Below, piece by piece: positions 1-64,000 of a DNA stretch of 64,000 nucleotides (positions are counted from its first letter, which is position 1; every line of letters begins with the position of its first letter). Source of the DNA: a virus (Duplodnaviria > Caudoviricetes); the IMG/VR virus record IMGVR_UViG_3300033121_002338, positions 1 through 64,000 of that record. One strand, 5' to 3'. The notes below the pieces were generated by a model that saw only the letters and a list, made by a program, of their open reading frames with translations, was not told the DNA's origin and did not search any database. The position numbers were made by a program, and so were the translations under genes.

Positions 1-141
1 GAGGTTGGCCTGGATCGCGGAGTCTAGCAACCACTTGGTGCGTCCCCAACTGGCGGCACTTGGGGCCTTTAGGAAAATTCCTAATGCTTTTTTCTCGCCG
101 TCGTTGCCGAATTGTTTGATGTGGCGGACTAGTGCCCCCAT
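1..141 (-). CDS. partial hypothetical protein running off the left edge
   Basis: Manual translation from ATG at 141: MGALVRHIKQFGNDGEKKALGIFLKAPSAASWGRTKWLLDSAIQANL, open to the window edge and directly downstream of the 155..661 ORF. Confidence 0.4.
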   Translation of the reverse strand, partial: MGALVRHIKQFGNDGEKKALGIFLKAPSAASWGRTKWLLDSAIQANL

Positions 142-154
142 GGCGCGGGCGGCG

Positions 155-661
155 TCACGGACTACTGGGTGGTTTTCGGCGATGATGCTGAGTTTCATTT
201 TTATGCTGGTGAGGACAGCTTCCGTAAGTAATTTTGGCATGACAGCAGTTCTGACATAATACCTCGTACCCCTTTGGGTAGCCGGCTTTTTTGACTTTGA
301 GATATAGCCGGTAGCTGTTGATCTGCTGGCGGTGTTCGCCGCTCAGGCATAAAAATTGGATGGATTTTTCACCGCAGCATTGGCAGGATGGGGGTTGGCC
401 GCCGTAGTGCCAGAGTGCGAGCAGTCTTAGGTCGCTGAGTTTGCTTTTCTTTTCCCGTTGGAGTCTGTTTTGATTTTTGGTTCTGTAGTTCTTTTGTTTG
501 ATGGCGTTGCCGGTTGGGCGGGGGTGTTTTTTGTCGTATTTGGTTTGTTTGCGTCTCTGGCATTGTTTGCAGGGGCTGGTGAGGTGGTTCTTTTTGCGGT
601 AGAAATATTCGTCGGTGGCTGGTTTTCCTTGTTTGCATTTTCGGCAGGTTTTGAGTTCCAT
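155..661 (-). CDS. HNH-like zinc-finger endonuclease, possibly degenerate
   Basis: N-terminal CRKC...CKQC, then CQCCGE and a C-terminal VLCQNCCHAK...GSCPH typical of phage HNH proteins; the expected DH motif reads FLCLSGEH. Confidence 0.6.
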   Translation of the reverse strand: MELKTCRKCKQGKPATDEYFYRKKNHLTSPCKQCQRRKQTKYDKKHPRPTGNAIKQKNYRTKNQNRLQREKKSKLSDLRLLALWHYGGQPPSCQCCGEKSIQFLCLSGEHRQQINSYRLYLKVKKAGYPKGYEVLCQNCCHAKITYGSCPHQHKNETQHHRRKPPSSP

Positions 662-693
662 GATGTGGTCTCTTGCTGTGCCGTCTATGTATT

Positions 694-1731
694 TTATGGA
701 TGTGATGGAGATGGTTGGTTCGCGAGAGGTTGGTGTTTGTGGACCTTCTTGATTTGGTGTTGCCTACTGGGTTCTCGCGGAGGTGTTGTTGGACCACGGC
801 GAGAACCGGCCAGAAGCCGAGTCCCTGTTGCAACGCCTCTTGGGGCGTTGCCCAAATTGAAAGCTGACCGGGTCGCCGCCGCTGATCTGTGTTGCAACGC
901 CTCTTGGGGCGTTGCCCAAATTGAAAGAAAGTATCTGTCAGAATGGTAGCGCTCCACGAAAGTTGCCTTGGCCTGGTCCCTGGCGCGCTGGTTCTCGAAC
1001 CTCGCCCCGTGCCAATATTCCCCGTGGACTTCCACAAGAATGCTACGTGGTTCACCCGGCACACAGAAGTCGAACGGCCAATGGCCAACCAGATGCTGCC
1101 GCTCGTAGCCCACCCCGAGGTTATCCAGGACAGCGGCCAGGCTATCTTCGAGCTTGCTCTTATTGTTTGATAAGACGGCCTTTGTATATTCTGGGCGACT
1201 CCAAGCGGCTTTGACTCCGGCGCTGATTTTGAGCTTGGTGCCCGGGGAGCGAAGCTTCTCGACCAGCTTGGCCCGATATTCTGGATTGTTCCAGTTCGTC
1301 CTGGCCGCGTTGGCTAATTTTGGCCTGTAACCCTCTCTGGCTACATTGAGATTGGATAGGCGTTTGGCCTCGTTCGAGCGGAGGGCGGTGACAGCCTGGG
1401 TGTGGTAGGTGCTGTTGTTGGCGTGGGCGGCGGCAATTCCGGAGGAGACCTTGGCGCGGTACTCGTCCGACTGCCATCGTTCGCTTGTGAGGCGCTGTTG
1501 TGCCTCACTCTGCTTCTGGGCGTAGTCTTGATTTTTCCAGACCGATCGTTGTTTGCAGCTACGGCAGGTGGGGTGGAAGGGTTTGCCGTGGTTGGGTCGG
1601 ATGGAGCTGAGTTTGAAGGTGAGTTCGTTTTTGCATTCGGTACAGAGCACGATGACTGGCATTTTGCCGGTGATTGTACTCTGGTCGTGTCCGAATTTGG
1701 CTTTGGTTTTTGGCCAATCTATGAAGCACAC
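694..1731 (-). pseudogene. broken Vsr/DUF559-like endonuclease gene (nuclease A): lacks its first 5 codons and the Mom domain
   Basis: Close paralogue of 7637..9097 (WPFDF...ILVEVHGEYWHG.RFENQR.RDQAKATF.ERYHSD). Homology stops at about 928, where the CRISPR-like repeat begins. The missing MNNAQ start lies at 7066..7052. Confidence 0.8.
827..927 (+). CRISPR. CRISPR-like mini-array: two identical 37-bp repeats and one 27-bp spacer
   Basis: GTTGCAACGCCTCTTGGGGCGTTGCCCAAATTGAAAG at 827-863 and 891-927, with an internal 8-bp stem (GCAACGCC/GGCGTTGC) and an ATTGAAAG 3' end. Spacer ctgaccgggtcgccgccgctgatctgt. No cas genes in the window. Confidence 0.75.
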
Positions 1732-1838
1732 TGGAATTCGTGGTCCTGAACCTCGCGGTGCTCCGGACCGGGGCGAGCTTCTCGGCCGAAGAGGTCCTGG
1801 CCGCGGGCGGCGTGGTTGCTGCTGCCACGGCGGTCTAA
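1732..1838 (+). pseudogene. orphan copy of the last 35 codons of the tail sheath gene
   Basis: (V)EFVVLNLAVLRTGASFSAEEVLAAGGVVAAATAV* versus the sheath end VEFVVLNLAVLRTGASFSAEEVLAAAGIVSASTSV*: same length, many synonymous changes. Confidence 0.9.
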
Positions 1839-1857
1839 CAGTAACTAGTCACATCGG

Positions 1858-1890
1858 GCGAGGGCCGGACATCCGGCCCTCGCTCTGTTT
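1858..1890 (+). terminator. probable intrinsic terminator
   Basis: 12-bp stem gcgagggccgga-ca-tccggccctcgc followed by tctgtttt, just after the orphan sheath stop. Confidence 0.6.
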
Positions 1891-1916
1891 TCAGAGGTGC
1901 TGGCCATAAATATAAT

Positions 1917-2327
1917 ATGAGGAGGCCAGCCGTGAATCCAAGCCTGCCATTAGTCGTCAGTAAGCTCCAAAGCTGCCCGAATTTTCGGACCCTCTACGCT
2001 TTGGAGAAGACTTTCAATCAAGTCGGCCTGACTATCCAACACACACCTCAGAACTGGATGGTCCTATGCCGGATCGAAGAGGGTCATGCTGTGGCGACCG
2101 AGGTCCTTGAGGATTTCGTGTTCGTTGGCAAACTGGAGGATCAGTCTAAGCCACTCCCCGCTGATCTGCGAGAAAGCATCATCAATTTCGTAGAGAACGC
2201 TGCCGGGGACGCTGCTGTTGTTGGGCACAACGGCCGCATCTGGAAAGATGGTGTACAAATCTACGATAAAGCTTTGTTTGTGGTCAACGAGGATGTGAAG
2301 AAGATCACTCAAACCCTCATGGACTAA
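1917..2327 (+). CDS. hypothetical protein
   Basis: 136-aa ORF that begins a tightly packed plus-strand cassette, preceded by AT-rich ataaatataat. Confidence 0.7.
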   Translation: MRRPAVNPSLPLVVSKLQSCPNFRTLYALEKTFNQVGLTIQHTPQNWMVLCRIEEGHAVATEVLEDFVFVGKLEDQSKPLPADLRESIINFVENAAGDAAVVGHNGRIWKDGVQIYDKALFVVNEDVKKITQTLMD

Positions 2328-3104
2328 ATGGCAATCCGTGCACCACGAGTGAGTTACCGGGTCGGCAAACACGCTCTGACCCAGCAATCTGCGGTCCTGC
2401 GGAAGCAGTCCGCCAGCAGCGGTGCCGTAGCCAATGACGCCTTTTTCCATTCTTTCTTCGGCCGCATTGCTCTTCAAGATGGCTCCACTGTCGAACTGAC
2501 AAGCCGATTCAACAAACAGACCGGGGAAATAGAACTAGACATCCCGGAAAAGGCCATTGACGCTCTTAACGGCATCAGTAAAGGCGACCGTCTCAAAGAG
2601 TATCTGGCATGGCTAACAGATGGTGCTGCTGGGAACCCAGGTAGTGGTGCCGGGCACATGCAGACGGTCACTGCAATTGGGCCATTCGCGACTACTGATG
2701 GTGGTGGGAACCCGCAGCTTTTGGCATCTCTCGAATTCCCAACCGACACCCTTGATGAGAACACTGCGGTGCTCTTTAGGGTATGGGGGAGGTTCGCAGC
2801 TAACGATAAAGCCAAGAGTGCTCACTTGTACCTGAATGGAGCACAGTTTGGTGAAAACGATTTGACTATCTACCCTAACGGGTTGGACTGGAGTTTTTCT
2901 GGCACCATCGCGATCGACCCAAATGGGACCAGTCACCCAATTATCACCGATGGTCTGGTAGGCAACAGCCCGCAGAACACCAGGGCGACATTCGTCCCTG
3001 GAGTTCTTGGTAATGACTGGTTGTTTACGGTCTTTGGCCATAGTGACGAAAGTCCGTTGGCGGCCGACGACGTAATCTGCGATGCCATTATGGTGAGGTA
3101 CTAA
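2328..3104 (+). CDS. hypothetical protein, probably virion-associated
   Basis: 258-aa ORF abutting its neighbours, with a beta-rich Gly/Thr/Asn C-terminal half. Confidence 0.65.
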   Translation: MAIRAPRVSYRVGKHALTQQSAVLRKQSASSGAVANDAFFHSFFGRIALQDGSTVELTSRFNKQTGEIELDIPEKAIDALNGISKGDRLKEYLAWLTDGAAGNPGSGAGHMQTVTAIGPFATTDGGGNPQLLASLEFPTDTLDENTAVLFRVWGRFAANDKAKSAHLYLNGAQFGENDLTIYPNGLDWSFSGTIAIDPNGTSHPIITDGLVGNSPQNTRATFVPGVLGNDWLFTVFGHSDESPLAADDVICDAIMVRY

Positions 3105-3919
3105 TGGCACGTACCACTTGCATTTTGCCAACAAACCGAGCCGGTCGGACTGCTCGATATTATATCTGCGATTTCATTAGCGATCTGCCTACTGCTATCC
3201 GCCAAGGTGACATGGCGGTTGTTGGTAGTGACTGGTACGTGTCCACCGCCACACAGTGGGTCTTAGTTGGTAGTGGAACACCAGCCGACACCACGGCGGC
3301 TACCGGTATCATCAGTCAGGTGAATGTCAGTGCTAGCCAGATTCGGCGTGGTCAACCAGTGGCCAGCGTGGTTGGCGGTGTCGTTCTCGCCTCCAACGTT
3401 GACTTGAGCTTTCCGGCTGTTGGGGTGGCGGCTGAGGGTATCGGCGTCGGTACTATGGGGCGGATTGTCACTGCTGGGATCGTTGATCTTAACGACTGGA
3501 CATATCCAGCAGGAACTGCGAATCTCGTACAAGGTGCCGCATACTACCTTGGTCCAGATGGTTCGATTGTTGTTGGTCGCCCGGCTACAGTCGTTCAGCC
3601 AATCGGACAAGCCGTGACAGCTACGGCCCTTTCATTGGGTCTGGCACCGATCCGTCCGGCCGCATTGGACCATATCCACGTTACGGAGAACATGACACTG
3701 ACGGTGACTGACATCGCCAATAAGTTTGTGCTTCTTGCACAGACGCCCCTCACCGGCAGCGTCATTATGGCGATTCAAGGGGCAGCTTTCCAAAGGCAAG
3801 GCTATGCCTGGGCTGCTGATGGGACCAATCCGAAGAAAATTACGTGGTCCGGCTTCACACTGGATGGACTTCTAGAGGCTGGTGACAACATAACTTTCAT
3901 GTACCAGAAGCTCCCATGA
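3104..3919 (+). CDS. putative virion decoration or fibre-associated protein
   Basis: 271 aa. The middle resembles capsid-cementing domains (AVGVAA...GRIVTAG...LVQGAAYYLG); the C-terminal ~80 aa resemble the C-terminus of 3916..5202. Confidence 0.55.
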   Translation: MARTTCILPTNRAGRTARYYICDFISDLPTAIRQGDMAVVGSDWYVSTATQWVLVGSGTPADTTAATGIISQVNVSASQIRRGQPVASVVGGVVLASNVDLSFPAVGVAAEGIGVGTMGRIVTAGIVDLNDWTYPAGTANLVQGAAYYLGPDGSIVVGRPATVVQPIGQAVTATALSLGLAPIRPAALDHIHVTENMTLTVTDIANKFVLLAQTPLTGSVIMAIQGAAFQRQGYAWAADGTNPKKITWSGFTLDGLLEAGDNITFMYQKLP

Positions 3920-5202
3920 GCAAGACCCTTGCGAAGTTCATCAACTACGACCCGCAGTCGCTGACGTCTATCTCCAACGCTCTGACAGTGCTGCTGGATG
4001 CGGCTGGGGCTCTGGAGAAGACCAACAACGGCGTCAACGTCAAGACTGCTGGTATCACCTATGCAATGTTGGCTGACGGCAGCGTCATTGCCCGCACTGA
4101 CCTGACTCGCACCATCACCGCGGTGTGGGATTTCGGTACCGCTCTACCGACTGCTTCGGTAGACCCGACCAGTGCCAACCAGTTGGTCCGTAAGGCGTAC
4201 GTCGATGCCGCGATCCAGGGCTTGGATGTCAAGCCTAGCGTGCGGGCCGCATCTACCGGGAACCTGACCCTCAGCGGCCCGCAGACCGTCGATAGTGTGG
4301 TGTTGATCGCTGGTGACCGCATCCTGGTGAAGGATCAGAGCACCGCCAGTCAGAATGGCATCTACTTCGTGGCAGCCGGTGCCTGGAGCCGGGCCGTTGA
4401 CGCCGATGCCGCTGCTGAACTCTCGGCCGGAACTTTCGTCTTCGTCGAAGAAGGTACTGTCAATGCCGACACCGGCTGGGTGATGACCACCGATGGGGCT
4501 GTCACTCTCGGTACCACCGCCATCAACTGGACTCAGTTCAGCGGAGCCGGTCAGGTGATTGCCGGGGCAGGTCTGACCAAGACCGGCAACACCATTGATC
4601 TTGTGGCTGGTGACAACTCGCTGACGGTTGGGGCTAACAGCGTCTCGGTCAATTTGGACTCGGCATTCTTCAGTGTTGGCGGCAGCGGGATCACCCTGGT
4701 CAACGGTGCGATCACCGCCACCCAGATTAACTCATCCGCTCTGGGGAACGGTCTGACCGGCGGTAGTGGCACTGCGATTAGCGTGGTGGCTGCTGCTTTC
4801 ATCACCGGCGGAGCGGTCGAGATTGATGGCGACAAGCTCAACATCACCTGGGACCCGACCAACTATACGCCGGCTACGGTCCCAACCTTCAGCACCAGCG
4901 TCGATGACCTGACCTCCCACCTGAAGGGCATCGACACCAAGTTGGGTCAGTTGAGCGTGACACGACGGGTGGAGACATTCACCCTGGCTGGTGGGGACAT
5001 CACGAACAAGTATGTAACGCTGGCAAATACGCCGGCTGCGGCTGGTCGCGTCATTCTGCTGGTGAAGGGTGCTCCTGCTCAGTTCTATGGCGACGACTAC
5101 GCCATGGACGGGACGGTGACGACCAGACTGACGTGGGATAGTCTGGCCTTAGATGGCATCCTTGCCAGTGGTGACAAACTGACTGTTGAGTATGATGCGT
5201 AA
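3916..5202 (+). CDS. phage fibre or head-decoration protein
   Basis: Contains GLDVKPSVRAASTGNLTLSGPQTVD...GDRILVKDQ...QNGIY...WSRA.D...GTFVFVEEG, a module common in phage fibre proteins, and AGAGLTKTGN linkers. Confidence 0.7.
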   Translation: MSKTLAKFINYDPQSLTSISNALTVLLDAAGALEKTNNGVNVKTAGITYAMLADGSVIARTDLTRTITAVWDFGTALPTASVDPTSANQLVRKAYVDAAIQGLDVKPSVRAASTGNLTLSGPQTVDSVVLIAGDRILVKDQSTASQNGIYFVAAGAWSRAVDADAAAELSAGTFVFVEEGTVNADTGWVMTTDGAVTLGTTAINWTQFSGAGQVIAGAGLTKTGNTIDLVAGDNSLTVGANSVSVNLDSAFFSVGGSGITLVNGAITATQINSSALGNGLTGGSGTAISVVAAAFITGGAVEIDGDKLNITWDPTNYTPATVPTFSTSVDDLTSHLKGIDTKLGQLSVTRRVETFTLAGGDITNKYVTLANTPAAAGRVILLVKGAPAQFYGDDYAMDGTVTTRLTWDSLALDGILASGDKLTVEYDA

Positions 5203-5516
5203 TGGCTAAGCTCGACCCGCGATTTCTGCCGCCAGGAGTAACCGGCACCACCTTCTACACGACGGAGGTGGACTTCGGTGCTACTCCGGTGTATAGTAAG
5301 AAATTCGAAATAGCCCATGCCGGGGCGTTGGTGACGAACAAGGTGATGATTGTTCAGTCGGCGGCGGCTGCGACTGGTCGGGCGGCTGATGAGAACGAAA
5401 TGGACGCCATTGTCGGGTCTGGGTACGTCTCAGGAGCAGGTATCATTACTCTGTTCTTGCATGGACTCCCAGGGCCGGTTACTGGCAAGTACAACGTCAA
5501 CTACCTGATCGGGTGA
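5202..5516 (+). CDS. small virion structural protein (hypothetical)
   Basis: 104 aa, translationally coupled to the upstream fibre gene. Confidence 0.6.
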   Translation: MAKLDPRFLPPGVTGTTFYTTEVDFGATPVYSKKFEIAHAGALVTNKVMIVQSAAAATGRAADENEMDAIVGSGYVSGAGIITLFLHGLPGPVTGKYNVNYLIG

Positions 5517-5520
5517 TACC

Positions 5521-6939
5521 ATGGCACAGATCCAGAGCGGGGCAAGTTCCGATCTCCTCACCATCGATCCTGGTGCGAAGGGGGCTCGTGCTGTTCTGTA
5601 TGATGCCGATGGTAACCCCGTCTGCCTGCTGAACAAGCTCAGTGAATCGGGAATCTCGAAGGCTGGCCTACCTATCGGCGGGTGGAATGATGGTAACTTC
5701 CGCATCGCCAGGACTGACCGCATCGGCTCGCTCGGCACAACGTGGCACAATACCATGTTCCATGAGCCGGTCGAGGGTGCAACGCTCAATAGCTCGGCGT
5801 GGGTCAATACCAACACCACGTTCGTCACTGCTCAGACCGCGACTGGTATCAACCTCAACAACACCGCTCTGACTACGGCCAACGCCGTAACGACGTTCAT
5901 CTCTCTGAAACAGTTCTTGAAGACCCAGAGGACGCCTCTGGCAGTTCGTTTCCGTGCCCGTATCTCGACGGTGGCAAACTCGGTTGCCGAACTCGGCTTC
6001 GGTTTACCCTCTGGCACCACCGCGATCGCCAACGGAGCCTACTGGCAATTCACGACTGGTGGGGCTGTACAGCCCGTGCTGACCATCAACGGCACAGATA
6101 TCACTGGTACGAACGTGGCCGGATCTTTAACCGGAACCAACTACTATACATTCGATATTATCGCAGACGACGATTCGGTGAAATTCACCATCCAGGACAG
6201 CAACACCGGCATCGTCCTCAGTGAACAAGAACTAACGGTCCCGTTGGGCCAGTCGCGGCTGTGGGCGGTGACTCACCTCCCAATCTTCTGCCGTGTCTAC
6301 AACGGAGCGATCGCCCCGGCCTCTGCTCCGGTCTTCCTTCTGACCGATGCTTACGTGTCCGCCCTCGATGCGAACAGGAACAAACCTTGGGCTCACGCTC
6401 TTGCCTCGATGGGTAAGACTGCCCTTTACTCTCCGACTGCTTTTACGCAGACTCAACAGTTCGCCAACAGTGCGGCCCCTGCGTCGGCCACATTGTCCAA
6501 CACCGCGGCCGGCTACACCACTCTTGGTGGTCTATTCCAGTTTGCGGCTATTGCCGGTGCCGCCACTGACTACCTGTTGTTCAGTTTCACGGTGCCATCT
6601 CCATATCAGTTGGTGGTGACTGGTCTGTCGATCGATGCTTGGAACACGGGGGCTGCCGTGGCGACAACCCCGACCCTGATGGTCTGGGGGTTGGGTACGA
6701 ACGGCACCGCAGCGAACCTGAACACGGGTAACTTCATCAGGACTCCGATCGGGTCTCAGTCGCTCCCGATCGGAGCGGTGGTGGGTGCCAACGTTCAGCA
6801 GATCGTGCGACAGTTCCAGACCCCGGTGGTATGTGAGGCTGGACGCCAGTTCGCGGTGATCCTCCGGATGCCCATAGGAACCGCAACGGCCTCTCAGATC
6901 GTACAAGGCTCTGTTAGCATCGACGGGTACTTCGAGTAA
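5521..6939 (+). CDS. putative virion structural protein with a lectin-like beta fold
   Basis: 472-aa Thr/Gly/Ala-rich, beta-strand-rich ORF that ends the cassette. Confidence 0.6.
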   Translation: MAQIQSGASSDLLTIDPGAKGARAVLYDADGNPVCLLNKLSESGISKAGLPIGGWNDGNFRIARTDRIGSLGTTWHNTMFHEPVEGATLNSSAWVNTNTTFVTAQTATGINLNNTALTTANAVTTFISLKQFLKTQRTPLAVRFRARISTVANSVAELGFGLPSGTTAIANGAYWQFTTGGAVQPVLTINGTDITGTNVAGSLTGTNYYTFDIIADDDSVKFTIQDSNTGIVLSEQELTVPLGQSRLWAVTHLPIFCRVYNGAIAPASAPVFLLTDAYVSALDANRNKPWAHALASMGKTALYSPTAFTQTQQFANSAAPASATLSNTAAGYTTLGGLFQFAAIAGAATDYLLFSFTVPSPYQLVVTGLSIDAWNTGAAVATTPTLMVWGLGTNGTAANLNTGNFIRTPIGSQSLPIGAVVGANVQQIVRQFQTPVVCEAGRQFAVILRMPIGTATASQIVQGSVSIDGYFE

Positions 6940-6959
6940 GCGGGCAGCGGTCTGGGAAA

Positions 6960-7051
6960 AGACGGAAGCACCGGTGGTGTTCGAGAGCATCGGGCGGGGA
7001 ACAGGTGCGTTCTCCCAGGCTGAGCTTCTGGTCCTCCAGAGTGCCAGCCGG
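6960..7051 (+). pseudogene. orphan fragment of the tail tube gene (codons ~25-55) with a 1-nt deletion
   Basis: RRKHRW/VFESIGRGTGAFSQAELLVLQSASR versus tube RRKHRWVFESIGRGTGAFSQSELLFLQSASR, with synonymous divergence. Confidence 0.85.
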
Positions 7052-7174
7052 CTGTGCGTTATTCATGGAAACCCAATACTACAATTATGGTTGCTCGGTT
7101 CAATATATTTTGTCCCATTCCTCAAGGAGAAGGAAATGTCCGCTCAACCAGCGAACACCGACATCAAGGTCTAG
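7052..7174. repeat. duplicate of the divergent-start region 9083-9206 (nuclease start MNNAQ on minus, target gene start MSAQPANTDIK on plus)
   Basis: 7122-7168 is identical to 9154-9200 over 47 bp, and the upstream parts are similar. This copy ends in a stop codon at 7172-7174. Confidence 0.9.
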
Positions 7175-7203
7175 CAGAATAGCGCGGGACGAAGTTGCCG
7201 GCA

Positions 7204-7620
7204 AAGCCTGCTGGAGACAGCTAAGGTGAGCACGACTATGGTAGCGACCATTTCGACTGTACCAAGCCTGCCGGGAACAGCTAAGGACGAGCACGAACTG
7301 GCCGTGATGAAGAAGCGGCAGGCGCGCTGACCGACAAAGTCTGCTGGGAATAGCTAAGGATGAGCACGCTACCCGGATGCTGTATGGCCACCTGTTCCGG
7401 CGGACCGATAACGCCTGCCGGGAGCAGCTAAGGATTAGCACTGAGATACCGCTCCTGTTTGACCAGCTGACAGAGCCTGCTGGCGGCGACTAAGGATGGC
7501 ACGGTAAGCTCAGGATAGGCATGCGTCGTCCGGGTGATAATCCTCACTCTGGAATGCACAATAATAGGCAAGCCGCTAAGGGAGCACGAACCCGCGAGCC
7601 AGTAAACTAAGGATCGCACA
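7204..7620. repeat. degenerate repeat-spacer array: five ~33-bp repeats and two partial ones, with unique 28-40-bp spacers between the full repeats
   Basis: Consensus AAGCCTGCYGGGAACAGCTAAGGATGAGCACGA at about 7204, 7264, 7337, 7411 and 7472; CTAAGG..GCAC cores again at about 7575 and 7606. Confidence 0.8.
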
Positions 7621-7636
7621 AATCCCTCCCGCCCTG

Positions 7637-9097
7637 TCATAGGTCGATCACAAATCTCGTCTTCGTACCCCCATCGCATCTAGTATAACCATGCTTGGCG
7701 GCATAATCCACTTCACTCATCCCCATTTTCTTAGACTGGTTCCACAGAGTCTTCTTATGCATAATGAACCCATCGCGATCTCTGTAGAAGTAATCGGCCC
7801 TGATCACTCCATCTAATCTCCAGTTGCTCGCCTTGTAAATCGTCCCGGCGTGCCCGTAGGTGCTGTCGGCGAAAGTCATCAATTTCTTGACCGGCAGAAA
7901 CTGGTAGGTCCTGGCCAGGAACCAGGACACCAGATTATGCTTGCGGTAACAGGGATGCACCGCGAGTCTAGTCAATTCCATGATCTCTCGATACTTCACC
8001 CCCTGCTTCTTCGCTGATTCCACCCTGGTTGGGTAACAGTATCTGGCCACCCCGACGATCGTATCGCCGTCCATCGCCGCCACACTGATACCACTCCTGC
8101 CCCCTGAGGCGGTGTGGTGGTATTTGCTGAGGAATAGATTGGCTTTGCTGGCCTCGATCGTCTTGATCTCAAGCTGCGAGAATTTGTAGTCAACAGCTTG
8201 GGGTTGGCGGCCGAACCAGCCGGCGACCAGATGGTGGATACGTTCTGGCGATAGGAATTCGTGCTCCCAGAGTACCTTCAATTCATACTTGTCGGAGTGG
8301 TACCGCTCGATAAAGGTGGCCTTGGCCTGGTCCCTTGAGCGTTGGTTCTCGAATCTCTCGCCGTGCCAGTATTCACCGTGGACCTCGACGAGAATATCAC
8401 GCGGGGTGTGTGGGATGTGGAAGTCGAAAGGCCAGTGGCCGACGGTATGCTGGCGATCGTAGCCGATCCCCAAATTGTCAAGTATAGCTGCCAGATTCTC
8501 CTCTAGCTTGCTCTTGCTGTTCAGCAGGACCGCCTTCGAGTATTCCGGGCGGCTCCAGGCGGCTCTAACCCCGGTGCTGATCTTGAGCTTGGTGCCCGGC
8601 GAGCGGAGTTTCTCGACCAATTTGGCCCGGTACTGCTGGTCTGCCCAATTCTTCTTCGCGGCTGCTACTAATTTGCCCCGGTAGCCATCCCGGACGGCAT
8701 CTAGATTCTGCAGACGTTTGATCTCGTTCGACCGCATGGCGGCGACCGCCTGGGCGCGATAGGTGTTGTCGGTGTGGGCCGCCGTCACTCCGGCTACGAT
8801 CTTGGACCGATATTCATCGGATTGCCAGCGTTCGGCCGTGAGGCGCTGCTGAGTCTGGGCTTGTTTCTGGGCGTATTCGGGCCGCTCCCAGACCGACTTC
8901 TGCTTGCAACTGCGGCAGACGGGGTTGAATGGTTTGCCGTGGTTGATCCGGACTGAGCTGAGTTTGATGATCAATTCTGACTTGCATTCGGCGCAGCGGA
9001 CGATGACCAGGTTCTTCCCGACCGCCTGGGCCAGCCCGTAGCCGAACCTGGCCTCGGTTTCCGCCCAGTCAACCAGATGCACCTGAGCGTTATTCAT
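7637..9097 (-). CDS. Zn-finger/NUMOD3-like + Vsr/DUF559-like endonuclease + Mom-like GNAT fusion (nuclease B)
   Basis: CAEC...CRSC, W..xEYR repeats, FDF...VEVHGEYWH...RD, then FLSKYHH...ELTRLAVHP...NLVSWFLA...TFADSTYGHAGTIYKASNW. Confidence 0.8.
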   Translation of the reverse strand: MNNAQVHLVDWAETEARFGYGLAQAVGKNLVIVRCAECKSELIIKLSSVRINHGKPFNPVCRSCKQKSVWERPEYAQKQAQTQQRLTAERWQSDEYRSKIVAGVTAAHTDNTYRAQAVAAMRSNEIKRLQNLDAVRDGYRGKLVAAAKKNWADQQYRAKLVEKLRSPGTKLKISTGVRAAWSRPEYSKAVLLNSKSKLEENLAAILDNLGIGYDRQHTVGHWPFDFHIPHTPRDILVEVHGEYWHGERFENQRSRDQAKATFIERYHSDKYELKVLWEHEFLSPERIHHLVAGWFGRQPQAVDYKFSQLEIKTIEASKANLFLSKYHHTASGGRSGISVAAMDGDTIVGVARYCYPTRVESAKKQGVKYREIMELTRLAVHPCYRKHNLVSWFLARTYQFLPVKKLMTFADSTYGHAGTIYKASNWRLDGVIRADYFYRDRDGFIMHKKTLWNQSKKMGMSEVDYAAKHGYTRCDGGTKTRFVIDL

Positions 9098-9167
9098 GGA
9101 ACCCCAATACCAAAATTATGGTCTCTTCGTCCAATATATTTTGTCCAATTTCTTCAAGGAGAAGGAA

Positions 9168-9569
9168 ATGTCCGCTCAACCAGCGAACACCGACATCAAG
9201 ATCTACCGCAACGTGCGGGCGCAGCGGCAGCCGCTGTGGTTCGATAGTGTGGCTTCGCTCATCAAGCGGCTGCGTCCGCTGGTGATGGCCATCCCGGGCC
9301 ATGAGGTCCGCGTTGGTGTCATCACCCGCGACACCAGCACCAAGGATTTCAGCCCGTACATGGGTGAAGCACGCAGCAACGCCACCCGGGGTTTCCCGAT
9401 CGTGGTCGGTCTGAACAAGCAAGTGTCCTTCGCCACCGCGCAGACCCAACTGCCGGACGTGGATTTCGCGTTCCAGATCGGCAGCGATCGCTTCATCGCC
9501 AACACCACGGTCGGCCTCGACGGCGACCTGCACAGCGATGCCCGAGACCTCACCGCCGACCAACCGTAA
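9168..9569 (+). CDS. hypothetical protein (MSAQPANTDIK...), target of the duplication
   Basis: Strong RBS (aaggagaagga) before ATG 9168, and followed by a terminator. Confidence 0.75.
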   Translation: MSAQPANTDIKIYRNVRAQRQPLWFDSVASLIKRLRPLVMAIPGHEVRVGVITRDTSTKDFSPYMGEARSNATRGFPIVVGLNKQVSFATAQTQLPDVDFAFQIGSDRFIANTTVGLDGDLHSDARDLTADQP

Positions 9570-9588
9570 TAACGTTCTCAGAGCGGAG

Positions 9589-9618
9589 GAGAGGGGGCAA
9601 TTGCCCCCTCTCTTTTTT
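9589..9618 (+). terminator. intrinsic terminator
   Basis: 24-bp palindrome gagagggggcaattgccccctctc followed by a T run. Confidence 0.8.
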
Positions 9619-11101
9619 GTTGGTGATTGTGTTGCTTAGATCGAACATGGCCAATTCGGGAGCCGCAATGACCTGGAAATCCTACGATTGGCTAAACCAG
9701 AAATACAATGTCGAGATGATGTCATGGCCGGAGATCGCCAAACTAGTTGGGGTGTCCAGCACCATGGTCCGGCATGTGGCCAAGCAATTAGCAATTCCGT
9801 CGAGATCGAACCGGGAAGCCGCCCTACTACACAACCATCTGCCATTAGCAATCATACGCACGAAATACGAAAGCGGCAGTAGCATAGCCCGGCTGGCGGC
9901 GGAGTACGGAGTGGTGCCAAGTGTAATGAGGACCAATTTGTTGGCCGCCGGTGTCTCGCTGCGGACACGTGAAGTTAGCCGCCAACTATCGTTAGATCTG
10001 GCAGCCGATAAGCTGCCGAGGACAGTATGGCGTAATCGGGAATGGTTTGTTGAACATTACGCTGACCATTCCGTGCTGGAACTAATGGAAATCACTGGTT
10101 GGTCGAAGACCTATTTAATTGAAACTGCCAAGGAACTCAACATAAGTCTGCGGTCTTGTAGCGATGCTATAAAACTGAAATGGAACGATGACCAATACCG
10201 GCATAAACACGCGGAATATCTGAGCAACAATCCCAGAGTTAGCGGGCTGCAGCTGAAGTTTTATGACTTGTTGGTACAAGCCGGGATTGATTTTGAGCCG
10301 GAATCGGAGAAGACTAAAATTGGTTATTATAATTTCGATGCGCTGCTGCCGGCGTCAAAAATTCTGATCGATGTGCAAGGGACATATTTTCATTCGAAGA
10401 AAGCGGCCATCAGCCGCGATCGTCAGAAATTCGACTACATCAACAATTACCATCCCGATTACAGAATAGTGTATGTGTGGGAGTCTGACATAAATGACTG
10501 TCCGGAATTGGTTGTTCGCAACCTCCAGCTTAGAATCAACACGCCGCCATTGGCTGATTTTCGTTTCGAGGATGTGACAGTAGCGCCGGTCGGTTTTGAA
10601 GAGTGTAAGTCATTTCTGGACGCTTATCATTATATTGGCGGTAATAGGGGTGGATTAGCTGTGGGGGCCAAGCTTGGGAAAGAGATGGTCGGTGCTGTTG
10701 TTTACGCTCCGCCGCTTCGGCAGAATTTGAGTGGCTGCTATGGGACCGATGGCTTTCTAGAATTGTCCCGTTTGTGTGTCGCGCCGACGAGGCATAAGCC
10801 AAATTTTGCGTCGTGGCTCATAGCACGGTCATTGCGGCATGTTGATGCGCCGTTGGTTGTCGCGTATGCCGACAAGACTGCCGGGCACTGCGGTGGGGTG
10901 TATCGTGCTGCTAACTTCCAACTGCACCACGAAATAAAGCCGGACTACTGGTATGTGAACGATGACGGATATGTTCTGCACAAGAAAACTCTTTATAATC
11001 GGGCTGTGAGATCCCAGTTGAGAGAGGCCGAGTACGCCGTCAAATTCGGCTACCGGAAGCAATTCGGGCTACCCAAGTTGGCGTTCGTGTTCCGTAGATA
11101 A
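9617..11101 (+). CDS. HTH + Vsr/DUF559-like endonuclease + Mom-like GNAT fusion
   Basis: HTH-like repeats, FDALL...IDVQGTYFH...RDRQK, then FLDAYHY...ELSRLCV...NFASWLIA...AYADKTAGHCGGVYRAANF. The true start may be ATG 9647 or 9668. Confidence 0.8.
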   Translation: MLVIVLLRSNMANSGAAMTWKSYDWLNQKYNVEMMSWPEIAKLVGVSSTMVRHVAKQLAIPSRSNREAALLHNHLPLAIIRTKYESGSSIARLAAEYGVVPSVMRTNLLAAGVSLRTREVSRQLSLDLAADKLPRTVWRNREWFVEHYADHSVLELMEITGWSKTYLIETAKELNISLRSCSDAIKLKWNDDQYRHKHAEYLSNNPRVSGLQLKFYDLLVQAGIDFEPESEKTKIGYYNFDALLPASKILIDVQGTYFHSKKAAISRDRQKFDYINNYHPDYRIVYVWESDINDCPELVVRNLQLRINTPPLADFRFEDVTVAPVGFEECKSFLDAYHYIGGNRGGLAVGAKLGKEMVGAVVYAPPLRQNLSGCYGTDGFLELSRLCVAPTRHKPNFASWLIARSLRHVDAPLVVAYADKTAGHCGGVYRAANFQLHHEIKPDYWYVNDDGYVLHKKTLYNRAVRSQLREAEYAVKFGYRKQFGLPKLAFVFRR

Positions 11102-11130
11102 GCCGTTCGTTTTAACCAAGAGGTCACGAT

Positions 11131-11598
11131 ATGCGCCGGGCTATTCTCGTCGGGCTTTTCCTCATCGTCACCGCCGCCCCGGCCGCTGCCCAGTTCCGCG
11201 GCCCCCTCGCCTCCCCATCTCAGGCCACCCGTTATCTCCCGCAGCCGCGTTTTCCCCGCCTGGCTGCTTTCGCCCAACCGGCGGCACCGTTGTTTAACCG
11301 CCCCGGTTATGTGCTCCCCGGGGTTAATAGTGGGCGTCCGCTCGCCAGGGTTCTGCCTAAGGTCATTCAAGGTGCTATGGGGGTGATGACTTATTTTAAT
11401 GTGCCGGCTTTGACTGCGGTCGGGAGTGCTGTGCCGCCGACTATTCGTCTGGCTCACGTACTGTTGAATGGGAGCCCGACTCCGGGCCAGCCGTTGCAGA
11501 CTTTGTTGTTCGTGGCTTCGCCGACAGCGGCGGAGGTGCGTGCGCGAATGAGCCAGCGAGTGGCGAGCGGGGAGCGTTTGTTTTTTAGGCGTCGCTGA
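11131..11598 (+). CDS. putative exported protein
   Basis: Signal-peptide-like N-terminus MRRAILVGLFLIVTAAPAAA; Pro/Arg/Ala-rich. Confidence 0.55.
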   Translation: MRRAILVGLFLIVTAAPAAAQFRGPLASPSQATRYLPQPRFPRLAAFAQPAAPLFNRPGYVLPGVNSGRPLARVLPKVIQGAMGVMTYFNVPALTAVGSAVPPTIRLAHVLLNGSPTPGQPLQTLLFVASPTAAEVRARMSQRVASGERLFFRRR

Positions 11599-11643
11599 TG
11601 ATATTGCCCTTCTCACCAAAATTACAATAATTGAGGAGGGCGT

Positions 11644-12183
11644 ATGGCAGCGACTATTAAGATTAACCGTTTGACTGGCGCTGGGCCGACCAAGACTGAT
11701 ATAACCAGCGCCAATACGGTGGCCAACGCCACCGACAGCCATCAATCAACTGCCTCAAGCTCGAACAACCCGATCCGGATTCCCAGCAGCGGTACGAATT
11801 ATAGTTTTTGGGTCGCAACCAGATTAGAGTGTTCGGTAGCGCCGGCTGGGACAGTTAATAATATCCGTTGGTTTACTGACGGTTCTAACACCTTTGGCAC
11901 CGGGGTGTCCTGTAAGGTTCAGACGGCCACCTCATATATCCAGGCCACTGGTACTACTGGGACCACTGGCGACGTTCTTAATACTTCCAACTATTCATCT
12001 CTGGCTGGTGTCACCGCCAACGCTTTTGGTTACACTTCCGGGGCGACACTGTCGGTGTCTGGTTCGACTTCGGGCACCGGGGATTTCGGCGATTTGGTGG
12101 TGTATCAACTGGAAGTGATTAGTACGGCCTCACCGGGCGTGACCGGCCAGGAGACCTTTACCTGGATGTATGACGAGACTTAA
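11644..12183 (+). CDS. putative virion structural protein
   Basis: RBS gaggagg; 179-aa Thr/Ser/Gly-rich beta protein. Confidence 0.65.
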   Translation: MAATIKINRLTGAGPTKTDITSANTVANATDSHQSTASSSNNPIRIPSSGTNYSFWVATRLECSVAPAGTVNNIRWFTDGSNTFGTGVSCKVQTATSYIQATGTTGTTGDVLNTSNYSSLAGVTANAFGYTSGATLSVSGSTSGTGDFGDLVVYQLEVISTASPGVTGQETFTWMYDET

Positions 12184-12194
12184 TTGGAGAGACC

Positions 12195-12482
12195 ATGAAA
12201 AAGCTGAAGAAAGGCGACCGCCTTTGGTACAAGGCTCGCTCTATGCCTGAATTCATGAACGGGACGTTGCTCTGTATTACCACCGAACCCGGCAAAATCC
12301 TCGGCCTCCAATTCGATGAGCCAGTGCCGGAGTCATTGTCCCACCTGGACTTGGACGGCCGTGGTCGTAAGGGGTACTGTACCTGGGCGCACCCGACTGA
12401 GGTCTATAATGACGATGAACACAAAGAACTGCTAAATAGACAACCACCCCAATACGAAGAACTAGATGAATTAGAATTATGA
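12195..12482 (+). CDS. hypothetical protein
   Basis: RBS ggag, 95 aa. Confidence 0.65.
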   Translation: MKKLKKGDRLWYKARSMPEFMNGTLLCITTEPGKILGLQFDEPVPESLSHLDLDGRGRKGYCTWAHPTEVYNDDEHKELLNRQPPQYEELDELEL

Positions 12483-12901
12483 TTGACATCGACCCGATCT
12501 GCCATTCGGCGGCTGTGGATGCCGGTGCCACCGTTTTTTGGGTGGCCAACTATAAGGACGGTGCGCAATTTTGCCAATTTGATATCGAGAGGGAACACTC
12601 GACCGAAGAATTGGACCGTCCTAAGCTATCGTCGTTTGATCTGTATCACATCAGTGGCCGGCGTTTGGTCCGCGTGGATTTCCAACCCGGTCAATGCCCT
12701 CTCTACCGGCGACGAACCGTTCTCCGTGTCGGCCACGGCAAGCAAGAGGTGGTCCATATTGCTGGTTGGCATCAACACGGCCAAGCTCAGCTTAAATTCC
12801 TATATGAGTCAGACCTTCGGCTGGAGGAGGGTGAGTTTGCTGATAGAGGATTACGGTGCCCCATCCAGTTTATGGAACATGACTTGATCCCAGTTGAATG
12901 A
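12479..12901 (+). CDS. hypothetical protein
   Basis: ATGA overlap with the upstream ORF, 140 aa. Confidence 0.65.
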   Translation: MIDIDPICHSAAVDAGATVFWVANYKDGAQFCQFDIEREHSTEELDRPKLSSFDLYHISGRRLVRVDFQPGQCPLYRRRTVLRVGHGKQEVVHIAGWHQHGQAQLKFLYESDLRLEEGEFADRGLRCPIQFMEHDLIPVE

Positions 12902-12940
12902 TTATCTCTGCGGTGAAAAATATTTTACTGGAGGGAAGCT

Positions 12941-13471
12941 ATGAAATTGGTGCCATTCACTGTCCATATTGCGGTGGTCCCGGCCCGCCCCGGCAAGCGA
13001 TTCGAATATCTGAACGACCTGGCCAAACTAGCCGTGATGGCCTACGATGCGATCGACGGTGTCAGTAGTATCAACCCGGCCCAACCCGGCGGCGGCCAAC
13101 GTGTGCAGCTTGCAGACGTAAACCGTCGAGGCGGGTTAGGCTCTTTTGCTTCCGGGACTGCCGCGAAGCCCCAGATCGGGGCCAACCCCGCCCAACTAAT
13201 GCTGACCGGCTTCGTGGAGTCCTCGGCCGAAAACATCCAGACCTATAGCAACACCCAGCGAATTTCCGGGGGTGAGGTCTGGAGCGGGCCGGTCCAGCAT
13301 TCCAACGACGCCACCCCAGCGACGACCGTGGATGATGAGGTGAAAGCCCTCAAGAGTGCGATCGAATCGGCCCTGGCCACTAACATGCCGCCCAACGCGG
13401 TTTATCAAGTGTTCCGGATCGATTATTCAGGGATTGTCTACGGAGATCGTGGCTTCCATTTCCCACGGTAA
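12941..13471 (+). CDS. hypothetical protein
   Basis: RBS ggaggg, 176 aa. Confidence 0.7.
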   Translation: MKLVPFTVHIAVVPARPGKRFEYLNDLAKLAVMAYDAIDGVSSINPAQPGGGQRVQLADVNRRGGLGSFASGTAAKPQIGANPAQLMLTGFVESSAENIQTYSNTQRISGGEVWSGPVQHSNDATPATTVDDEVKALKSAIESALATNMPPNAVYQVFRIDYSGIVYGDRGFHFPR

Positions 13472-13486
13472 TTTAGTCGCAAACCA

Positions 13487-15076
13487 CTACAGAACTTTAA
13501 CGAACCTCTGTAGTGGTTTACCAATTATCCGGTTCAACCCCATCTCGTCGGCATATTGAGACTCATTCATCTTGAGTCTTTGCGCCTGGTCCCACACTGA
13601 TTTCTTATGATAGCGATGTCCTTCTTGGTCAATGTACCAATAAGACTTGTTTGATAGACCGTCCAGTCGCCACCCGGCGGCCTTGTACACGGTTCCGGAA
13701 TGACCGGCCCCGGCGTCGGCGAATGATATGATAGTTGTGATCGAAGCCGGTATAAACTTCATGCTCCTGGCCAGCAACCATGACGCGAAATTCTTCTTTC
13801 GGTAGTTGGGATGGACACAAAATCTAATTAACTCAAGTGTCTCTTCAGGCTTTTTGCCTAAGCGTAGTGGGGTCTGTTGTCTCGTGCAGTTAGCAAAACA
13901 CAGCACAGCGATTAACTTCCCGTCGATCGTAGCGGCTACTGGCAGGCACGACCTCGATCTGCCTAGATAGTGGTACGACCACAAGAAACGGTCAGTCTCA
14001 GCCCGGTCGTGATCTCCATTGATGACCACGTCTTCGAGATTAAATGGGATTTGGCTCTGTGGTGTCCCTAATATTCCGTCCACAATTGAGGCGATTTTCT
14101 GTTGACCATAAAATTCAAACTCATAGATATAGGACAAATCGTAGTCTTTGGCCAGATAACGGTTATAGTAAGTGTTTTTTTGTTTGTCTCTGATGGCTGT
14201 CGCCGGCTGTCGATGCCAGTAGTCTCCCTGGCATTCGATTAAGACACCTCGCCCCCTCAATTCAAAATGAATGTCGAAAGTCCAAGGCCCCAGTTGCGTC
14301 GGCCCCGCCTCTATGCCGCGTTCGGCCAGCAGGCGCACCACTAGTTGTTCCAGGATTGAAACGGTGGTTCGCCGCGCCTGCGTTTGTGCTAACTTAGTTC
14401 TATAGGCCTCCTCCGCCCATTTTGCCCTGCGGGCTGCGTTGACCTTTGCTTTGTAGTCCGGATTCTCCCATAGTTTTTGGGTACGGCGCGAGATCGCCAA
14501 TCTCATCTCCGGGGTCCCCATTGCTGATTTCATGGCTTTGGATAGGCGTTCTTGGTATTCGATGGTTGATCGACCACTGCTCATAGCAGCCAACAGTCGG
14601 GCTTTTTGCTCACTATTTGACCATAGCTGTTGTAGTTTGCGTCTTGTTACCTCTCTCACTTGTGGGTCGTTGCGGTTCCTGGCCAGGATCTCAATAGCTT
14701 TGATAAGCGCTGCTGAGTCGTTTTGTAGTCGGGCTTTTTGAATCTCAGACTGTAGTGTTCTGTATTCTTGATTTCTTCTCTTGTTCAACTGTGCGGCTCT
14801 GAATATTGGGTCTGCCCACATTAACTGGCTGCTGATGCGTCTCTTTTCTTTGGAGTTGGCCAAGCCGATGGTTATTCCTCTGATGGCCTTTTGACGATGG
14901 GTAGCATCGGTCCATTTTACCTTCATAGAATCGCTGATCGATCTGCCGACGATGCCATGCTTCTTGGCCCATTTCCTAATCGTCGATATCGACACCAGAC
15001 AAATTTTAGCTATGTCGGCGTAGCTAAGGCCCGAGCTGTACTGCGCCTGGAAATCTGCCTTGTTTTTGTAGTCCAT
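13487..15076 (-). CDS. HTH/NUMOD3-like + Vsr/DUF559-like endonuclease + Mom-like GNAT fusion
   Basis: Likely start MDYKNK at 15076; FDIHF...IECQGDYWH...RDKQK; FLWSYHYLG...ELIRFCVHP...NFASWLLA...SFADAGAGHSGTVYKAAGW. Confidence 0.8.
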   Translation of the reverse strand: MDYKNKADFQAQYSSGLSYADIAKICLVSISTIRKWAKKHGIVGRSISDSMKVKWTDATHRQKAIRGITIGLANSKEKRRISSQLMWADPIFRAAQLNKRRNQEYRTLQSEIQKARLQNDSAALIKAIEILARNRNDPQVREVTRRKLQQLWSNSEQKARLLAAMSSGRSTIEYQERLSKAMKSAMGTPEMRLAISRRTQKLWENPDYKAKVNAARRAKWAEEAYRTKLAQTQARRTTVSILEQLVVRLLAERGIEAGPTQLGPWTFDIHFELRGRGVLIECQGDYWHRQPATAIRDKQKNTYYNRYLAKDYDLSYIYEFEFYGQQKIASIVDGILGTPQSQIPFNLEDVVINGDHDRAETDRFLWSYHYLGRSRSCLPVAATIDGKLIAVLCFANCTRQQTPLRLGKKPEETLELIRFCVHPNYRKKNFASWLLARSMKFIPASITTIISFADAGAGHSGTVYKAAGWRLDGLSNKSYWYIDQEGHRYHKKSVWDQAQRLKMNESQYADEMGLNRIIGKPLQRFVKVL

Positions 15077-15089
15077 AGGATATGTTCCA

Positions 15090-15884
15090 ATGGCAATTGT
15101 TGGACCAGCGGATCTCCCGAGCATTATGAAGGTTCGCTCGGAGCCGATGAAAAAATACGTACTAGCCAAGCTCGGCTACCCGCAGATCGACGTTGAACTC
15201 ACTGAAGACCAATTTGAGGTAATCTGGCGAGTGGCCGGCGACTTTATCGCCCAATACTTCCCGCGTGAACAAAAACTTGGGGTCTTTTGGACCCAACCTC
15301 TCAAATCCACCTACCCTTTGCCTAAAGATGCCTACTGGGTCCAGCAGGTAAGCTGGGACCCAGTGACGACCAGGATCGACGACGTGTTCGGGGCTGAATC
15401 ATACCTGTTCTGCTTCCCCGGCGGCACCAAACTGCTAACGACAGAAGGCCCGTTAGCTTGTGAGGACATCTATACCAAACAACTAGGTGATGTTGAGACC
15501 ACGGTGGTGACGCCATTTGGCCCGAGACCGGCCCGACTGCGATGGAATGCTGTCAGACAGCCGATTCAGGTTCTGAAAACCGAGACGGACCTACTGGCAT
15601 GCACACCCAACCATCCGGTCCACATCAGCGGGCAGATGCGTCAGGCTTTCCTGGGCTATCCTGACCTCAAACTGATGACCGACGACAATCGTGAAGTGAC
15701 TATCGTGGACCGCCAGCTAGTGACTACAGATGGGACCTGGTCGGTTGATTTGGGCGGTGGTTATTGTTACGTGAGTGGTCTCGGCAATGAATTCTATCTA
15801 GTTGAGGACGCTCCGTTCCCGGCTGAACCGCAAATGGCCGGCGTCCCAGACTCGGCGGAAGCCGTTTGCGAACATGTTGGCTGA
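15090..15884 (+). CDS. neck/head-completion protein (T4 gp13-like), N-terminal part followed by a mini-intein
   Basis: KYVLAKLGYPQIDVELTEDQ is typical of gp13-like proteins. The intein-like segment starts CFPGGT at 15411. Confidence 0.7.
   Translation: MAIVGPADLPSIMKVRSEPMKKYVLAKLGYPQIDVELTEDQFEVIWRVAGDFIAQYFPREQKLGVFWTQPLKSTYPLPKDAYWVQQVSWDPVTTRIDDVFGAESYLFCFPGGTKLLTTEGPLACEDIYTKQLGDVETTVVTPFGPRPARLRWNAVRQPIQVLKTETDLLACTPNHPVHISGQMRQAFLGYPDLKLMTDDNREVTIVDRQLVTTDGTWSVDLGGGYCYVSGLGNEFYLVEDAPFPAEPQMAGVPDSAEAVCEHVG
15411..15803 (+). mobile_element. mini-intein (HINT) lacking a canonical C-terminal HN/HQ
   Basis: Block A CFPGGTKLLTTEG and block B ACTPNHP. It ends ...GNEFYLV, overlapping the stop codon of the antisense nuclease. 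Confidence 0.65.
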
Positions 15885-17747
15885 TTCTGATGCGGCCGGG
15901 TTAAAACCGGCCCCGAGCAGCTTCGCGAGTTTGTGTTTCTGGCATTTCTGTCTTGATAGTATTGTGTTGCCGCGGTAATAAAAATAGCCGGGGGCGGTGA
16001 ACCCGGCCGCGGTGAAACCAAGCTTGTCATATACACCACCTTGGGAGATGCGCAGGTCGGCGTAGGTGGTGAGTGGTGCCCCGTCGATGGCCTTGTGGAG
16101 CGCCACGAGCAGACGGCCGGCCCCGCCCCGGACAGTCAAGCCGGCCAAAGTAGCCATTCTGATGATCTCGTAACCAACGCCTTGTCGGCTGGCGGAAATG
16201 GCCATGACCGGACCGGCGTTGTTGTGCAGGGCGATGGTGGTGGCGGCTGTGCGGTGCCCGTGAAGGTGGTTGGCGGAGAAGAATCTTTCGGCGTCGGCGT
16301 TGTCCAGGCGCTTGACGCCCATGGACCGGGCGTTGAGCGGTTCCGACAGCCCGATAGCATTGTCTATCATTGAGTACACGAGGGTGGGCTTCTGCTCCAG
16401 TTCGAAGTCGAAGAACTGGAGCAGTTTAATGCCGGCCTCTTTGCAGCGTAGGGCTTTCGTCTGGTGCCGTAGTCGTTCCTGTCCAGCTTCCTGTTGATTG
16501 GATGAATGCCAGTAGAGGCCATGATATTCTATTGCTAGTTTATGGCTTGGGATATAGATATCAAGCTCAAGAGGTGGTATTGTCTGTCGATCGTTTGTGA
16601 TGTAGGTGACTTTGTCGTCCAGGAACGCACTGAGCGTGCGTTGGCCTGCTGACATGTGGCAGACTTGACAGTAACCGTTCTTGATGTGGCACTGGGGTAT
16701 CTTGTTGAGTGTGGTTCCGCAGCGTGTGCAGACAACGTCGATTCGATCCTGCCAGGTGCCAAACCTGGTGCTGTCGTAGTTGAAGACATCGCCGTGCCGT
16801 TCTATGCAGGCGGCCAGAAAGGCCGCTGTGGTTATACCGGTGGCTAGCTTGGCCCGGTATTCTGGGTTCTGCCACTGTCTCTTGGCGATCTTGGATAAGA
16901 GCCTGAGGTGTTCGTCGGTCTTGGCGGCGTTCTGTTTGGCCCGGTATTCTGGGTTCTCCCAGAGCAGCCGAGAGCTTTCTGCCAGCTTGGTTAGATATTC
17001 TGGGTTGTTGGCGTTGTGGCGGATGGCGGCGACCATCTGTGCCCGGTATTGTGGGTCGAGCCAGCGTTGTCGGATGGCGTCCGGGTCGGCGTTATCTTTG
17101 TTGCCTTGGATCACTAAATTGCGATAATCGTCGTCCTGCCACAGGATGGCCATGGCATCGCTGATTTTCTGGCGGTAGGCTGGGTTGCTCCAGTTGGTTT
17201 GTGCGGCTGCGGAGCGTTTGGCTTTGGTGGTGGGGCGTTGGGCGGCGGTTCGGATGCCTGCTGTGATTTTGTCGCGGTTTAAACGCCAGTTCTCTTTGGC
17301 CGATGCTGATAGTTCGGCTTTGCGGTTTTCTTGGACCGCTTTCATGGTCAGGCTGTGTTTTTGTCTCTTGGTCTGGTCTGCCCAGGTTGACTGGGCTCTT
17401 GCCGAGATGGCTGCTGATTGGAGTAGGAGTGATTCTGAGTTTGTTCGCCAGGTGATGTCGTGTCGTTTTATCCATTGCCGGATTGTGAAGCTAGATACCT
17501 TTGCTATCTTGGCCATTTGGCGGTGGCTGTGTCCTTGTTGCAAACAATAAAGTAACCACTCTTTTGATTGGTGGTTGACTGGAGGCGAGACGTGCTGATC
17601 CACTTGTTGCCGTTGGCGGTCGATGGTGCTGCCGACTTGGCCAGCGGTGACATCTATTTGTCCCGCAAGCTCCTTGCCGATCCGGCCCGTTTGCGAGATT
17701 GTCTCGCCCACGAGATCGCTCACTTGATCGTTGGTCATGGAGATCAC
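15798..17747 (-). CDS. Hef-like homing endonuclease (NUMOD3-like repeats + Vsr/DUF559-like + GNAT/Mom-related C-terminus)
   Basis: HTH, many W.NPEYR repeats, HGDVFNY...CTRC, ELDIYIP...IEYHGLYWHS, then FFSANHLHG...YADLRISQGGVYDKLGF. The start codon is uncertain. Confidence 0.8.
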   Translation of the reverse strand: MISMTNDQVSDLVGETISQTGRIGKELAGQIDVTAGQVGSTIDRQRQQVDQHVSPPVNHQSKEWLLYCLQQGHSHRQMAKIAKVSSFTIRQWIKRHDITWRTNSESLLLQSAAISARAQSTWADQTKRQKHSLTMKAVQENRKAELSASAKENWRLNRDKITAGIRTAAQRPTTKAKRSAAAQTNWSNPAYRQKISDAMAILWQDDDYRNLVIQGNKDNADPDAIRQRWLDPQYRAQMVAAIRHNANNPEYLTKLAESSRLLWENPEYRAKQNAAKTDEHLRLLSKIAKRQWQNPEYRAKLATGITTAAFLAACIERHGDVFNYDSTRFGTWQDRIDVVCTRCGTTLNKIPQCHIKNGYCQVCHMSAGQRTLSAFLDDKVTYITNDRQTIPPLELDIYIPSHKLAIEYHGLYWHSSNQQEAGQERLRHQTKALRCKEAGIKLLQFFDFELEQKPTLVYSMIDNAIGLSEPLNARSMGVKRLDNADAERFFSANHLHGHRTAATTIALHNNAGPVMAISASRQGVGYEIIRMATLAGLTVRGGAGRLLVALHKAIDGAPLTTYADLRISQGGVYDKLGFTAAGFTAPGYFYYRGNTILSRQKCQKHKLAKLLGAGFNPAASESANMFANGFRRVWDAGHLRFSRERSVLN

Positions 17748-18353
17748 AACCGCGAGTGGTGTGAGGTGGTTGAGGATCTGGGTGGTCGTGTCCCATCTTT
17801 GTTCTTAAATACTGGCGACCTCCCAATTTGCTTGAATGTAGGTAACATTAGTGGAATCCAGAATATCCTACTAGATTACCACTTATTGGCCGCATACAGG
17901 AAGTTCAGTCAGAAGATCCTGGGGACCGAGGGGCACTGGGAGGTTATTAACGAAGGTGAATCGACGGTCGATGGCGACTCGTTGAGCGCCAAGGATCAGT
18001 TGATCCGTCTTTATCCGACTCCGAAGGGGGCTTTCCCGGTCACGGTTTTGTACCTGCCGGTGGTCACTCATTTCAGGAGTCCGCAGGCCAGACAATTGGC
18101 CTATGATCTGATGGTGGCTGAGGCCAGGATCATGATTGGTTCGTCGCGGCGGAAGATCTCGGGTATGCCGACCCCCGATGGTGGCAGCATTAGCTACGAT
18201 GGGGCCGATATGGTTCAGGAGGGGGAACAGGCCCGGGAGAAGATTTTGGAGCAGGCGATAAATCTTGGGGAACCGCTGTCGTTCTGGCTCTGGAACCTTC
18301 TGGTGCCTTTGATGGGGATTCTGGCTGTTGGCCTTAAAGACACTGTATGCTAG
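17568..18353 (+). CDS. SprT-like HExxH segment fused in frame to the C-terminal part of the gp13-like neck protein
   Basis: CLAHEIAHLIVGHGDHNREW...LGG, then NVGNISGIQNILLDYHLL...IRLYPTP...PDGGSISYDG..MVQEG. Same reading frame as 15090..15884. Confidence 0.65.
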   Translation: MVVDWRRDVLIHLLPLAVDGAADLASGDIYLSRKLLADPARLRDCLAHEIAHLIVGHGDHNREWCEVVEDLGGRVPSLFLNTGDLPICLNVGNISGIQNILLDYHLLAAYRKFSQKILGTEGHWEVINEGESTVDGDSLSAKDQLIRLYPTPKGAFPVTVLYLPVVTHFRSPQARQLAYDLMVAEARIMIGSSRRKISGMPTPDGGSISYDGADMVQEGEQAREKILEQAINLGEPLSFWLWNLLVPLMGILAVGLKDTVC

Positions 18354-18421
18354 ATGGGTGATGGTGGCTAATGTGGTGGTTATCATGATCAAAGCCTATG
18401 GTAGCCGTCTAAACCACTGAG

Positions 18422-18955
18422 TTGCTAATGGCCACCAATCCGTCTACCTGGACCCACACTATCGCCTGGCAGCTCGAAATTCAAGCAAACAATAAGATTC
18501 TTGTCCCAGGACTGGAACCCACTTCCGGGATGTCTTCGCGTGTCCTTGGTGCCTATCTCGCCAAACAGGGTGTCACCAACGCCCTGGTCGATCTGAAAGT
18601 AGCCTTAGCCGCGATCCCCGGTTCGTTTGTGAAATGGGGTGCTAATTTCAACCGGGGTGGCTATCGTCAGAAATGGTTTGTGCTGCCGCCGCTGAAGCCG
18701 GACTGCCCGTGCCAGAGCTACGATGATTATTACAAGATCTTGAAATCGTTGGCGGATGGTGAATTGCCGGTCGAGGAGAATTTCGACGCTTGTGATATCA
18801 ACGGGATGGGCTACTGTCCGCATCCGGATTTCCGGCTGGCTAAGCCACCCGAGCAGAATCCTTATCGTGAGGAAGGTGCATTCCCGGCTGGTGGTGGGGT
18901 GTTACCACCGCTGCCGAGTTGGCAAGGCGGGGACTACCCTGGGGGACTAGGATGA
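18422..18955 (+). CDS. hypothetical protein
   Basis: 177-aa ORF; the start is probably ATG 18428. Confidence 0.6.
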   Translation: MLMATNPSTWTHTIAWQLEIQANNKILVPGLEPTSGMSSRVLGAYLAKQGVTNALVDLKVALAAIPGSFVKWGANFNRGGYRQKWFVLPPLKPDCPCQSYDDYYKILKSLADGELPVEENFDACDINGMGYCPHPDFRLAKPPEQNPYREEGAFPAGGGVLPPLPSWQGGDYPGGLG

Positions 18956-19191
18956 ATTTCGGAGTTGATTACAACGACAGCCCGAAGATTGTTAAACACG
19001 GGATCTGCTGCCGTTGTGAACGACCCTCTGAGAATTCCCCGATCGGAACCGGTAGGGTCCCGACTGGCCCCGGTGGGGCCTTAGAGAGTATCAAGAACAT
19101 TGTCCTCTGCCTCGACTGCGTTGCCCTGATGGCCGAAATCCCAAAGAAATTCTGGCATGAAGGTTGGCCTAATCAGAACAAGAAGAAATGA
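18952..19191 (+). CDS. small Cys-rich (Zn-binding) hypothetical protein
   Basis: ATGA overlap with the upstream gene; CCRC...CLDC. Confidence 0.6.
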   Translation: MNFGVDYNDSPKIVKHGICCRCERPSENSPIGTGRVPTGPGGALESIKNIVLCLDCVALMAEIPKKFWHEGWPNQNKKK

Positions 19192-19207
19192 GCTTGTTGA
19201 TTTCCTG
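19165..19207. repeat. 43-bp direct repeat, copy 1
   Basis: tggcctaatcagaacaagaagaaatgagcttgttgatttcctg, identical to 22151-22193. Confidence 0.95.
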
Positions 19208-19381
19208 GCCCCAATCAATGTCCATACTAAAGCACCCATGGTTTTCGCACCAGAAAACCTGGGTGGATTTCAACTCTTTTGGCGAACAGTGCCCCTTGTC
19301 GTGCCGGCTTTCTGTCCCGCACTTCGGGCAACGGGCGGACACGTGCAGATGGCGGAAACGAACGTAATCGATCTTAACCAT
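19169..19381 (-). CDS. small Zn-ribbon hypothetical protein
   Basis: CPKC...CENH; ends GQEINKLISSCSD. Confidence 0.55.
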   Translation of the reverse strand: MVKIDYVRFRHLHVSARCPKCGTESRHDKGHCSPKELKSTQVFWCENHGCFSMDIDWGQEINKLISSCSD

Positions 19382-19386
19382 AGGGG

Positions 19387-19803
19387 TTAGCTCGCTGGAA
19401 AATAGAGGGTACCGTACGGCCCATCTGACTCTCTCGTCTGGTAAAATAGTCGCCGCAGGTGATCAGCATGATCGTCCCGAAGGGCCTGGACCAGACGCTC
19501 TAACCAGTCGAAGGCGTCCGGCTCCATCAAATCGATCATATATTGGTCGTAGTGGACTTTGATCTTGTTGGTTATGCGTACTAGGTTGTTGACTTCCGGG
19601 CGTCTTATCGAGCAGGCAGCGGTGATTGTGGCCAATCCGGCGCCGACAGTTACCGACAAGATCGGTTCGCCGTAGGAATACCCTGACCACTTGTCGATTC
19701 CTGATTTAAACAATCCGGGGAAGCGATCGCCCAAGAAGGTGTAAACGCCTCCTGCGATTTCTTCTGCGGCGATGTTCACTGGGGTTTCTTTTTCTTCAGC
19801 CAC
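19387..19803 (-). CDS. hypothetical protein
   Basis: 138-aa ORF within a minus-strand run. Confidence 0.6.
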   Translation of the reverse strand: MAEEKETPVNIAAEEIAGGVYTFLGDRFPGLFKSGIDKWSGYSYGEPILSVTVGAGLATITAACSIRRPEVNNLVRITNKIKVHYDQYMIDLMEPDAFDWLERLVQALRDDHADHLRRLFYQTRESDGPYGTLYFPAS

Positions 19804-20003
19804 TTATGGGCCTCGTGGAGACGATCACCAAAAGCCTGTAGGTTCTTCAAGTTCTGACTCGCCATGAGTTCCTTGGCGATGAACTCCCCTTTGTGGTTGG
19901 TGCCGCAGGTTAAGACTAACAATCGCCTGGCTTCTTCTTCGGTATCGACTGAGTAGACCGGTAGGAAACCGCGTGGACAGGTACGACCGTACCTGACCAC
20001 CAC
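19776..20003 (-). CDS. hypothetical protein
   Basis: 75-aa ORF; the start is uncertain. Confidence 0.45.
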   Translation of the reverse strand: MVVRYGRTCPRGFLPVYSVDTEEEARRLLVLTCGTNHKGEFIAKELMASQNLKNLQAFGDRLHEAHKWLKKKKPQ

Positions 20004-20115
20004 GGCTCAATAGATCTTAATTGGCTGACTCAGACGATCTCGCGTTTGTCTGCCCATTGCTTATCTCCAGTGACTTTTAGGATACCCAGTCACAAAAATA
20101 CATCAGGGAGATTTT

Positions 20116-20754
20116 ATGCCTGTTTATCGTTACGGTGTGGAAACCACCAGCCAGCCCGATGGGAACTTATTTGATGCTTCCCACCCGGACTTCCGGAGTG
20201 AAGCCCAGCAGAGGCACACCCCATTAGCATTGCACGATTCGGATAGCAATGACCTCAAATTGGCCAGGAAGCTGGCTGAGGAAATGATCAATGTCTCCGG
20301 CGCTGAGGTCAAGGTCTATGTCCGCACCGAGAACGCTGATTATGACCGGCTTTGGGACGCCGACCCGGACCCAACTTACTGGAACCCGGTCCCGATGAAG
20401 GCCTTCTTCAAACCGGCGCCACTAGAGATGGAACTTAAGAAGTGGGGAGCGGACAACACCAACCGGACCGAGATTGTTTTCAACCACCAACAGCTATATC
20501 GGTGCTTTGGCGAGAGAATGCTCAGGGTGGGCGACGTTGTCCAGGTCCCCTACAACGCTGCCACCGAGAGCCTGAACCCGAAATATTACAGAGTCACTAA
20601 TGCTACGCCATCTGGCAATTTTCGTTATAACTGGCTGTACTTGACCTGCCAGGCTGAGGTCCTAACTGCCGACATGACCGTGCGGCCGGCTGACGCCAGT
20701 CCGATGCCGTTCGATGAAATGGCGGAAAAGAAAGGCGGATACCGTGAGAGCTAA
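20116..20754 (+). CDS. neck/head-closure protein (T4 gp14-like)
   Basis: LAEEMINVSGAEVKVY...RVGDVVQVPY; position in the neck/tail module. Confidence 0.65.
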   Translation: MPVYRYGVETTSQPDGNLFDASHPDFRSEAQQRHTPLALHDSDSNDLKLARKLAEEMINVSGAEVKVYVRTENADYDRLWDADPDPTYWNPVPMKAFFKPAPLEMELKKWGADNTNRTEIVFNHQQLYRCFGERMLRVGDVVQVPYNAATESLNPKYYRVTNATPSGNFRYNWLYLTCQAEVLTADMTVRPADASPMPFDEMAEKKGGYRES

Positions 20755-21010
20755 AGACCAGTGCAAGAATCTGGATTCCAGATTGGAACTAGTTAAGCAT
20801 CAACTGTTTAACCAAATTGCTGGTGCTATCCAGGCCAAGATCAAAGAGGACACTGGAATAGAGGTTGATTTGATCGGCAAGAATGAGGTTGGCGGCGAGA
20901 TCAAGGCGACTCTGGTCGGGCAAACTGGTGACAGCGAGGCTGTCGATAAAGCTGATCGGACCATGCAGCAGCTGCGGAACCCGGCCAATTTTACTAATTT
21001 AGTCAGGTGA
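20714..21010 (+). CDS. hypothetical protein
   Basis: ORF between the neck and tail terminator genes; the start may be GTG 20744. Confidence 0.55.
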   Translation: MKWRKRKADTVRAKDQCKNLDSRLELVKHQLFNQIAGAIQAKIKEDTGIEVDLIGKNEVGGEIKATLVGQTGDSEAVDKADRTMQQLRNPANFTNLVR

Positions 21011-21014
21011 GTCT

Positions 21015-21887
21015 TTGCCACTCCATGATTTCAACTCTGATGTCGGAATGCCGGCCGCCGACCTTCGCGCTTCTCTCCCCCACGGAGCCGCTGAGGTCCC
21101 GGGTGTCCGGCAGGTCTCTCATGTACAGGGCGGTCGGACCGATATTGCCGGCTCCGACTTTATGTCGTACCCCTATAACCTCGAAGAGTTCCTGCAACCT
21201 GGTTTTCGGGCGCTAGATGATGCTATGAAACAATATTGGTCAGGTATCCGGGTACCGACCAAGGACTCATATAGGTTTATGCGGGTTAAGATTGCCGGTG
21301 GTGATAAATCGTTGTTGGTTTGGGCCGATGAGCTCAAGGACGGGCGGGCTCGGCTGCCGCTGGCGGCGATCGACAGGACTTCGGCAGAGTTCAACCCAGA
21401 GAAGTACAGTCCGGCTTACCATGCCATGACGGCCCGGTACGTCAGCACCAGAGGTAATCTGGCCGCCAAAGTCTACCGTCCTGTGCCGTTCCTGGTTGAC
21501 TACACTTTGACGATCTGGGCTGAGCATAAACGTGATGCCGAGTATATCATCTACCAGGTTTTGACTCGTTTTAATTCGTTGGCCGAATTTCGGATGAGCG
21601 ATGGGAAGATTGAAGGGAATGTCCAGCTTCGTTTGGGCGGCTCCCAGGATACCAGCGATAAGGAAACAGGGCACGATCAACATGCAAATATTAGATACGA
21701 GGTAACTACTACTGCTGAGGCGTGGCTGCCCCTGCCGGAGAAGATCGTCCCGACCGTCTTGGGTCGTGTGACCCTGCTCAAGGAACGGCTTGGTGATATT
21801 CTCTTGGCCGGTAAAGGTTCCAGCAGCTTGACTAACCAGTGGGTGGAACCAGTTCAGAACGCAACCCAGGCTCAACAAACCGTCTAA
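21015..21887 (+). CDS. tail terminator / sheath stabiliser (T4 gp15-like)
   Basis: LPLAAIDR...PVPFLVDYTLTIWA...DAEYIIYQVLTRFN...IRYEVTTTAEAWLP; lies upstream of the sheath gene. Confidence 0.7.
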   Translation: MPLHDFNSDVGMPAADLRASLPHGAAEVPGVRQVSHVQGGRTDIAGSDFMSYPYNLEEFLQPGFRALDDAMKQYWSGIRVPTKDSYRFMRVKIAGGDKSLLVWADELKDGRARLPLAAIDRTSAEFNPEKYSPAYHAMTARYVSTRGNLAAKVYRPVPFLVDYTLTIWAEHKRDAEYIIYQVLTRFNSLAEFRMSDGKIEGNVQLRLGGSQDTSDKETGHDQHANIRYEVTTTAEAWLPLPEKIVPTVLGRVTLLKERLGDILLAGKGSSSLTNQWVEPVQNATQAQQTV

Positions 21888-22138
21888 TGGAGATTGTGGT
21901 GGCTAAAGCTAAGAAAAAGTCTGCGATGGTGCGACTTTACAATTGCTCTAAGCAGATGATCCCGCTCCAGGTCAGAGCCCCGGGTTCCGATTTCTTCTCG
22001 AACGAGCAGCAAGTTCGTTTGAACCCCGGCCAGGACGTGATGCTACCGAAATCCTACCTCCGCGAAGACCAGATCGAGAACCTGCGGAAGCGGCGGATGG
22101 TCCAGGTCAACTACGACAGTGAAGCGGCGGCCGAGTAA
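21887..22138 (+). CDS. small hypothetical tail-region protein
   Basis: ATG 21887 overlaps the upstream stop codon. Confidence 0.6.
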   Translation: MEIVVAKAKKKSAMVRLYNCSKQMIPLQVRAPGSDFFSNEQQVRLNPGQDVMLPKSYLREDQIENLRKRRMVQVNYDSEAAAE

Positions 22139-22150
22139 ACCGGCTTGACG

Positions 22151-22193
22151 TGGCCTAATCAGAACAAGAAGAAATGAGCTTGTTGATTTCCTG
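22151..22193. repeat. 43-bp direct repeat, copy 2
   Basis: Identical to 19165-19207. Confidence 0.95.
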
Positions 22194-22364
22194 CCCCGAG
22201 TCCCAGAATTTCCTGTAACCGTGATTGAATAGGTTCTGGGCCTCGGTTGATTTCGGGTCGAACGACGACAGGAAATTAACCAATTTGTGTTTCTGGCTTG
22301 TCTTGTACAGCTCAACGAAACCCAACTTCTTATGGCCGGCTTGCGGCATTCGAAGCACGACCAC
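22155..22364 (-). CDS. small hypothetical protein sharing its C-terminus with 19169..19381
   Basis: Ends GQEINKLISSCSD. Confidence 0.4.
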   Translation of the reverse strand: MVVLRMPQAGHKKLGFVELYKTSQKHKLVNFLSSFDPKSTEAQNLFNHGYRKFWDSGQEINKLISSCSD

Positions 22365-22575
22365 GGGTCGGCCGTGCCTTTCCTGAACGCCAGTGATTCT
22401 TAAGGCTTATCTTGGTCGGCTGCTTGTAGGTGTCACATTTGGCCATTAGTGTAATGGCTACTCCTTTCGCAAAGATATCTGGACAATTGATGACCTGGGG
22501 TCAGCCAGAATGGTGTCTTTGCGAGATGCCACAGTAAACTCCGGCAAAGATGAATTACCTGAGAGGTAAATACGC

Positions 22576-25422
22576 ATGGCAGTTTTCCTTTCGCCCGGAG
22601 TCTTCCCCCGGGAAATCGACCTAAGCATTCTCCCGACCGCTGTTGGCCCGCTGCGGCCCGCGTTCATCGGTACCGCCCAGAAGGGTCCGCTGAACGAAGC
22701 TGTCTTCATCAGCACCTCCCAACAGGCTCTCGACACCTTTGGTGAGCCATTCCCAGAATCCTACCTGATGTACGCGGTGCTCAGTTACCTCGAAGAGGGG
22801 AACGAGTGCTACGTGATGCGGGTCGGCGTCGAATGCCAAGAAGGGCAACCCGACGAATTATCCTCAATCTGCATCGACACCAGCGGCGCCCGCGGCACCG
22901 GTTGGGGTCGCATCCCGCTGTTCACTGGGATTGACTACGGTCGGCTGAACCTGCGGGTGGTTAGCACCGACGCCCCGCTCGCCTTTCATGCCGCCAGCGT
23001 CAGCGATATCGACTACCAGGACGTGGTGGTGAGCACCACCGATGGTGCGACTAGCGCCACCCTGAACATCGTCGGCACCTACACCGGCGACATCGACGAC
23101 TCGTTCGTCATGGTGATCACTGGGGCTCCAACCGCCTCCGACGCCGCTAGCGTTGAAGGTGCCACCTTCCAAGTCATCCGCAACTCGGACGGTGAAGTGG
23201 TCGCCTCCGGGACCATGGACGATTTCGACTACAACGGCACCAGCCAGGCCATCGACCTCGAAAACGGTCTGACTGTCCAAGTCGTAGTCACCGCCGGTGT
23301 GATCGACGAGAACGACACTTTCAGCTTCAAGGTGGCTCCGGACAACCGGAAATTCACCGTTGATGTTGAGGGGGTGGCCGGCACTCAGCACACGATGCCG
23401 ACCGCCACCTACACCACCGCCGCCGACTTCGTCACCGCTTTCAACAACCTACTGTCGGGTGACGGCTACCTGATGGTGGAGTTCACCCTGGAAGACGGCG
23501 AAACCGTCATCCCCCAACTGCGGACCACGGTTGCCGGCAACCGAATCCAGCTCATGGGGACCTCAGGGTTTGCCCTGGAAGTCGGCAGCCAGCAGTATGC
23601 CTGGGATATCCCACGGTCTTACCTGCTCGGCGTGGACCCAGGCCCGTTCGATATCACCGCCCAAAACAACCGGGTCAAACTCAACCTGGTCGGGACCGAC
23701 ACCACCAAGACAATTGAATTCAACGTTCCAGTCGGGCTGGCCCAGACTGCCGATAGCCTGGCCACCTCCGTCAACGTGACCGGCGTCGTGGCCGGCGAAA
23801 CCCTGTACGAGTCGTTCGCCCTGACGGTCCCGGGCGGCTCAGAGCACGTGGTTATCGTCACCAGCCCCGACCACGAATTCGACACGCTCTCGCTCCTGGC
23901 AACCTTCTCCAACCTCAAGACCCTCCGCTTCGCCGAGGAACTTGAAATCCCCTACCCGTACCAACGGGCCTACCGGGGCTTTCGCGACAACCGGCTAGTC
24001 CTGCCGGCCTCAGGGCAGATCACCGCCGCCACCCCGCTGTCCTGCGAGACCTCACCGCTCTCCAGTGACTGCGCCTCCGACACCGCCTACTTCCAGAACG
24101 TGGTGGGCTGGCTGGTCGCCCCGTCACCGGGGACCTGGGTGGACGGCGTGACCGCCTCGCTCGAAGTCTTCGTGACCGGCACCACCCCAGCCGGCCGCTA
24201 CAAGCTGACCGTCAAGGACGCCAACCGTTCCGTCCTCGAAATCGTAGAGAACGTCAGCTTCGACAAACGGGATGACCGCTACATCGGCAACGTCGTCAAC
24301 CCCGGCACCAAGTACGGTGGCCGGAACGGCAGCGCCTACGTCCAATGGGAAGAGCGGCCAGCCTTCCTCAACAACAACGCCAGCGCCACCGACTTCGAAG
24401 TCCGCTACCCATCCCAGTTCACCGAACGGGCCTACCTCGGCCAGGCCAACGGCATCCCGACCGACCCGGCCTTCAGCTCTGAACTGGACGCCGCGGTGAT
24501 CGGCAACCCAGCCACCTCCAGTGGCCTGTACGCCTTCCAAAACCCGGAAGCGGTAGACATCAACCTGCTCTGCACCCCCGGTTTCTCAACCGGTGCGGTG
24601 ATCGGCACCGCACTCCAGATGTGTGAATCCCGCGGCGACGTCCTCTACCTGGTGGACCCGCCGTTCGGCCTGCGGCCACAACAGGCAGTGGACTGGCACA
24701 ACGGCATGCTGCTCTCCGACCTGCGGGCAGCCATCAACTCAAGCTACGGTGCCCTCTACTGGGGCTGGGTGCGGATCTTCGACCAGTTCAGCAACGACGA
24801 AATTTGGGTCCCGCCCTCCGGCCACGTGACCGCCGTCTTTAGCCGGACCGCACGGGATGCCGAGTCCTGGTTCGCCCCGGCTGGCCTCAAGCGTGGCCGG
24901 CTTCTGACCGCGCTGGACGTCGAATACTCGCCGACCCAGGGCGAGCGCGATCTGCTCTACGGTTCTGGGAACGCCGTCAACCCGATCGTCAAGTTCCCGC
25001 AAGACGGGATCGTGATCTGGGGGCAGCGGACCTTACAGCGGACCCAGTCGGCCCTGGACCGCGTCAGCGTCCGGATGCTGATGATTCACATTAAGAAGAA
25101 CTTGGTCCGCCTACTGCGGAACTTCATCTTCGAACCGAACGACAAGATCCTGTGGAAGCAGGTCATCGCCACTATCGACCCCTTCCTGGCTGATATCCAA
25201 GCTCGGCGAGGCCTCCAAGCCTACCGGGTGATTGTTGATGAGACCAACAACACTCCGGAGAGAATCGATCGAAACGAACTGTGGATCTCAGTCTTCCTGA
25301 AGCCCACGCGGACGGTCGAATTCGTGGTGCTGAACCTGGCCGTGCTGCGGACCGGGGCCAGCTTCTCGGCCGAGGAGGTCCTGGCTGCCGCAGGGATCGT
25401 TTCGGCTTCAACTTCAGTGTAA
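22576..25422 (+). CDS. contractile tail sheath protein (T4 gp18-like)
   Basis: FLSPGVFPREID...AFIGTAQKGP; NSSYGALYWGW...WVPPSG...WFAPAGLKRG...RDLLY...VNPIV...WGQRTLQ...ALDRVSVR; 948 aa. Confidence 0.95.
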   Translation: MAVFLSPGVFPREIDLSILPTAVGPLRPAFIGTAQKGPLNEAVFISTSQQALDTFGEPFPESYLMYAVLSYLEEGNECYVMRVGVECQEGQPDELSSICIDTSGARGTGWGRIPLFTGIDYGRLNLRVVSTDAPLAFHAASVSDIDYQDVVVSTTDGATSATLNIVGTYTGDIDDSFVMVITGAPTASDAASVEGATFQVIRNSDGEVVASGTMDDFDYNGTSQAIDLENGLTVQVVVTAGVIDENDTFSFKVAPDNRKFTVDVEGVAGTQHTMPTATYTTAADFVTAFNNLLSGDGYLMVEFTLEDGETVIPQLRTTVAGNRIQLMGTSGFALEVGSQQYAWDIPRSYLLGVDPGPFDITAQNNRVKLNLVGTDTTKTIEFNVPVGLAQTADSLATSVNVTGVVAGETLYESFALTVPGGSEHVVIVTSPDHEFDTLSLLATFSNLKTLRFAEELEIPYPYQRAYRGFRDNRLVLPASGQITAATPLSCETSPLSSDCASDTAYFQNVVGWLVAPSPGTWVDGVTASLEVFVTGTTPAGRYKLTVKDANRSVLEIVENVSFDKRDDRYIGNVVNPGTKYGGRNGSAYVQWEERPAFLNNNASATDFEVRYPSQFTERAYLGQANGIPTDPAFSSELDAAVIGNPATSSGLYAFQNPEAVDINLLCTPGFSTGAVIGTALQMCESRGDVLYLVDPPFGLRPQQAVDWHNGMLLSDLRAAINSSYGALYWGWVRIFDQFSNDEIWVPPSGHVTAVFSRTARDAESWFAPAGLKRGRLLTALDVEYSPTQGERDLLYGSGNAVNPIVKFPQDGIVIWGQRTLQRTQSALDRVSVRMLMIHIKKNLVRLLRNFIFEPNDKILWKQVIATIDPFLADIQARRGLQAYRVIVDETNNTPERIDRNELWISVFLKPTRTVEFVVLNLAVLRTGASFSAEEVLAAAGIVSASTSV

Positions 25423-25427
25423 TAACC

Positions 25428-25465
25428 AAAAGGCCACAGATTCCATAAGGGTCTGTGGCCTTTTT
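25428..25465 (+). terminator. intrinsic terminator after the sheath gene
   Basis: aaaaggccacaga...tctgtggccttttt. Confidence 0.75.
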
Positions 25466-25487
25466 CGTGTATTTCGATTAATGCACT

Positions 25488-27125
25488 GTGGATGTCAATG
25501 AGATGATCAACTGGCAGAAGACGGAAATCAAGTATGGAATTACCAACAATTCAGCCCGTTCCAAGTCCAAAGTCGTCGTCGAATGCGACGAATGTGGGGT
25601 TGAAGCCGATAGGATATACTGTTCGGTTAAACAGACACTTAAACGCACTGCTGGTCGGCTCTTCTGTCATAACTGTGCTACTAAAAGCCAACAATTTAAG
25701 GACGGTTGTGCGACACGGGCCGCCAAGAAATGGCAGGATCAGGAATATATTGCCAATAATTTGAGCGCAGTCCGATCCCCTGAGTATCGTGAACAGAAGC
25801 GGTCAGAATCGGCTGAACGTTGGTCGGATGCTGACTTTCGGGCCAAGATGACCACACACGAGATGATTGAGGCCAGACGCAGAAATAGCAGCATCGCGGC
25901 TAAGAACCTCTGGGCGCAACCTGAATACCGAGCTAAGTTGATTGGTAAGCTACGCGAGAGGATGATCGAGACCTGGCAGCGTCAGGACTATCGTACCCAC
26001 ATGTCGGCCATTCAATCTGGCAACACTAAATCGTTGTGGGAAGATGGCGCTTTCGCTGACTGTTTCGACGACGCCTTTAAGGAGAAAATGGCGGCCATCA
26101 ACAGGGAGATTCTTTCTCGACCCGAAGTGCTGGAGAAGTTGACTGAGGCTGGCAGAGCGAATTGGGAAAACGATGAGTATCGCCAGGCGGTGATCGCAGG
26201 AAATAAGGCGAGATGGCAGAATGAAGAACACCGCGAGCTTATGGCACAGATTAGATCCGGTCAACCACGTCAAAGCACACAACAGCAGTTATTGTATCAA
26301 TTTCTGGGGGATCTAGGTGTCACTTATTACCGTGAAGGCCAAGAGACTAAGATTGGCTACTTTGTCTTCGACTGCCTGGTGGAACATCAGGGACTGAAGA
26401 TCCTGATCGAGTGTCAGGGTGATTACTGGCATTCCTTACCAGGTTCAGCCAGCCGTGACAAAGCCAAGTTCACCTACGTTGACCGATACTTCCCAGAGTA
26501 CGAGGTCATGTACATCTGGGAACATGAATTCTATACCAAGGACCGGGTCCTAGACAGATTGAAATTGAGACTCGGCTTGTCGGTCGAAACTGTTGATTTC
26601 CGTTTCCAAGACATCCAAATTAAAGAGGTCTCGGCGGGTGAGGTGAAGTCGTTCCTGGACGCCTACCACTACATCGGTAAAGGTAGAGGTGGTAAGACCT
26701 ATGGGGCTTACCTGGGAGATCTGCTGGTAGCCTGTGTCGTGTTCAGCCCGCCACTCCGGCAGAACATGGGGGCGTTCGGCGAATTCAGAGAGTTATCTAG
26801 ATGCTGTATTCACCCGTCTTACCACCGCAAGAACTTCGCTAGCTGGTTTATCAGCCGGTCGTTGCGGCTGGTCGGCGGGAAGGTGGTGGCCTATGCGGAT
26901 AGTACGGTTGGTCACACTGGGGCCATCTATAAGGCCTCGAACTTCAAACTTCATCATGAGGTGGACCCGGATTATTGGTATGTGGATGGCGATGGTTTTG
27001 TGATGCATAAGCGGACGCTATATGGCCGTGCGGTCAAGATGGGGATGGCCGAGTCGGAGTTTGTTGCCGCTTACGGGTACGTCAAAAAGTTCGGCGGCCC
27101 TAAGAGATGTTTTGTGTATGGCTGA
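25488..27125 (+). CDS. Zn-finger/NUMOD3-like + Vsr/DUF559-like endonuclease + Mom-like GNAT fusion
   Basis: CDEC...CHNC; FVFDCLV...IECQGDYWH...RDKAK; FLDAYHYIG...ELSRCCIHP...NFASWFIS...AYADSTVGHTGAIYKASNF. Confidence 0.85.
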   Translation: MDVNEMINWQKTEIKYGITNNSARSKSKVVVECDECGVEADRIYCSVKQTLKRTAGRLFCHNCATKSQQFKDGCATRAAKKWQDQEYIANNLSAVRSPEYREQKRSESAERWSDADFRAKMTTHEMIEARRRNSSIAAKNLWAQPEYRAKLIGKLRERMIETWQRQDYRTHMSAIQSGNTKSLWEDGAFADCFDDAFKEKMAAINREILSRPEVLEKLTEAGRANWENDEYRQAVIAGNKARWQNEEHRELMAQIRSGQPRQSTQQQLLYQFLGDLGVTYYREGQETKIGYFVFDCLVEHQGLKILIECQGDYWHSLPGSASRDKAKFTYVDRYFPEYEVMYIWEHEFYTKDRVLDRLKLRLGLSVETVDFRFQDIQIKEVSAGEVKSFLDAYHYIGKGRGGKTYGAYLGDLLVACVVFSPPLRQNMGAFGEFRELSRCCIHPSYHRKNFASWFISRSLRLVGGKVVAYADSTVGHTGAIYKASNFKLHHEVDPDYWYVDGDGFVMHKRTLYGRAVKMGMAESEFVAAYGYVKKFGGPKRCFVYG

Positions 27126-27592
27126 TGATCGTCCACGGGTGTGTCGCAATGGGTTTCTGTGAATTGGTCGCTCATGGCTTGGTTGCTAGTCTCGAAGCCG
27201 CGGTCCCCTGTGTGGTGGAGGCTCCGTCTGTTGAGCCAAGCGACTGGGCCAATGTTCACATTCAAGGGCTGGGCAATGAATCAGCCACAATCACAGTTTG
27301 GAATGGACGATTGTTACTGGCTAAATTCAATAATTCGCTTCGTTATCGGCAGATACGGCGCGACTGTGCCTATAATTGTTGCGGTCGGATTTTGAATAAG
27401 CCGCTGCACGATCCGGAGGCGATCGATTGGATTATTGCTCAGGTGATTCGTGTGATTTTGAAAGACCATTCTTGTTTATATAATTTCGCGACTGATGCTG
27501 CCAGGCGGCAGTTGCTGTGGGAAACATGGCGCTTGGACCAGAGAAATTTTGCGTTTGGTCGTCCGCACTACTTGCATGAGGGGTTGTTTTGA
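27107..27592 (+). CDS. hypothetical protein
   Basis: 161-aa ORF coupled to the next gene; the start is uncertain. Confidence 0.5.
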   Translation: MFCVWLMIVHGCVAMGFCELVAHGLVASLEAAVPCVVEAPSVEPSDWANVHIQGLGNESATITVWNGRLLLAKFNNSLRYRQIRRDCAYNCCGRILNKPLHDPEAIDWIIAQVIRVILKDHSCLYNFATDAARRQLLWETWRLDQRNFAFGRPHYLHEGLF

Positions 27593-28359
27593 ACTGGATT
27601 GATCAGATCGGGCAGCATGAATGCAAGGTCTTCTCCCAGAACGGCGAGGACGGCGTCATCGAATTTATCTTCGCCAACATTGGCACCACCAATAAACGCT
27701 ACGTCGAATTCGGTTGCGACGGCGGCCACGAGTGTCAGGCCCGTTACCTTACTGAACAGTGTGGTTGGTCTGGGTTGCTGATGGATGGGGGTGATTGGGG
27801 GCCGTCAGTCACGAAAGAATTTATTACCGCCGAGAACGTCAACGACATCTTTATTAAGTATGGTGTTCCGAGAGAACCCGACCTGCTCTCCATCGACATC
27901 GACGGCAACGACTACTGGGTTCGTAAGGCCCTGATGGATTACCGGCCGCGCGTTATCGTTCATGACTACAATGGTCTGTTCAAGCCGCCCGTTTCCATCA
28001 CGATTGCCTATGATCCACAGTTCGTGTGGTCCGGTAACGACTACGCTACCGCGAGTTTGGCGGCTTTTGTTAAGCTCAACAAGACTATGGGCTATACCTT
28101 AGTCTATTGCGAAAAAAATGGGGTGAATGCTTTCTTTATCCGCGACGACCTAATCAAGGGGCTCAAAATCCCAGCTATGGAGGACCTGTGGCGACCGCTG
28201 TTGATCCCGCCACGTGACCCGGTCCATGAGTGGCGAAAGCGTTGGGTTGAGGTGGTGCTAGAGGGAGGGGTTCTGGTTGAACGGGTTTTGGAGCCCACTC
28301 CCTGGTTGGTCGATCATCCGTTTAGAAAGTCTATCCCTGCTGATCGTCTATTGCGATAA
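27589..28359 (+). CDS. FkbM-like SAM-dependent methyltransferase
   Basis: VFSQNGEDG...YVEFGC...GWSGLLMDG...FITAENVN...DLLSIDIDGNDYW...RPRVIV. Confidence 0.8.
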   Translation: MNWIDQIGQHECKVFSQNGEDGVIEFIFANIGTTNKRYVEFGCDGGHECQARYLTEQCGWSGLLMDGGDWGPSVTKEFITAENVNDIFIKYGVPREPDLLSIDIDGNDYWVRKALMDYRPRVIVHDYNGLFKPPVSITIAYDPQFVWSGNDYATASLAAFVKLNKTMGYTLVYCEKNGVNAFFIRDDLIKGLKIPAMEDLWRPLLIPPRDPVHEWRKRWVEVVLEGGVLVERVLEPTPWLVDHPFRKSIPADRLLR

Positions 28360-28396
28360 TTGGGGTGCAATCCAAATTTGGATTGCACCCCAATTA
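28357..28396. terminator. perfect 40-bp palindrome between convergent genes, probably a bidirectional terminator
   Basis: taattggggtgcaatccaaa|tttggattgcaccccaatta. Confidence 0.7.
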
Positions 28397-28398
28397 GT

Positions 28399-29424
28399 TT
28401 ATTCCTTGAGGGTGATGCCGAAGGCGGCGTAGTCGTCGCCGAAGGTGGTGGCGGTGATCTCTTCGCTTGGTGTGTTCACGCCGATTTTGTAAACGACCCA
28501 GAAGCCGATGTCGGTGGAGTCGATGGAGCCGTCGTAGCGGTTGATGGCTGTGACATAGCCGTCCGCCGGTACCAGGTGGTCGTCGAAGTTGTTCAGTTGC
28601 ATGAAGGCGCCGACCGCCATGTCGCCGTTGGTGTTTACCGTGATTGCGCCGGTCGTCCATGTTGTGGGGCCGGCACCTTCGCTGGTTGAATTGCTGTTGT
28701 AGCCGTCGTGTGGTGGGTTGGAGTTAGCACCGAAACATTCCAGGATGCCCAGGACAGCCGACGAGTCGCCGGAAGTGGTGACAGTGATCGTCCCTTCGTT
28801 GCCGCTACTACCCACTCTCTTATACCACAGTGACAGGCTTCCTTCGTGGACATTGAGGAAACGGCGGTAACTGCCCACTTGGGTGAAGGCGCCGTCTGCA
28901 TTGCTTACGGAAACAGTGATATTTGAGTAGGAACTCTTGGTGGCCACGAATGCCAGGAGCAGCGCCCCTTCGGTCGGTTCCGCGATGCTGTGGTTGATGA
29001 TACCAGGGCCGAACGACTTGCCATAACTGCTGGCCTGTCCAGGCTCCACCAGTGGGTCCTCGTCTGAGGGCGGTGGCGGGGGCGGCGGTGGTGGCGGTGG
29101 CGGTGGCGGGGGCGGTGGTGGGGGCGGTGGTGGGGGCGGTGGCGCCGGCGGGGGCGGTGGCGCCGGCGGGGGCGGGGGTGGTGCTATGACTTCTGATTCG
29201 GTGAAGGTTGGGCCGCTGTCGCGGTTATAGCCGAGTAAGTGCAAGCGGTGAGTTTCTAGGAACTGTTGGATGGTTCGGTAGATGCTGCTGGTCTTGTCTA
29301 TGGTGTCGGCCCACATTCGCACCTGGTTCATGTTGACCCGGTGCTTGAATGTGATTTCCGCGGCTGTGTGGCCGTTTTCGATGTCAGCTATGATGGCTGC
29401 CAGGATACTCAGTTGGTTGGCCAT
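28399..29424 (-). CDS. poly-proline-linker protein with a C-terminal beta-rich domain
   Basis: 341 aa: a short helical N-domain, a tract of about 35 Pro, then a Thr/Ser/Gly-rich domain resembling phage tail or fibre domains. Confidence 0.65.
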   Translation of the reverse strand: MANQLSILAAIIADIENGHTAAEITFKHRVNMNQVRMWADTIDKTSSIYRTIQQFLETHRLHLLGYNRDSGPTFTESEVIAPPPPPPAPPPPPAPPPPPPPPPPPPPPPPPPPPPPPPPSDEDPLVEPGQASSYGKSFGPGIINHSIAEPTEGALLLAFVATKSSYSNITVSVSNADGAFTQVGSYRRFLNVHEGSLSLWYKRVGSSGNEGTITVTTSGDSSAVLGILECFGANSNPPHDGYNSNSTSEGAGPTTWTTGAITVNTNGDMAVGAFMQLNNFDDHLVPADGYVTAINRYDGSIDSTDIGFWVVYKIGVNTPSEEITATTFGDDYAAFGITLKE

Positions 29425-29437
29425 AGCTCTGTGCCAT

Positions 29438-29461
29438 TGGTGGTGGTGGTGGTGGTGGTGG
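29438..29461. repeat. (TGG)8 microsatellite
   Basis: Eight perfect TGG units 13 bp upstream of the 29424 start. Confidence 0.85.
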
Positions 29462-29500
29462 TGCTAACTTGTAACTTTGCACAGAGAACAGAAAGCAATG

Positions 29501-29866
29501 TTAGGATTGCTGTTGGAGGGTTGCTCTGGAGTCTAGGTAAGCGTGTAGTTCGAAGACGAAGTTGCGCGGGATGTGCATATAGTTGTCGTTTACGATCGCG
29601 ACCACCGCTTGTCGCACACTGTCGAAACAATTTGGATCGGCATAGTCTATGGTGCTGTGAGCGATTCTTCTGCCATCGTAGTAGATTATGATAGTAGGCA
29701 AGTGGATATCATATCTCCACTCGTCGAAATAGATACTGATGCTGAGTGTCGTTCTGCCGAGCGGAACGATAATTCCGTATTTCTCGATTGTGTATGCGAG
29801 GTTTTCCTTGTCTAATTCTTCACCCACTCCATGGGCGAGAGCCGCAATGAGTTGTTCTTCGCTCAT
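29501..29866 (-). CDS. hypothetical protein
   Basis: 121-aa ORF overlapping the end of the upstream nuclease region. Confidence 0.55.
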   Translation of the reverse strand: MSEEQLIAALAHGVGEELDKENLAYTIEKYGIIVPLGRTTLSISIYFDEWRYDIHLPTIIIYYDGRRIAHSTIDYADPNCFDSVRQAVVAIVNDNYMHIPRNFVFELHAYLDSRATLQQQS

Positions 29867-29872
29867 CTTCGC

Positions 29873-31408
29873 TCATTTTCCATGGTAGAGGAAACACAGT
29901 TTTGGTCCTCCCCATTTCTTGATGTACCCATACTCGGCCGCGAATTCTGACTCGGTGAGTTTTAGATTCACGGCCCGGTTGTATAGGGTTTTCTTGTGCA
30001 TAACGTAGCCATCCTTGTCCGCATACCAATAATCGGACTGGGTGGTGTGGTGTAGCTTGAAATTGGAGGCCTTATAGACCGTCCCCAGATGTCCGACGGT
30101 GGTGTCGGCGAAAGCGACGACGACTTGATGGTCCTTTACTAATCTAGCTAGCCACCAACTGAGCAGATTCTTTTTGTGGTAATTCGGATGGACGCACAGT
30201 CTGGCTAATTCGACGGCTCCGTTTGGAAATTGGTGCGCCATATTCTGCCGCGGCAACGGCCCGAAACGGCTAACCGCGATTAGTGTATCGCCGAGCCATA
30301 GACCATAATCGGAGCCCCCACGCGAAGCTCCCAGATAGTGATACTTGGTTAGGAATTCGTTTGATAGATTGCGGTCTATCCGGGCGTGTTGCAACTGGCC
30401 GAATTGATAATCAACCGTGTCCGGCTTGATGCCTAACTTGGTCTTCAGACGATCCAGAACGCGATCTTTGGCTGAGAATTCGTGTTCCCAGATATACATG
30501 ATCTCGTATTCCGGGAAGTAGCGGTTTATGTAGGTGAATTTCGCCCGATCATTCCTTATGGTTTTGGGTAGTGAATGCCAATAATCGCCCTGGCATTCGA
30601 TCAGCAACGATCGCCCGTGTGCAGTAGCAATTTTACAATCGAAGACATAAAATCCGACGGTTGTGTCTGGGCCTTCTCGAACGTAATTGACTCCTAGGTT
30701 GTCGAGATATTCGTAAAGTGATACTTGTAGACTGCTGATGCGTGGTTGCTTGCTCCTCCCAACCGCCCATTTTGCCCTCTGGGCTTCGTCTGCCCACAAC
30801 TCAGTCATTGTCCGCGATATGGCAATCTTAATCCGTTCTCTGTAGTCGGCATCTTGCCAGCGCCGGTTATTCTCGACACCGACTGCAACTCGTCGTTCTG
30901 CAGTGAATGAGTCTTTGATGGACTCGGACACCAATTTCTGGTATTCTTCTCTGTCCCATAATTCAGATGACAGTTTGGCCCGATTTTCCCTGGCCTGTGG
31001 GTCAGCCCAGAATTTCAAGAGTCGTTCGACAATCTCTTTGCGGTTATCCAAACACCAATCACGTAGCTTGCCGACCATCGCTTCACGGTATGCGCCGCCA
31101 GCCCATCTCTCTCGCATTATGATTGAATGGGCCGCTCTGCGTTCTGGGGTCCATGCCTTTGTGATCCCACTGCTTACAGCAGCGGCGTACTCTTGGTCTT
31201 GCCACAATCGGCGTGAGTCGGCTGAGAGATCTCTGGTGGAGGAACGGTCGTAGCTTCCCCTCGCTCCGGCTTCTTTTCTGCTGCATCCCCCACATTTGAA
31301 GATGCCGTGGTTCCGTTTACGGTTGGCGTTGGCACTGTAGGAACGAATCTTGATTGGAGTTTGACAGAGGTCACAGCCGATGATGACGAATGGCCCGTTG
31401 TGTGACAT
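29873..31408 (-). CDS. Zn-finger/NUMOD3-like + Vsr/DUF559-like endonuclease + Mom-like GNAT fusion
   Basis: CDLC...CGGC; YVFDCKI...IECQGDYWH...NDRAK; FLTKYHYLG...ELARLCVHP...NLLSWWLA...AFADTTVGHLGTVYKASNF. Confidence 0.85.
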   Translation of the reverse strand: MSHNGPFVIIGCDLCQTPIKIRSYSANANRKRNHGIFKCGGCSRKEAGARGSYDRSSTRDLSADSRRLWQDQEYAAAVSSGITKAWTPERRAAHSIIMRERWAGGAYREAMVGKLRDWCLDNRKEIVERLLKFWADPQARENRAKLSSELWDREEYQKLVSESIKDSFTAERRVAVGVENNRRWQDADYRERIKIAISRTMTELWADEAQRAKWAVGRSKQPRISSLQVSLYEYLDNLGVNYVREGPDTTVGFYVFDCKIATAHGRSLLIECQGDYWHSLPKTIRNDRAKFTYINRYFPEYEIMYIWEHEFSAKDRVLDRLKTKLGIKPDTVDYQFGQLQHARIDRNLSNEFLTKYHYLGASRGGSDYGLWLGDTLIAVSRFGPLPRQNMAHQFPNGAVELARLCVHPNYHKKNLLSWWLARLVKDHQVVVAFADTTVGHLGTVYKASNFKLHHTTQSDYWYADKDGYVMHKKTLYNRAVNLKLTESEFAAEYGYIKKWGGPKLCFLYHGK

Positions 31409-31473
31409 CTCTGGCTGCCCGTCAAGGAAAAACTATTGTAGGATTTTTACCCCAATACATGGCTGGAGGCTGT

Positions 31474-31548
31474 ATGCCAGGGTTCAACATCATGCCGTAT
31501 GGCGGCGGCTATTCAGCCCAAGGCCCGTCAAATACGGCTGAGACGAGG
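31474..31548 (+). pseudogene. orphan first 25 codons of the tail tube gene
   Basis: MPGFNIMPYGGGYSAQGPSNTAETR with its own RBS (ggagg). 25/25 aa identical to 33088-33162, with 14 nucleotide differences, all synonymous. Confidence 0.95.
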
Positions 31549-31652
31549 GGATCTTCCAAATTGATGTTGAAGAAAGCGAAGTTGTGCGGCTTGTCCGCCC
31601 AGTTGAGCAGCACTTGTGTGCTTCCGTTATTCATACCCCGGTATAATTTCTT

Positions 31653-33032
31653 CTAGCTCTTCTGGTGTAGGAAACACAGTTTTGGTCCTCCCCATTTCTT
31701 GATGTACCCATATTTGTCAGCGAATTCGGCCTCGGTGAGTTTCAGGTTTACAGCACGGTTATAGAGGGTCTTCTTGTGCATCACGTAGCCATCTTTATCA
31801 ACATACCAATAGTCAGACTGGGTGGTGTGGTGTAGTTTGAAATTAGCTGCCTTGTAGACAGTGCCCAGATGCCCCACTGTGGTGTCGGCGAAGGCCACAA
31901 TGCTCCTATAGCCAGACATCTTGATCGCACGCGAAACCAGCCAACTTGCGAAATTATGCTTGTGGTAGGAAGGATGGATGCATAATCTGGATAACTCGAT
32001 CGCGTCGGCTGGGAGTGCTTGATGGTTCTGCCGAATTAGTCGGCTAAAGAGCACGCACCCAATCACTTGTTGTTGGTGTCTGGCTACAATCGCTCGGCCA
32101 CCACGTGAACCACCAATATAGTGGTATTGATCCAGGAATGATCTCACTTCCTTGCTGTCAGCCTCAGCAACTTCGATCTCCTTGAACGAGAAGGTGACAG
32201 TTGGGATAGCGATGCCGAGTTTTAGTTTCAGCCTATCGAGGACACGGTCTTTGGTGCCGAATTCGTGCTCCCAGATATACATGATTTCGTGGTCTGGGAA
32301 GTATCGATTGATGTAGGTGAATTTGGCCCGGTCCCTAGCTGCAGCGCCTGGTAATGAATGCCAATAATTACCTTGGCATTCGATGAGGAGTTTTCGGTCG
32401 TTAGGGCGTTTGACTAGGCAGTCGAATACATAATGGCCGATCGCAGTTGCTGGACCTTCCCGTTCGTAACTTACTCCCAGATCGCCTAGGAATGAGTATA
32501 ACGCTATCTGCAGGCCTGAAATGCTCGGTTGGTTGGCTCTGATTACGGCCATCCGCATTCGGTATTCATCATCGGCAAAGCGTTTTCTGGCTGCCTCGCC
32601 AACAGCTAATCTATAATTCGGGTCTTCGAGGTACCGCTGGTGAAGACCAGCGGAGATTCTAGCACGCGCCTCTAGACTGAGCAAGGCCTCAGTTACTCCG
32701 GCTGAGACTCTTTTCTTGTACCCATCGTCTTTCCATAATTCGCTGGTCCTGGTCGATTGTGCTGCTCTATATTCATCGGTCGTGTTGGCGGCCGTAGATG
32801 TGGCAGTGATCTTAGCTCTGAATTCTGGCCGGCTCCACAATGCCTTGCTCTGTGCCGATCTCTTCTCTGGGGTGTGGCTAAATTTGCCAGCCTTGCCCGC
32901 CTTGATGGTGCAGCAGTGGTGGCAGGTGTAGACTCCATTGCGTTTTACGTTCGCGTTGTAAGTGTCGCCTCTGACTTCCCCCGACCATCCGCAAGCACAA
33001 TTCGCCGGCTTCTTCTGTTTGGATGGTCTCAC
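31653..33032 (-). CDS. Zn-finger/NUMOD3-like + Vsr/DUF559-like endonuclease + Mom-like GNAT fusion
   Basis: Likely GTG start at 33032; CACG...CHHC; YVFDCLV...IECQGNYWH...RDRAK; FLDQYHYIG...ELSRLCIHP...NFASWLVS...AFADTTVGHLG. Confidence 0.85.
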   Translation of the reverse strand: MRPSKQKKPANCACGWSGEVRGDTYNANVKRNGVYTCHHCCTIKAGKAGKFSHTPEKRSAQSKALWSRPEFRAKITATSTAANTTDEYRAAQSTRTSELWKDDGYKKRVSAGVTEALLSLEARARISAGLHQRYLEDPNYRLAVGEAARKRFADDEYRMRMAVIRANQPSISGLQIALYSFLGDLGVSYEREGPATAIGHYVFDCLVKRPNDRKLLIECQGNYWHSLPGAAARDRAKFTYINRYFPDHEIMYIWEHEFGTKDRVLDRLKLKLGIAIPTVTFSFKEIEVAEADSKEVRSFLDQYHYIGGSRGGRAIVARHQQQVIGCVLFSRLIRQNHQALPADAIELSRLCIHPSYHKHNFASWLVSRAIKMSGYRSIVAFADTTVGHLGTVYKAANFKLHHTTQSDYWYVDKDGYVMHKKTLYNRAVNLKLTEAEFADKYGYIKKWGGPKLCFLHQKS

Positions 33033-33087
33033 GGTGGCTCCGAGAAAATCTAATATAGTAACTTTCCAGGTCGAGCAGAGGGCGAAA

Positions 33088-33672
33088 ATGCCAGGCTTTA
33101 ATATCATGCCCTACGGCGGGGGATACTCGGCCCAAGGCCCTTCCAATACGGCTGAAACGCGCAGGAAGCATCGCTGGGTTTTCGAATCGATCGGGCGAGG
33201 TACTGGGGCCTTCTCCCAGTCAGAGTTGCTGTTCCTGCAGAGCGCCTCGCGCCCCAGCTTTAAGTTCGAGGAAGCGGACCTGCACCACAACCAAGAGGTG
33301 GCCCGGTTTGCTGGTAAGCAAGACTGGGACCCGGTCACGCTGACCTGGTATGATGTCCAGCAAGACCCCGACGTGTCCCGCGGGATTTATCACTGGATCG
33401 AGACTGTGGTTAACATGTTCTCGATTAAGGTGGCTCACCCCCGTCTTTACAAGCGGACCGCCAGCCTGTTGATGATTGACGGTGCTGGTCAGACCTCTGA
33501 ATCGTGGACCATGCTGGGGACCTGGCCCTCGAACTGTAACTGGCAGGAACTGGATTATGCTTCGAATGATATTCTTACTATCGAAGCGACCATGCGTTAT
33601 GACCGGGCGGTTCGGAACTGCGTCGGTGCTCCGGCGCCGCAACCGATCGCGCCAAACTGCCCACAAATCTAA
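33088..33672 (+). CDS. tail tube protein (T4 gp19-like)
   Basis: ETRRKHRWVF...RPSFKFEE...GKQDWDPVTLTWYD...WTMLGTWPSN..WQELDY...IEATMRYDRA. Confidence 0.85.
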   Translation: MPGFNIMPYGGGYSAQGPSNTAETRRKHRWVFESIGRGTGAFSQSELLFLQSASRPSFKFEEADLHHNQEVARFAGKQDWDPVTLTWYDVQQDPDVSRGIYHWIETVVNMFSIKVAHPRLYKRTASLLMIDGAGQTSESWTMLGTWPSNCNWQELDYASNDILTIEATMRYDRAVRNCVGAPAPQPIAPNCPQI

Positions 33673-33690
33673 GGGTTTGTAGGGTAAATC

Positions 33691-33720
33691 TAAGAGGGAG
33701 GCCAAATGGCCTCCCTCTTA
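33691..33720 (+). terminator. hairpin between tube genes 1 and 2
   Basis: 14-bp stem taagagggaggcca-aa-tggcctccctctta. Confidence 0.55.
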
Positions 33721-33744
33721 GCGTATTTATTGCTGGAGAAATGA

Positions 33745-34317
33745 TTGCCAGGCTTTAATATTCAATTTGCGAGCGACTGCGGCGTGGCCCCCGAGAGCAA
33801 CGGGCCGGCCAATACCGTGGAGACGGCACGCCGCCACCGCTATTCATTAGAGGTCCTGGAGCCACTCGGCAGACAAGATAACGGCATTCTGCTGTTCCTG
33901 GAGCGTTGTACCCGTCCCGCCGTTGAATTTGATAAGATCGTTATCCATTCCGGCCAGGATGAGATTGCACGTCCCGGTAAGACCCACTGGAAAGAAATCG
34001 AATTCAGCTTTTATGAAGCTTTATCTGGTCAGGACAATGGTTCGTTGGAGAATCAATGTGCGAGCTTGATTTATGAGTGGTGGTCGAGCACCATGTTGGA
34101 TGTTTCAACTAGTACCTTCCGGGCTCCTGGTGATTTTCTCAAAAACGCACAACTACAAATGCTGGATGGTGATGGCTCTCCTGTCTGGTCTTATCACATT
34201 TATGATTGTTGGCCGCTGAAGGTGTCGCCGTCGGAGTTGGCTTACTCGGATTCTAATATTGCCACTATTTCGGTTACACTTTGTTATTCGCGCGCTCGCG
34301 AAATAAACGAGAGGTAA
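33745..34317 (+). CDS. tail tube paralogue (gp19/gp54-like)
   Basis: MPGFNI...ETARRHRY...RPGKTHWKEIEFSFY...CWPLKVSPSELAY. Confidence 0.8.
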   Translation: MPGFNIQFASDCGVAPESNGPANTVETARRHRYSLEVLEPLGRQDNGILLFLERCTRPAVEFDKIVIHSGQDEIARPGKTHWKEIEFSFYEALSGQDNGSLENQCASLIYEWWSSTMLDVSTSTFRAPGDFLKNAQLQMLDGDGSPVWSYHIYDCWPLKVSPSELAYSDSNIATISVTLCYSRAREINER

Positions 34318-34332
34318 TCAGAGGAGACGGCT

Positions 34333-34911
34333 ATGCCGGGCTTTGTTGTGCCGGGGATCGGCGGCGGCTTCTCGCGGGCGCCTAGCAGCCGGCGCGAATA
34401 CTACTATAATTATACCTGGGAGGTTGAGAATTTGTTCCAGGGTCAGAGCCCGGATGGTTGGAGTGATCCGAATAGTCCGTTGATTGCGTTGCGGGACGCG
34501 ACCTTGCCTACTTTTACGGTTAACAAGGAAGTCCATGCCGGGGCGAGCGTTGAGTACAAGTATGCGAAGAGTGTGACTTGGGACGACATCAAGATAACCT
34601 GGTACGATTCAGACGGCCTCCTGGAAGTTATGAGGAAGTGGCGTGGGAACATCTGGACTCAATCGCATGGCCTTGCTGATGCCGATCATTATAAGAGACG
34701 TTCTGAGCTTTCTTATTATCTGCCTACCGGTAAGAAACGGAATTCCTGGTTATTGAGAAATTCGTGGCCGAGTCAGATTCGTCATGGGGAATTGACGTAT
34801 ACTTCTAGCGATGTTAAATTGGTTGAGGTGACGGTGACATATGACTGGGCTATTGAACGTCCTTCGTCTGAGGACACCTCTTCGGTTGGCACGTTAACTG
34901 GCGTGATCTAG
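34333..34911 (+). CDS. tail tube paralogue (gp19/gp48/54-like)
   Basis: MPGF...TLPTFTV...VTWDDIKITWYD...SWPSQIRHGELTY...VTVTYDWA. Confidence 0.8.
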   Translation: MPGFVVPGIGGGFSRAPSSRREYYYNYTWEVENLFQGQSPDGWSDPNSPLIALRDATLPTFTVNKEVHAGASVEYKYAKSVTWDDIKITWYDSDGLLEVMRKWRGNIWTQSHGLADADHYKRRSELSYYLPTGKKRNSWLLRNSWPSQIRHGELTYTSSDVKLVEVTVTYDWAIERPSSEDTSSVGTLTGVI

Positions 34912-34979
34912 GGATTCGCCGCCCGGCGGTCTCGCACAGTAGTTAGCAAATAGAGGCCAATCTCTATTGTGGGATCACC

Positions 34980-35981
34980 ATGCAAGAAATCGATCTGAAT
35001 TCAAATGCTCCTATTAAGCCGGAGCCGGCAGCGGCTACCGGCGCCGAGACCAACCAAATCCGCGAAGCAATCTCAAACCTCAAGTCGTTGGTCAAGCCTG
35101 GTCAGACTAACGAAGAGTTTGTAGACAGCCTAATCAACGCTCCAGAATCCGCACTTCTACAATGGGAGAATTGCGAATTGCCGTCCCGCGGCCTCTATTA
35201 CGGTTGGTCGGACGGGATTGTTAAGGTTAAGCCGATGGGTCAGATGGCTGACAAGATTCTCGCCACCGAGCGGTTGGCCCAGAGCGGCCAATCAATCGAC
35301 TTCCTGTTCCGCGAGCACTGCCAATTCCCGGCTGGTTTCGATCCGGTTAACTTGCTGGTCGGGGACCGGGTTTTTCTGCTCTACTTCTTGCGTGGGATCA
35401 CCCACGGTAATGTCTATGAGTTTATGTTCACCTGTCCTAACAAGGACTGCAGTGATACTAGCTCCCATCGATACGATTTGAATGAGTTGGCCAAGACGAT
35501 TGTTTGGGCTGACGATCGTCTGGGGGCGGAGCCTTTTAAGGTGGTCCTGCCCTACTTGTCCAAGGCCTCGGGGCGCGAAGTCTGGGTTGGGGTTCGTTTC
35601 TTGCGTGCCGCCGACGCTAACGAGATGTTGGCCCGGCAGCGAGCCAAAAACAAGAATTCGCAGTCTGGGGCGGTCCGGACCCGCAGCCTCTCCTCGTTGC
35701 GTGGCGGCGGAGCCGGCCAGGTTCGGCAGGAACTGGACGAAACCATCACCCAGAATCTAGAGAAGATCATCGTTAGCATTATGGGGGTGGCGGATGTCTT
35801 CGCTATCCGCCAATTCATCCCGAAGATGCATGCTCAGGATACCGCTGCGGTCCGGGAATGGTTGCGCGAGCACACTCCTGGTATTGACGCTACGGTCGAG
35901 ATTACCTGTCCAAAGTGCGAACAAGTCTTTACGATGGAACTTCCCATCAAGGAGTCGTTTTTTCGCCCAGCGAAGTCATGA
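34980..35981 (+). CDS. baseplate hub / tail assembly chaperone (T4 gp26-like)
   Basis: LPSRGLYY...VKVKPM...LLVGDRVFLL..LRGITHG...CP..C...PGID..VEITCPKC...ELPIKESFFRP. Confidence 0.75.
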   Translation: MQEIDLNSNAPIKPEPAAATGAETNQIREAISNLKSLVKPGQTNEEFVDSLINAPESALLQWENCELPSRGLYYGWSDGIVKVKPMGQMADKILATERLAQSGQSIDFLFREHCQFPAGFDPVNLLVGDRVFLLYFLRGITHGNVYEFMFTCPNKDCSDTSSHRYDLNELAKTIVWADDRLGAEPFKVVLPYLSKASGREVWVGVRFLRAADANEMLARQRAKNKNSQSGAVRTRSLSSLRGGGAGQVRQELDETITQNLEKIIVSIMGVADVFAIRQFIPKMHAQDTAAVREWLREHTPGIDATVEITCPKCEQVFTMELPIKESFFRPAKS

Positions 35982-36198
35982 TGAATATGAGCGGAGTTGG
36001 GAATTGATTCAGGAGGAACAGTACCAACTCAAGACTCATGGCAATCTGACTTTATTCGAACAATCCCAGATGACCGCCGAGGAGCGAGCCTGGTGGATTA
36101 GAAGGATCAATCGGGACCGCCAGGAGCAGCAGGAACGCGAGCGGAACTCTGGGTCGGCGATGCCGAGAATGCCATCTATGCCACGCATCCGCCGATGA
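35982..36198 (+). CDS. short chaperone-like ORF (gp51/TAC-like); start is TTG ~36004 or reached by frameshift
   Basis: EEQYQLKTHGNLTLFEQSQMTAEERAWWIRRI in the +1 frame, with no ATG near its beginning. Confidence 0.55.
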
Positions 36199-36257
36199 GC
36201 CCGGGGTAATCCCGGGCTCTGTTGTTAACAAAAATATAATAACCACAGGAACACCAT

Positions 36258-37121
36258 ATGAGCTGCCCCGCTTTAGTTGGAGCCAGGCCCAGAATTAGTG
36301 CGCGGCGGGGCCAGGTCGCCGACCTGAATGTGAATTTCTACAATGCCGGAGTTCTAGCCGATCCTTTTGCCATTTATAAAGTTGAGATTTATAAGACTCA
36401 GATCTTACCCCACAATTTGGTCGCCACAATTCCGGTGGTGGCTCCTACCGATGACCTCTACCCGGCACCAGTCTGCCAGGAGACCGAGGCGACCCAAACC
36501 GGCGCCTGTGGCACGGAGCCTGATTCTGATGCCACCCCAATTGTTGGCAAATACCATCTGCCGTACTTGGTGCCGAACGACGCTGTAGTACCGGATATTT
36601 ATTTTGATCTCTGGTATTATTACCCAACCAATCCGGTCCAAGACGGCACTTCGCCGACCGCCGATGAGCTAGATGACGACCAGTCGTTGGCCCAATTGTT
36701 GACCTGTTGCCACCGCTTTTGGGTGTATCCGGAAGAGTGGTTCTGCGGCGATGGCCTGCAGACCGTCAGGTTTGACTTCGAGCCGCTCGATCAACGTTTT
36801 CATTCGCCGGAACGCCGGCCGCTTGAGCTTGGGATCGTGCCGTTGCCGCTGTATGATTTCAATTACAATTTAGTGATGCCTCTAATTCCGTTTTTGAAAC
36901 CGACGATTTCGATCGAGACTCAGAATTGCGAATTGTTGGTTGATAAGGAGGAGTGCCGGATTGGTCTCCGGCAGGGTTCTTATCGTTCCCATCCCTGGGT
37001 TATCCAGTATGAGCTGGACACGACTCGTTTCTTGAAGGGGACGTATCGTTATTTTGTGACTGTCATGCTGCCCGATGGCTCGACGCGGGTGAGTCGTAAG
37101 TTTATTATCACCGTCTCCTGA
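36258..37121 (+). CDS. hypothetical virion-region protein
   Basis: 287-aa ORF preceded by an aaaatataat motif and an RBS-like aggaac. Confidence 0.7.
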   Translation: MSCPALVGARPRISARRGQVADLNVNFYNAGVLADPFAIYKVEIYKTQILPHNLVATIPVVAPTDDLYPAPVCQETEATQTGACGTEPDSDATPIVGKYHLPYLVPNDAVVPDIYFDLWYYYPTNPVQDGTSPTADELDDDQSLAQLLTCCHRFWVYPEEWFCGDGLQTVRFDFEPLDQRFHSPERRPLELGIVPLPLYDFNYNLVMPLIPFLKPTISIETQNCELLVDKEECRIGLRQGSYRSHPWVIQYELDTTRFLKGTYRYFVTVMLPDGSTRVSRKFIITVS

Positions 37122-37133
37122 GTGGGGTGAGCC

Positions 37134-37553
37134 ATGCCGTCGATGCCATTGGTCCGTCTACGCCAATTGTGTGACTCACTTGATCGGGAGGAGAGTTTGG
37201 CTGACGGTTTCTTCCAGCGTTCGCCAGACCTGTTGGCTGTAATTGACCATGATGGATCATTTATCAAAACTAGCCGGTCCTGGAATAAATTACCTGGGTG
37301 GGATTGTAACGATAATCTGTTTGATTTTGTTCGCCCGGACTGTCGTGTCGCTTTCCGGGACATGTTAGCCAGCCTTTCGGATCACGATGTGAATAGCTTC
37401 GATTGTGCAGTTGGCACGGTCGATGATGGATATGTTGATATCAACTTCTCTGCCACCAGGTGGCGGGACGGTCGATCGAATTTGATCGGCCGGATTGGTA
37501 ATGAGTTGAAGGACGCCCATGCCGAACACCACAAACAAGCCGACCGGGGGTGA
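37134..37553 (+). CDS. stand-alone PAS-domain protein
   Basis: FFQRSPDLLAVIDHDGSFIKTSRSW..LPGW....LFDFVRPD matches the PAS consensus. Confidence 0.7.
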   Translation: MPSMPLVRLRQLCDSLDREESLADGFFQRSPDLLAVIDHDGSFIKTSRSWNKLPGWDCNDNLFDFVRPDCRVAFRDMLASLSDHDVNSFDCAVGTVDDGYVDINFSATRWRDGRSNLIGRIGNELKDAHAEHHKQADRG

Positions 37554-37944
37554 CGCAAACGGTTGGACCGAGTATCGTAGACTGGTTCTCGCCGAACTGG
37601 AGCGGCTCAGCCGTGAACTCCAACAAATCCAATCGCAGATTGCAAGCTTGCAGCTGGTCTTGAGCCAATCTATCAACGACAACAAGCACACGACCAGCGA
37701 GAAAATCAGAGAGGCCACTAACAAGTTGGATGACACCTACGAAAAACGATGCAAGGAGACTGGGACCGAGACCGAGAAATCGTTAAAAGAACTGGAAAGG
37801 AAACTGGAGAAGGCCGACGAAACCATCGAAAAAGTGGCCAAGGACCTGCACGGCCTCAATTCCAAGGCCATGGCTCTTGGGGCTGCCGCCGGCTTCATCA
37901 TGAGCCTGGTCGGGCTAATGGCTTCTATCTTCTTCAAGAAATGA
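37519..37944 (+). CDS. coiled-coil protein with a single C-terminal TM helix (holin-like)
   Basis: Long heptad region, then AMALGAAAGFIMSLVGLMASIFFKK. Confidence 0.55.
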   Translation: MPNTTNKPTGGDANGWTEYRRLVLAELERLSRELQQIQSQIASLQLVLSQSINDNKHTTSEKIREATNKLDDTYEKRCKETGTETEKSLKELERKLEKADETIEKVAKDLHGLNSKAMALGAAAGFIMSLVGLMASIFFKK

Positions 37945-37954
37945 TCGATAGTAT

Positions 37955-39043
37955 TTGACAGCTATGGCTTACAGTCCCAATAAGGCCAGAGTCCACCTCC
38001 CGTCTCCCAAGATCAAGGCCTGGATCGAAAGACACTTCCCCGACTATCGTACCCGCCGTGAAGGCCAAGAATATCTGATTTGCAACCCCTTTAATGGGGA
38101 CAGCAATTTCAAGATGAACATCAACCCAGACAAAATGGTCGTTCACGACTGGCGTGGCGATGACTGGGCCAAAATCAACCCACAGACCGGCAAACGAAAA
38201 TGTTCGTTCATCGACTTTGTGATGCTCTACAAGTCGTTTAGCTTCGACCAAGCGGTCCGCGACATCCTCCAAACCACCGGACCCATCGCCCCGATGCTCC
38301 AACCAGCATCCCGGGAACCGGAGCAAGTATTTCAGATCGAATTGCCCAAGGGCGCCAACAAGATCGCTGACGAATTAGACCACCCGGAAGTAAAAATCCT
38401 CCTCCACTGGCTCAAGGGGCGTGGGTATACTGTCGAGGAGATCGCGGAAAATGAATTATATCACGCTGGCGTAGAGTGCATCTGGCCTTACTTCGAATTC
38501 GAAGAGATCGTTTATTGGCAGAGCCGGAATCGCCTTGACAAGATCTATCGTTTTCCGCCCACCAAGATCAAGGATAAGGACGGGAAAATCATAGGTAAAA
38601 GCGAGTATGGTAAGGGGGATTTCCTTTACGGATTTGACGACTGCCTGGACTCGAAATACGCGATTATCACCGAATCGATCTTTGGCAAGCATACCCTCGG
38701 GGAGCACACGCTGGCGACCGGCGGGGCCGCAATCACCCCAAGCCAGATCAAGAAACTCAGTATCCTGGCGCCCGAGTCAGTTATCCTCTCGCCCGACAAC
38801 GATCGAGCGGGGATCAAAAGTGTGCTGACCAACGGCCGCGACCTGCTGAGAGCTGGGTTTAAGGTTTATTATAGCCTACCGCCAGCCACGCCCCATGGCG
38901 ACGGACACATCAAAGATTGGAACGAAATGTTCGAGACTTTGAAAATGAGCAAAAAAGAGATTAGGTCCACCCACGACAAGTCGATCCGTGCCTTCGACGA
39001 GCGTGGGAAGGACGATCTGTTCCGCCGTCTCTACTCAAGCTAG
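37955..39043 (+). CDS. DNA primase (Zn finger + TOPRIM)
   Basis: ICNPFNGD...VVHDW; PYFE...YWQSR; AIITESIFG; SPDNDRAG; KDWNEM. Confidence 0.85.
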   Translation: MTAMAYSPNKARVHLPSPKIKAWIERHFPDYRTRREGQEYLICNPFNGDSNFKMNINPDKMVVHDWRGDDWAKINPQTGKRKCSFIDFVMLYKSFSFDQAVRDILQTTGPIAPMLQPASREPEQVFQIELPKGANKIADELDHPEVKILLHWLKGRGYTVEEIAENELYHAGVECIWPYFEFEEIVYWQSRNRLDKIYRFPPTKIKDKDGKIIGKSEYGKGDFLYGFDDCLDSKYAIITESIFGKHTLGEHTLATGGAAITPSQIKKLSILAPESVILSPDNDRAGIKSVLTNGRDLLRAGFKVYYSLPPATPHGDGHIKDWNEMFETLKMSKKEIRSTHDKSIRAFDERGKDDLFRRLYSS

Positions 39044-39622
39044 TGAACGGCCCACTGCTTCCTCCACCTTTCTGATTAGCTCGTATAATGGCGATGACTT
39101 GGTGATCGCCCTTGCGAACTTCATGATTGTGCTCGTGTTAGCCACAATCGGTAGGTCGTAGACGTGGTCGGCGGTGAGCAAAAACTCAAAGCCGCTCCGG
39201 CCGTCATAGACCTTTTTGGTCTGGACGTTGATCCAGATGCCAGGGTTGCAATTTGGGTCCTGTAGCTCGGTGTCGGTGGCCAGACTAAAACCGGCCTCTT
39301 TGACGTTGACCCATCGCAGGCTGTGGCATTTGTTGTTCGTGCCGACAATGGCTGCTTGCAGGTTCATCTCGTCGAATTTCTTGCGATCGACGGGATTGTA
39401 ACCCTTGCGGCCTTTCTCCCGCCGTTTCTTGTCGATCAATTCAGCGGCCTCATAGTCATTTGCCATGGTCACTTGCTGGGTCTGTCCGCCGGTGCCGATG
39501 CGTCCCCACCGGGAGTGGACGATTTTGGTGGATTCGTCGTAGCGGCAAGCCCAGAATTTGTTGTGGTTCTCCTCGTTGCAGACTAAGATGGTTTCGTTTT
39601 TGTAACGGTCCAGCCAGGCCAT
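39035..39622 (-). CDS. WGR-domain protein
   Basis: NHNKFW...VHSRWGRIGTGGQ...KKRREKGRKGY. Confidence 0.8.
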   Translation of the reverse strand: MAWLDRYKNETILVCNEENHNKFWACRYDESTKIVHSRWGRIGTGGQTQQVTMANDYEAAELIDKKRREKGRKGYNPVDRKKFDEMNLQAAIVGTNNKCHSLRWVNVKEAGFSLATDTELQDPNCNPGIWINVQTKKVYDGRSGFEFLLTADHVYDLPIVANTSTIMKFARAITKSSPLYELIRKVEEAVGRSLA

Positions 39623-39649
39623 AGATGACTCGGGTTAAAGGAAATTGCC

Positions 39650-39696
39650 TTCATTGACACAATACATCGACTCAACAGATGTATTGTGTCAATGAA
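39650..39696. promoter_or_regulatory. perfect 19-bp inverted repeat with a TTGACA on each strand, between divergent genes
   Basis: ttcattgacacaatacatc-gactcaaca-gatgtattgtgtcaatgaa. Confidence 0.65.
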
Positions 39697-39710
39697 CAAA
39701 GGAGATATCG

Positions 39711-40319
39711 ATGTCGGTTAAATTGAGCCAAGCTCAGACTGATGCGGTTAACCAGGTTATGAATGAGACCGTGGCTAAATTCGTGAATGACTTGCCGCAA
39801 TCGATTACGGCGAAACTGCACCAGGCCGTTATTTATGCCATGGGGTTGGAGGACTCTTTTGGTCAGTGGAAAGTGATAAAGAATGAGCAGACTATTATCA
39901 CCGATCTGGTTAAGACCAAGGCGGCGCAGCTTGCCGCGGCGATGGCGCCTTGTGTCGATGAAGCTGTTGAAATGGCCAAAAATGACCCGGAATTCCGGAA
40001 GCAATTGGTCCAGACCCTGGCGGCAGAATTCAGAAATAAGGTTCAGTACGCGCTACTCAGCGTTATTTCCCTTAAGGCCAAAGAAGCGATCTCGGCGATC
40101 GTGGAAACCACTTTTGGCGGCGAGAACGGGAGGGTCGGTGTCGGTCTGGTGTTCGGGTCGATCGACCCGAACGATCCGAAGTCGTTCGAAGGTGTGGTAG
40201 GCGAACGGGTGTTGGCGATTCTGGCCCGTGCCGCCGCCGCTGGCAAGACTGCTAGCGCCACCCGTAAGTTTTCCATTCAACACGGCGCCAGCCGTGTTAT
40301 TATAGATGGTGCTGGCTGA
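39711..40319 (+). CDS. hypothetical helical protein
   Basis: RBS aaggag, 202 aa. Confidence 0.7.
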   Translation: MSVKLSQAQTDAVNQVMNETVAKFVNDLPQSITAKLHQAVIYAMGLEDSFGQWKVIKNEQTIITDLVKTKAAQLAAAMAPCVDEAVEMAKNDPEFRKQLVQTLAAEFRNKVQYALLSVISLKAKEAISAIVETTFGGENGRVGVGLVFGSIDPNDPKSFEGVVGERVLAILARAAAAGKTASATRKFSIQHGASRVIIDGAG

Positions 40320-40572
40320 TGATCTGGAAATTCCCTTGATTGATCTGTCGATAATGCATTCGATAGGCGTTTGGGCAGTGGTCACGTAGCCACTGGACGC
40401 GACGTGGTAGACTGGTCGCGTCCAGTAGCTTGCGGTGTTTTAGTATTGCGGCCCTTTCTTCATCGCTCACTTCTTGTGCTAACACCCCACATAATTTCCC
40501 ATTTCGTTCGCCGATTTTCAGGAACAGGAAATATTGGTTCTTTGGGATGTATCTAATGAATAGGAGTTCCAT
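40300..40572 (-). CDS. hypothetical protein
   Basis: 90-aa ORF with ordinary protein composition. Confidence 0.55.
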   Translation of the reverse strand: MELLFIRYIPKNQYFLFLKIGERNGKLCGVLAQEVSDEERAAILKHRKLLDATSLPRRVQWLRDHCPNAYRMHYRQINQGNFQIISQHHL

Positions 40573-40599
40573 CGCAAATCCTTATGGCGAATATAACGT

Positions 40600-41880
40600 A
40601 TGCAACCAGTTGCCAATGCTACCCCGCGGGTCCGGATTACCTTCGATTTGGGAGGTTTGACCACCACCGACATTGGCTATGCCTACAATAAATTCGAATT
40701 TCGAGGTATGGTCAACGGTGGCTATATTATTAAAGCAACTCTGATCGATGCTAATTATAATATCCTCAACAATTTAATTGAGAACGGCTACCTTAAGGAG
40801 AGCCGATCCAAGCCGGTCTACGTTACTTTTCAGATCCAAGCTGGCCCGCAAGGGACTTATCCAAACAGTGCTACCAGGGTTCAGAAGGCTATTTTGGTGT
40901 CGCTCTCCACAAAAGCCGGCCCTGACGCAGGTCGGTTGGAATTCGTGGCGATAGACCCACCATCATGGTATCTCAACCGCGGGGACGCCTCCGGCCAGTC
41001 TTATAAGGGGCGAGTGGATCAGGTCATTCAGAAAGTTGTCAACCAATATGCTCCGGGGATCTCGGTCGAAGTAGGGCGTACTGTTGATTCTGAGCAGAAT
41101 CGGTGGTGGATGATGCGACAGGACCCAAAAACCTTTATATCCAGCCTGATGGATTGGTCGGCGTCGATCACCCAGCGCAAGACCCAATGGTTGTTAGAAT
41201 CAGACGGCAATCAACTGGTAATCAAGGAGCAAGGGATGCTCCAGTCGAAACAAAGGGCCTTCTACCGCTACTTTGATATCAACCACGGTAATACTATTAG
41301 TTCTATGGAGTTGCTGGCTGATAATGCTTTGAATGTGGTTCAGTCGAAGCTAATCACCGCTGGTTCGGCGGCGATTTCCGGCCAATATCTGGACCGTATC
41401 ACCGACCAGTCGGAGCGCAAGGTGTTTGTTAAGGATAGCCGGACTGAGAACAAGCAGATTGCTAAAGTCAACGACGATCAGGCTTTCTCCCACGAGGCCG
41501 ACAACATTGGCTGGACCCAAGTTAGTGCTGTGCCTGAGATTTACTCTGCTGGCGACCTCGGTATTGGCTACGACGAATATATCGATGGTAGACCGCGTGC
41601 TATGTGGCTGAACCTGGTTAATTCGCTTCTGCGGGCGAAATTTTCGGTCTTGGGCCACGGCGAATGGTCAAGCGGCCGTGGGCTCGGGGTCGATACGATT
41701 TTCGTGAAATGGACTGCTGCTCGCCGCAGTGGTAGTTCTGATTATTGGTGGGTTACTGGTAACTGGCTGGTATATGGCTTCCACCATGTGGTCAGTCGCG
41801 ATAAGTGGATGACTGACCTGTACTGCGCACGATATGAGGCGGACTCGGTGGCTCATCAGGTTGGCGGCCTGATAGCATAA
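40600..41880 (+). CDS. baseplate hub / late control D-like protein (gp27/Mu gp44-like)
   Basis: SYKGRVDQVIQKVV...WWMMRQDP..FI..L...WLVYGFHHVV...W.TDL; position in the tail module. Confidence 0.6.
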   Translation: MQPVANATPRVRITFDLGGLTTTDIGYAYNKFEFRGMVNGGYIIKATLIDANYNILNNLIENGYLKESRSKPVYVTFQIQAGPQGTYPNSATRVQKAILVSLSTKAGPDAGRLEFVAIDPPSWYLNRGDASGQSYKGRVDQVIQKVVNQYAPGISVEVGRTVDSEQNRWWMMRQDPKTFISSLMDWSASITQRKTQWLLESDGNQLVIKEQGMLQSKQRAFYRYFDINHGNTISSMELLADNALNVVQSKLITAGSAAISGQYLDRITDQSERKVFVKDSRTENKQIAKVNDDQAFSHEADNIGWTQVSAVPEIYSAGDLGIGYDEYIDGRPRAMWLNLVNSLLRAKFSVLGHGEWSSGRGLGVDTIFVKWTAARRSGSSDYWWVTGNWLVYGFHHVVSRDKWMTDLYCARYEADSVAHQVGGLIA

Positions 41881-42371
41881 GATCCCTCGCGCCGGGTGTA
41901 GTCGTGGAACTTGTTGTACAGCATCCCGCCAACAACCCAACTGCCAGCGATGATCCCCAGTTTGGTCACTGGGTCCAGGGTCGGCTCGAACTTCCCGGCC
42001 TTCTTGAGTTGAAGGGCGCGGAGGTGGCCACTCTTGTATTTAAGAACGTGCTCGCGGCTCCCATGAAAATTCGGGTCTAGAACTTTTTTCGTATCAACTT
42101 CGGCCTGTAGGAGGTTGATTTGTTCGAAACTCATTTTCAGGACCTCCTGGACAATGACGTCCTCCTGGGCGTCGTGAATGGTTTCGCACAAGTCATTGTG
42201 GTAATATGGGTAGCCGCGTTCTACCAACGCGGGTTTGCCGCTCTTCTTTTGTAGTTCGGCATTAAAGTCATCGACGACTTTTTGATACCAATTATGGAGC
42301 CTTTCCCGCCAATTTTTGGGCTCGATTGGTATGCCGGTTACGATTCGACGGGCGACTGGTAGGTCACTCAT
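41856..42371 (-). CDS. hypothetical protein
   Basis: 171-aa ORF with an RBS-like ggag. Confidence 0.6.
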   Translation of the reverse strand: MSDLPVARRIVTGIPIEPKNWRERLHNWYQKVVDDFNAELQKKSGKPALVERGYPYYHNDLCETIHDAQEDVIVQEVLKMSFEQINLLQAEVDTKKVLDPNFHGSREHVLKYKSGHLRALQLKKAGKFEPTLDPVTKLGIIAGSWVVGGMLYNKFHDYTRREGSYAIRPPT

Positions 42372-42592
42372 ATGGGCACTCCTGCTTGTTTATTGCAGGG
42401 GGATTCCCCACAATAAATATACACACTTCGCTTCCAATACGTCGGAAATTTTCGTGGAAGACCGCAAGATAATAGTAATAGTATCGGAGATGCTGCGTAA
42501 GGCCGGGGCGACAGTCGGCTGAATGCTTTTCTAAATTGCTGGTGGCTTGCCGGAATTGATATCGCAAAGATACCTAGAATACGAGGTATCTC

Positions 42593-45500
42593 ATGCGATC
42601 AGACCCGTCAGTCTATGCACTTAGCGTTCAGCTTAGCCTAGAATCTCAGGCGGCATTTGCCTCCCTGGATACCTTCAGCGACAAAGTTGTCCAGATCGAG
42701 AGCCAGGTTGCCAGTGCGGCCAAAGAGGCGATTGCCTCGATTACTGCCATTACCACTGAAGCCAACAAAGCACTCCTGGATTTCTCTCAGAGTTTTCAGG
42801 GGATCGATTCGACCACGGTCAAGATTAATACTAATCTAGCCGAGGCTTCCAAAGAACTCCAGACCCACCTCGACAACAGTGACGATCGACTCAAGGACGG
42901 CAAGAAGGAATTCAAGCAGAAGCAAGAAATCAAGGAAATCTTAGAAGAATTTTCCGATATCCTAGAATCTCACCATGTACAATGGAAAGGATTCTATGAT
43001 TTAACTGGGAAGATTATCGAGGCGGTCAAGAAAAAGAATCTAGGCCACAAAGAACAAAATAAACTACTCACAAACGATGTGGAGTTGGCCGGGGCTTTTG
43101 GCTCGGCCACCGACAGGAACACAGGTCTACTGAATGACCAAGGGAGGGTCGTAGGCCAGAATAACCTGACATGGGCATCCATTTGGAATTGGATTCAGAG
43201 ATCCAGTGAAGCCACTGAGCGTTTCGTTGCCACCAATTATCGTGCCTACGGTTCCCAGTCTGATCTGTTGGCTAATGCTCGTGCTCTCGGGATCGCTAAC
43301 GGGATCATGAGTCAGCAGACCCTCGAGGCCTATGCGGTCATGGGGAATTTGAAGGTTCCCCGTGAGGAATTGGACAAGTATGCAGATATCGTGGCCAAGA
43401 CCAGCCGCGCGACCCAAGTCGGCATAGGCCAAGCCGGTGAATATGCCAATCGCCTCCGCGTCGTCGGTCTGTCCCTACCCCAGGTAGAACGACAGTTGGT
43501 CCACATCACCGAAGCCATGCGGAAATTCGGGCTCTCGACCCATGACGTCCAGAATTTGATGGCCGGTTCGTCGGTCGAATTACTCAAGCTTAAGAATGCT
43601 TTCGGTGGTTCAGCCGAGCAGATGATTAAATTGGAGGAAGGCCGCTTCATTATGGCCGGCCTAGGCAAGCAAATCGGCCTGGGTAGCGAGGGGGCACGCG
43701 ATTTCTATAATTGGATCACCAGAGACTATGAAGCGTTGGCCCGTTTCGGTGCCTTTGCCGGCATGGCGATCAAGAGCGCCGAAGACCTGAACCAAGCCCA
43801 GATCAAGGCCGGCGTTAGACTAGAACAGGAGATGACGGCCCGCGAAGAACTGGTCAAAACCGGCAAGATGAGCATCCAGGTTGCCCAGGCCTACAATAAC
43901 GCGATCAGAGACAGTTTCTATGGCGGCTCCGACGCTGCTATGCTTACTTCCCGTGAATTCGGCAAAGTCGCTAAACAACTGGGGCTGACCGGAAGCAGTG
44001 CCGACGAATTCAACCGCATTATGGAGAGGGTCAACCAAAACATCAAAGACCCCTTCAGTGAAGCAAACCGCAGCTTTATTGCCCAGTGGCGGCTGTTATC
44101 GGATCGGTTCTGGACAGTTACCGATGCTATCGGTGCTCTGGTCGGCGATGCTCTCATGCCACTGCTCCAGGCCCTCAACTGGACTATTACCCAAGCCTTC
44201 GCGGTCGGCCAGGCATTCGCCGACGTTATCCACTGGCTCGAACAGATCCCGGGCCTTGGCTATGTTATCACCTACTTCAAATGGACTGCGAAAGCAATCG
44301 CTGCAGTTGCCATCGCTTTGGTCGTCCTGACCGCCGCGGCAGTCTCTTTCATGGGGGTCTTTGGTTCAATCGGCGGTCTGTTCGCCAGACTAGCTATGGG
44401 GATGCAATTCGCCCTCAATTTCATCCTCAATCTGGCTAGCGTTGTCGGCCAAGGGATCGTCATCCTCCTGACTAGTATCGGGCAAGGCTTCTTAGCCCTC
44501 GGCAATCTGGTCAGGAGTGTGACGGTGCCATTGCTGGCTCTGGGAGCAGCGTTGCTGATGGCCGGTGGCGGGGCTTACCTGTTTGCGCTCGGGGTCAGAA
44601 CAGTCGCCGAAGTAGGTTGGGCTGCCATCCCGGCCATGCTTGGCTTGATTGCCGCCGTGGCCGTTCTTGGTGTCGTGCTGGTGGGGATAGCCACCCTCAT
44701 CCAAGGTCCGATTGCCGTTGGAATGGTTGTCCTTGGAGCCACCCTGCTCATGATCGGGGCCGGCGCCTGGCTGGCCGGCCAGGGTCTCGCTGCGGCCGGG
44801 GCAGGACTCACAGCCATCGCCGGTGTTATGAGTTTTGAACTGTTGACTTTCCTCGGCGGGCTTGGGATAGCCGTGGTGGCGCTGGGGGCCGCCTCCCTGA
44901 TCGGTGCACCAGGAATCGTGGCATTGTCAGTGGCCCTGTCAGCATTGGGCTTAGCTCTCCGTCTGGTGGTTTGGCCGATGGAAACCCTGATGGCGGTGGC
45001 CGCTAAATTCATGGGGGGTGTAGAAAAACTGGCCGTGGCCATTGGGTTTGTTATGACCGGCTTGGTGGGTGGCATCAAGGACCTGGCTGCGGTTTCCCCG
45101 CTATTGGTTTTCGCCGCCACGGCAATCTTGGCCGGCGGCCTGGCGATGATCCCGGCGGCCATAGCACTAACGGCAGCCGGCACGATGCTCTTGCCCGGGT
45201 CCATTCTGATGGCTCAAGTGGGTAGGTTCATCGAAGTTGGTGGCCAGTCCCTCTTGGCCGGTTCGCCGCTGCTGGCCGCCGGAGCCCAGCAACTTCAGGC
45301 CGCCGTAAACGCACTCTGGGACGTAAACGGGCTCTTCAAATCAGCCAGCCTGCTGTTGCCAGGCGCGGCGGTGCTGGTGAAGCTGGGGGCCGCTATCCTG
45401 CTTGGCGGCAAGGGCGTAGCAGCCGGTAGCGCCGCCCTTTTCGTTGGCACCGAAAGATTGCGGGACGTGGCCGGGCTATTTCAGGGGGTTGCCGCGACTT

Positions 45501-46921
45501 TGGGTGCGTTAGCCCCGTTAGCCGTCTCTCTGCCCGCCAGTCTGGAGAATATGAAAATAGCCCTGGCGGGTGTGCTGGCTTCCCTGTCCGACCTGGCTCA
45601 GATGGCTGGCCCGCTTGGGGACACTGGGGCCGCGTTGGTTACGGCGTCCGGGTGGCTGGTGCAGGCATCTGGTCTTCTGTTGGTCGCCGGCCAGCAATTT
45701 ACGGCTGGTGGCCTAGCGTTACACGATGGCAGTCGGGTGATGAATCAGGCCCTAGCCGAATTAAATGGGATCGGGGCTTTGTCGTTACTGGGTGGGTTGG
45801 TCTTGCTGGCCGGCACTACGGTTCTGGTGGCGGCGTCGGCCCAGGTGGCGGTGGCCGGCAGCCTGCTGTTGGCTGGTGGTGCTGGCCTGCTGGTTGGTGC
45901 CCGGTCGATGGCAGAAGCGGTTAACTCATTCTCCGGGATCGACTCCGACTTGGTTGCGGTCGGGGCTACTTTGCTGGCTGGGGCCGGTGCCCTTCTCGGC
46001 GGTTCTGCTTTGCTTGCGGTTGTTTCCGGGATGATCGCCAGTTCGGCTGGGTCGCTGTCCGGTGCGGCGACTCAACTTCTGGGGATGCATCGTCCTCTGG
46101 CGGAGGCCGGTTTGGTCCTGGCTGGTGTGGGTGGCCAGATTTTGGCGGCTAGCATGGAAATGGCGCTGGCCGGCCAAGCGTTATTGCCGGCGTCTATTAT
46201 GATCTATTTGGGGATGAACTGGTTAGACCAGGCGGTTAGTCGATTCCGTCGTTCTACCGACTCGGTGAAGCAGGTGAGTCTGGCTCTGGCCTCATTTGCC
46301 CTTTCTTTCCAGGTTTTGAGTGTCACTCCGATGGGTGGCTTCAGGTCGTTGGTGGACGAGGCTTTGCAGTTATCCCCAAATATTGCTAAAATCGGGGTTG
46401 AATTGTTGCGGGCTTCGGATCAATTGAAGGCCGGGGTCGATGCCTTTGAGGCGCCGGCGAACCGCCTCGACCAGGTTCTGTCCAAACTCACGAATTCGAT
46501 GGCCCGGACGAACGATGGGTTGAAGATGGCTGAGAATATCGGCATGGCGGCCGATTACTTTAATAATTATGCCGGCTTGATGGAGAATGCTGCGGAGCGG
46601 ATTGACGCTGCTATTTTGACTAAGGCTTTGCCGGCTATGAGAGCGGCGGAGAAGTCGGGTTTAGAAGAGACAGTTAAGGCCCAGACGATTAATACTGTCC
46701 AGATTCTCGATAAGCGTGAAGGGGACAACACCGCCGATCGGGATGAGAGCGTTGAGCTGTTGGGTCGTCTGGCCGCTACCATGGACAAGATCGAGAGCAA
46801 ACTCGACGGTATCGGCACCAATAACGGCATGAAAGATCTGTTGGATATCCTGCGTTCCTATCTGCCGAACATGGTTGGGTCAGGCCAGAGTCTTGGTAGC
46901 GACCTGAACAACTGGAGGTAA
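42593..46921 (+). CDS. tail tape measure protein
   Basis: 1442 aa, helical, with a long Ala/Gly/Leu-rich hydrophobic repeat region; followed by baseplate genes. Confidence 0.85.
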   Translation: MRSDPSVYALSVQLSLESQAAFASLDTFSDKVVQIESQVASAAKEAIASITAITTEANKALLDFSQSFQGIDSTTVKINTNLAEASKELQTHLDNSDDRLKDGKKEFKQKQEIKEILEEFSDILESHHVQWKGFYDLTGKIIEAVKKKNLGHKEQNKLLTNDVELAGAFGSATDRNTGLLNDQGRVVGQNNLTWASIWNWIQRSSEATERFVATNYRAYGSQSDLLANARALGIANGIMSQQTLEAYAVMGNLKVPREELDKYADIVAKTSRATQVGIGQAGEYANRLRVVGLSLPQVERQLVHITEAMRKFGLSTHDVQNLMAGSSVELLKLKNAFGGSAEQMIKLEEGRFIMAGLGKQIGLGSEGARDFYNWITRDYEALARFGAFAGMAIKSAEDLNQAQIKAGVRLEQEMTAREELVKTGKMSIQVAQAYNNAIRDSFYGGSDAAMLTSREFGKVAKQLGLTGSSADEFNRIMERVNQNIKDPFSEANRSFIAQWRLLSDRFWTVTDAIGALVGDALMPLLQALNWTITQAFAVGQAFADVIHWLEQIPGLGYVITYFKWTAKAIAAVAIALVVLTAAAVSFMGVFGSIGGLFARLAMGMQFALNFILNLASVVGQGIVILLTSIGQGFLALGNLVRSVTVPLLALGAALLMAGGGAYLFALGVRTVAEVGWAAIPAMLGLIAAVAVLGVVLVGIATLIQGPIAVGMVVLGATLLMIGAGAWLAGQGLAAAGAGLTAIAGVMSFELLTFLGGLGIAVVALGAASLIGAPGIVALSVALSALGLALRLVVWPMETLMAVAAKFMGGVEKLAVAIGFVMTGLVGGIKDLAAVSPLLVFAATAILAGGLAMIPAAIALTAAGTMLLPGSILMAQVGRFIEVGGQSLLAGSPLLAAGAQQLQAAVNALWDVNGLFKSASLLLPGAAVLVKLGAAILLGGKGVAAGSAALFVGTERLRDVAGLFQGVAATLGALAPLAVSLPASLENMKIALAGVLASLSDLAQMAGPLGDTGAALVTASGWLVQASGLLLVAGQQFTAGGLALHDGSRVMNQALAELNGIGALSLLGGLVLLAGTTVLVAASAQVAVAGSLLLAGGAGLLVGARSMAEAVNSFSGIDSDLVAVGATLLAGAGALLGGSALLAVVSGMIASSAGSLSGAATQLLGMHRPLAEAGLVLAGVGGQILAASMEMALAGQALLPASIMIYLGMNWLDQAVSRFRRSTDSVKQVSLALASFALSFQVLSVTPMGGFRSLVDEALQLSPNIAKIGVELLRASDQLKAGVDAFEAPANRLDQVLSKLTNSMARTNDGLKMAENIGMAADYFNNYAGLMENAAERIDAAILTKALPAMRAAEKSGLEETVKAQTINTVQILDKREGDNTADRDESVELLGRLAATMDKIESKLDGIGTNNGMKDLLDILRSYLPNMVGSGQSLGSDLNNWR

Positions 46922-46922
46922 G

Positions 46923-47519
46923 ATGCCGGCTGAATACACAGACTGGGACACCAGGCTGGCCAGCGACGCACTCTTTGAGTTTAAAGTCGGTGCTTCCAGG
47001 GTGCCGCTTGCCCTGCAGTATCCCCCTGTGGTCCTGAGCGACGTGCGTAAAGCGGAGTGGAATGCCGGGGCCGACAAGCCCCTCCCGGGCAACGAACCGA
47101 TTGCCATCTTCGCCTCGACTGGTGCTCGCGAACTTGCCATTAGGATTACCTATATTGTTGACGGCGGGTTGTGGACGACCAGGAAGGTGGCCGAACAGGT
47201 CCGTTTGGTCCGCGGATACTATTCGCGCGCTGGCACACAACTGCAAAAACGGGAAGAATTGGTTGTTAACTTTAAGTTGTGGGCGGTCGGCGGTTCAGAA
47301 TTAATCTCAGCCAGGCTCAAGTCAGTTGACATCAAGCATAGTGAGACTATCGTAGCTCCAAATGATGGATTGGGGAGTGCTGTGCCGGATACCGATGAAG
47401 CTTACTTTCTTAAGACCGACATTACCCTTGACCTGGCGATCTGGACCAAGGGCACCAAGGATGCTCCGACCGCCCAGGACATTCCTGAATTGTCATTTCT
47501 TACCCCTGATTGGTTTTAA
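46923..47519 (+). CDS. tube-initiator / CIS-tube-like baseplate protein
   Basis: LQYPP...SDVRKAEW...GNEPIAIFASTGARELAIRITY...LKSVDIKH; directly after the tape measure gene. Confidence 0.6.
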   Translation: MPAEYTDWDTRLASDALFEFKVGASRVPLALQYPPVVLSDVRKAEWNAGADKPLPGNEPIAIFASTGARELAIRITYIVDGGLWTTRKVAEQVRLVRGYYSRAGTQLQKREELVVNFKLWAVGGSELISARLKSVDIKHSETIVAPNDGLGSAVPDTDEAYFLKTDITLDLAIWTKGTKDAPTAQDIPELSFLTPDWF

Positions 47520-47521
47520 TC

Positions 47522-47833
47522 ATGCAAGAGGACGATTTCTCCAGGTTCAGAACCACCGAGATGACCATTCTCGATGGCAAGGAAACTTTTGGTCGATGGA
47601 AACCCCCATCCTTTCTGGTCGAGAGGCCCGCTGAAGAGAACATAAGTGTCTTCAGAGTCAACAGTTCGTTTGAGGGTCGCCCCGATCTGATTAGCGATCA
47701 GGTTTATGGGACCCCGCTGCTGGACTGGGTTATCATAGCTTTTAATAATGTCCGCGATCCAATGAATTGGCCGCAGAGTGGATCGGTCATTGAATATCCG
47801 TCGGACACTATTGTGTTGCCTGAACTCCTCTAG
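47522..47833 (+). CDS. baseplate wedge protein (T4 gp53/LysM-like)
   Basis: GRPDLISDQVYGTPLLDWVIIAFNNV.DP.NWP..G.VIEYP. Confidence 0.8.
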   Translation: MQEDDFSRFRTTEMTILDGKETFGRWKPPSFLVERPAEENISVFRVNSSFEGRPDLISDQVYGTPLLDWVIIAFNNVRDPMNWPQSGSVIEYPSDTIVLPELL

Positions 47834-47896
47834 GATGCGTTCTGACTTTTCTGTCAGTTAAATAGTTAGACTCCATTCGATGGTCCAGGTGCTGCG

Positions 47897-50098
47897 ATGG
47901 CTGATGCTGATACCGTCTGGCGGAAATTCTTTGACCATCGCACCAAGCCACTTTGGGAGCGTTTCCCTGGCAGCTATCGGGCGTTGGTGGTGGAAACGAA
48001 TGACCCGCTGGTGATGGGTCGGGTTAGGTTTAAGTGCCCGGATATGCATGACTTTTCGATGTCTGCTTCAGAGTGCCCGTGGGCGGTTCCCGCTTTTGAG
48101 TTGGGCGGGCCGAGGTCCGGCCGTTTTGTGCACCCTTGTATCGGAGACTGGGTCTGGATCTCTTTCGAGCGTCAGCAGCCGTACGGGCCAATCTGGACCG
48201 GCTTTGCGAATCCGACCAGGCGTAAATTTTACCCATATCCGTCTGTGCATCAGGTCACACCGTTGAGTGTGAATGAAGAGGGTAAACCGGCCGACAAGCC
48301 AGACGATTACGATGCTGATTACTTGCCTAAGGATGGCCGACCGATGGCCCACGGGTGGGCCGACCGTTATGGCAACCTTGATATTAGTTCTTCTGTTGGT
48401 TTTTTCCCGGAAGAGCACAAAGACCCACCACCGCCTCCGGACCACGACGCCATCCAACGGTCTAATTTCGACCAACGCCAGAGCCCGCCGGAGGTCAACT
48501 CCCCAGACAAGAAGTACATGGTCAGGGCCACCAAATATGGCTCGATCTTCATAATGTCAGACCAGGGTTATCATTGGAAGAAAGAGGGGGGCAAGGGGGA
48601 ATTCATCGGGAGTTTCAAGAAGGACGAACAGTTCGAGATCAAGCGTTGGAAATCCTTGCAGAAATTCCTGAATGAAGGCGAGCCGAAAGGCGACCATCGC
48701 CGGATCGGCCTGGTCAGCCGGTATGGTTCTAAATTCGAGATGCGTGACACCGGTTGGGCACAAGAGGGACCGGTCTCCTCCAAGTCCCGGCCGGACGAAT
48801 TTGGGCCACCCCAGACCCTTTCGTCGGAGAACAAGGCTGATCTGCGGTGGATTAAATTGCGGACTAAGGGCGGGATGCTGCTGCAGGCCTACGACAAAGG
48901 CTTCCATCCCAATGACGATAAATTCGTCAAACGGCGGATCAACGACGAGATGGGGGTGCGGTCGGAACAGGAGGACAAATACTGGGGTAACAAGGACGCC
49001 CGCTGGATCAGGGTTGTGACCAGATATGGCATCAAGATTGTCCTGGATGACCGCGGTTCCGACGACAAGAACGCCGACAAGCGCGAAGCCCCACACGGTA
49101 ACGGGGTGCTCATTAAGGGGAGGCGTTCGCCATCGGTGAAAGCGGAGCCGAAGACCGGCAACCCACGGGGCTTCTACTTCGAATTCAATGAGAACGATAA
49201 GGCTAACCACTCCTCGTGGGGGAGTCCCATGGGGCAGTCGATCGAGATGAACGATCGTTATCAGTATATGATGATGGCAGTATCGTTGGGGCGGAAATGG
49301 GCGTCGAAATTTAAGGGGTTAAAAGAGAATGAGTTTATCCGCAAGCCGATGATGTTAAAGGACCCGGAGAAGTCAGCTTACCACTTAAAACTCGACCATG
49401 ATAACGAGTATCTGAGGTTAAAAACTCGTGGCGGTCGGGGGCCACGAGCGATGTCGCCGTCGAACCCGTCGGGGGTGCGTAAGAAAGAACTGCAACAGGG
49501 TCTGGAGGCCCGCGACGGCAACAAGGGGGACGGGCCGTGGGTTGAATTGGTTGATTCACAACACCGGGGCTTTTGGTGGTCCAAATTCGAACAGTTGGGG
49601 GTGTGGAGAGCCAAAAAGGGCCGCAAGATGTACCAATGGTTTGATGACCGCCAGCGACAGATTGTGATCTATAATAATGAATCAAACGGCACCATCGAGA
49701 TCTATGCGAACAGCAAAGTGAATATTATCGCGAAACGCGATGTCCATCTAAACGCTGATCGCAATATCACCATGCACGCCGGCCGTTCGATCCGTATGGA
49801 AGCTGGTGGCACCAGGCTCACCATAAACAGTTCCGGTGTGCATACCAATAAGAATTACTACGGGCGGCGGATTTTCGCTCAAATTTGCCAGTTGCGGATT
49901 AGGCTGAGTGGTAGGGGTTGTAAATGCCGAGCCACCATTGTTGGGCAGGGGTGCCAACGCCCTGGTGGGGTTAGGGTCGCTCCACAGGATTCACCAACTC
50001 TACCCAATCAGCTAGAACCCACCGACCGCGGCCAAACTTACAACGAACCGTTTGAAGAGTGTCCGGTTGATGAAGTAGAACACCCGACTGGTGCTTGA
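47897..50098 (+). CDS. baseplate central spike (gp5/VgrG OB-fold)
   Basis: YRALVVETNDPL.MGRVRFKCP...PWA.P...P.IGDWVWISFE...P.WTG; C-terminal beta-helix-like repeats. Confidence 0.8.
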   Translation: MADADTVWRKFFDHRTKPLWERFPGSYRALVVETNDPLVMGRVRFKCPDMHDFSMSASECPWAVPAFELGGPRSGRFVHPCIGDWVWISFERQQPYGPIWTGFANPTRRKFYPYPSVHQVTPLSVNEEGKPADKPDDYDADYLPKDGRPMAHGWADRYGNLDISSSVGFFPEEHKDPPPPPDHDAIQRSNFDQRQSPPEVNSPDKKYMVRATKYGSIFIMSDQGYHWKKEGGKGEFIGSFKKDEQFEIKRWKSLQKFLNEGEPKGDHRRIGLVSRYGSKFEMRDTGWAQEGPVSSKSRPDEFGPPQTLSSENKADLRWIKLRTKGGMLLQAYDKGFHPNDDKFVKRRINDEMGVRSEQEDKYWGNKDARWIRVVTRYGIKIVLDDRGSDDKNADKREAPHGNGVLIKGRRSPSVKAEPKTGNPRGFYFEFNENDKANHSSWGSPMGQSIEMNDRYQYMMMAVSLGRKWASKFKGLKENEFIRKPMMLKDPEKSAYHLKLDHDNEYLRLKTRGGRGPRAMSPSNPSGVRKKELQQGLEARDGNKGDGPWVELVDSQHRGFWWSKFEQLGVWRAKKGRKMYQWFDDRQRQIVIYNNESNGTIEIYANSKVNIIAKRDVHLNADRNITMHAGRSIRMEAGGTRLTINSSGVHTNKNYYGRRIFAQICQLRIRLSGRGCKCRATIVGQGCQRPGGVRVAPQDSPTLPNQLEPTDRGQTYNEPFEECPVDEVEHPTGA

Positions 50099-50817
50099 TG
50101 ATCATCCGATTCTCGACTGGCCTGTACAAAAGCGTTCTGCCATCCACTCCGCAGGATGCTGGTAATATTACATTCGTTATCAGCAACACTACCCCACCCC
50201 GCACCAATCTGGTTTTTCCTAAGATTCCTGCTGGTCTGGCTGACCTTGGCCGTTTCCATGACCAGCCACTGAGTGGTTTAGATAATCGGCGCTTTCTCGG
50301 CGAATTGATCTTTAACGTCTCGGCCGCCAGGCGATCACTCACCGGCAACAACTCCAAGCAGTATGAGATCGGTCAGGTCCTGGAATTCACCGACGTGGAT
50401 AACAAGACGGTTGAACCGATGCTGGTCAACCAGGTCACGCAGATCCAGCACAACACCAATGTGCTTGACTACGAAGCGATGGGGATCACTGGTGAGGAGC
50501 AAGATCTCATTGCTAGTGAATCATTTAGGATGCTGGCTGAGTTGACAGATCAACTCAATGCCGCTAAGCAGCTCCGGGCCGATGCCGAGATTAAAGTGAA
50601 TCTTCAACAGAAGATCGTCAACGAGACCACCAAGACTATCGAAGCGCTGTCGGTGATCGGTGGTGCTGGGCTGGGGCCGCTGTTGGATAAACTGCGGGAT
50701 ACCCGTCAGTCGGCTTTCGCGGCCAGGGACGCGGCTATTGTCGAGGCCAATGACGCTGCTGCTGCCGCCGATGTGCTTGTGGGTAAGCTTCGTACCGTAG
50801 CCACCATTGTGAAATAA
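50095..50817 (+). CDS. hypothetical baseplate-region protein with a coiled-coil C-terminus
   Basis: 240 aa, coupled to the spike gene. Confidence 0.7.
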   Translation: MMIIRFSTGLYKSVLPSTPQDAGNITFVISNTTPPRTNLVFPKIPAGLADLGRFHDQPLSGLDNRRFLGELIFNVSAARRSLTGNNSKQYEIGQVLEFTDVDNKTVEPMLVNQVTQIQHNTNVLDYEAMGITGEEQDLIASESFRMLAELTDQLNAAKQLRADAEIKVNLQQKIVNETTKTIEALSVIGGAGLGPLLDKLRDTRQSAFAARDAAIVEANDAAAAADVLVGKLRTVATIVK

Positions 50818-50818
50818 A

Positions 50819-51211
50819 ATGGCTAAGAGCAAAGCAACGTTCTATGGGGTGAACCCGCCATTTATTGGCGGTCCGCAGAATGTCTTATCAAGACAAGAGG
50901 ACGATCGGTTAATCAAGAATGATATTCTCCAGTTGCTTTTGACTGTGCCGGGTGAGCGGGTGATGCGGCCGTCATACGGAGTGCACCTGCGGTCCTTTGT
51001 GTTTGAGTTGGCCACCGACTCTGCGATCGCCGGTCTTCGCAGTGAGATTATTAATGCCCTCGGGACCTATGAGCCGCGGGTTAATGTGGAGAGTGTGGAT
51101 ATCGAGCGTGACGACGACCGTGGTGGGATTGCTATTCAGATTGTTGTGAGCCTGAAAAAAGACATGCGGCGACTAATTACGATTGATTATTTCTTGGCTG
51201 GTCGGACTTAA
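50819..51211 (+). CDS. baseplate wedge protein (T4 gp25-like)
   Basis: IKNDILQLLLTVPGERVMRPSYG...YEPRVNV. Confidence 0.9.
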   Translation: MAKSKATFYGVNPPFIGGPQNVLSRQEDDRLIKNDILQLLLTVPGERVMRPSYGVHLRSFVFELATDSAIAGLRSEIINALGTYEPRVNVESVDIERDDDRGGIAIQIVVSLKKDMRRLITIDYFLAGRT

Positions 51212-51224
51212 TTGAGAGAACATA

Positions 51225-52841
51225 ATGGCCGATAGCCCCGAGACACTATTTGATCTTCCTAATACTCCGGATGAATTCGGTGTTGTTTTACCGCCACCGA
51301 ATCTGAGGCGTTTGGATTTTTCTGGGCTAGATTTTACGACCGCCAGGCGGGCGATGGTTGAGTATCTTAAGACCTATTATCCAGATGACTTTAACGATTT
51401 CGTTGCCAGCAACGGCTTGATGATGCTAATGGAGTTGGTGGCGGCGACCACTGGTAAATTGTCGTTGCGCAGTGATATTCTGGCCCAGGAGGGCACACTG
51501 CCAACCAGCCGGACCGAGGAAGCGGTGGTTAACCATCTGGCTTTGATCAACCAGAGGATCAAACGTCAGACTCCGGCCGTGACAGATGTTGAAGCGAGTG
51601 TAGACCAGCCTACGTTCACCGACATAGAAATCGATGCCGGAACTGCCTTCAGTACCAATGGCCCGGACGGAGCACAGATCACCTATGAAATCTATCGGGC
51701 GCCTGGGGATTGGACTAGCAAAATTGTGATCCCCGCTGGCAAACGTGGTGTGATTTGTTATGGGCTTGAGGGGCGGTTAGCCACACCGGTGGTGGTCTTT
51801 AGTGCCGGCGGACCGAACCAGGTGTACACAGTCCAAGATGATGCGATCTTGGAATCGCCTATTTTCGTTGACGTGACTGTCGGTAGCACGGCAGAGCCTT
51901 GGAAGGTGATTAACGAGCCCATCGAACGTTATGGTTCTACTGACAAGGTTGTTGAAGTCATTTTTGTGGACAATCGGGCGAAATTTCGTTTTGGTGATGA
52001 CGTGACCGGTCAGGCGCCGGTGTCCGGTTCTAGTATCAGCTTCCGTTATCGGGTCGGTGGCGGTAGTCGTGGGCGGGTGGGTGTTGGGCAGGTAGACGCG
52101 ACTAGACAACTGACCCCCCTGCCGCCGGCCAACGCGGCGGTCTCGGTTCGCTTTCGGAACATCACGCCGTCGTCCGGCGGGACCGACCGGGAGAGCATTG
52201 AGGCGGCCAAGCGGCGCGCCCCCCGCGATTTTGCCCTCCAGCGCTCGATTGTGACTGCGGAGGACTACGCACAGGCCGCCAGCACCTTTAGTCACCCAGT
52301 TTTTGGTGCGGTGTTGAAGGCTCTGGCCACGATCAGGACTGGTAGGAACGCTAACCAAGTTGAGATCTACACGCTTGCAGAAGGGCCGGATGGGTTGCCG
52401 GTGGCGCCGAATGCAGGGCTTAAAGCAGGGTTAGTCACCTATTTTAATGACCTGAATGTGGTGACTGATAGTGTGGTGGTGCTGGACGGGGCGCTGAAGG
52501 CGATTGACGTTGAGATGACGGTGATCGTTAACCGGAACGTTGACGCTTCGGTGGTTAAAGAGAAGGTAGAAGCGGCGATCACCGATTTCTTTAACCTTGA
52601 TAATTGGGATATGGGTGGCCCATTCTATTACTCTAATTTTATTGAGGCAATTAAAAAAGTTGACGGTGTTGCGTACGTGGATTTATTTAAACCGTCCGGC
52701 AATATTTTGCCGACCTCAGCGATCGCCAATCCAGATGAGCCGACCGGCGTTGGCTTTAATGAGTTGATTGTCGAAGGAAGTCGCAAGATCAGCTATTACT
52801 ATGAGAAGAATCCACCTCCAAGCGGCGTGAGAGGTCGTTAA
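51225..52841 (+). CDS. baseplate wedge protein (T4 gp6 / baseplate J-like)
   Basis: LDFSGLDF...DFNDF..S.G...FRFGDDVTG..P...YRVGGG..G...SGGTDRESIE..K..AP....Q...VT.EDY. Confidence 0.9.
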   Translation: MADSPETLFDLPNTPDEFGVVLPPPNLRRLDFSGLDFTTARRAMVEYLKTYYPDDFNDFVASNGLMMLMELVAATTGKLSLRSDILAQEGTLPTSRTEEAVVNHLALINQRIKRQTPAVTDVEASVDQPTFTDIEIDAGTAFSTNGPDGAQITYEIYRAPGDWTSKIVIPAGKRGVICYGLEGRLATPVVVFSAGGPNQVYTVQDDAILESPIFVDVTVGSTAEPWKVINEPIERYGSTDKVVEVIFVDNRAKFRFGDDVTGQAPVSGSSISFRYRVGGGSRGRVGVGQVDATRQLTPLPPANAAVSVRFRNITPSSGGTDRESIEAAKRRAPRDFALQRSIVTAEDYAQAASTFSHPVFGAVLKALATIRTGRNANQVEIYTLAEGPDGLPVAPNAGLKAGLVTYFNDLNVVTDSVVVLDGALKAIDVEMTVIVNRNVDASVVKEKVEAAITDFFNLDNWDMGGPFYYSNFIEAIKKVDGVAYVDLFKPSGNILPTSAIANPDEPTGVGFNELIVEGSRKISYYYEKNPPPSGVRGR

Positions 52842-53275
52842 TGGACTGGACAGCCAAAGTTTGGGGCCGGACCAGAGAATTGGTCCATAGCCCGTTCTAT
52901 TCCAAACATGAGCTGGAGGTGCTGGTTGGGGGGTTCTGTTCCCTCCATTATCACCGGCAACGTGCGAATCGTTTCTTAATCCTGTCTGGTGTAATAGAAA
53001 TCGTTGAGATGTTCGGGCCTGTGATTTCCAGGAGAAAGTTGGGTCCCGAAAATACTTATGACATTCCTTCACTGGTGCCGCACTTATTCATAGTCCATCA
53101 ACCTGGCATAGTGATAGAAGAATATTATCCTGACCGCGGTGGCGTGGTCGCCCGTGATGATATTGTGCGGATAGTGGAGGGTGGTCTGGTGCAAGCCGAT
53201 AAACTTCATGAGTTGCCGGAATGTCTGCTATCCACCCCGAACTTGATGGTCAGGTCATTCGGATGTGGACTATAA
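52841..53275 (+). CDS. cupin-fold protein (mannose-6-phosphate isomerase-like)
   Basis: KVWG....CSLHYH....N.F....G....IP....H.F. Confidence 0.7.
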   Translation: MDWTAKVWGRTRELVHSPFYSKHELEVLVGGFCSLHYHRQRANRFLILSGVIEIVEMFGPVISRRKLGPENTYDIPSLVPHLFIVHQPGIVIEEYYPDRGGVVARDDIVRIVEGGLVQADKLHELPECLLSTPNLMVRSFGCGL

Positions 53276-53610
53276 TCTATGACAATAACATAGATAAGAT
53301 ATATTACTTTTTTGATTGGCAGAAGATTTTACAGAGTTTGGCCGGGGCGATTAGGACCTATCTGGACGACGACGCCGCTTCCCAAGAGATCATCGACGGC
53401 CTGTTAGAGGCCATGGCCACTGACCACGGCCGGCCAATCATCCCACTTACGATGAGCCGCGGCAAAGACAAGGTCCTCGATATCACCATCTATCGGTGGG
53501 AATTCGATCGTTTCACACCGCTATTTTCGGTATTAAATAAATGCTATCAGCTTGGCGATGATGCTCTTCGCCTAGAGATCATGGGTCTGCTTTCTAACAG
53601 TCAGAGGTAG
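53221..53610 (+). CDS. hypothetical protein
   Basis: 129-aa ORF; the start is uncertain. Confidence 0.55.
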   Translation: MSAIHPELDGQVIRMWTIIYDNNIDKIYYFFDWQKILQSLAGAIRTYLDDDAASQEIIDGLLEAMATDHGRPIIPLTMSRGKDKVLDITIYRWEFDRFTPLFSVLNKCYQLGDDALRLEIMGLLSNSQR

Positions 53611-53614
53611 GATC

Positions 53615-54379
53615 ATGAAGGATCGTCTGATGGTGGCGCTCGATGTGCCAGATGTGTCGAGCGCCCTAGTTGTTATTGAACAGACCCACCAGCACGTGGG
53701 TTGGTACAAAATCGGCCTTGAATTAATCGCCTCTCAGAACGCCGACAAGGTTCTCGGTTGGGTCAAGAAACACGAAGCCCGTGCTTTCTTTGATATTAAA
53801 CTGAACGATATCCCCACTACCGTCGGGCGTTCGGTCCGGGCCGCCAAGAAATTGGGGGTCGATCTAATTAACGTTCACGCCACCGCCGGCCTAGCCGCGA
53901 TGAAAGCCGCCGTGGAGGAGGCCGGGGACGAAACCATGGTGGCCGCCGTCACGATTTTGACGTCGCTAGATTGTAATGACCTTGAAAAGTGTCGTTTTGA
54001 CATCTCCGGCCACATGTCCGATGCGAGTGCGGTTGGTTCGTTGGTCAGTGACCTGGCTTGCCTGGCGGCTGAGGCTAAGGTGCCCGCCATCATCTGTTCG
54101 CCGCGTGACCTGCCATATCTGGTCAATGGCGGGGTGTTTGACAAATTTGTGAAAATCACTCCGGGCGTGCGGCCGGCCTGGGCGGCTGCTAATGACCAGA
54201 AGCGGGCGATGAGCCCGGCAGACGCCATTGAGGCCGGCGCCGACAAACTGGTGGTTGGGCGGCCCATCACAGCCCCGCCGGATGGCCTTACCTGTTCTCA
54301 GGCAGCCCAGAAGATCCTGGCCGAGATCGAGGCTATGGAGGCCTCGATCAAAGAGTCTTATGTCCTGTCGTCTGTCTGA
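53615..54379 (+). CDS. pyrF: orotidine-5'-phosphate decarboxylase
   Basis: LMVALD...YKIGLEL...FFDIKLNDIPTTV...VHA..G...VTILTS...TPGVR...DQKR...GAD.LVVGRPIT. Confidence 0.95.
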   Translation: MKDRLMVALDVPDVSSALVVIEQTHQHVGWYKIGLELIASQNADKVLGWVKKHEARAFFDIKLNDIPTTVGRSVRAAKKLGVDLINVHATAGLAAMKAAVEEAGDETMVAAVTILTSLDCNDLEKCRFDISGHMSDASAVGSLVSDLACLAAEAKVPAIICSPRDLPYLVNGGVFDKFVKITPGVRPAWAAANDQKRAMSPADAIEAGADKLVVGRPITAPPDGLTCSQAAQKILAEIEAMEASIKESYVLSSV

Positions 54380-54633
54380 AATGGATTCGGGTCAAGGCCG
54401 ACGAGCAGGTCCCTGATCATTTGTTTCAGGACTTGATTGCCAAGGACGGCAGCATCGTATTCGTGCCCTCTGATAAAGATGATGGGACGATCACCTTGCG
54501 GGGAGGCGGCGATGGCAATAGCTGTCTCGATCCCGCATTGTTGGCAGGCCTCACCGAATCTATCGCTTAATTTCGTGGATAGCTCATCAAAGATGGTCTG
54601 GTTGTCGTCCCGGGGTGAACTCTCGTCAGCCAT
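54358..54633 (-). CDS. hypothetical protein
   Basis: 91-aa ORF with an RBS-like ggag. Confidence 0.55.
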   Translation of the reverse strand: MADESSPRDDNQTIFDELSTKLSDRFGEACQQCGIETAIAIAASPQGDRPIIFIRGHEYDAAVLGNQVLKQMIRDLLVGLDPNPFQTDDRT

Positions 54634-54684
54634 TGAAGCTCCTCGTATTGCGATCTGGCTGGTTATTTAGCGGGGGGCCGAAAA

Positions 54685-55341
54685 ATGGACGACAATCGCA
54701 TCCGCAACATTCTGCATTGGTGTTCTGAATCATATTCACAACACGGTCGAAAATTTTCGCTCCCAGCCAACACAGACCCCGCTAAGACCTACCAGTGGCG
54801 CTATGCTAGTGCGATGGCGAAGAAATTCGAAGAATGGGAATTGAACGACGAAGCGGCACGCAAATTCATCGATATCGCCGTGCAGACCTCGAAGGAAAAC
54901 GGCACGATCTGTAAGGGACTAGCGGTCCTACACCAGTCCAACATGCTGTCGATCTGCTATAACAAGCTGCTCAGTGAATCAACCAAGAACAATCAATTAT
55001 TGCGCTCTTTGATTTGCATGAAACGGTGGGTACGCGATCAGGTCAAAGACAATGATCCAATTGCCACTCTGCTCTATCGGGAACAATTCGATGGTTTCTG
55101 CAATCTAACCCTGTGGTACAAAGCAACTCAACTCTCTGAACTGTACCTAGCCCTGTCTGCTAGTTGCAGTAAGTCTTTAGCCCGTCTCAATCTGGCTAGA
55201 CCACAGGAACGGAATCTGCTGCCGTCAGCAGCAGAACTGTATATTATTCGTGGGCGTTTCCTGAATGACTCAGGGAATGCCCGTAAAGCCAAAGAAATCT
55301 TCGGGACAGATTGGAGAAAATTGTGTCTGTCAGAATCGTAA
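54685..55341 (+). CDS. hypothetical protein
   Basis: 218-aa ORF. Confidence 0.7.
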   Translation: MDDNRIRNILHWCSESYSQHGRKFSLPANTDPAKTYQWRYASAMAKKFEEWELNDEAARKFIDIAVQTSKENGTICKGLAVLHQSNMLSICYNKLLSESTKNNQLLRSLICMKRWVRDQVKDNDPIATLLYREQFDGFCNLTLWYKATQLSELYLALSASCSKSLARLNLARPQERNLLPSAAELYIIRGRFLNDSGNARKAKEIFGTDWRKLCLSES

Positions 55342-58300
55342 ATCTCACCGCGACGGTGAGCACCGGTACCCCCATTGCCCCGTCGCCACAGTCAGAAATC
55401 TACAACGTCGGCGACAAGGACTTCGGCATCAACCGCGATGACCATTTCGCCCTAGACCGCGACTTCCTCAAGAAATACAAGGGCAAGAAGCCAAAATTTG
55501 GCTTCAACGGCCTCGGCGAATTCGTCTTCTACCGCACTTATTCTAGACTCAAAGCGGACGGCAGCAAAGAAACCTTCCTCGACGTCATCAAGCGGGTAGT
55601 CGAGGGCTGCTACGAGATCCAACGCCGCCACTGCAAAAAACTCCATATCCCCTGGGACTATGATAAGGCCCAAGCCAGTGCCCAGGAAATGTTCGTGCGG
55701 ATGTGGGACTTCAAGTTCCTGCCGCCGGGTCGTGGCCTCTGGATGATGGGCACCGAGTTCATGTGGAAGCGGGGCAGTGCCGCCCTCAACAACTGCGGCA
55801 TGTGCTCGACGGACGACGCCGCCGAAGCCGACCCCGCCGAACCGTTCTGCTTCATGATGGACATGTCGATGCTCGGCGTCGGCGTCGGCTTCGACACCAA
55901 GGGGGCCGGCAAGATCCGGATCAACCGCCCCAACCCCGAAATCATCCGCCCGTTCGTCATCCCCGACTCGCGGGAGGGTTGGGTAGACTCCCTCCGCCAC
56001 CTGATTCACTCCTACACCATCAACGCTGCCGCCGGCATCGTCGAATTCGACTACTCCCAGATCCGCCTCCCCGGCTCTGACATCAAGGGTTTTGGCGGCA
56101 AGTCCTCAGGCCCGGACATCCTCAAGGAACTCCACCTGCTTATCCGGGCGCACCTCGAAAGCAAGATCGGCCAACTGCTCGACTCGGTGGATATCACCGA
56201 CCTGATGAACTACATTGGCCGCTGCGTGGTGGCCGGGAACGTTCGCAGATGCCTCCCGGCCGGTACCCTGGTTCACTTGCGACGTGGCCTGGTGCCGATC
56301 GAACAAGTGCAGGTTGGCGACCTGGTGCTGACAGCAGACGGCTACCACCCGGTCGCCGAGAACGTGGCCCAGGGCGTACAGCGGGTCATAACCATCAACA
56401 GCCAGATGGGGCCATTCCGCTGTACCGATCGCCACCGGATCGCAGTAATGACCGGCATCGGCGAGTACGAATGGAAGCGGGCTTATCAGTTGAAGGCCGG
56501 CGACCGGATGGTCTTCGTCGATGCCGCCATCCCCGGCAGCCAGACCGTCCTCCCCGGCTATAGCAACTTGTCCCGCCGGGGGAGCAAACTGATCGTGCCG
56601 GGCCTGACCACCGACGTGGCCTGGTTCATCGGCGCCGTCCACGGTGACGGCTACGTCTGCCCGGGGCGACCACATAAGGGCCGCAAGCACCACGGGGCCG
56701 CGGTGTCCATCCCGGTGAACCGGGACGAGTACCACGACGGGATAACCGCCAAAATCGAGGCCGGGTTCGCCGCCTTCGGCTTCGACAAGCCAAGGGAGCA
56801 ACCCAGCGGCGACAACTGCCGCAAAGTCCGGGTAATCTCTAAGAGGCTAGCCCACTATCTGCACGCTAATTTCAAGAAGGCCCGGACCCCGCTAGGCGTC
56901 CCGGAGTGCATCCGGATGGGAACGCCGGAGACCAGAGGGGCTTATCTGGCCGGTCTGCTCGACACCGACGGCTCGACCAAGAATCAACCGACCACCCTGG
57001 TGGTGAGCGTCTACCGCGATTTCATGCGGCAGGTCCAAGCGGTCTACTCCAGCCTGGGTGTCCCGACCAAGCTCCGTCTCCGCAAGGAAGCAGACGAGGC
57101 CGGGCAGGCTAAGTGGGAGATCGCCTTGGTTGGTGATTTCGCGACCGCCAAGTTCCAGGAACTGGTCCAGCCCTACGCGGTCAAGCAACTCCGGGAGATG
57201 AGTCACGCCAGCGGCCACGATTTCGGCTATCCCGCGGAGTGGATTGACTGCGAGACCGTGGACTACGGCCACTCATGGTCCCCGCAACAAGAGCAGATGA
57301 CCCACAACCGGGCTGTGTTGTGCGGAGCCAGGGTCGGCCACTTGGTGCCAGTAGCCGTCGAGTCGGTGGTGGATGAGGGTGTCGAAGTTCAAACCTACGA
57401 TCTGACCGTACCCGACCGCAGTGAATTTGTGGCCGAAGGGCGGTTGGTGCATAACACCGCGCAAATTGGGTTCGCCGACGCCGACGACACCGCCTACTGC
57501 TCGATGAAAAACCCAACCGCCACCCTGCAGCCGGAGGATCTCCCGGCCTGGCAGGAGGTCACGGACAAGATCTACGCCGAACTGCGAAACTCAGCCACCA
57601 AAACCGACTTTGCCGCCTACGCTATCCCGGACGACCGCCTCCTGCCGGCCATCCGGACCTGGAACGCCTTGAACCACCACCGCTGGGCCTCCAACAACTC
57701 GATCTTCGCCCGCATTGGGATGGATTACACCAAAGTTGGCGACCAGATCGGTGTCAACGGTGAGCCAGGACTATTGTGGCTGGCTAATTGTCAAGACTAT
57801 GGTCGGATGATCGATGGCCACAACCCCGGAGTCGATGGGCGAGTGGTGGGCTCAAACCCGTGTTTCTCTGGCAACATGCGGTTGCTGACGGAACATGGCT
57901 ACGTGTCCATGTATGATCTGTGGGTTGCCGGTGGTATGCAGGAGTATGATGGTCTTGGTACCGATCCGGTCGCCAAATACGGCTCCCAGGCCATCGTCAA
58001 CGATCGTGGGGTGGTGCGGGCGACCAACGTATATCGGACCGGGACTGACGTTGATCTCTATCGTGTCACGATGTCGGATAATTCGTGCGTGGAGGCCACT
58101 GCCAACCACCAGTTCATCGTGCTTGACCGCATTTCGTCGGGCCGCAAGGGCAAGGCCGCCTATGGTGAGCGCCGTTGCCACCTCCGCGATCTGCGAGTCG
58201 GTGACAAGATCACCCTGAACCGTACCAAGCACTTCGGTACGTTCCACGATCCCGCCTACGCGGAACTGGCCGGCTGGTGCATTGGCGATGGTTCTTTGTC

Positions 58301-60971
58301 GCCTAAGAAGGACGGCCAGGTCCGGGCCGAATGTTCCTGTTATAACAGCGACGTAGAAACGGCACTGCCCCGTCTGTCCGGCCTCATGCACGAACTCTAC
58401 GCCGCCCACAACAAGTCCTCGCATCAGGCACCGGCCTACGCCGGCTGGCAACGGGACCAAGAGTGGTTCGACCACACCGAGCAGCGTGTGGGGTCGGCCG
58501 TTCTGGGCCGACTGCTCCGCTCCGACGGGGTCCGGAACGGGGATAAGCACCGAGTGCCACGGTCGGTGTGGTCCGGCACACAGGAGACCGTTGCCGCCTT
58601 CCTGCGCGGGCTGGCCTCCACCGACGGCTACGTTCACATCAGCGACAACGGGACCATCGGTGTGCGGATTAGCCAATCCAACAAGCGGCTGCTCGACGAG
58701 TGCCGCCTACTGCTCAACCAATTCGGGATCGCCAGTACCGTTCACAAGCGTCGAGACGCCCGCAAGTTGATGATGAACGACGGGCGCGGCGGTAAGAAGT
58801 TGTACCAGACGAAGACCGCCTACGAGCTGATCGTGTCCGGGATCAAGCAGACTACGGCGTTCCTGGACCAGATCGGCTTTATCCAGAACGAGAAAATGGC
58901 TCCGGCCAGGGAGTGGCTGTCCAAGCACCGTGGCTCCAATAACTCCGACACTGAGCGATATGTTACCGTTAAATCCGTGGAACCCATCGGCAAGGGGGAC
59001 ACCTACTGCCTGACCGAACCGGGAGATAACCAGGTCGTGGTCGAGGGATACCGCATCGGGCAGTGCGTTGAACAGAGTCTGGAATCATACGAACTCTGCG
59101 TGAGCGGAGACACCAAGCTGCAACTCCGGAACGGCGTCCGCCGAATCGAGGACCTGGTCGGCCGGTCGGTCAAGGTCTGGAACGGCGACAACTGGTCCAC
59201 GGTCACGCCCCGCGTCACCGGTCACAACCGCGAACTCTACCGCGTCCATCTCTCCGACGGCTCCTACCTCGACACCACCAGCAACCACGGCTGGTCCGTC
59301 CGCCCGGCCGGCAAGCGGATCTACCGCCGCGTGGAGACCCAGAACCTCCAGCCGGGCGACCGGGTCCAGGGCTTCTCCCTTGGTGATATCAACGGCCGCC
59401 ATGAGGAGCACGCTTTCGAGATGGGCTACGCCACCGGCGACGGCTACATCGACCAGGGCGGACGCTATGTCATGGCCGTGGCCTGCGGCCCGAAGGCGGA
59501 GTTGAAGGAACTGGCCATGGCCGGCCGCTGGTACAAGCCGCAGATCAAGGAGGGCTACACCGATCCCTACAATCGGATTAACCTGAGCGGCTGCATCTCG
59601 GTGCCACAGATCACCGAACTCCGCAACAAGAAGACCGGCTTGCCCGAGTGGGTGATGTCCCTCGACCGTGAGAGCATCCTGCAGTTCATCGCCGGCTGGA
59701 TCGAGTCGGACGGGTGCGTGTGCAAGCAGGCCAATACCCACGGTTATCGGATCTATGGTCTGGAGGCCAAGATCCGGGACGCCCAGTTGCTCCTGCGGCG
59801 GATCGGCATCAACCACGCCTCCGTCAACTTCTGCCACCCGGCCGGGCAGGTGACGAACAAGGGTGTACGTGAGAATGATCTCTGGTACATCCAGATTCCG
59901 AGCTTCGAGTGCGGTGAGATCCCAACCCGGGTCAAGCGGGCGACCAAGATCGGCAGCCGGGTCCGCCCCAATCCGCGTTACAAGAATCGCGGGATCGACA
60001 TGGCCAAGAAGCAGTACGTGGAACGGGTGGAGAAGCTGGACGGCCTTCATACCACCTACTGCTTCGATGAGCCTGATAACCACATGGGGGTGTTCGGCAA
60101 CGCTATCACCTACCAGTGTAATCTTGTGGAGACTTTCCCTTCCAACCACAGCGACGCCGATGATTATATGCGGACCTTGAAGTTTGCTTACCTTTACGCT
60201 AAGACTGTCACGCTGCTGACCACGCATAATCCACGCACTAACCAGGTTATGCTCAGGAACCGCCGGATTGGACTGTCCCAATCTGGTATCGTGGAGGCAT
60301 TCGCTAAATTCGGCCGGCGGGCCACGCTGCGTGACTTCTGCGATGCCGGCTACAACGAGGTCCGCCGTTGGGACCAGATCTATTCTGATTGGTTGTGCAT
60401 CCCCCGCTCGATCAAGGTCACGTCGGTCAAGCCGTCCGGTACGGTTAGCCTGGTGGTTGGGGTGTCACCGGGCATCCATCACCCGGAGGCTACCACTTAC
60501 TGGCGAACCGTTCGCGTAGCGGCCGACTCGGTTCTGATCAAGATTCTCCGGGAAGCCGGATACCGCATCGAGCCGTCGGTCACAGACAACCGGACCATGG
60601 TGGTCTACTTCGGGGTGATAGGCGAGAATGGGGTGCGGCCGGTTGGCGAGGTCTGCATTTGGGAGCAAATGCAGAACGCTATTGATTATCAGCGGCTGTG
60701 GGCTGACAACCAGGTGTCCTGTACCGTCAAGTTTAAACCCCACGAGACGGCTGACATCGCCAGGGTCCTTGAGACCTATGAGGACCAGCTTAAGGGGATT
60801 AGTTTCTTGCCACACGAGGACCATGGGTATCCACAAGCACCGTATATTCCCTGTGGCCGCTCCGAAGTTGAGACTTATCTGGCCACGCTAAAGAATGCCG
60901 ATTACTCTGATTACCTGTACGAGGCCATTGGGTCGCATGGCTGTGATAATGATAAGTGCATGGTCAGTTAG
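55311..60971 (+). CDS. nrdJ: class II (B12-dependent) ribonucleotide reductase with three inteins
   Basis: GEFVFYRTYSR...FLPPGRGLW...LNNC...GVGVGFD...GNVRR|...ASNNS...GEPG...NP|C.EQSL|...CNLVE...NRRIGLS...TSVKPSGTVS. The start may lie slightly downstream. Confidence 0.95.
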   Translation: MEKIVSVRIVNLTATVSTGTPIAPSPQSEIYNVGDKDFGINRDDHFALDRDFLKKYKGKKPKFGFNGLGEFVFYRTYSRLKADGSKETFLDVIKRVVEGCYEIQRRHCKKLHIPWDYDKAQASAQEMFVRMWDFKFLPPGRGLWMMGTEFMWKRGSAALNNCGMCSTDDAAEADPAEPFCFMMDMSMLGVGVGFDTKGAGKIRINRPNPEIIRPFVIPDSREGWVDSLRHLIHSYTINAAAGIVEFDYSQIRLPGSDIKGFGGKSSGPDILKELHLLIRAHLESKIGQLLDSVDITDLMNYIGRCVVAGNVRRCLPAGTLVHLRRGLVPIEQVQVGDLVLTADGYHPVAENVAQGVQRVITINSQMGPFRCTDRHRIAVMTGIGEYEWKRAYQLKAGDRMVFVDAAIPGSQTVLPGYSNLSRRGSKLIVPGLTTDVAWFIGAVHGDGYVCPGRPHKGRKHHGAAVSIPVNRDEYHDGITAKIEAGFAAFGFDKPREQPSGDNCRKVRVISKRLAHYLHANFKKARTPLGVPECIRMGTPETRGAYLAGLLDTDGSTKNQPTTLVVSVYRDFMRQVQAVYSSLGVPTKLRLRKEADEAGQAKWEIALVGDFATAKFQELVQPYAVKQLREMSHASGHDFGYPAEWIDCETVDYGHSWSPQQEQMTHNRAVLCGARVGHLVPVAVESVVDEGVEVQTYDLTVPDRSEFVAEGRLVHNTAQIGFADADDTAYCSMKNPTATLQPEDLPAWQEVTDKIYAELRNSATKTDFAAYAIPDDRLLPAIRTWNALNHHRWASNNSIFARIGMDYTKVGDQIGVNGEPGLLWLANCQDYGRMIDGHNPGVDGRVVGSNPCFSGNMRLLTEHGYVSMYDLWVAGGMQEYDGLGTDPVAKYGSQAIVNDRGVVRATNVYRTGTDVDLYRVTMSDNSCVEATANHQFIVLDRISSGRKGKAAYGERRCHLRDLRVGDKITLNRTKHFGTFHDPAYAELAGWCIGDGSLSPKKDGQVRAECSCYNSDVETALPRLSGLMHELYAAHNKSSHQAPAYAGWQRDQEWFDHTEQRVGSAVLGRLLRSDGVRNGDKHRVPRSVWSGTQETVAAFLRGLASTDGYVHISDNGTIGVRISQSNKRLLDECRLLLNQFGIASTVHKRRDARKLMMNDGRGGKKLYQTKTAYELIVSGIKQTTAFLDQIGFIQNEKMAPAREWLSKHRGSNNSDTERYVTVKSVEPIGKGDTYCLTEPGDNQVVVEGYRIGQCVEQSLESYELCVSGDTKLQLRNGVRRIEDLVGRSVKVWNGDNWSTVTPRVTGHNRELYRVHLSDGSYLDTTSNHGWSVRPAGKRIYRRVETQNLQPGDRVQGFSLGDINGRHEEHAFEMGYATGDGYIDQGGRYVMAVACGPKAELKELAMAGRWYKPQIKEGYTDPYNRINLSGCISVPQITELRNKKTGLPEWVMSLDRESILQFIAGWIESDGCVCKQANTHGYRIYGLEAKIRDAQLLLRRIGINHASVNFCHPAGQVTNKGVRENDLWYIQIPSFECGEIPTRVKRATKIGSRVRPNPRYKNRGIDMAKKQYVERVEKLDGLHTTYCFDEPDNHMGVFGNAITYQCNLVETFPSNHSDADDYMRTLKFAYLYAKTVTLLTTHNPRTNQVMLRNRRIGLSQSGIVEAFAKFGRRATLRDFCDAGYNEVRRWDQIYSDWLCIPRSIKVTSVKPSGTVSLVVGVSPGIHHPEATTYWRTVRVAADSVLIKILREAGYRIEPSVTDNRTMVVYFGVIGENGVRPVGEVCIWEQMQNAIDYQRLWADNQVSCTVKFKPHETADIARVLETYEDQLKGISFLPHEDHGYPQAPYIPCGRSEVETYLATLKNADYSDYLYEAIGSHGCDNDKCMVS
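56250..57455 (+). mobile_element. intein 1 with LAGLIDADG endonuclease (402 aa)
   Basis: CLPAGT...FIGAVHGDG...YLAGLLDTDG...GRLVHN|T. Confidence 0.9.
57861..59063 (+). mobile_element. intein 2 with LAGLIDADG endonuclease (401 aa), C-terminal Gln
   Basis: CFSGNM...LAGWCIGDG...FLRGLASTDG...YRIGQ|C. Confidence 0.9.
59097..60116 (+). mobile_element. intein 3 with LAGLIDADG endonuclease (340 aa), C-terminal Gln
   Basis: CVSGDT...MGYATGDG...FIAGWIESDG...AITYQ|C. Confidence 0.9.
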
Positions 60972-61015
60972 TAGATAAGGTCCCGCTCGAAGAGAAAGTG
61001 GGTGGTTGCGGCAGC

Positions 61016-61055
61016 AACAGGGCCACAGGACTAATCTCCTGTGGCTCTTGTTGTA
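61016..61055 (+). terminator. probable terminator after nrdJ
   Basis: aacagggccacagga-ctaatc-tcctgtggctcttgtt followed by a T-rich tail. Confidence 0.6.
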
Positions 61056-61068
61056 TTTGAAACCCATC

Positions 61069-62100
61069 ATGGCAAAAGAAAAAGACCCGGTTACACCCGA
61101 ACCAGACACCTCCCTTCACTCTAGCACCACGCTAGGCCGAAACCATAAGGCGGACCAATTTTACGCCAAAGGCGAGGGTGTCTACCTGTCCAAGCATGCC
61201 ATCTATGATCTGGAACGTAATGTCCCGAAGGGCAATGATCACCATCGAGCATTGGTGCCAGAACAGACCATCATCAAGTGGTACCACTCGATCATGGCCC
61301 AGCGGAGTTTAGACGAGCAGGCCGCCGCTCGCCTCGACCAACGCCGCATTGAACATGAGGCCGAGTGTTATCCGGGTACCGACACCGCTGACCCAACCCT
61401 TGGTACTGTTGGTTTTCGAGATAAGCGGAATCAATTTGATTTGGATCGTTCCAGATCCACGATTCAGTTGAGCATGACCACCGGGCACCGTTGGCTTAAT
61501 GGATCTTCAGTCACCCACTCCAATTACATCACGATTCGGGTGGGTGCACCGGATGGGCGTGAGTTGGTTGAGGTGGCCCTGACCTTTGACCAGTTCGCTA
61601 GCTTCCTGGTCTCATCTATGCACACTCCCTGCACCGTTGATACTTATTGGAGTCACAATGAGCAATGCGTGCGGTTAGCGGAAGTGGTTAAACCGCCTGA
61701 GTCCATTCACGATCAGATGGAGCAGCGACTGGGTGATCGAATGGATGAGTTCGACCGCCGCCTCGATGATATCGTTGCCGATATTCAAACCCAGGCGTCC
61801 AGCGGCAAGTCGATGGCCAAGAAGGCGATGGAAAAGATCCTCCATGATCTGTCGATCTGTAAAAGCTATCTACGTTCTAATCGCGACTTCATGGTTAAGC
61901 AGGCCCGTGGAGAGGTTTCTTCGATCGTTGAACAGGCGGCGGCTTCGATTGCCTGGTCGCACAAATTGAGCCAAGAGGAGTTAGTGGCCAACCCAGTGGT
62001 TGCTGCTCTTTTACAATCCTGGGTCAAGGATCGCGCCCTCCGGGCACATAATCCAGAAAGCGATAACGATGTCAGTGCAGATGATCGACTACCCGAATGA
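61069..62100 (+). CDS. hypothetical protein
   Basis: Long ORF; start placed at ATG 61069, after the terminator. Confidence 0.7.
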   Translation: MAKEKDPVTPEPDTSLHSSTTLGRNHKADQFYAKGEGVYLSKHAIYDLERNVPKGNDHHRALVPEQTIIKWYHSIMAQRSLDEQAAARLDQRRIEHEAECYPGTDTADPTLGTVGFRDKRNQFDLDRSRSTIQLSMTTGHRWLNGSSVTHSNYITIRVGAPDGRELVEVALTFDQFASFLVSSMHTPCTVDTYWSHNEQCVRLAEVVKPPESIHDQMEQRLGDRMDEFDRRLDDIVADIQTQASSGKSMAKKAMEKILHDLSICKSYLRSNRDFMVKQARGEVSSIVEQAAASIAWSHKLSQEELVANPVVAALLQSWVKDRALRAHNPESDNDVSADDRLPE

Positions 62101-62320
62101 TAAACCAAGGATCGAGACCGGGGCTGTCCAATTCGGTTCTGATTGGCCCGGTCTGTTCATTAGAGGCGATAATGCCGCCTGGCTGGCATTTGAGGCTCAG
62201 CAGGTTTTGGAATGGTACAATAACCTGCCGGCAGAGCACCGGTGTTTTATGGTGATGTCGATGCTCACCAGTCTCACCTCACTTGGTAGAATCGTTAACC
62301 GGGACGTTATTGTCAAATGA
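62069..62320 (+). CDS. small hypothetical protein
   Basis: RIETGAVQFGSDWPGLFIRGDNA; ATGA coupling with the helicase gene. Confidence 0.6.
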   Translation: MSVQMIDYPNDKPRIETGAVQFGSDWPGLFIRGDNAAWLAFEAQQVLEWYNNLPAEHRCFMVMSMLTSLTSLGRIVNRDVIVK

Positions 62321-63912
62321 TCGCTCGTCTTGAAGACAACCAGTGGATTTACTTGGATAATCTGTCGGTTCGGGAAGAAGAGATTGTCTGGCAGGAATTC
62401 AGTGTCTCTAAACCGGGCATCTACATCGACCCCAACCAAATGGGCACCTGGGATGGTGTCCATCGCAAGTACAACCGGGCCAAGAAACGTATGGCCCGGC
62501 CCCTTCTGTCGAAGTTGCGCGGTGTTTGCACCAAACACAATCTGGCGATAGACATTCGAGACTACCGCCCTGACTGGAATTATCAGCCGCTTTCTGTCGA
62601 TCAAATCAATGCGGATTTCCTACCCGGCATAACCCTGGAACAATATCAGATTGATTGTATTCGCAAAATTGCCTCGGTCGAATGCGGGGTTATAGATGTG
62701 CCCACCGGTGGTGGTAAGGGGGAGCTTATCGCCGGCGCTTGTAAGGCGATCTCCTGCCCTACGATTGTGCTGGCCGACCAGGTGATTGTGGTTAAGCAGC
62801 TTAAGGAGCGGCTGGAACTACGTGACGTTGTGGACGACGTAGGGATCTTCTACGCTGGCAAACGCCCTAACGGCCAGAGCATCGTGGTGGGGTCGATTCA
62901 GTCCTTGACTGCCCCGTCTAAGCCACCGGACATGCCGGTCCGGCGCCACGATGAGACCGACCGCTCTTTCACCAAGAAGCTGGAAACCTGGGATAAGAAG
63001 CTACAGGCTTTTAAGACTCGTCGCCGCAACACCAAGCTCCTGACCGAGTATGTGAAGCGGGCTGAGATGATCATAGTGGATGAGTGTGATAAGTGCACGG
63101 GAGATTCTTGGAAGAACCTGTTTCGGCATCAGTTCCGCGGGCGGCGCCGTTTCGGTTTCAGTGGTACCCCTTTCGACACGAGTAAGCCGGTCGAGGGGAT
63201 GGTGATGCAGGAGCACCTGGGGAGCGTGATCTATAAGGCCTCTAGGGCCGAATTAACTGCCCTGGGTCGGATCATCCCCTGCGAATACTATATGTTGGCC
63301 TATGGGATGGATCGGGGCACGATTGATGAGGCGTCCGCCTACGATATCGCTTACAACGAGCACCTTGTTAATAACGAGCATTTCCACCGTACGGTTGCTA
63401 AGCTTGCCCGTCATGCGAAGAAGGACCCGATGGACGGGGTCCTGGTGCTGGTTGATCGGGAGCCACTTGGCTACAAGCTGGTTGAAGCTTGTACTGCTCA
63501 AAACCTGCGGGTGGCCTTCATATTTGGTAAGACTACCCAGAAAAAACGGGCGGAAATGCTCCGGGCCTTTGAAAGACGCGAATTGGATGTCCTGATTGGT
63601 GGCAAGATCATCAATCGTGGGCTGGACTTGAAGGGCGGCTGTGAGAGCCTGATTGTTGCCTCTGGCGGTAAGTTGGAATCTGAATTTATTCAGAAGATCG
63701 GCCGCGCCCTGCGGCGGAATCGGTTAGGTAAGAGTAAGGTTTATGGTTTCTTTTTCCGTTGCAATCGTTACCTTTACAGACACTCCAAGGCCCACCTCAA
63801 GGCGATGATCAATGCCGAATACCCGACCAAAATTGTGTTCCCCGGAGGGAGCATTACGGGTGAGGAGCTAGTTCAGAGTCAATTCAGAGTCAAACGATCT
63901 CTGTTGGGTTAA
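62317..63912 (+). CDS. uvsW: SF2 DNA helicase (T4 UvsW-like)
   Basis: YQ...VPTGGGKG...IIVDECD...RFGFSGTP...GLDL...IQKIGRALR. Confidence 0.8.
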   Translation: MIARLEDNQWIYLDNLSVREEEIVWQEFSVSKPGIYIDPNQMGTWDGVHRKYNRAKKRMARPLLSKLRGVCTKHNLAIDIRDYRPDWNYQPLSVDQINADFLPGITLEQYQIDCIRKIASVECGVIDVPTGGGKGELIAGACKAISCPTIVLADQVIVVKQLKERLELRDVVDDVGIFYAGKRPNGQSIVVGSIQSLTAPSKPPDMPVRRHDETDRSFTKKLETWDKKLQAFKTRRRNTKLLTEYVKRAEMIIVDECDKCTGDSWKNLFRHQFRGRRRFGFSGTPFDTSKPVEGMVMQEHLGSVIYKASRAELTALGRIIPCEYYMLAYGMDRGTIDEASAYDIAYNEHLVNNEHFHRTVAKLARHAKKDPMDGVLVLVDREPLGYKLVEACTAQNLRVAFIFGKTTQKKRAEMLRAFERRELDVLIGGKIINRGLDLKGGCESLIVASGGKLESEFIQKIGRALRRNRLGKSKVYGFFFRCNRYLYRHSKAHLKAMINAEYPTKIVFPGGSITGEELVQSQFRVKRSLLG

Positions 63913-64000
63913 TGTATCGCTACAATCGATTGGTCTTGTGCGTGGCTGCGTATTCGGCCCATATGTATGGGGGTGAATTGTCTCCAGGGTGCGACTATGA

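Follow-up and report, generated by a model that had tools for sequence, protein, structure and literature searches.

Phage-borne mini-arrays and lone CRISPR repeats without cas genes are documented (PMC7162821, PMC10651486, 10.1101/2024.10.29.618823, 10.1101/2023.03.03.530964), in line with the initial annotation of the locus described here. Lone phage repeats act as RNA anti-CRISPRs (PMC10651486), and the part of supplement file 3 of that study (Camara-Wilpert et al. 2023) considered here lists phage solitary repeats typed as I-C by SRUFinder, such as GTTGCAACCCTCATGGGTTGCGTTAGATTGAAAT; at least 68 of the supplement entries contain GTTGCAACC, and the same list holds a 37-nt I-D repeat, GTTGCAG...GATTGAAAG (PMC10651486). 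A solitary unit in the sense of SRUFinder has at least 90% identity and coverage to a known repeat, is intergenic, and has no second repeat within 100 bp; the type I-C layout comprises a 5' GTY, a G+C-rich stem of 6 to 9 bp, a 4-nt loop, and a free tail of 11 to 13 nt ending in ATTGAAA(C/T). Compact arrays lacking Cas genes are found in huge phages, their repeats being common to host arrays and some of their spacers matching other phages (Al-Shayeb et al. 2020, PMC7162821). Viral crRNA-like regulators (Cracr) and mini-arrays with short spacers are likewise known in phages (Liu et al., bioRxiv 10.1101/2024.10.29.618823; Shmakov et al., 10.1101/2023.03.03.530964). The spacers of Cracrs and regulatory mini-arrays measure 17 to 27 nt in type I-F examples, with 20 to 60 bp between repeats generally, and what defines a Cracr is a match of its spacer, at nine or more PAM-proximal bases, to the promoter of a host cas or toxin gene, with likeness to host CreA/CreR (10.1101/2024.10.29.618823; 10.1101/2023.03.03.530964). 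RNA anti-CRISPRs, Cracrs, and cas-less compact phage arrays are already known; what is new here is a second natural form of the present locus, haplotype V, found on a metagenomic contig.

The window analyzed here, 64,000 nucleotides long, is the first 64 kb of an 83,341-bp IMG/VR virus record (IMGVR_UViG_3300033121_002338) that is about 23% complete by CheckV. Pfam matches to portal gp20, tube gp19, sheath, gp25, gp15, and prohead protease mark it as a T4-type myovirus, in agreement with the first description of the locus as phage-borne. The large terminase, TerL, has less than 30% identity to that of any cultured phage, and its best matches are uncultured phages of 484 to 595 kb; the source is an uncultured huge T4-like phage. 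The record also encodes PyrF (orotidine 5'-phosphate decarboxylase; 53615-54379, Pfam 7e-40), which is uncommon in phages; its nearest atlas clusters are bacterial and commonest in Pseudomonadota, which does not settle the host and points there only vaguely.

Layout of the repeat unit and its closest relatives

Two exact copies of GTTGCAACGCCTCTTGGGGCGTTGCCCAAATTGAAAG lie on the + strand at 827-863 and 891-927, on either side of a single spacer (864-890) of 27 nt with 70% G+C, compared with 55% for the record. Each 37-nt copy starts with GTTGCAAC and consists of GTT, a 9-bp stem with a 4-nt loop, and a 12-nt tail, CCAAATTGAAAG, that ends in ATTGAAAG; it folds at -15.2 kcal/mol (z = -3.4), so that the two identical 37-bp hairpin repeats around one 27-nt spacer that had been proposed from the sequence are exactly confirmed. 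A T precedes both copies (at 826 and at 890), and the exact repeat is therefore 38 nt, with a spacer of 27 nt, or of 26 nt if the T is assigned to the repeat. In 100 dinucleotide shuffles the repeat match was never reproduced, and with up to 14 mismatches allowed the 83,341-bp record contained no third copy. With two identical direct repeats and a unique spacer, the locus is the smallest array possible under the usual minimum (at least two near-identical direct repeats of about 23 to 50 nt with unique spacers), its spacer lying at the short end.

As first noted, the repeats are unaccompanied by cas genes: none was found among the best 25 of 28 PADLOC families and the best 25 of 31 Pfam families matched by the 86 open reading frames (ORFs) of at least 70 aa in the 83-kb record, nor in 7 kb further left that is covered by the contig carrying haplotype V (L209), making 90 kb seen in all.

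The closest described relatives are the I-C-typed solitary units, or Racr (GTTGCAACC...GATTGAAAT), which in the listed part of the supplement are likewise phage-borne with no cas genes nearby and have the same first eight bases (PMC10651486). They also have the same outer stem (GCAAC/GTTGC), a 4-nt loop, and an unpaired tail ending in ATTGAAA-, and some of the phages listed with I-C-typed units also have two units less than 200 nt apart (PMC10651486). Aligned with GTTGCAACCCTCATGGGTTGCGTTAGATTGAAAT, the present repeat has 29 identical bases in 39 aligned columns, which is 29/34 of that repeat's bases, and gives the same dot-bracket pattern. This identity of only about 74% is the best documented among the entries listed, and the repeat here differs in being 37 nt long with a 9-bp stem and a tail ending in G, compared with 34 nt and a 7-bp stem in the I-C-typed unit (PMC10651486). 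Measured against the type I-C layout, the fold agrees and the tail has 12 nt but ends in G, and the length of 37 nt compares with 32 to 34 nt in the listed examples. Judged from its bases and predicted fold, the build of the repeat appears close to those of types I-C and I-D. The class 1 look proposed in the initial annotation thus extends beyond the two ends, since stem position, loop size, and tail length match those of the I-C solitary repeats in the supplement (PMC10651486).

The repeat falls outside the SRUFinder definition, its best identity being about 74% and its copies lying 27 nt apart, while haplotype V has one copy and a decayed one; two exact copies at this distance are a mini-array, not a solitary unit, under the SRUFinder pipeline (PMC10651486). 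Though outside that definition, the unit may work like Racr. It resembles the arrays of Al-Shayeb et al. in belonging to a huge phage, in being very small, and in having no interference or integration genes in view, and differs from them in that neither a host repeat nor a target was found here (PMC7162821). With Cracrs and regulatory mini-arrays it has in common two repeat-like units around one short spacer in a phage without cas genes; the repeats here are identical and theirs are degenerate, and the likeness is one of layout.

We put at roughly one in two the probability that the unit is a class 1-type CRISPR-repeat mimic that acts via host Cas as a decoy or as a short-guide regulator. The unit would then, we infer, descend from a host CRISPR repeat, be transcribed from the + strand and processed, and affect host immunity. 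Read from the + strand, its hairpin would be bound by the repeat-cutting enzyme of the host (Cas5d or Cas6), which would cut 8 to 12 nt before the 3' end of the repeat. The products might either soak up host Cas proteins in the manner of an RNA anti-CRISPR (a Racr-type decoy) or load Cas with a short 27-nt guide that permits binding without cutting, as a Cracr or crRNA-like regulator would. What favors a CRISPR-derived unit is that its edges fall on canonical motifs, that it has the stem-loop-tail layout and the repeat-spacer-repeat order, and that haplotype V contributes a decayed terminal copy and an unrelated spacer.

A second haplotype at a rearranged nuclease locus

The repeat region lies between two genes that, like all its neighbors, are on the - strand. 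On its left is P0002 (155-661), encoding an HNH/endonuclease VII-like nuclease; on its right is a Vsr/Hef-type nuclease gene, which we call nucA (928-1731), cut short and missing its Mom half. The nucA ORF, with its Vsr-like domain, extends over 694-1731, because the open frame crosses both repeats before a stop at 694; with a period of 64 nt, it passes the two repeats in two different frames. Residues 1 to 271 of nucA have 69% identity to a paralogue, nucB (7637-9097), which continues into a Mom domain that nucA lacks; DNA homology between the two genes stops at 931, three bases from the second repeat copy, which is followed by AAA (928-930). None of the other nine nuclease paralogues of the record has such a unit after its stop codon.

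An exact look-up of the P0002 protein led to haplotype V, on an 8,751-nt Logan contig of run SRR27472031, L209, whose positions 1-1570 correspond to window positions 1-1050. The two haplotypes are 100% identical over window positions 1-732 and 931-1050 (852 nt of flanks) and differ in between. In the orientation of the window, V passes from position 732 into one exact repeat, 14 nt (CACCGACTCGGACA), a decayed copy (ATTGCAATGCATCAGGCGCCGCCCAAATTGAGAAC), AAA, and an intact Mom half of nucA. The exact repeat corresponds to copy 1 together with one base on each side (L209:802-840). The decayed copy, of 34 to 35 nt, has 27 matched positions plus indels, is about 74% alike, and has no hairpin (-2.8 kcal/mol); it stands at the far end, as is often the case in CRISPR arrays. 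The Mom half in V (Pfam Mom, 8e-18) has 82% identity to nucB and aligns to the last residue of nucB, from where the nucA gene of V continues for three further codons into the decayed copy (GGA, stop). The tail of that copy overlaps the native last codons of nucA, which read VLNL where nucB reads VIDL; recombination at a common CAAATTGA could be the source of this overlap.

Compared with V, the window has 630 nt fewer, or 210 codons in frame, which amounts to the entire Mom half; its second repeat is perfect and stands in the place of the decayed copy of V, its spacer of 27 nt is unrelated to the 14 nt of V, and it has 93 extra bases to the left of the first repeat (733-825). This 93-nt stretch abuts copy 1 and is absent from V, and neither it nor the spacer has relatives in the record or in L209. 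It holds an inverted repeat of 15 nt (770-784 and 793-807; GGTTCTCGCGGAGGT and ACCACGGCGAGAACC), 87% complementary with its arms 8 nt apart, 20 nt left of copy 1. The stretch to its left (662-732), from the repeat region to the start of the HNH-like gene, is common to both haplotypes at 100%; on the + strand it is a candidate leader, and on the - strand it forms the 5' untranslated region that precedes the HNH-like gene.

Two intact repeats around a 27-nt spacer in the window, against one intact repeat with a 14-nt remnant in V, form a natural pair that could be used to separate repeat-driven from spacer-driven action. The exact repeat is kept in three copies across the two haplotypes next to unrelated short spacers; since the repeat is constant and the spacer is not, action via the repeat is favored over action via the spacer, and with it the reading as a mimic that serves as a decoy or short-guide regulator. 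The edges of the unit are exactly GTTGCAAC and ATTGAAAG in all three contexts (two in the window, one in L209), and the flanks of the three intact copies are unrelated to one another and to the adjoining coding sequence (shuffle p 0.4 to 0.99). Sharp edges between unrelated flanks are the pattern of spacer-separated CRISPR repeats, not that of a segmental duplication. Derivation of the repeat from a duplicated 3' end of the Mom gene was considered and rejected, comparisons of the spacer and flanks with the Mom coding end giving shuffle p values of 0.56, 0.99, and 0.42; a plain 64-bp tandem duplication was likewise rejected, because copy 2 is followed by sequence that bears no relation to the spacer.

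Contigs of related phages, whose proteins are 55 to 59% identical to nucA, show what this locus looks like elsewhere: a nuclease-Mom gene, a gap of 4 to 5 nt, a homologue of P0002 (58% identity), and then the same amidohydrolase as in L209. In three related phages the HNH/endonuclease VII-like gene directly follows the Hef-Mom nuclease gene (e.g., L211:4499-5017; L212:4502 onward), which makes the two a conserved nuclease pair, and no intergenic space, repeat, or array was found at these loci. As the nuclease genes of the relatives are only 4 to 5 nt apart, the stretch that bears the repeats, 266 nt long in the window and 132 nt in V, is an insertion specific to this phage lineage. In two of the related contigs (L212 and L213) the HNH-like homologue starts with TTG and had not been called as a gene.

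The position of the unit in this nuclease-rearrangement hot spot, together with the lack of relatives in the arrays searched and the lack of support for + strand transcription, weakens the reading as a mimic, and it is what gives substance to the chief alternative: that the unit is a non-CRISPR hairpin in a homing-nuclease hot spot, either a signal on the gene-sense (-) strand (an insulator, an RNA-stabilizing 3' hairpin, or a protein site) or a recombination scar, and resembles CRISPR by chance. We regard this as rather unlikely, yet as an explanation that has to be taken seriously. It fits the exact rearrangement junction, where the homology of nucA breaks off 3 nt from copy 2 and an in-frame gap of 630 nt has removed the Mom half, and the fact that between identical flanks of 852 nt the haplotypes differ here by structural changes only; the overlap of the decayed copy with native last codons (VLNL against VIDL) could mean an origin from a gene end. 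Upstream of the repeats we saw no sigma-70-like or T4-late consensus for a + strand promoter, and since the neighboring genes are all on the - strand, the RNA actually made may be the complement of the class 1-type repeat. Spacers of 27 and 14 nt are, moreover, short for CRISPR. Against a non-CRISPR origin, homology between the copies stops sharply at the unit edges and does not extend into coding sequence, unlike that of duplicated gene ends, and the nine other nuclease paralogues lack the unit after their stop codons. The hairpin is also not an intrinsic terminator, which would be a G+C-rich hairpin with an immediate U-run: no U-run follows it on either strand (CCAAAUUG comes next on the + strand, AACACAGA or AACAGGGA on the - strand), and a terminator scan had no entry for it. 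A chance resemblance would further need the coincidence of the GTTGCAAC start, ATTGAAAG at the exact edge, a stem with a 4-nt loop, a 12-nt tail, a length of 37 nt, and the repeat-spacer-repeat order. If the unit were only a hairpin scar, it would be a warning that a stem with the right end motifs may pass for a CRISPR repeat.

Searches for related repeats and spacer targets

The repeat had been called canonical, and the lack of a similar repeat in any cas-associated array had been named as counting against the idea; no cas-associated array with this repeat was found, and no similar repeat turned up in any array, cas-linked or not, in scans that needed exact pattern matches. Such scans with the stem fixed covered 185,579 species genomes, IMG/VR, and JGI metagenomes and gave no near-identical repeat; when the pattern was loosened, IMG/VR and the JGI metagenomes likewise yielded none, and only the common ends recurred. 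The looser IMG/VR scan returned 47 loci, as many as chance predicts, all of them single matches in coding sequence or unrelated hairpins; one of these (L047) is an intergenic hairpin of similar build. One likely first repeat of similar build, at a contig end (L190), came from a loose metagenome scan, and a scan with the 18-nt 3' half of the repeat matched only unrelated conserved genes. By blastn the repeat was not found in PLSDB or in cultured phages, and no array with the repeat was present in a sample of 401 Pseudomonadota genomes. No Rfam family reached its gathering score in the window; CRISPR-DR6 and CRISPR-DR27 appeared only at E values of about 5 to 8, by way of the two ends.

True arrays with partly similar repeats do exist in metagenomes: four contigs (L177, L179, L191, and L198) carry a 35-nt repeat, GTTGCAACAGTGCTTACCGCTTGCGGTATTGAAAC, that starts with GTTGCAAC and ends with ATTGAAAC. 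The likeness is limited to the two ends; the inner sequence and the position of the hairpin differ, their stem abutting the 3' tail. These arrays, of up to about 35 repeats (for instance at L177:4277-7150, - strand), lie on AT-rich contigs, and their repeats decay at one end. The fetched flanks contain no cas genes; one flank holds an iron-only hydrogenase. If the unit described here is a repeat mimic, it would point to a class 1 repeat family and a host that are so far absent from genome collections.

Use of the locus against rival phages, which the initial annotation had raised, corresponds to a working mini-array, in which host Cas proteins would process one crRNA whose 27-nt spacer is directed at a competing phage or plasmid. 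Two intact repeats do enclose a unique spacer, its 70% G+C against 55% for the phage hints at a foreign origin, and phage arrays that target other phages are known (PMC7162821). Yet the use has no support, because no target of the spacer was found. The absence of a protospacer from the window, reported first by eye, extends to the whole record at up to 7 mismatches; in IMG/VR, no protospacer sharing either 18-nt half of the spacer was found at fewer than 5 mismatches, the few 18-nt partial matches being at chance level on contigs of 54 to 69% G+C; and blastn against plasmids and cultured phages gave chance matches only (E of at least 0.8). The length of 27 nt is below that of usual class 1 spacers. 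Haplotype V, moreover, has only 14 nt between its intact and decayed repeats and lacks the spacer of the window, which is thus dispensable. We therefore consider a working mini-array improbable, and the mimic, for which a constant repeat is what matters, the better account of the two haplotypes.

Two further explanations have very little to recommend them. In one, the unit would be a class 2 (type V-like) repeat when read from the - strand, with a 12-nt 5' part and a 3'-terminal hairpin as in Cas12-family repeats, and its effector would lie in the unseen 77% of the genome. The - strand is that of all neighboring genes, so that transcription would come free, the hairpin on that strand is equally stable (-14.7 kcal/mol), and huge phages carry compact type V systems (PMC7162821). 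There are, however, no cas genes in 90 kb, the match of both edges to class 1 end motifs would have to be chance, and the open frame of nucA passes through the unit. The start CTTTCAAT, moreover, is unlike those of known type V repeats. It is just as hard to credit a dead relic, that is, a functionless and decaying piece of a host CRISPR array gained by illegitimate recombination: in V one copy has already degenerated and no longer forms a hairpin, the short spacers are not the same in the two haplotypes, and no promoter was found, but three copies are still exact, including the 9-bp stem, and the unit has survived in both haplotypes although its surroundings are heavily rearranged.

A second array and the nuclease cassettes

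Just past the stop codon of nucB, at 7197-7620 on the + strand, is a degenerate array in which about seven repeat-spacer units follow one another at a period of 60 to 74 nt; Rfam gave no CRISPR family for it. One of its units (7404-7441) reads CTGCCGGGAGCAG followed by CTAAGGAT and recalls the hairpin and handle of a type I-F repeat, while the stems of the other units are weaker. The 83-kb record has no repeat-spacer arrays other than this one and the unit at 827-927, and both are located 3' of sister Hef-Mom nuclease genes (nucA and nucB; 69% identical), on the opposite strand. That the homing-nuclease cassettes of this phage carry CRISPR-repeat decoys as cargo is an idea we hold to be quite doubtful.

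If the unit by nucA is a repeat mimic, RNA-based anti-CRISPRs or regulatory mini-arrays would be extended to a very divergent T4-like huge phage, and the association with mobile nuclease genes suggests a route by which such small RNAs might pass between phages. Were both arrays such mimics, anti-CRISPR RNAs would be carried from one phage genome to another by a selfish nuclease element, and this phage would have weapons against two CRISPR types simultaneously.

Beyond the nuclease pair, L209 reaches 7.2 kb past the left end of the window and there encodes an unknown 174-aa ORF and, within L209:2031-7477, the amidohydrolase, an NAD-dependent DNA ligase, and an RlaP-type nucleotidyltransferase, besides ORFs that match no family.

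Follow-up and report, generated by a model that had tools for sequence, protein, structure and literature searches.

The window analysed here comprises 64,000 nt, positions 1 to 64,000 of virus record IMGVR_UViG_3300033121_002338 (Duplodnaviria; Caudoviricetes), and stems from an uncultured giant phage, ~23% of whose genome is represented by the 83-kb contig. By gene content (gp20 portal, gp19 tube, gp25, gp15) this phage is T4-like. A block of 5,320 nt (bases 1732-7051) interrupts a predicted Vsr-like/Hef-type homing-endonuclease gene, gene A (HEG A), exactly between codons 5 and 6 (Table 1). Codons 1-5 of gene A (ATG AAT AAC GCA CAG) are located at 7066..7052 on the minus strand, and the rest of the gene forms an ORF at 694..1731(-), whose translation opens with VCFIDW. 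All six ORFs of the block lie on the strand opposite to the interrupted gene.

Table 1. Features of the region 694..9205 of the window.
Feature	Position	Strand	Remark
Gene A body, codon 6 onward	694..1731	-	now pseudogene; 3' Mom-like part also lost
Insert left end: last 36 codons and stop of foreign tail-sheath gene	1732..1839	+	
Terminator-like hairpin of the cassette, 13 pairs	1856..1885	+	consensus match only
Promoter-like site just 5' of o1	1888..1916	+	consensus match only
o1, 136 aa	1917..2327	+	
o2, 258 aa	2328..3104	+	
o3	3104..3919	+	
o4, decoration/fibre-like	3916..5202	+	PHROG and PDB matches
o5	5202..5516	+	
o6, 472 aa, phage-only all-beta protein	5521..6939	+	
o6 3' flank, 23 nt, then internal junction	6940..6962	+	115 nt of L005/L007 missing
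Insert right end: donor tail-tube codons 26-55, 1-nt deletion	6963..7051	+	
Gene A codons 1-5 (MNNAQ)	7052..7066	-	joined to 1731 in X3
Gene A leader and dead-end copy of the first 12 codons of gene X	7067..7173		89% to 9098..9205
Neighbouring unit: repeat array, nuclease gene B, leader, copy of the first 12 codons of gene X	7174..9205	-	
Repeat array	about 7197..7620		within gene B unit
Nuclease gene B	7637..9097	-	start MNNAQVHLVDW

Gene A matches PHROG 559, and matches to the 'homing endonuclease' PHROGs 559 and 3339 occur in its family. The similarity of gene A to Pfam Vsr (E 0.0016, 18.7 bits) is below the cut-off of 27, and that of the paralogous gene B to PDB 3r3p (E 0.024) is below curated thresholds; in the paralogues, a Mom-like domain (PF25680) is present at the C-terminus. 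Gene A is therefore regarded as a putative homing-endonuclease gene whose product is predicted to cleave DNA. Genes A and B share 69% identity over 269 aa, with homology ending at ~residue 271. In addition, the first five codons of gene B, its divergent leader and the first 12 codons of gene X, a neighbouring + strand gene, match 7052..7173 with 89% identity over 123 nt. The array next to gene B (7197..7620) returned nothing from Tandem Repeats Finder or Rfam. Protein searches with the gene A body yielded paralogue-level relatives only, with 58% identity or less outside the contig, and no intact orthologue, and a gene A-specific 32-nt pattern had 0 matches in IMG/VR. Upstream of gene X, neither a nuclease-family gene nor the block was found in any of 18 relatives, one of which (G001) has about 105 nt at this position. 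Further nucleases of the same family are located at the sheath 3' end and tube 5' end in the window (25488..27125+, 29873..31408- and 31653..33107-) and flank the sheath-tube interval in 4/29 relatives, which confirms the association of this family with the ends of the two genes that had been noticed originally.

The allele lacking the block was found in a contig of 2,254 nt from sequencing run X3, which belongs to a different study and derives from a river-water sample. In this contig, window positions 1056..1731 are followed immediately by 7052..7169, and the flanks contain 0 mismatches. At the joint 1731|7052 exactly 5,320 nt are skipped, no letters fit both sides and no base is lost or gained; MNNAQ is thereby fused to VCFIDW, in the same register as in paralogue B. 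The original prediction of a clean split between codons 5 and 6, with no lost bases and no target duplication, is therefore correct. Existence of the empty-site allele shows that the block is a real insertion. Both alleles occur in nature with identical flanks, so that the event is visible before and after. The two known haplotypes, the window form and the X3 form, differ at additional places. Instead of the 66 letters at 865..930 of the window, X3 contains 681, 113 of which resemble the 3' end of gene B. Further on, X3 continues from 7169 directly to 9202; 2,032 nt are left out there, and 4 letters at the joint could belong to either side. Besides the block, the X3 haplotype lacks the gene B unit (7174..9205).

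Support for the filled site came from assembled Logan contigs of further sequencing runs, the analysis as a whole covering X1, X2, X3 and X16. In run X16, contigs covering 898..3067 and 5497..7151 bridge the left and the right junction, respectively, at a uniform depth of 6-7.6, and in run X1, which belongs to another study, a contig covering 1542..2498 bridges the left junction. The right junction is bridged in X16 only, which may be the source sample, and run X2 is silent on it because the bins 6975..7608 are without cover. Run X1 additionally revealed a 310-bp deletion (6949..7258) with 1 shared letter, indicating that end joining recurs at this locus.

The six ORFs of the block, o1 to o6, are intact and have dN/dS ratios of 0.03-0.08. 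The designation as a virion-gene cassette is only partly backed, namely by o4 and o6, whereas o1 and o2 gave no family match in PHROG and Pfam and o5 had no match. Among the PHROGs, o4 is similar to two head-decoration families (27782 and 2647) and one tail-fibre family (11518); it also matches a capsid decoration protein of known structure (PDB 9nx3, E 1.6e-11). Gene o6 is 88% identical to its counterpart in relative L005 and 52% identical to that in L006, where the homologue sits between tail-fibre genes; its atlas neighbours are viral hypothetical proteins, and phmmer found no match in the PDB. Its AlphaFold model reached a mean pLDDT of only 44 and was set aside. The homologues of o3-o5 in relative L007 show 81-89% amino acid identity with dN/dS ratios of 0.04-0.08, and o1 is 83% identical at the amino acid level to the gene directly following the sheath gene in G001. 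The TAAATATAAT box of the promoter-like site is kept in G001, whereas the rest of the spacer has diverged.

As predicted, the block begins with the 3' end of a sheath gene: its first 60 nt are identical to the sheath of G001 at 60/60 positions, and 84 of the first 85 positions agree. To the window's own sheath gene (22576..25422), the segment 1734..1838 shows 90% nucleotide identity over 71 positions and 86% amino acid identity over 35. The left break falls inside a Val codon (G|TG), G001 having G as the preceding base. The right end (6977..7051) matches the window's tube gene (Pfam gp19) with 92% identity over 25 aa, and the encoded residues read VFESIGRGTGAFSQAELLVLQSASR. This verifies the predicted tube fragment, but it does not represent the 5' end of the gene; rather, it comprises codons 26-55, since the piece is 90% identical in nucleotides to L005 4544..4632 and L005 4544 is the first base of codon 26. 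In blastn alignments, L005 1..4428 corresponds to 2532..6962 and L005 4544..4632 to 6963..7050, so that the insert lacks, at 6962|6963, 115 nt that L005/L007 possess, comprising the leader and codons 1-25.

The native place of these genes is seen in relatives. In G001, the sheath gene is followed by o1 and o2 at the contig end, and in L005/L007, o2-o6 are followed by the tube gene and tail module, which agrees with the expectation that the cassette would lie between sheath and tube in related phages. The two contigs G001 and L007 are taken as one related phage, which displays the block genes in their native sheath-to-tube place. No nuclease gene is present at the sheath|o1 boundary in G001 or at the o6|tube boundary in L007. 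A tube query retrieved 35 loci, 29 of which include the 3' end of the sheath gene as well as the 5' end of the tube gene, and in 23/29 of these the sheath-tube distance is <150 nt. Compared with the insert, G001 and L007 are only about 76-77% identical in nucleotides. The original prediction left open whether the block came from this or a related phage. A source within the recipient phage is excluded, because its own sheath (see above) and tube (about 78% nucleotide identity) differ from the insert fragments and no second copy of o1-o6 exists elsewhere in the 83-kb contig (best tblastn E 0.15), whereas an origin in a related phage is backed by G001 and L005/L007. For the direct donor, a 30-nt insert-specific pattern had 0 matches in IMG/VR. 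Searches with the o2 protein in IMG/VR and metagenome contigs and with the o6 alignment in metagenome contigs found no relative, and megablast of 1..12000 against GenBank phages gave no match. The block was acquired recently from a related phage.

The joins provide hints as to how this happened. At the left join, homology between donor and target is 0 nt, as the base before the insert's TG is G in the donor and C in the target, and at most 1 nt is common to both at the right join. No terminal inverted repeats were found at the block ends among the 25 longest of 30 inverted pairs. Joining without homology, duplication or loss fits capture into a double-strand break, as had been proposed. Moreover, the join coincides with the exact centre of a 30-bp pseudo-palindrome, in which 10/15 positions are symmetric by a test chosen after viewing the site; only 0.115% of the contig positions reach a symmetry of 10. 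Because of this central position, we infer that gene A was broken by a dimeric nuclease with site specificity. I-Bth0305I, the prototype of the nuclease family, is a dimer that cuts pseudo-palindromes at their centre, beside the insertion site, leaving 2-nt 5' overhangs (PMC3239194). Such overhangs followed by simple fill-in would be expected to yield a 2-bp duplication, and the fact that none is seen argues against a nuclease break. The target half-site is not enriched in the window (5 matches vs 3.5 expected).

The donor ends look different. The suggestion that the block was excised at nuclease target sites finds no support: its right end at tube codon 55|56 is 90 nt beyond the family junction at codon 25|26, and neither this end nor the sheath break 36 codons before the stop coincides with a symmetric site or a known family junction. 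Symmetry at tube 25|26, tube 55|56, the sheath break and gene X 12|13 is unremarkable (2-7 of 15). However, the internal 115-bp deletion ends at tube codon 25|26, the point at which the family inserts, and the duplicate of the tube start that the tube-side nuclease of the contig itself left behind is likewise exactly 25 codons long. Across the 30 relatives compared, the tube sequences have reached saturation at synonymous sites, so that they do not inform on synonymous 'immunity' changes at the donor breaks.

Taken together, the data establish in which direction the event went, that its joins are clean and where the block natively belongs. The best explanation, and in our judgement the probable one, is that a foreign linear fragment was captured at a double-strand break by non-homologous end joining. 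The parent phage would have resembled the X3 haplotype, with an intact gene A divergent from and adjoining gene X. A double-strand break between codons 5 and 6 would then have trapped a linear fragment of 5.3-5.4 kb from a co-infecting related phage and would have been sealed by non-homologous end joining. This fragment would correspond to the relative's sheath-to-tube interval: it would start with the last 36 sheath codons, run through a terminator, a promoter and six genes of fibre/decoration type, and end at codon 55 of the tube gene. Ku, LigD and ligase were absent among the ORFs scanned in the 83-kb contig, which covers ~23% of the genome. As further steps of this explanation, the donor DNA may have been fragmented by the resident homing nucleases flanking the recipient's own sheath-tube interval. 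Subsequently, the tube-side one of these may have cleaved the donor-type tube target in its ectopic position, at codon 25|26; a second round of end joining would have deleted 115 bp, made up of the leader and codons 1-25, so that the copy became both immune and silent. Gene A, being dispensable, would then have decayed. More tentatively, and with odds that we place clearly below even, reciprocal nuclease warfare may be what builds such phage mosaics. In this view, the resident nucleases shattered the DNA of a co-infecting, nuclease-poor relative, and its gene block, otherwise destined for exclusion, would have been rescued by blunt end joining into a break that a nuclease had made where another homing-endonuclease gene has its palindromic 5' end.

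The strongest competitor, though an unlikely one, is replicative template switching by a copy-choice or break-induced mechanism, in which a polymerase on gene A jumped to the tube gene of the donor, continued from there as far as the sheath gene and then came back. In T4-type phages, replication depends on recombination, and the T4-like gene content noted above (gp20, gp19, gp25 and gp15) as well as the preserved internal gene order of the donor are compatible with this route. However, both switches would have to proceed with 0-1 nt of homology and end with a return to the very next template base, whereas switching driven by microhomology is normally recognisable by at least 2 bases in common and by small gains or losses. 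Quite improbable is a transfer driven by homology, i.e. recombination between paralogous nuclease genes that placed the donor block in gene A as a displaced 'HEG-island'. The published concept of such islands (PMC10448857) and the nucleases flanking the sheath-tube interval here and in 4/29 relatives speak for it; against it, the block ends contain no nuclease-gene sequence, the joins fall in sheath and tube coding sequence, and the nuclease gene is lacking at both boundaries in G001 and L007. Together with the ectopic site and the 76-77% identity, the missing bracketing genes led us to reject a HEG-island as such.

Still less probable is that the window form is ancestral and X3 arose by precise excision, a scenario that draws on there being just two known haplotypes. 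To yield X3, the excision would need to rebuild the ORF to the base without flanking repeats or shared letters at the joint; moreover, the block carries truncated sheath and tube pieces, of which full copies in native order are seen in relatives, and 0/18 relatives have a nuclease gene or the block upstream of gene X. An assembly chimera of two co-occurring phages, which would be in line with a metagenome-assembled record and with the position of gene A only 0.7-1.7 kb from the contig start, is hardly credible, since independent contigs span the two joins in X16 and, from another study, the left join in X1, no k-mer is common across the joins and two random misjoins would not land on adjacent bases of one gene. 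Equally remote is a transposon, IS element, integrase island, group I/II intron or intein, suggested by a discrete block inside a gene, as there is no target duplication, no terminal inverted repeat, no match to a transposase, integrase or reverse transcriptase in the PHROG and Pfam searches and no Rfam match at E<=1 in 1..12000, and as the six ORFs run opposite to the interrupted gene.

Capture of a foreign fragment at a break shares features with several known systems. SegF, SegG, MobE and Hef are free-standing homing endonucleases of T4-type phages engaged in intronless homing and marker exclusion, and they cut the DNA of co-infecting relatives lacking them, a setting that would apply here too. 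The locus likewise features selfish nucleases beside essential virion genes, presence/absence polymorphism and duplicated gene starts. In T4-type homing, homologous repair leads into a homologous site, whereas here a block without a nuclease gene entered a non-homologous site ~20 kb from its native locus through homology-free joins and destroyed a nuclease gene. For MobE, intronless homing and marker exclusion in a T4-type phage are reported (PMC2790892). HEG-islands are bracketed by nuclease genes, show over 90% identity from phage to phage and move to the same locus (Barth, Dunham & Seed 2023; PMC10448857). Common to both cases are virion-gene cargo between sites used by homing nucleases and the proposal that nucleases act as exchange vehicles between phages; in contrast, the block described here has no flanking nuclease genes in G001/L007, is ectopic and is 76-77% identical.

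In yeast, non-homologous end joining captures mitochondrial DNA and Ty cDNA at nuclease-made breaks. There, too, a foreign linear fragment ends up in a break made at a specific site, the joins share 0-1 nt of homology and the target is not duplicated. However, that process relies on eukaryotic Ku/Lig4 and usually involves fragments of <1.5 kb, whereas here 5.3 kb with six working genes entered a phage genome. Illegitimate recombination joining unrelated sequences also underlies Hendrix-type phage mosaicism, in which a novel joint likewise survives by hitting a dispensable gene; unlike that mosaicism, whose joints are normally deduced from old, diverged genomes, the present case offers empty and filled alleles with identical flanks. 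With the I-Bth0305I/EDxHD family (PMC3239194), to which Hef-type enzymes also belong, gene A and its paralogues would share a Vsr-like core, and the break target is a centred pseudo-palindrome, but the matches are below curated thresholds, the paralogues have a Mom-like domain and the half-site differs from TTxG-x6-CxAA. Finally, a break by the homing nuclease SegB in phage T6 is reported to lead to segmental amplification of the resident locus (PMC13096335). A nuclease break changing gene content would be common to both, except that foreign genes were captured here rather than amplified.

Homology-free mosaic joins are almost always inferred from old sequences, whereas here both alleles exist with identical flanks, and base-level detail is available for the donor locus, the target, the joins and the later trimming. 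Should the link to the nucleases be true, the role of homing endonucleases would go beyond spreading themselves and the sequences immediately flanking them: they could release multi-gene virion cassettes from competitors, and selfish nuclease genes would serve both as scissors and as harmless landing sites for foreign cassettes. This would provide a route by which fibre and decoration genes may move between phages without homology at the target. In addition, the finding names concrete substrates for addressing the specificity of an uncharacterised Vsr/Mom-type nuclease family.

Contigs of four public sequencing runs were compared with positions 1..9500 of the window. In run X3, which stems from a third study, a 2,254-nt contig consists of positions 1056..1731, followed by 7052..7169 and then by 9202..9500, with no mismatch. 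At its joint from 1731 to 7052, exactly 5,320 nt are left out and no letter is common to both sides; 1903..6974 had no cover in this run. Since this contig joins 1731 to 7052 without mismatch, it represents a natural empty site at which nothing was lost or duplicated, as the original prediction had claimed. The filled site is bridged as well: contigs of X16 (share 0.97; this may be the source sample) span 898..3067 and 5497..7151 and thus both joins, and a contig of X1, from another study, crosses the left join (1542..2498). The possibility of an assembly chimera has thereby been checked; the block is a true insertion rather than an assembly artefact, and the empty site occurs in nature on an otherwise identical backbone.

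The interrupted gene A is a putative homing-endonuclease gene of Vsr-like/Hef type, and the split was placed correctly between its codons 5 and 6: DNA alignment to the register of the paralogous gene B, which starts with MNNAQVHLVDW and shares 69% identity with gene A across 269 aa, puts the break exactly there. Residues ahead of the conserved IDW motif are also present in more distant family members. The segment 7052..7173, which spans the five separated codons, the divergent leader and the opening 12 codons of the plus-strand neighbour gene X, is 89% identical to 9083..9205.

At the left join, target ...GCACAC meets donor TGGAATTC with zero bases in common; at the right join, donor ...AGCCGG meets target CTGTGC, with a C assignable to either side. 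These joins are the signature of a free fragment that was end-joined into a break. The insert has no terminal inverted repeats, and neither a recombinase in the PHROG and Pfam scans nor a ribozyme in Rfam was found. The main rival to end joining is template switching, which, however, would have to jump twice without homology and then return precisely.

The insert had been described as beginning with a sheath 3' fragment and ending with a tube fragment, and both were recovered. The former has 90% nt identity over 71 nt to the contig's own sheath and is followed by a 13-pair terminator-like hairpin and then a promoter-like site. Six ORFs (o1-o6) make up the gene content. Among them, o4 matches head-decoration, fibre and virion PHROGs as well as a solved capsid decoration protein (E 1.6e-11), and o6 falls in phage-only clusters and has a homologue in the distant locus L006 that is flanked by tail-fibre genes. 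There was no match for o1, o2 and o5 in the PHROG and Pfam scans, so the label 'virion' cassette is reasonable for part of the block and tentative for the rest. As compared to their homologues in L007, a relative's locus, o3-o6 are full length, with dN/dS values of 0.03-0.08 that are rough because dS is saturated. No paralogue of any of the six ORFs was found elsewhere in the 83-kb contig. By eye, o3 and o4 have a similar C-terminal domain of ~60 aa (..V.L...P....V.....G..Q..G.DY...G....ITW....LDG.L..GD.....Y).

The check for relatives with the cassette between sheath and tube was positive, with the two sides of the cassette seen on two contigs. In G001 (136,952-bp contig), gene X and a collinear region precede a sheath gene that is followed without interruption by o1 and, where the contig stops, by the opening bases of o2. 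L005/L007 lies at the end of an 83,425-bp IMG/VR contig and has counterparts of the genes from o2 (residue 69 onwards) through o6; the tube gene and a collinear tail module come directly after them. The contig name of G001, as printed, has the same prefix as that of L005/L007, and both stop ~190 nt apart inside o2; we infer that they belong to one phage. The first 60 nt of the insert are identical to the G001 sheath (60/60; 84 of the first 85). The G001 base preceding the matched stretch is G, which places the donor break within a Val codon, between G and TG. Of 35 loci found with a tube protein, 29 include both sheath end and tube start. Sheath and tube are <150 nt apart in 23 of these, family nuclease genes lie between them in four (L008, L017, L018 and L024), and the gap has other content in two. 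Cassette genes occur in L007 alone of the 35 loci, which is not among the 29 since its contig ends before the sheath. In the window, this interval holds three nuclease-family copies and five other ORFs. Judging from the gap contents across the 29 loci, the sheath-tube junction is a recurrent insertion site, and it is a hot spot for the nuclease family. The block constitutes variant content at this junction in one sub-lineage, whose nt identity to the insert is 76-77%; G001 and L007 illustrate the arrangement, yet they are not the direct donor.

Three observations, each of which is only suggestive, bear on a possible involvement of a nuclease, namely a symmetric target, an internal deletion and a vestige in G001. 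First, the insertion join is the exact centre of a pseudo-palindrome (10/15 positions symmetric, 5 of the inner 6); a score of at least 10 is reached by only 0.115% of contig positions, in a symmetry test chosen after the site was seen. The start of gene B itself is not symmetric (6/15, counted by eye from the alignment). I-Bth0305I is the solved prototype of the Vsr-like homing nucleases, a family to which Hef-type enzymes are assigned, and acts as a dimer that cuts pseudo-palindromic targets at the centre, adjoining the insertion site (PMC3239194); however, its 2-nt 5' overhangs do not simply predict the duplication-free join seen here. Second, the insert lacks 115 nt present in L005/L007 (spacer, leader and tube codons 1-25), and the retained tube piece begins at the first base of codon 26. 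In the contig, the tube-side nuclease gene has left the tube start in duplicate, with exactly 25 identical codons; thus, the insert's internal junction is at the same place as that of the family in the tube gene. A resident nuclease may have cut the donor-type tube target, and healing of the cut by end joining would account for the 115-nt loss. This would have happened most simply after capture, when the ectopic target would be cut in every infection. Third, G001, in which no nuclease gene separates an endoVII-like gene from gene X, keeps a 16-nt island (15/16 identical) at L062 ~12,970-13,000 (window counterpart 7056-7071) over the start and first codons of gene A/B (ATG AGT AAC GC.), whose score was reached in only 2/2000 shuffles. 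As this island ends a few bases from the insertion point, breaks may recur at this spot, or the mobile unit may end there. The proposal that the block itself ends at nuclease target sites is not supported: its outer ends (sheath codon -36; between tube codons 55 and 56) are not at symmetric sites, the tube end lies 90 nt beyond the family's tube junction, and a duplicated sheath end was found in none of the relatives.

Relative to X3, a 2,032-bp unit is inserted between codons 12 and 13 of gene X (window 7170-9205). The positions absent in X3 (7170..9201; 2,032 nt) comprise a repeat array together with gene B and its leader, plus another copy of the first 12 codons of gene X; the older gene X start is a dead end. 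This footprint, in which a unit 'brings its own gene start', matches that at the tube gene, and ordinary homing from a donor already so structured could account for it; end joining is not needed there. The array, just 3' of gene B, has ~6-7 copies of a ~30-nt motif (..CTGCYGG..AGCTAAGGA.GAGCAC..) at a spacing of 66-74 nt (some 117-136 nt). It is confined to this place within the window, is missing from the X3 haplotype, had no Rfam match and was not detected by TRF. In X1, a further 310-bp deletion (6949..7258, 1 shared letter) takes out the tube piece and the five codons of gene A, then the leader and the dead-end start of gene X, and reaches into the first part of the array; hardly any depth supports the undeleted form in this run. 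The 3' region of gene A (730-1050) is polymorphic, too: 731..825 is absent in X3, where 681 letters replace the window's 66 (865..930). Of these letters, 113 resemble the Mom-like 3' end of gene B, and therefore the Mom-like 3' part has been lost as well from gene A in the window. This gene A contains a 64-nt tandem duplication (826..863 = 890..927), of which X1 has one copy fewer. The locus decays quickly relative to point substitution.

The source record, whose first 64 kb form the window, is an 83,341-bp linear IMG/VR entry with a CheckV completeness of 23%, and hence covers only part of the genome of a very large, uncultured phage; no close relative was found among GenBank phages. Its virion genes are T4-like, including sheath, gp19-type tube genes, gp25/J baseplate, a gp15-like protein and a gp20 portal. 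Selfish elements abound: PHROG and Pfam scans revealed 11 free-standing nuclease genes of one family in the contig, broken gene A included, eight of them in the window and three beyond. In the paralogues, a Cys-rich region at the N-terminus is combined with W..EYR repeats, a putative Vsr-like core and, at the C-terminus, a Mom-like (GNAT) domain (PF25680, E 1e-14 to 1e-19). Inteins with LAGLIDADG domains reside in the ribonucleotide reductase and portal ORFs. A 47-nt direct repeat is 98% identical between its copies, the second of which lies ~380 nt upstream of the sheath gene. The tube protein of the contig itself (33220-33300) differs from all 30 relatives compared in reading ELLFLQ (ELLVLQ in the others) and FEEADLHH (FEEPEMHH in 22/30); these positions are immediately around and past the codon at which the captured piece stops.

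Coordinates of the insert, its surroundings and the selfish elements of the phage
Feature	Locus	Position	Remark
Gene A body	window	694..1731	minus strand; first residues VCFIDW
Insert	window	1732..7051	5,320 nt
Sheath fragment	window	1732..1839	last 36 codons and stop
o3	window	3104-3919
o4	window	3916-5202
Tube fragment	window	6963..7051	coding; last residues ...QSASR
Gene A, five codons	window	7066..7052	ATG AAT AAC GCA CAG
Older gene X start	window	7137..7173	MSAQPANTDIKV, then stop
Repeat array	window	7197-7620
Gene B	window	7637-9097	minus strand; nuclease family
Nuclease paralogue	window	9617-11101	also counted as third gene beyond the window
Nuclease paralogue	window	13487-15169
Direct repeat	window	19165-19211, 22151-22197
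Sheath gene	window	22576..25422	948 aa
Sheath-tube interval	window	25423-33088
Nuclease paralogue	window	25488-27125
Nuclease paralogue	window	29873-31408
Duplicated tube start	window	31474..31548, 33088..33162
Nuclease paralogue	window	31653-33107
Tube genes	window	from 33088
Ribonucleotide reductase ORF	window	55311-60971	1,886 aa
Nuclease paralogue	L042 (same record)	9123-10574	beyond the window
T4-type portal ORF	L042	10617-13751	1,044 aa
Nuclease paralogue	L042	18048-19505	beyond the window

Mosaicism by illegitimate recombination is a known kind of event. Known kinds among the parts of the present case also include free-standing homing nucleases beside virion genes and marker exclusion, and it has been proposed that homing-nuclease genes bound regions of exchange, termed HEG-islands (PMC10448857). 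A literature search of limited scope found nothing like ectopic, homology-free capture in phages, though such a case may already have been published. What differs from the known kinds is that a six-gene block without a nuclease gene was captured ectopically and without homology into a nuclease gene, and that both alleles, empty and filled, are preserved.

Follow-up and report, generated by a model that had tools for sequence, protein, structure and literature searches.

Nuclease-Mom fusion genes on the contig

The 64-kb window analysed here, the whole stretch of DNA that was examined in detail, belongs to an 83-kb virus contig (a fragment of an uncultured jumbo phage) and carries seven intact genes and one broken gene of a single family. 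Two further intact copies lie outside the window on the same contig (G000:C1:72123-73574, minus strand, and 81048-82505, plus strand), bringing the total for the contig to ten copies, nine intact and one broken. The counts within the window, which an earlier note on this DNA had put at seven and one, were borne out by the open reading frames (ORFs) and by alignment. Each intact gene encodes a variable N-terminal DNA-binding part, followed by an EDxHD/Vsr-like nuclease and then by a Mom-like GNAT domain. ORFs were present at 7637-9097 (-), 9617-11101 (+), 13487-15169 (-), 25488-27125 (+), 29873-31408 (-) and 31653-33107 (-); the start codons of several genes are probably located downstream of the start of the longest ORF (at about 15076 for the 13487 copy, about 17516 for the 15798 copy and 33032 for the 31653 copy). 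The family members in the window, named by their first coordinate, and the mapped domains of one of them are as follows.

694-1731, minus strand: broken copy with Zn ribbon, helical repeats and most of the EDxHD nuclease, without the Mom domain
7637-9097, minus strand: intact copy, 486 aa, with an N-terminal Zn ribbon and His at Mom position Y59
9617-11101, plus strand: intact, with an HTH-type N-terminus; inserted between two genes that are direct neighbours in the related phage G005
13487-15076, minus strand: intact copy with an HTH-type N-terminus, 13 bp (start-to-start) from a neck-like gene beginning at 15090
15798-17516 (longest ORF 15798-17747), minus strand: Hef-clade copy with HTH, repeats, Zn ribbon, nuclease and a diverged Mom-like GNAT domain
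25488-27125, plus strand: intact copy, 545 aa, immediately 3' of the tail sheath gene, with kin at the same address in other phages
29873-31408, minus strand: intact copy, 511 aa, its start lying opposite an orphan duplicate of the tube gene start
31653-33032, minus strand: intact copy, 459 aa, the query for the structure model, with its domains mapped
33032-32937, minus strand: Zn ribbon of the 31653 copy
32921-32532, minus strand: helical repeats of the 31653 copy
32519-32208, minus strand: EDxHD nuclease of the 31653 copy
32186-31656, minus strand: Mom-like GNAT domain of the 31653 copy

Pairwise identity among the copies on the contig was only 23-50%, whereas their core showed 66-74% identity to proteins of other contigs. 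The 7637 copy and the gene at about 9168 lie start to start.

The nuclease domain and the N-terminal modules

Pfam searches gave weak Vsr/MTES_1575 nuclease matches just upstream of the Mom domain in six ORFs, and a profile built from the copies matched the homing endonuclease I-Bth0305I (3r3p) with an E-value of 4.5e-7. In an AlphaFold model of the 459-aa copy (pLDDT 87.8), residues 172-275 superimposed on 3r3p with a Z-score of 12.1 and an rmsd of 2.7 Å (94 of 98 residues aligned), so that sequence profile and fold agreed on the EDxHD/Vsr-like assignment that had been proposed from motifs. The motifs F-D, I-E-x-x-G-x-Y-W-H and D-x-x-K were found in all copies, the 9617 copy having Asp instead of the motif Glu and Phe instead of Trp, and the motif residues were at least 90% conserved among 130 family members. 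The composite catalytic motif, Asp (Vsr D51), Glu, His (Vsr H69) and Asp (Vsr D97), was present. Homology and predicted fold together show the central domain to have the I-Bth0305I nuclease fold with every putative catalytic residue (D204, E218, H225 and D234 in the 459-aa copy).

The N-terminal parts consist of a Zn ribbon or an HTH (weak HTH matches) together with one to five W-x3-[DE]-[YF]-R helices. While the Zn finger and HTH types named in the earlier note were recovered, its NUMOD3-like type was not confirmed: a Pfam search of the N-terminal parts (E 0.1) returned no NUMOD match, Zn ribbons, HTH and helices occupying the equivalent position. By homology and modelled fold, the variable modules are shown to be positioned for binding what would be a long DNA target.

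The 15798 copy, previously singled out as more distant, gave no Pfam Mom match, yet it aligned with the other copies over its entire length and matched phrog_3339 ('homing endonuclease') and phrog_559 (homing/HNH endonuclease) with E-values of 1.7e-79 and 6e-74, both domains being spanned; the remaining six copies in the window matched the same families with E-values of 7e-10 to 5e-25. A tblastn search with the 15798 copy retrieved 411 cultured-phage records at 972 places, reaching genes annotated as Hef, and identity to Hef-type genes was 33-38% over both domains. By these alignments the 15798 copy is a member of the long-known 'Hef-like homing endonuclease' family, Hef itself having been known since 2005. 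The other eight of the nine intact copies fall in a sister clade of the Hef clade (here the main clade) that still scores as Pfam Mom, and no full-length match to its copies was found among 50,697 phage records.

The Mom-like domain

The Pfam Mom family (PF25680) matched the C-terminal ~170 residues of six ORFs in the window (51-70 bits, E-values 1e-13 to 4e-19) and eight of the nine intact copies on the contig at 51-74 bits, against a gathering cut-off of 27.1. A profile of the copies matched Mu Mom (8bv8) with an E-value of 1.2e-9, and 8bv8 was the top match of the structure model among 48,161 chains (Z-score 14.4) as well as the first match in Foldseek (E-value 2.3e-8). Profile search and structure prediction, with Mu Mom as the best structural match, thus upheld the suggestion that the C-terminal domain is Mom/GNAT-like, and the quoted motifs (E..G.YWH...D in the nuclease; HY, EL.RL, N..SW, AD and GH.G.Y.A.N in the Mom-like domain) proved to be real conserved columns. 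A two-helix (HTH-like) insertion is present in the model (helices 420-429 and 434-441, between strands 417-419 and 443-447); in Mu Mom, the substrate of which is double-stranded DNA with a flipped adenine, the HTH-like insertion is used for DNA binding.

In Mu Mom, R111, S124 and R151 are essential, S124A kills activity and mutation of D149 greatly reduces it (Karambelkar 2020; Silva et al. 2026, PMC13219725), and according to the revised chemistry glycine is moved from Gly-tRNAGly onto N6-adenine (Silva et al. 2026, PMC13219725). Pocket residues were counted in 116 sampled members of each clade (Mu Mom numbering). The equivalents of H58, R111 and Y159 were invariant (R111 in 116/116 members of each clade), S124 was kept in 107/116 main-clade and 97/116 Hef-clade members, and D149 in 116/116 and 102/116, respectively. 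The W181 and Y59 equivalents were kept in the main clade, Y59 being Leu or Ile in the Hef clade. At the R151 position, Thr was found in 116/116 main-clade members and in seven copies on this contig, Gly in the 13487 copy, and Arg in 102/116 Hef-clade members and the 15798 copy. At the position of the dimer residue W48, both clades varied (S, K, A, T and others). A G-G-A-S-K-L-L segment in the Hef clade is similar to the GNAT CoA-binding loop and gave a weak GCN5 match; the 15798 copy shows the substitutions Y59L and S124G, and its ORF is still open. On balance, catalytic activity of the domain on DNA is judged slightly more likely than not. All nine diverged paralogues retain the domain, suggesting a role tied to each enzyme rather than one shared function.

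Insertion sites and scars

In comparison with the related phages G001 and G005, each copy has been inserted at an intergenic position whose flanking genes lie next to each other in the relatives. The family is absent from a complete 408-kb relative and is represented by 0, 1, 1 and 2 copies in four others, compared with ten in 83 kb here, and the copies are scattered across the family tree (eight label changes for nine copies). Three lineages hold fixed genomic addresses in other phages, namely downstream of the sheath gene, at the tube gene start and downstream of the prohead protease gene. The gap that holds the 13487 copy measures 30 bp in G005, and the sheath and tube genes are adjacent and 20-45 bp apart in nearly all relatives. 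The islands, the cassette and the duplicated gene starts are listed below; the islands and the cassette have no assigned strand.

662-9095: 8.4-kb island with the broken copy and the 7637 copy at its ends, the flanking genes being adjacent in G005
1732-7051: 5.3-kb cassette of virion-type genes, which splits the broken copy in frame
7052-7066, minus strand: the five opening codons (MNNAQ) of the broken copy, orphaned 5.3 kb from the remainder of the gene
25423-33087: 7.6-kb island between the sheath and tube genes, with three nuclease genes and four or five ORFs of unknown function
31474-31548, plus strand: orphan duplicate of the 25 opening codons of the tail tube gene, encoding the same 25 residues as 33088-33162
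33088-33162, plus strand: the 25 codons with which the working tail tube gene begins, the second duplicate

The two copies of the tube gene start differ at 14 of 75 nt, all of them silent. In a second scar, the duplicated block comprises a nuclease start, a spacer and the start of the neighbouring gene; positions 7052-7173 and 9083-9205 are 89% identical. The broken copy is a paralogue of the 7637 gene (72.6% nucleotide and 69% amino acid identity, 936-1656 against 8290-9007), and because homology stops at 936, neither the end of the nuclease nor any of the Mom domain is present. The cassette that splits it begins with a 71-nt copy of the 3' end of the sheath gene (1734-1804 against 25318-25388, 90%), and its ORF at 1917-2327 shows 83% identity to the G005 ORF located just after the sheath gene. 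In line with the earlier proposal of a selfish module, the insertions, fixed addresses and scars make it a well supported conclusion of the genome comparison that the copies behave as selfish, mobile genes.

A homing model and the role of the Mom-like domain

These observations make it highly probable that the family consists of free-standing genes for homing endonucleases from the Hef / EDxHD (Vsr-like) lineage, which would have repeatedly invaded intergenic sites beside conserved virion genes of a jumbo myovirus. Comparative genomics suggests that, during co-infection with a phage lacking the gene, the enzyme would cleave the adjacent conserved gene within or close to its end; judged from position, the cut regions may be the 3' end of the sheath gene, the 5' end of the tube gene and the genes for prohead protease, portal and neck. 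Repair by recombination would then transfer the nuclease gene, together with some adjoining sequence, to the cut genome. The Mom-like GNAT domain at the C-terminus could act in cis as an integral part of the enzyme, not as a general genome protector, and might engage a flipped adenine within the enzyme's own target. Several features do not sit easily with the combination of homing and Mom activity: Thr for R151 in the main clade, Leu or Ile for Y59 in the Hef clade, the loss of W48, Gly at S124 in the 15798 copy, where Mu Mom does not tolerate Ala, and an orientation relative to the target gene that varies among kin (P0002 runs parallel to the tube gene, the 31653 copy points away from it).

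It is quite conceivable that the Mom-like domain is catalytically silent and has been retained for DNA binding, base flipping or positioning in a protein that only cuts. The replacement of R151 and W48 equivalents in the main clade and of Y59 in the Hef clade points in this direction, as do the open ORF of the 15798 copy despite S124G and the retention of the HTH-like insertion that binds DNA in Mu Mom. The conservation of the pocket, with H58, R111 and Y159 invariant and D149 and S124 nearly so in more than 230 diverged sequences, nevertheless exceeds the apparent need of a binding role, and the CoA-loop-like segment of the Hef clade also argues for a catalytic function.

Free-standing homing nucleases leave their target intact on insertion, so some self-immunity is needed. 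The Mom-like domain might supply it by modifying adenine in the nuclease's own site, so that the carrier would be immune and an unmodified rival would be cut, a single chain resembling Type IIG enzymes serving homing. We regard this cut-and-protect arrangement as possible, with a likelihood of about one in three. It is in keeping with a Mom-like pocket that is highly conserved in both clades, with the retention of the domain in nine diverged paralogues and hundreds of database relatives, and with the action of Mu Mom on flipped adenine in double-stranded DNA. Against it stand Thr in place of the essential R151 across the main clade and the consideration that a nuclease and modifier in one chain would meet self and rival DNA alike in co-infection. 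Moreover, the 14 silent differences between the tube-start copies make a sequence-based immunity available; ordinary target immunity based on sequence, or simple divergence between donor and recipient, would account for them, and modification is not needed. Given a conserved pocket but Thr at R151 throughout the main clade, cut and protect is no more than plausible, and it is doubtful that activity of the Mom domain gives the carrier genome immunity to its own nuclease. Only tentatively can the domain of Hef-type homing endonucleases be taken for an active adenine modifier, possibly aminoacyl-tRNA-dependent, that would mark its own target for epigenetic immunity of the carrier.

A weapon similar to restriction-modification, in which momylation would shield the whole phage genome and the fused nuclease would degrade host or superinfecting-phage DNA without homing, was predicted for jumbo-phage Mom-REase fusions (Iyer et al. 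2021) and agrees with the conservation of both active sites, but is improbable, as one copy would suffice genome-wide, yet nine intact, diverged copies carry different DNA-binding heads, the complete 408-kb genome and close relatives have none, the copies occupy fixed addresses beside conserved genes and left duplicated gene starts behind, and the family includes Hef, cited in two papers as a homing endonuclease of phage U5.

Comparison with known systems

The homing endonuclease reading preferred here concerns a fusion that has been described before. Contrary to the earlier note, to which no functional description was known, the jumbo-phage Mom-REase (Iyer, Anantharaman, Krishnan, Burroughs, Aravind 2021, Viruses 13:63) has the same architecture, the same phage setting and the idea that modification protects while the nuclease attacks, and the 15798 copy belongs to the known Hef-like family. 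The finding itself is therefore not new, since architecture and cut-and-protect idea are already in print; distinctive here are the density of copies and the nested insertion record. The published reading is a restriction-modification-like conflict system, whereas the present evidence favours site-specific homing elements from the Hef lineage.

The Hef-like set comprises genes of phage U5, F-LimIII, VII, VIII and X of Dickeya phage LIMEstone1, and genes of Campylobacter phage NCTC12673 and Klebsiella phages RaK2/K64-1. As here, they combine a nuclease and a C-terminal GNAT-like core with varying N-terminal DNA-binding modules and are free-standing, intergenic and placed beside conserved genes, in LIMEstone1 one of them beside the tail tube gene. 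They reach up to 11 copies in ~133 kb, less dense than the ten in 83 kb here, and differ from the eight intact sister-clade copies, which keep Y59 and W181 and have Thr for R151. Few selfish genes of large phages are as common as the Hef-type nuclease genes, almost all of which carry a conserved Mom relative and which mark borders of genetic exchange between phages. Were the domain to modify the nuclease's target, this would be a new way for free-standing homing nucleases to spare their own genome, and the family would be the first among homing endonucleases to carry an antidote of its own, as a mobile single-chain analogue of Type IIG enzymes in hundreds of phages. Since the chemistry of Mom was solved only in 2026 (glycine from charged tRNA), the question can be addressed with published assays, and the contig offers a test bed with nine diverged intact copies, putative target regions beside named virion genes and empty sites in relatives.

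Mu Mom (PF25680; PDB 8BV8) has the same GNAT fold, the last strands of which are likewise separated by a helical insertion, and its H58, Y59, R111, S124, D149, Y159 and W181 have conserved equivalents in the main clade. It exists on its own as a 231-aa dimer, is produced late in infection from a single copy per genome and modifies ~15% of adenines, whereas the domain here is fused to a nuclease, occurs in nine diverged copies and lacks the basic C-terminal tail, W48 and, in the main clade, R151. I-Bth0305I is the prototype of the EDxHD (Vsr-like) homing endonucleases (PDB 3R3P), and Hef has been placed in the same family (Taylor et al. 2011, PMC3239194). Its nuclease fold, catalytic residues and DNA-binding region N-terminal to the nuclease match the copies here; unlike them it is intron-encoded, 266 aa long and ends with the nuclease, without Mom/GNAT, and its N-terminal motifs are NUMOD2 and HTH instead of Zn ribbons and W-x3-[DE]-[YF]-R helices.

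Fractured genes with split inteins and Vsr-like endonuclease genes were reported by Dassa et al. 2009, as summarised in PMC3239194. The 15798 copy likewise sits between the two halves of a fractured gene, the N-half of which ends in a Hint/intein-like domain. Unlike in the fractured genes of that summary, a SprT-like HExxH segment stands ahead of the C-half in place of a recognisable C-intein, and a terminal His-Asn was not seen.

Structure and number of nuclease-Mom genes

All seven intact genes that the earlier note had reported (copies are named here by their start) were present in the sequence, and the motifs quoted for them sat in a core of about 290 residues over which all seven ORFs could be aligned. 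Six of them matched the Pfam family Mom (PF25680) with 51-70 bits (cut-off 27.1), had weak Vsr or MTES_1575 nuclease matches directly before the Mom part and showed phrog_3339 and phrog_559 matches spanning both domains. The seventh ORF (15798-17747) had no Pfam Mom match and matched phrog_3339, 'homing endonuclease', at 1.7e-79 across the whole core. The single broken gene expected besides these seven was found by profile search at 694-1731, and the same search over the whole contig revealed two intact copies outside the window (72123-73574 and 81048-82505). In total, ten copies make up approximately 18% of the DNA of the 83-kb contig, the highest copy density seen in this analysis.

Positions of the broken copy and of the duplicated tube gene starts
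694-1731, minus strand: broken copy, 72.6% DNA identity with the 7637 copy over 936-1656; homology ends at 936
7052-7066: first five codons of the broken copy, separated from the remainder by a 5.3-kb cassette
31474-31548: orphan copy of the tube gene start (first 25 codons)
33088-33162: start of the working tube gene (first 25 codons)

Since homology ends at 936, the broken copy lacks the nuclease end and the entire Mom domain. At this point lie two perfect 38-bp direct repeats (826-927, 26 nt apart), each of which contains a GC-rich hairpin and ends in ATTGAAAG; they had no Rfam match and may represent either a CRISPR-like mini-array or a terminator that was duplicated. A degenerate array of approximately 40-bp repeats (7197-7620, core CTGC.GG....GCTAAGGA, period about 73 bp) is located directly downstream of the 7637 copy.

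The proposed fusion of a nuclease to a Mom domain was borne out by profile and structure prediction. A profile of the copies matched the solved structures of Mu Mom (8bv8, E 1.2e-9) and of the I-Bth0305I catalytic domain (3r3p, E 4.5e-7). The AlphaFold model of the 459-residue 31653 copy, built from 49 relatives (mean pLDDT 87.8), has four parts: residues 1-32 form a Zn ribbon, 38-167 seven helices, 172-275 an alpha/beta domain and 283-459 a GNAT domain. Several Cys and His residues of this copy (C351, H353, H388, H402, C453) are invariant in its clade and may form a metal site. When compared with 48,161 representative chains, its best overall match was Mu Mom (Z 14.4, rmsd 3.0 A over 149 residues), which was also ranked top by Foldseek, while for the nuclease part 94 of 98 residues could be aligned to 3r3p (Z 12.1, rmsd 2.7 A). 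The residues that define the EDxHD class, namely Asp (equivalent to Vsr D51), Glu, His (Vsr H69) and Asp (Vsr D97), are found in every copy and are at least 90% conserved among 130 relatives; in the 459-residue copy they include D204 and H225, and in its Mom part R349 and S363 are the equivalents of R111 and S124 of Mu Mom. The NUMOD3-like repeats suggested for the N-terminal part had no support in Pfam; a GerD identity of the same helices, indicated by weak matches in relatives, was rejected as probably just a matter of composition.

Acquisition of the copies and scars of insertion

The 83,341-bp contig (about 23% complete according to CheckV) codes for a tail sheath, three tail-tube paralogues, baseplate proteins, a portal and a prohead protease, and related contigs reach 408 kb, indicating that it is a piece of a T4-like jumbo myovirus. 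A megablast search of 50,697 phage records, with 20 kb of window sequence as the query, yielded no cultured close relative at the DNA level. No group I or II introns or other RNA families were detected by Rfam at gathering thresholds across the whole 83 kb, and no tRNA genes were found; an intron-encoded origin of the copies was therefore ruled out.

The first tube gene follows the sheath gene within 20-45 bp in almost every one of some 30 related contigs. Here, the gap is 7.6 kb and holds three nuclease genes and several ORFs of unknown function. Comparison with the closest relative (G005, sheath 83% identical) and with a complete 408-kb relative (G001) showed that the 9617, 13487 and 15798 copies are simple insertions between neighbouring genes, and the genes flanking an 8.4-kb island, whose edges are the broken copy and the 7637 copy, are adjacent in G005. 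The family is represented by 0 (the complete G001), 0, 1, 1 and 2 copies in relatives and by 10 here. We rejected recent within-genome duplication as an explanation for this expansion, as the copies are only 23-50% identical to each other and scattered over the tree: their cores are 66-74% identical to proteins on other contigs, and on a tree of 241 cores eight label changes are required for the nine copies. This low mutual identity and scatter show that the expansion arose by repeated acquisition. The sole recent events are the broken/7637 pair and a tract of 236 nt shared by the tandem 29873 and 31653 copies, the 3' ends of which (29883-30118 and 31663-31898) are 85% identical, against 48% for the whole proteins, probably as a result of recent gene conversion.

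In two other phages, kin of the 25488 copy occupy the position immediately behind the sheath gene. Those of the 29873 and 31653 copies lie at the tube gene start, and one relative of the 81048 copy immediately follows the prohead protease gene, the same place as on this contig. One fixed address per lineage is what site-specific homing predicts. Seven of the ten copies are oriented with their start towards that of a conserved gene, the two starts being separated by a 13-70 bp spacer. The two tube gene starts, each facing the start of a different nuclease gene, encode identical residues although 14 of 75 nt differ, every change being silent. A block spanning the nuclease start (MNNAQ), the spacer and the beginning of the following gene is likewise duplicated, at 7052-7173 and 9083-9205 (89%). 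These duplicated starts look like products of homing in which a piece of the donor's neighbouring gene was carried along with the nuclease gene. The copies are most likely homing endonucleases: the N-terminal modules would bind a long site, the EDxHD domain would cut the allele of a co-infecting phage without the gene, and subsequent repair would copy the nuclease gene in.

The cassette within the broken copy (1732-7051) contains virion-type genes, including an Ig-like or head-decoration-like ORF (3916-5202) and a further ORF (5521-6939). It opens with a copy of the sheath 3' end (71 nt), and the first of its ORFs shares 83% identity with the one following the sheath gene in G005. The whole resembles a cassette from between sheath and tube genes that was copied into the start of a nuclease gene. 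The cargo ORFs of the two islands mostly had no match in Pfam or PHROGs.

Two clades and the Hef lineage

The 15798 copy matched 972 places in 411 phage records, many of them annotated 'Hef-like homing endonuclease', with both the nuclease and the C-terminal domain covered. Phage Hef proteins were already placed in the EDxHD family by Taylor et al. 2011. Papers that cite it describe the Hef of phage U5 as a homing endonuclease targeting nrdB. Hef has been known since 2005 and the EDxHD class of its nuclease since 2011. The remaining eight intact copies make up a sister clade (main clade) with at least 290 metagenome clusters, often on contigs of 350-390 kb. No full-length match to this clade was found among cultured phage records, the 31653 copy giving only four partial tblastn matches, all within the Mom part, and the main clade is so far metagenomic. 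As the comparison of clade profiles was partly circular, with the 15798 copy in both alignments, phrog matches and residue scoring were used instead. Fusions of this kind, for which the earlier note knew of no functional description, were reported by Iyer et al. 2021. The contribution of this contig lies in a copy density higher than any other seen (Campylobacter phages have up to 11 Hef-like copies per about 133 kb), a nested insertion record and clear empty-site comparisons.

Role of the Mom-like domain

Mu Mom transfers glycine from Gly-tRNAGly to N6 of a flipped adenine in double-stranded DNA (Silva et al. 2026). Residues H58, Y59, R111, S124, D149, R151, Y159, W48 and W181 are important, with R111, S124 and R151 being essential. 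We scored these positions in 116 relatives per clade.

Mu Mom residues in the main clade and the Hef clade
H58 and R111: invariant; invariant
D149: Asp 116/116; Asp 102/116
Y159: Tyr 116/116; Tyr 115/116
S124: Ser 107/116; Ser 97/116
Y59: Tyr 116/116; Leu or Ile
W181: Trp 116/116; mostly Phe
R151: Thr 116/116; Arg 102/116
W48: lost; lost

The full Mu Mom set is thus present in neither clade, and individual copies deviate further (Y59H in the 7637 copy, Y59L and S124G in the 15798 copy). The helical insertion required by Mu Mom is seen in the AlphaFold model, and the Hef clade has a G-G-A-S-K-L-L segment resembling the CoA loop of ordinary GNATs, with a weak GCN5 match. In both clades the pocket is strongly constrained, a pattern that suggests catalysis, and we lean slightly towards a Mom-like domain that is active on DNA. 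A silent binding module, for which the incomplete residue set would speak and the constrained pocket would not, has a reasonable though smaller chance of being correct. More doubtful is the cut-and-protect function put forward in the earlier note. Nine diverged copies retain the domain and copy-free relatives are viable, which ties its role to each nuclease and not to protection of the whole genome. The published restriction-modification reading (Iyer et al. 2021) fits poorly with the copy number and the fixed addresses. The role of the Mom-like part can now be tested with the 2026 assays.

Split neck-like gene, portal intein and other features

A neck-like gene that is a single ORF in G001 is split here (15090-18353), with the Hef-clade 15798 copy between its halves on the opposite strand. 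The N-half ends AESYLF and continues into a Hint or mini-intein-like domain, which, judging from motifs read by eye, starts C-F-P-G-G-T and has a T-P-N-H block with no terminal His-Asn seen; Pfam detected no intein domain in either half. The C-half starts NVGNISG and is preceded by some 86 residues that contain an SprT-like HExxH motif (Pfam E 7.5e-5). In G005 the same gene is split (L042-L044, reverse strand, about 50,100-51,200 of a 60-kb reverse-complemented stretch) and the gap is occupied by another ORF, on the plus strand, that combines an HTH with a PD-(D/E)XK-like D...E-V-K motif, indicating that the same site is used by unrelated nuclease genes.

The start of one nuclease-Mom gene faces that of the portal gene (T4 gp20-like, L002:9617-12751, contig 73617-76751), which harbors an intein containing a LAGLIDADG endonuclease; the match to the G001 portal is confined to residues 599-1044. 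Downstream of the broken copy, the minus strand of 1-700 is A+C-rich and of low complexity (AT skew -0.30 over 1-2000), and ORF 155-661 within this stretch has a 56% identical homologue in G005. Finally, upstream of the sheath gene, two intergenic regions share a 47-nt direct repeat (98% identical; 19165-19211 and 22151-22197).

What the first reader, a model, noticed from the sequence alone, without database searches (positions are those of the whole stretch)
31474..33162. Gene-start replacement at the tail tube gene: 25 codons duplicated with only synonymous changes
Seen: MPGFNIMPYGGGYSAQGPSNTAETR occurs twice with 14 nucleotide differences, all silent. Each copy is head-to-head with a different Vsr-Mom nuclease, and only the right copy continues into the gene. 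Nucleases are also head-to-head with the neck gene (13-bp gap) and with the 9168 gene. Inference: the element carries a recoded, possibly cleavage-resistant, copy of the gene start and promoter. It could then invade an essential gene without splicing, and successive invasions would stack up.
Basis: partly seen in the sequence, partly recalled or inferred. Interest (0 to 1): 0.85.

Follow-up and report, generated by a model that had tools for sequence, protein, structure and literature searches.

The report
Nuclease gene insertion duplicated tube-gene start
In this jumbo phage fragment a homing-nuclease gene entered the tail tube gene at codon 25/26 and brought its own leader and first 25 codons. 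The gene still works, the old start is left as a dead end, and three related cases show this is a recurrent footprint of this nuclease family.

Summary
Window 31474-31548 and 33088-33162 encode the same 25 residues and differ at 14 of 75 bases, all silent. Chance of that for a decaying copy is about 3e-9.

Each copy sits head-to-head with a different Vsr-like/Mom nuclease gene. Only the right copy continues into the tube gene.

Of 29 related loci where both the sheath end and the tube start are visible, 23 join sheath and tube directly. None carries the duplicate.

Three new results support the reading:
- A second tube fragment (6963-7051), from a different allele, starts at codon 26. That is where the left copy ends, so breaks recur at tube bases 75-79, inside the invariant RRKHRW motif.
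- The same geometry occurs at the 9168 gene in this window and at the neck gene of a metagenome relative (L071). A mirror-image gene-end version occurs in L045.
- The silent divergence (81% identity) equals ordinary divergence between lineages (78% to the closest relative). It is not special recoding.

Best reading: two diverged alleles of one nuclease-leader-tube-start module were stacked after a nuclease cut in the sensitive allele.

Whether the stack now moves as a self-contained element is open. Gene fragments next to phage homing nucleases have been reported before, so this is a new variant of a known kind. Other first-stage notes of this scan flagged the same stretch and the 9168 case.

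The parts
29873..31408 (-). Nuclease gene A (511 aa): Zn-finger N-terminus, helical W..EYR repeats, Vsr-like nuclease core, Mom-like C-terminal domain. Head-to-head with the left (dead-end) tube start.
   Evidence: Pfam Mom PF25680 E 1.3e-18 (above threshold) and MTES_1575 REase (below threshold). 57% identical to nuclease B. Conserved D/H/D/K/E columns.
31409..31473 (.). Left head-to-head spacer: leader and GGAGG ribosome-binding site of the old tube start.
   Evidence: Weakly similar to the right spacer (p about 0.013). The shared 15-base motif AAA..TA...TAG.A occurs only at these two places in the 83-kb contig (the motif was derived from them).
31474..31548 (+). Left copy of tube codons 1-25: the old, broken allele. 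Its frame runs on for 35 unrelated codons to a stop at 31654-31656.
31549..31652 (-). 104-base filler between the left copy and the stop of nuclease B. On the minus strand 31634-31549 reads like the first 28 codons of a further nuclease gene of this family (starts MNN..., then ..LLNWADK...F).
   Evidence: No DNA or protein match elsewhere. N-terminal similarity to the 7637 nuclease, shuffle p about 0.002, uncorrected for five comparisons. Suggestive only.
31653..33032 (-). Nuclease gene B (459 aa from the GTG at 33032; frame open to the ATG at 33107). Same architecture as A. Closest relative is the tube-adjacent nuclease of L002 (55-57%).
33033..33087 (.). Right head-to-head spacer: leader and ribosome-binding site of the live tube gene.
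33088..33672 (+). Tail tube gene 1 (194 aa). Codons 1-25 (33088-33162) are the right copy.
   Evidence: Pfam PF06841 and PHROG 4542 tail tube. 93% identical to the L001 tube protein.
6963..7051 (+). Ectopic tube fragment, codons 26-55, of an L001-like allele with a 1-base deletion. It is the right end of a 5.3-kb cassette (1732-7051). Its left edge coincides with the right edge of the left copy.
1734..1838 (+). Last 34 codons plus stop of a foreign sheath allele. It is the left end of the same cassette and abuts codon 6 of a split nuclease gene (694-1731).
   Evidence: The first 24 codons differ from the resident sheath at eight bases, all silent (sequence, read by me).
7052..7175 (+). Second case in the window, old copy: first 5 codons of a nuclease gene (minus strand), head-to-head spacer, ribosome-binding site and codons 1-13 of the 9168 gene. 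Dead-ends at a stop.
   Evidence: 89% identical over 123 bases to 9083-9205, with an exact 47-base core.
7637..9097 (-). Nuclease gene (486 aa) lying between the two copies of the 9168 gene start.
   Evidence: Pfam Mom E 3.6e-19.
9083..9207 (+). Live copy of the same unit. It continues into the 9168-9569 gene.
   Evidence: The gene is conserved in relatives L009, L014 and L046.
22576..25422 (+). Tail sheath gene. In 23 of 29 relatives its stop lies 1-96 bases before the tube start. Here 7,665 bases with three nuclease genes intervene.
25488..27125 (+). Third nuclease gene of the sheath-tube interval, lying downstream of the sheath gene and in the same orientation.

Best explanation
Footprint of a homing-nuclease event that stacked two alleles of one locus.

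In this phage group a Vsr-like/Mom nuclease gene often sits head-to-head with the tube gene. Its product most likely cuts tube alleles of rival genomes between codons 25 and 26, inside the invariant RRKHRW-coding stretch.

In a mixed infection a genome carrying [nuclease A - leader - tube allele L] was broken there. The break was joined, without homology on the left side, to DNA of a genome carrying [nuclease B - leader - tube allele R].

The result is [A - leader - codons 1-25 of L, dead end] - 104-base filler - [B - leader - codons 1-25 of R - rest of tube]. The right module provides the transcription and translation signals and the first 25 codons, so the essential gene stays whole without splicing.

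The 14 silent differences are ordinary divergence of two working alleles before they met. Some of them probably make allele R immune to the cut.

Shown: the anatomy, purifying selection on both copies, absence of the duplicate from element-free relatives, the recurrent breakpoint, and recurrence of the geometry at other genes.

Inferred: that a nuclease cuts there, which nuclease does it, the direction of transfer, and the immunity of allele R.
For: - 14 of 14 differences are silent (P about 3e-9). Divergence in place as a dead copy is therefore excluded, and both copies were once live gene starts.
- Copy divergence (81% identity) matches lineage divergence: 78% to L001 over the whole gene, and 16-19 differences in the same 75 bases.
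- The two modules are homologous throughout: nucleases 57% identical, spacers weakly similar, starts 100% identical in protein.
- Of 29 relatives with both sheath end and tube start visible, 23 are empty, two have 734- and 1132-base gaps without a nuclease gene, and four have one or two nuclease genes. None has a duplicate.
- Relative to L001, the ectopic L001-like tube copy lacks exactly the stretch from 22 bases after the upstream gene's stop to codon 25. Its surviving part starts at codon 26, where the left copy ends. This is a second, independent break at bases 75-79.
- The site lies in a peptide motif kept in every relative.
- Same geometry elsewhere: 9168 gene, 13 codons; neck gene of L071, 30 codons with about 8 silent and 3 replacement changes; mirror-image gene-end duplication in L045, 50 codons. 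That is 4 of about 60 nuclease sites whose flanks I compared.
- DNA to the left of nuclease B is unrelated to DNA to the left of nuclease A. A regular two-sided homologous repair was therefore not possible.
- The nuclease cores keep the conserved acidic and His residues in all nine aligned copies, so the enzymes look active.
Against: - No cleavage data. The cut site is inferred from two breakpoints only.
- No donor-type or recipient-type genome was found. The best relative of nuclease B is 55-61% identical, and the left copy's 36-mer is absent from IMG/VR.
- The direction of the event is ambiguous. The left block could instead be the incoming piece, joined into a nuclease gene next to B.
- The nucleotide identity profile against L001 shows no co-conversion boundary inside the tube gene.
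- The contig is a metagenome assembly and the reads could not be inspected.
- Three gene-start cases with the same geometry may mean more than accident.
Confidence: 0.68

Rival explanations
1. A self-contained mobile unit. The unit is [old start as left homology arm] - nuclease gene - leader - immune start. The nuclease cuts at codon 25/26. The two ends of the break pair with the old copy and with the gene body, and everything between is copied in. Insertion site and cut site then coincide, and homing no longer depends on what lies upstream of the target gene.
For: Three gene-start cases with one geometry at three different genes, and a mirror case at a gene end. In L071 the inserted DNA starts about 10 bases beyond the nuclease stop, so the unit there is compact. 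The left copy is fully intact in leader, ribosome-binding site and all 25 codons. Barth et al. proposed that gene fragments in nuclease islands serve as recombination substrates (PMC10055350).
Against: No two genomes share the same stack. The left flank of the nuclease varies: about 10, 104 and 461 bases. Only about 4 of 60 compared nuclease sites show a flanking duplicate. The arm is 75 bases at about 80% identity to other alleles, which is poor for homologous pairing. The perfect protein identity of the left copy is explained by recency alone.
Confidence: 0.2
2. Assembly chimera: two strains, each with one nuclease next to its own tube start, were joined by the assembler.
For: The contig is a metagenome assembly estimated at 23% complete. 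The nuclease family has many paralogues. Reads could not be checked.
Against: The junction at 31548/31549 is not in any repeat. The longest exact match between the copies is 11 bases. The filler has no other copy. The same geometry is seen at a second locus and in two independently assembled contigs.
Confidence: 0.04
3. The left copy is kept for a function of its own. Examples: a 60-aa peptide sharing the tube N-terminus, a decoy target for the nuclease, or a second promoter driving transcription into the antisense nuclease gene.
For: Intact ribosome-binding site, start and 25 unchanged codons.
Against: The 35-codon tail has no homologue and no Pfam match. No relative keeps such a gene. The dead-end copies at 9168 and in L071 stop after 1-2 codons.
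Confidence: 0.03

Closest known systems
Intronless homing by free-standing endonuclease genes of T4-type phages (SegB, SegF, SegG, MobE; PMC2988022, PMC2330249, PMC2790892; details from my own knowledge of these papers)
   Same: The nuclease gene lies in the spacer next to an essential gene and is thought to cut inside that gene in genomes that lack it. Presence and absence vary among relatives. The resident allele is presumed immune through silent differences. Flanking markers travel with the nuclease gene.
   Different: In T4 the recipient's gene segment is replaced by gene conversion and no duplicate remains. Here the recipient's start survives next to the incoming one, and alleles stack. 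The nuclease family also differs: Vsr-like core with a Mom-like domain, not GIY-YIG or HNH.
HEG-islands with fragments of essential genes in ICP1-like phages (Barth, Dunham and Seed 2023, PMC10055350)
   Same: Several nuclease genes cluster around essential virion genes. Small fragments with nucleotide homology to the full-length gene lie beside them and were proposed as recombination substrates.
   Different: The section I read does not describe the exact geometry (start plus leader, head-to-head), purely silent divergence, or a shared breakpoint. The nuclease families differ (T5orf172, HNH there).
Partial C-terminal gene duplications next to homing endonuclease ORFs in fungal mitochondria (atp6 and cob in Endoconidiophora, PMC6279837; rps3 and Allomyces atp6 cases from memory)
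   Same: A nuclease gene enters a coding region and brings a replacement gene end. The displaced end remains as a vestige.
   Different: There it is the 3' end, in organelles, with LAGLIDADG or GIY-YIG enzymes. Here it is the 5' end together with leader and start signals. L045 shows the 3' version for this phage family.
Vsr-like (EDxHD) homing endonucleases and 'fractured genes' (Dassa et al. 2009, PMC2677866; I-Bth0305I, PMC3239194)
   Same: Vsr-like catalytic core, phage origin, free-standing insertion into essential genes. The neck gene of this window appears to be such a fractured gene.
   Different: Fractured genes rely on split inteins or tolerate a split protein. Here the gene stays in one piece because its start is duplicated. 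Neither of those papers mentions a Mom-like domain in the passages I searched.

Membership tests
Free-standing homing endonuclease gene with intronless homing | Nuclease gene outside any intron or intein, adjacent to a conserved target gene | tested here: met
   Two nuclease genes lie head-to-head with the tube start. Others lie next to the neck, 9168 and sheath genes.
Free-standing homing endonuclease gene with intronless homing | Sporadic presence or absence at the same locus among close relatives | tested here: met
   Of 29 loci, 23 are empty, four have one or two nuclease genes, and two have other inserts.
Free-standing homing endonuclease gene with intronless homing | Site-specific cleavage of the nuclease-free allele within or near the neighbouring gene | not testable with these tools
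   Only indirect: two independent breakpoints at tube bases 75-79.
Free-standing homing endonuclease gene with intronless homing | Co-conversion of flanking markers from donor to recipient | tested here: inconclusive
   The incoming start differs from the old one, but no mosaic boundary is visible inside the tube gene against L001. No donor was found.
Vsr-like (EDxHD) homing endonuclease family | Vsr-type catalytic core with conserved Asp, acidic residue, His and Asp | tested here: met
   Invariant D, H, D, K and E columns in nine copies; the acidic residue is E or D. PHROG 559 and 3339 match at E 1e-18 to 1e-25. The Pfam Vsr, TIGR vsr and MTES_1575 hits are below their thresholds.
Vsr-like (EDxHD) homing endonuclease family | Demonstrated endonuclease activity | not testable with these tools
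Mom family (Pfam PF25680) | Profile match above the curated threshold | tested here: met
   51-70 bits against a cutoff of 27.1 in six copies. Weak direct match to the solved Mu Mom chain 8bv8 (E 0.06).
Mom family (Pfam PF25680) | DNA adenine modification activity | not tested
   Catalytic residues of Mu Mom were not mapped. The domain could serve in binding only.
HEG-island with essential-gene fragments (Barth et al.) | Several nuclease genes bracket essential genes, with fragments homologous to the full-length gene beside them | tested here: met
   Three nuclease genes lie between sheath and tube. Fragments of tube (two), sheath (one) and the 9168 gene (one) were found.

The most novel reading that the evidence does not exclude
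Vsr-like/Mom nuclease genes have a splicing-free way of living inside essential genes. The unit [old start] - nuclease - leader - [immune start] is flanked by direct repeats of the target's first N codons, and N marks the cut site. The repeats act as homology arms, so the unit can home into any allele of the gene whatever lies upstream. Repeated rounds stack modules and inflate a 20-base spacer to several kilobases.
Probability: 0.22. Interest if true: 0.8.

Novelty: new variant of a known kind. Interest (0 to 1): 0.6.

Why it matters
It shows, at single-base resolution, how a selfish nuclease gene can enter the coding region of an essential virion gene without an intron or intein.

It yields a concrete predicted cut site: tube bases 75-79, with a sensitive and a putatively immune allele on the same molecule. 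That makes the specificity of an uncharacterised nuclease-Mom fusion family directly testable.

It also explains how the sheath-tube spacer of these jumbo phages grows from about 20 bases to 7.7 kb. Pieces of virion genes found at odd places can be read as records of past breaks.

Tried and rejected
- BLASTN of 31400-33700 against GenBank phages: no match.
- Exact 36-mer of the left copy in IMG/VR: none.
- Closer relatives of nuclease B in IMG/VR and in metagenome contigs: best 55-61%, so neither donor nor recipient state was found.
- The 104-base filler: no DNA or protein match anywhere.
- Sliding identity of the tube region against L001, looking for a co-conversion boundary: none visible.
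- The motif upstream of the tube start as a general late promoter: rejected. It occurs only at the two tube leaders in the 83-kb contig.
- Global alignment of the two spacers was not significant. A local alignment gave p about 0.013.
- My first codon table for the 6963-7051 fragment was out of register. It was replaced by the alignment.
- The D/N/S variation before YWH in the nuclease core was considered as a sign of dead enzymes. Rejected, because that column varies across the family while the other catalytic columns are invariant.
- In-place tandem duplication followed by drift: rejected on the all-silent pattern.

Full report
**1. Setting**

The window is the first 64 kb of an 83,341-base IMG/VR virus contig estimated at 23% complete. 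That implies a jumbo myovirus of roughly 350 kb.

The region holds a virion module in this order: neck genes, sheath (22576-25422), three tube paralogues (33088-33672, 33745-34317, 34333-34911), then baseplate genes.

The contig carries at least eight full copies and some broken copies of one gene family. Each protein has a variable N-terminus, helical W..EYR repeats, a Vsr-like nuclease core and a C-terminal Mom-like domain. The Mom domain (PF25680) scores above threshold, and PHROG 3339 and 559 ('homing endonuclease') match.

**2. The observation**

It is correct in every detail.
- 31474-31548 and 33088-33162 encode the same 25 residues.
- 14 of 75 bases differ, in 13 codons, and all changes are silent.
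- With about 25% of random changes silent, this has P about 3e-9.
- Coding similarity ends after codon 25, within 4 bases.
- The left copy dead-ends after 35 unrelated codons. The right copy is the start of tube gene 1.
- Each copy is head-to-head with a different nuclease gene, the spacers being 65 and 55 bases.

**3. Relatives**

Thirty-five related tube loci were fetched. In 29 both the sheath end and the tube start are visible:

| State of the sheath-tube gap | Loci |
|---|---|
| 1-96 bases, empty | 23 |
| 734 or 1132 bases, no nuclease gene | 2 |
| One or two nuclease genes | 4 (L002 one, minus strand, head-to-head with tube; L010 and L012 one each, plus strand; L018 two, plus strand) |

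The window has 7,665 bases with three nuclease genes. None of the 35 loci fetched has a second tube start. The duplicate is therefore tied to nuclease insertion and is not a family trait.

**4. Two alleles, not one decayed copy**

A dead copy drifting in place would collect replacement changes, so both copies were live gene starts when they diverged.

Their distance (14 of 75) matches that of either copy to the nearest relative L001 (16 and 19 of 75). It also matches the gene-wide identity to L001, about 78%. 'Recoding' is therefore ordinary divergence between lineages.

The two modules are homologous along their whole length:
- nucleases 57% identical in protein;
- spacers weakly similar (p about 0.013), with a shared 15-base motif found nowhere else in the contig;
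- starts identical in protein.

Two alleles of one nuclease-leader-start module are stacked in tandem.

**5. A recurrent breakpoint**

Self-comparison of the contig found a third piece of tube gene at 6963-7051, covering codons 26-55.

ORF 694-1731(-) and the five codons at 7052-7066 are one nuclease gene, split by a 5,320-base insert. The insert runs: last 34 sheath codons plus stop, five genes, then the tube fragment.

In L001 the homologues of four of those five genes (80-89% protein identity; the contig ends before the fifth) lie directly upstream of an intact tube gene. They are absent from two complete relatives.

Aligned to L001, the window's cassette lacks exactly the stretch from 22 bases after the last cassette gene's stop to tube codon 25. 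The surviving part starts at codon 26, where the left copy ends.

So two independent alleles were broken at tube bases 75-79, inside the coding stretch for RRKHRW. That motif is kept in every relative. This is the expected signature of a site-specific cut in a conserved target.

**6. The geometry recurs**

I compared the DNA on the two sides of about 60 nuclease genes (35 or more sites, 26 sites). Four sites have a flanking duplicate of a neighbouring gene end:

| Locus | What is duplicated |
|---|---|
| Window, tube gene | 25 codons |
| Window, 9168 gene | Five nuclease codons, spacer, ribosome-binding site and 13 codons; 123 bases at 89% with a 47-base exact core; the old copy dead-ends at a stop |
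| L071, neck gene | 30 codons; 84% identity; about 8 silent and 3 replacement changes; the old copy ends about 10 bases from the nuclease stop |
| L045, gene end (mirror image) | Last 50 codons of the upstream gene repeated beyond a co-oriented nuclease gene |

**7. The left join is irregular**

The 104 bases between the left copy and the stop of nuclease B match nothing. On the minus strand they resemble the first 28 codons of yet another nuclease of this family (p about 0.002, uncorrected).

The DNA to the left of nuclease A is a different gene. A two-sided homologous repair was therefore impossible, and the left joint must be an end-joining or template-switch product.

The amount of DNA between the old copy and the nuclease stop varies among the cases: about 10, 104 and 461 bases.

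**8. Mechanism proposed**

A tube-adjacent nuclease cuts sensitive tube alleles at codon 25/26. The break in an allele-L genome was joined to DNA of an allele-R genome that carried nuclease B. The right side was restored in frame, so the gene starts with R's leader and codons. The left side was joined irregularly.

The reverse direction gives the same product and cannot be excluded: a broken allele-L end captured next to nuclease B.

In either case L is the cut allele and R the uncut one. R differs from L, and from the cassette allele, at several silent positions within 15-20 bases of the break. The Arg25, Arg26, His28 and Arg29 codons are among them. This is consistent with immunity through sequence but does not prove it.

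After stacking, the two nuclease genes seem to have exchanged sequence. Their last ~210 bases are about 85% identical, 48 of the final 50, against 40-65% elsewhere.

**9. What is known**

- Intronless homing of T4 Seg and Mob nucleases has the same logic, but it replaces the recipient's segment instead of duplicating it (PMC2988022).
- Barth et al. noted fragments of essential genes in phage 'HEG-islands' and suggested they act as recombination substrates (PMC10055350).
- Fungal mitochondria show gene-end duplications next to endonuclease ORFs (PMC6279837).
- Vsr-like homing endonucleases and fractured genes were described by Dassa et al. (PMC2677866).

The present case adds four things:
- a 5'-end version that includes leader and start signals;
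- proof from silent-only divergence that two live alleles were stacked;
- a shared breakpoint;
- recurrence at three genes for a nuclease-Mom fusion family.

**10. Verdict**

It is a new variant of a known kind, of moderate to good interest. The open question is whether the stack is merely a scar or a unit that homes by using the old copy as an arm.

**Limits**
- No biochemical data.
- No donor genome was found.
- No read-level check of the assembly.

Noticed in passing
window 1732-7051: A 5.3-kb cassette splits a nuclease gene between codons 5 and 6. It runs: sheath last 34 codons, five genes with weak fibre-, decoration- and Ig-like hits, then tube codons 26-55. In L001 the same genes sit directly upstream of the tube gene. 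The cassette is absent from two complete relatives.
   Followed up: partly
window 15090-18353: The neck gene looks fractured. The N-terminal part matches relatives to residue 107, then an intein-like block follows (C-F-P-G-G-T...T-P-N-H-P). A minus-strand nuclease-like gene (15798-17747) comes next, and the C-terminal part continues in 17568-18353. L071 shows the same intein-like start.
   Followed up: partly
window 7174-7636: About seven copies of a motif (..CTGCYGG.A.AGCTAAGGA.GAGCAC) spaced 60-75 bases apart, between the old 9168 start and the stop of the 7637 nuclease gene. Function unknown.
   Followed up: no
window 19165-19211 and 22151-22197: A 47-base repeat (46 of 47 identical) holding a ribosome-binding site, an ATG and about 7 codons. 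The second copy dead-ends in the enlarged spacer before the sheath gene. No nuclease gene lies between the copies.
   Followed up: no
window 29883-29932 and 31662-31711: The two tube-adjacent nuclease genes are 48 of 50 identical at their 3' ends and about 85% identical over the last ~210 bases, against 40-65% elsewhere. This suggests gene conversion between the stacked paralogues.
   Followed up: partly
window 826-927: Two copies of a 37-38-base unit repeated at a 64-base period, inside the split nuclease gene 694-1731.
   Followed up: no
L002 8148-8573 (-): A 141-aa ORF downstream of the tube-adjacent nuclease gene carries H-A-E ... P-C-x-x-C, the zinc motif of cytidine-deaminase-like folds. 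No Pfam match.
   Followed up: partly
window 155-661 (-): A 168-aa ORF just downstream of the split nuclease gene. It has homologues between sheath and tube in L010-L012 and L023, where it lies beside the nuclease gene in L010-L012, and further homologues in L001 and L016. It may be a frequent passenger of these nuclease genes.
   Followed up: no
L048, L050, L053: In more distant relatives a nuclease gene of the same family sits between tube paralogues 1 and 2. No flanking duplicate of either gene's end was found there.
   Followed up: no
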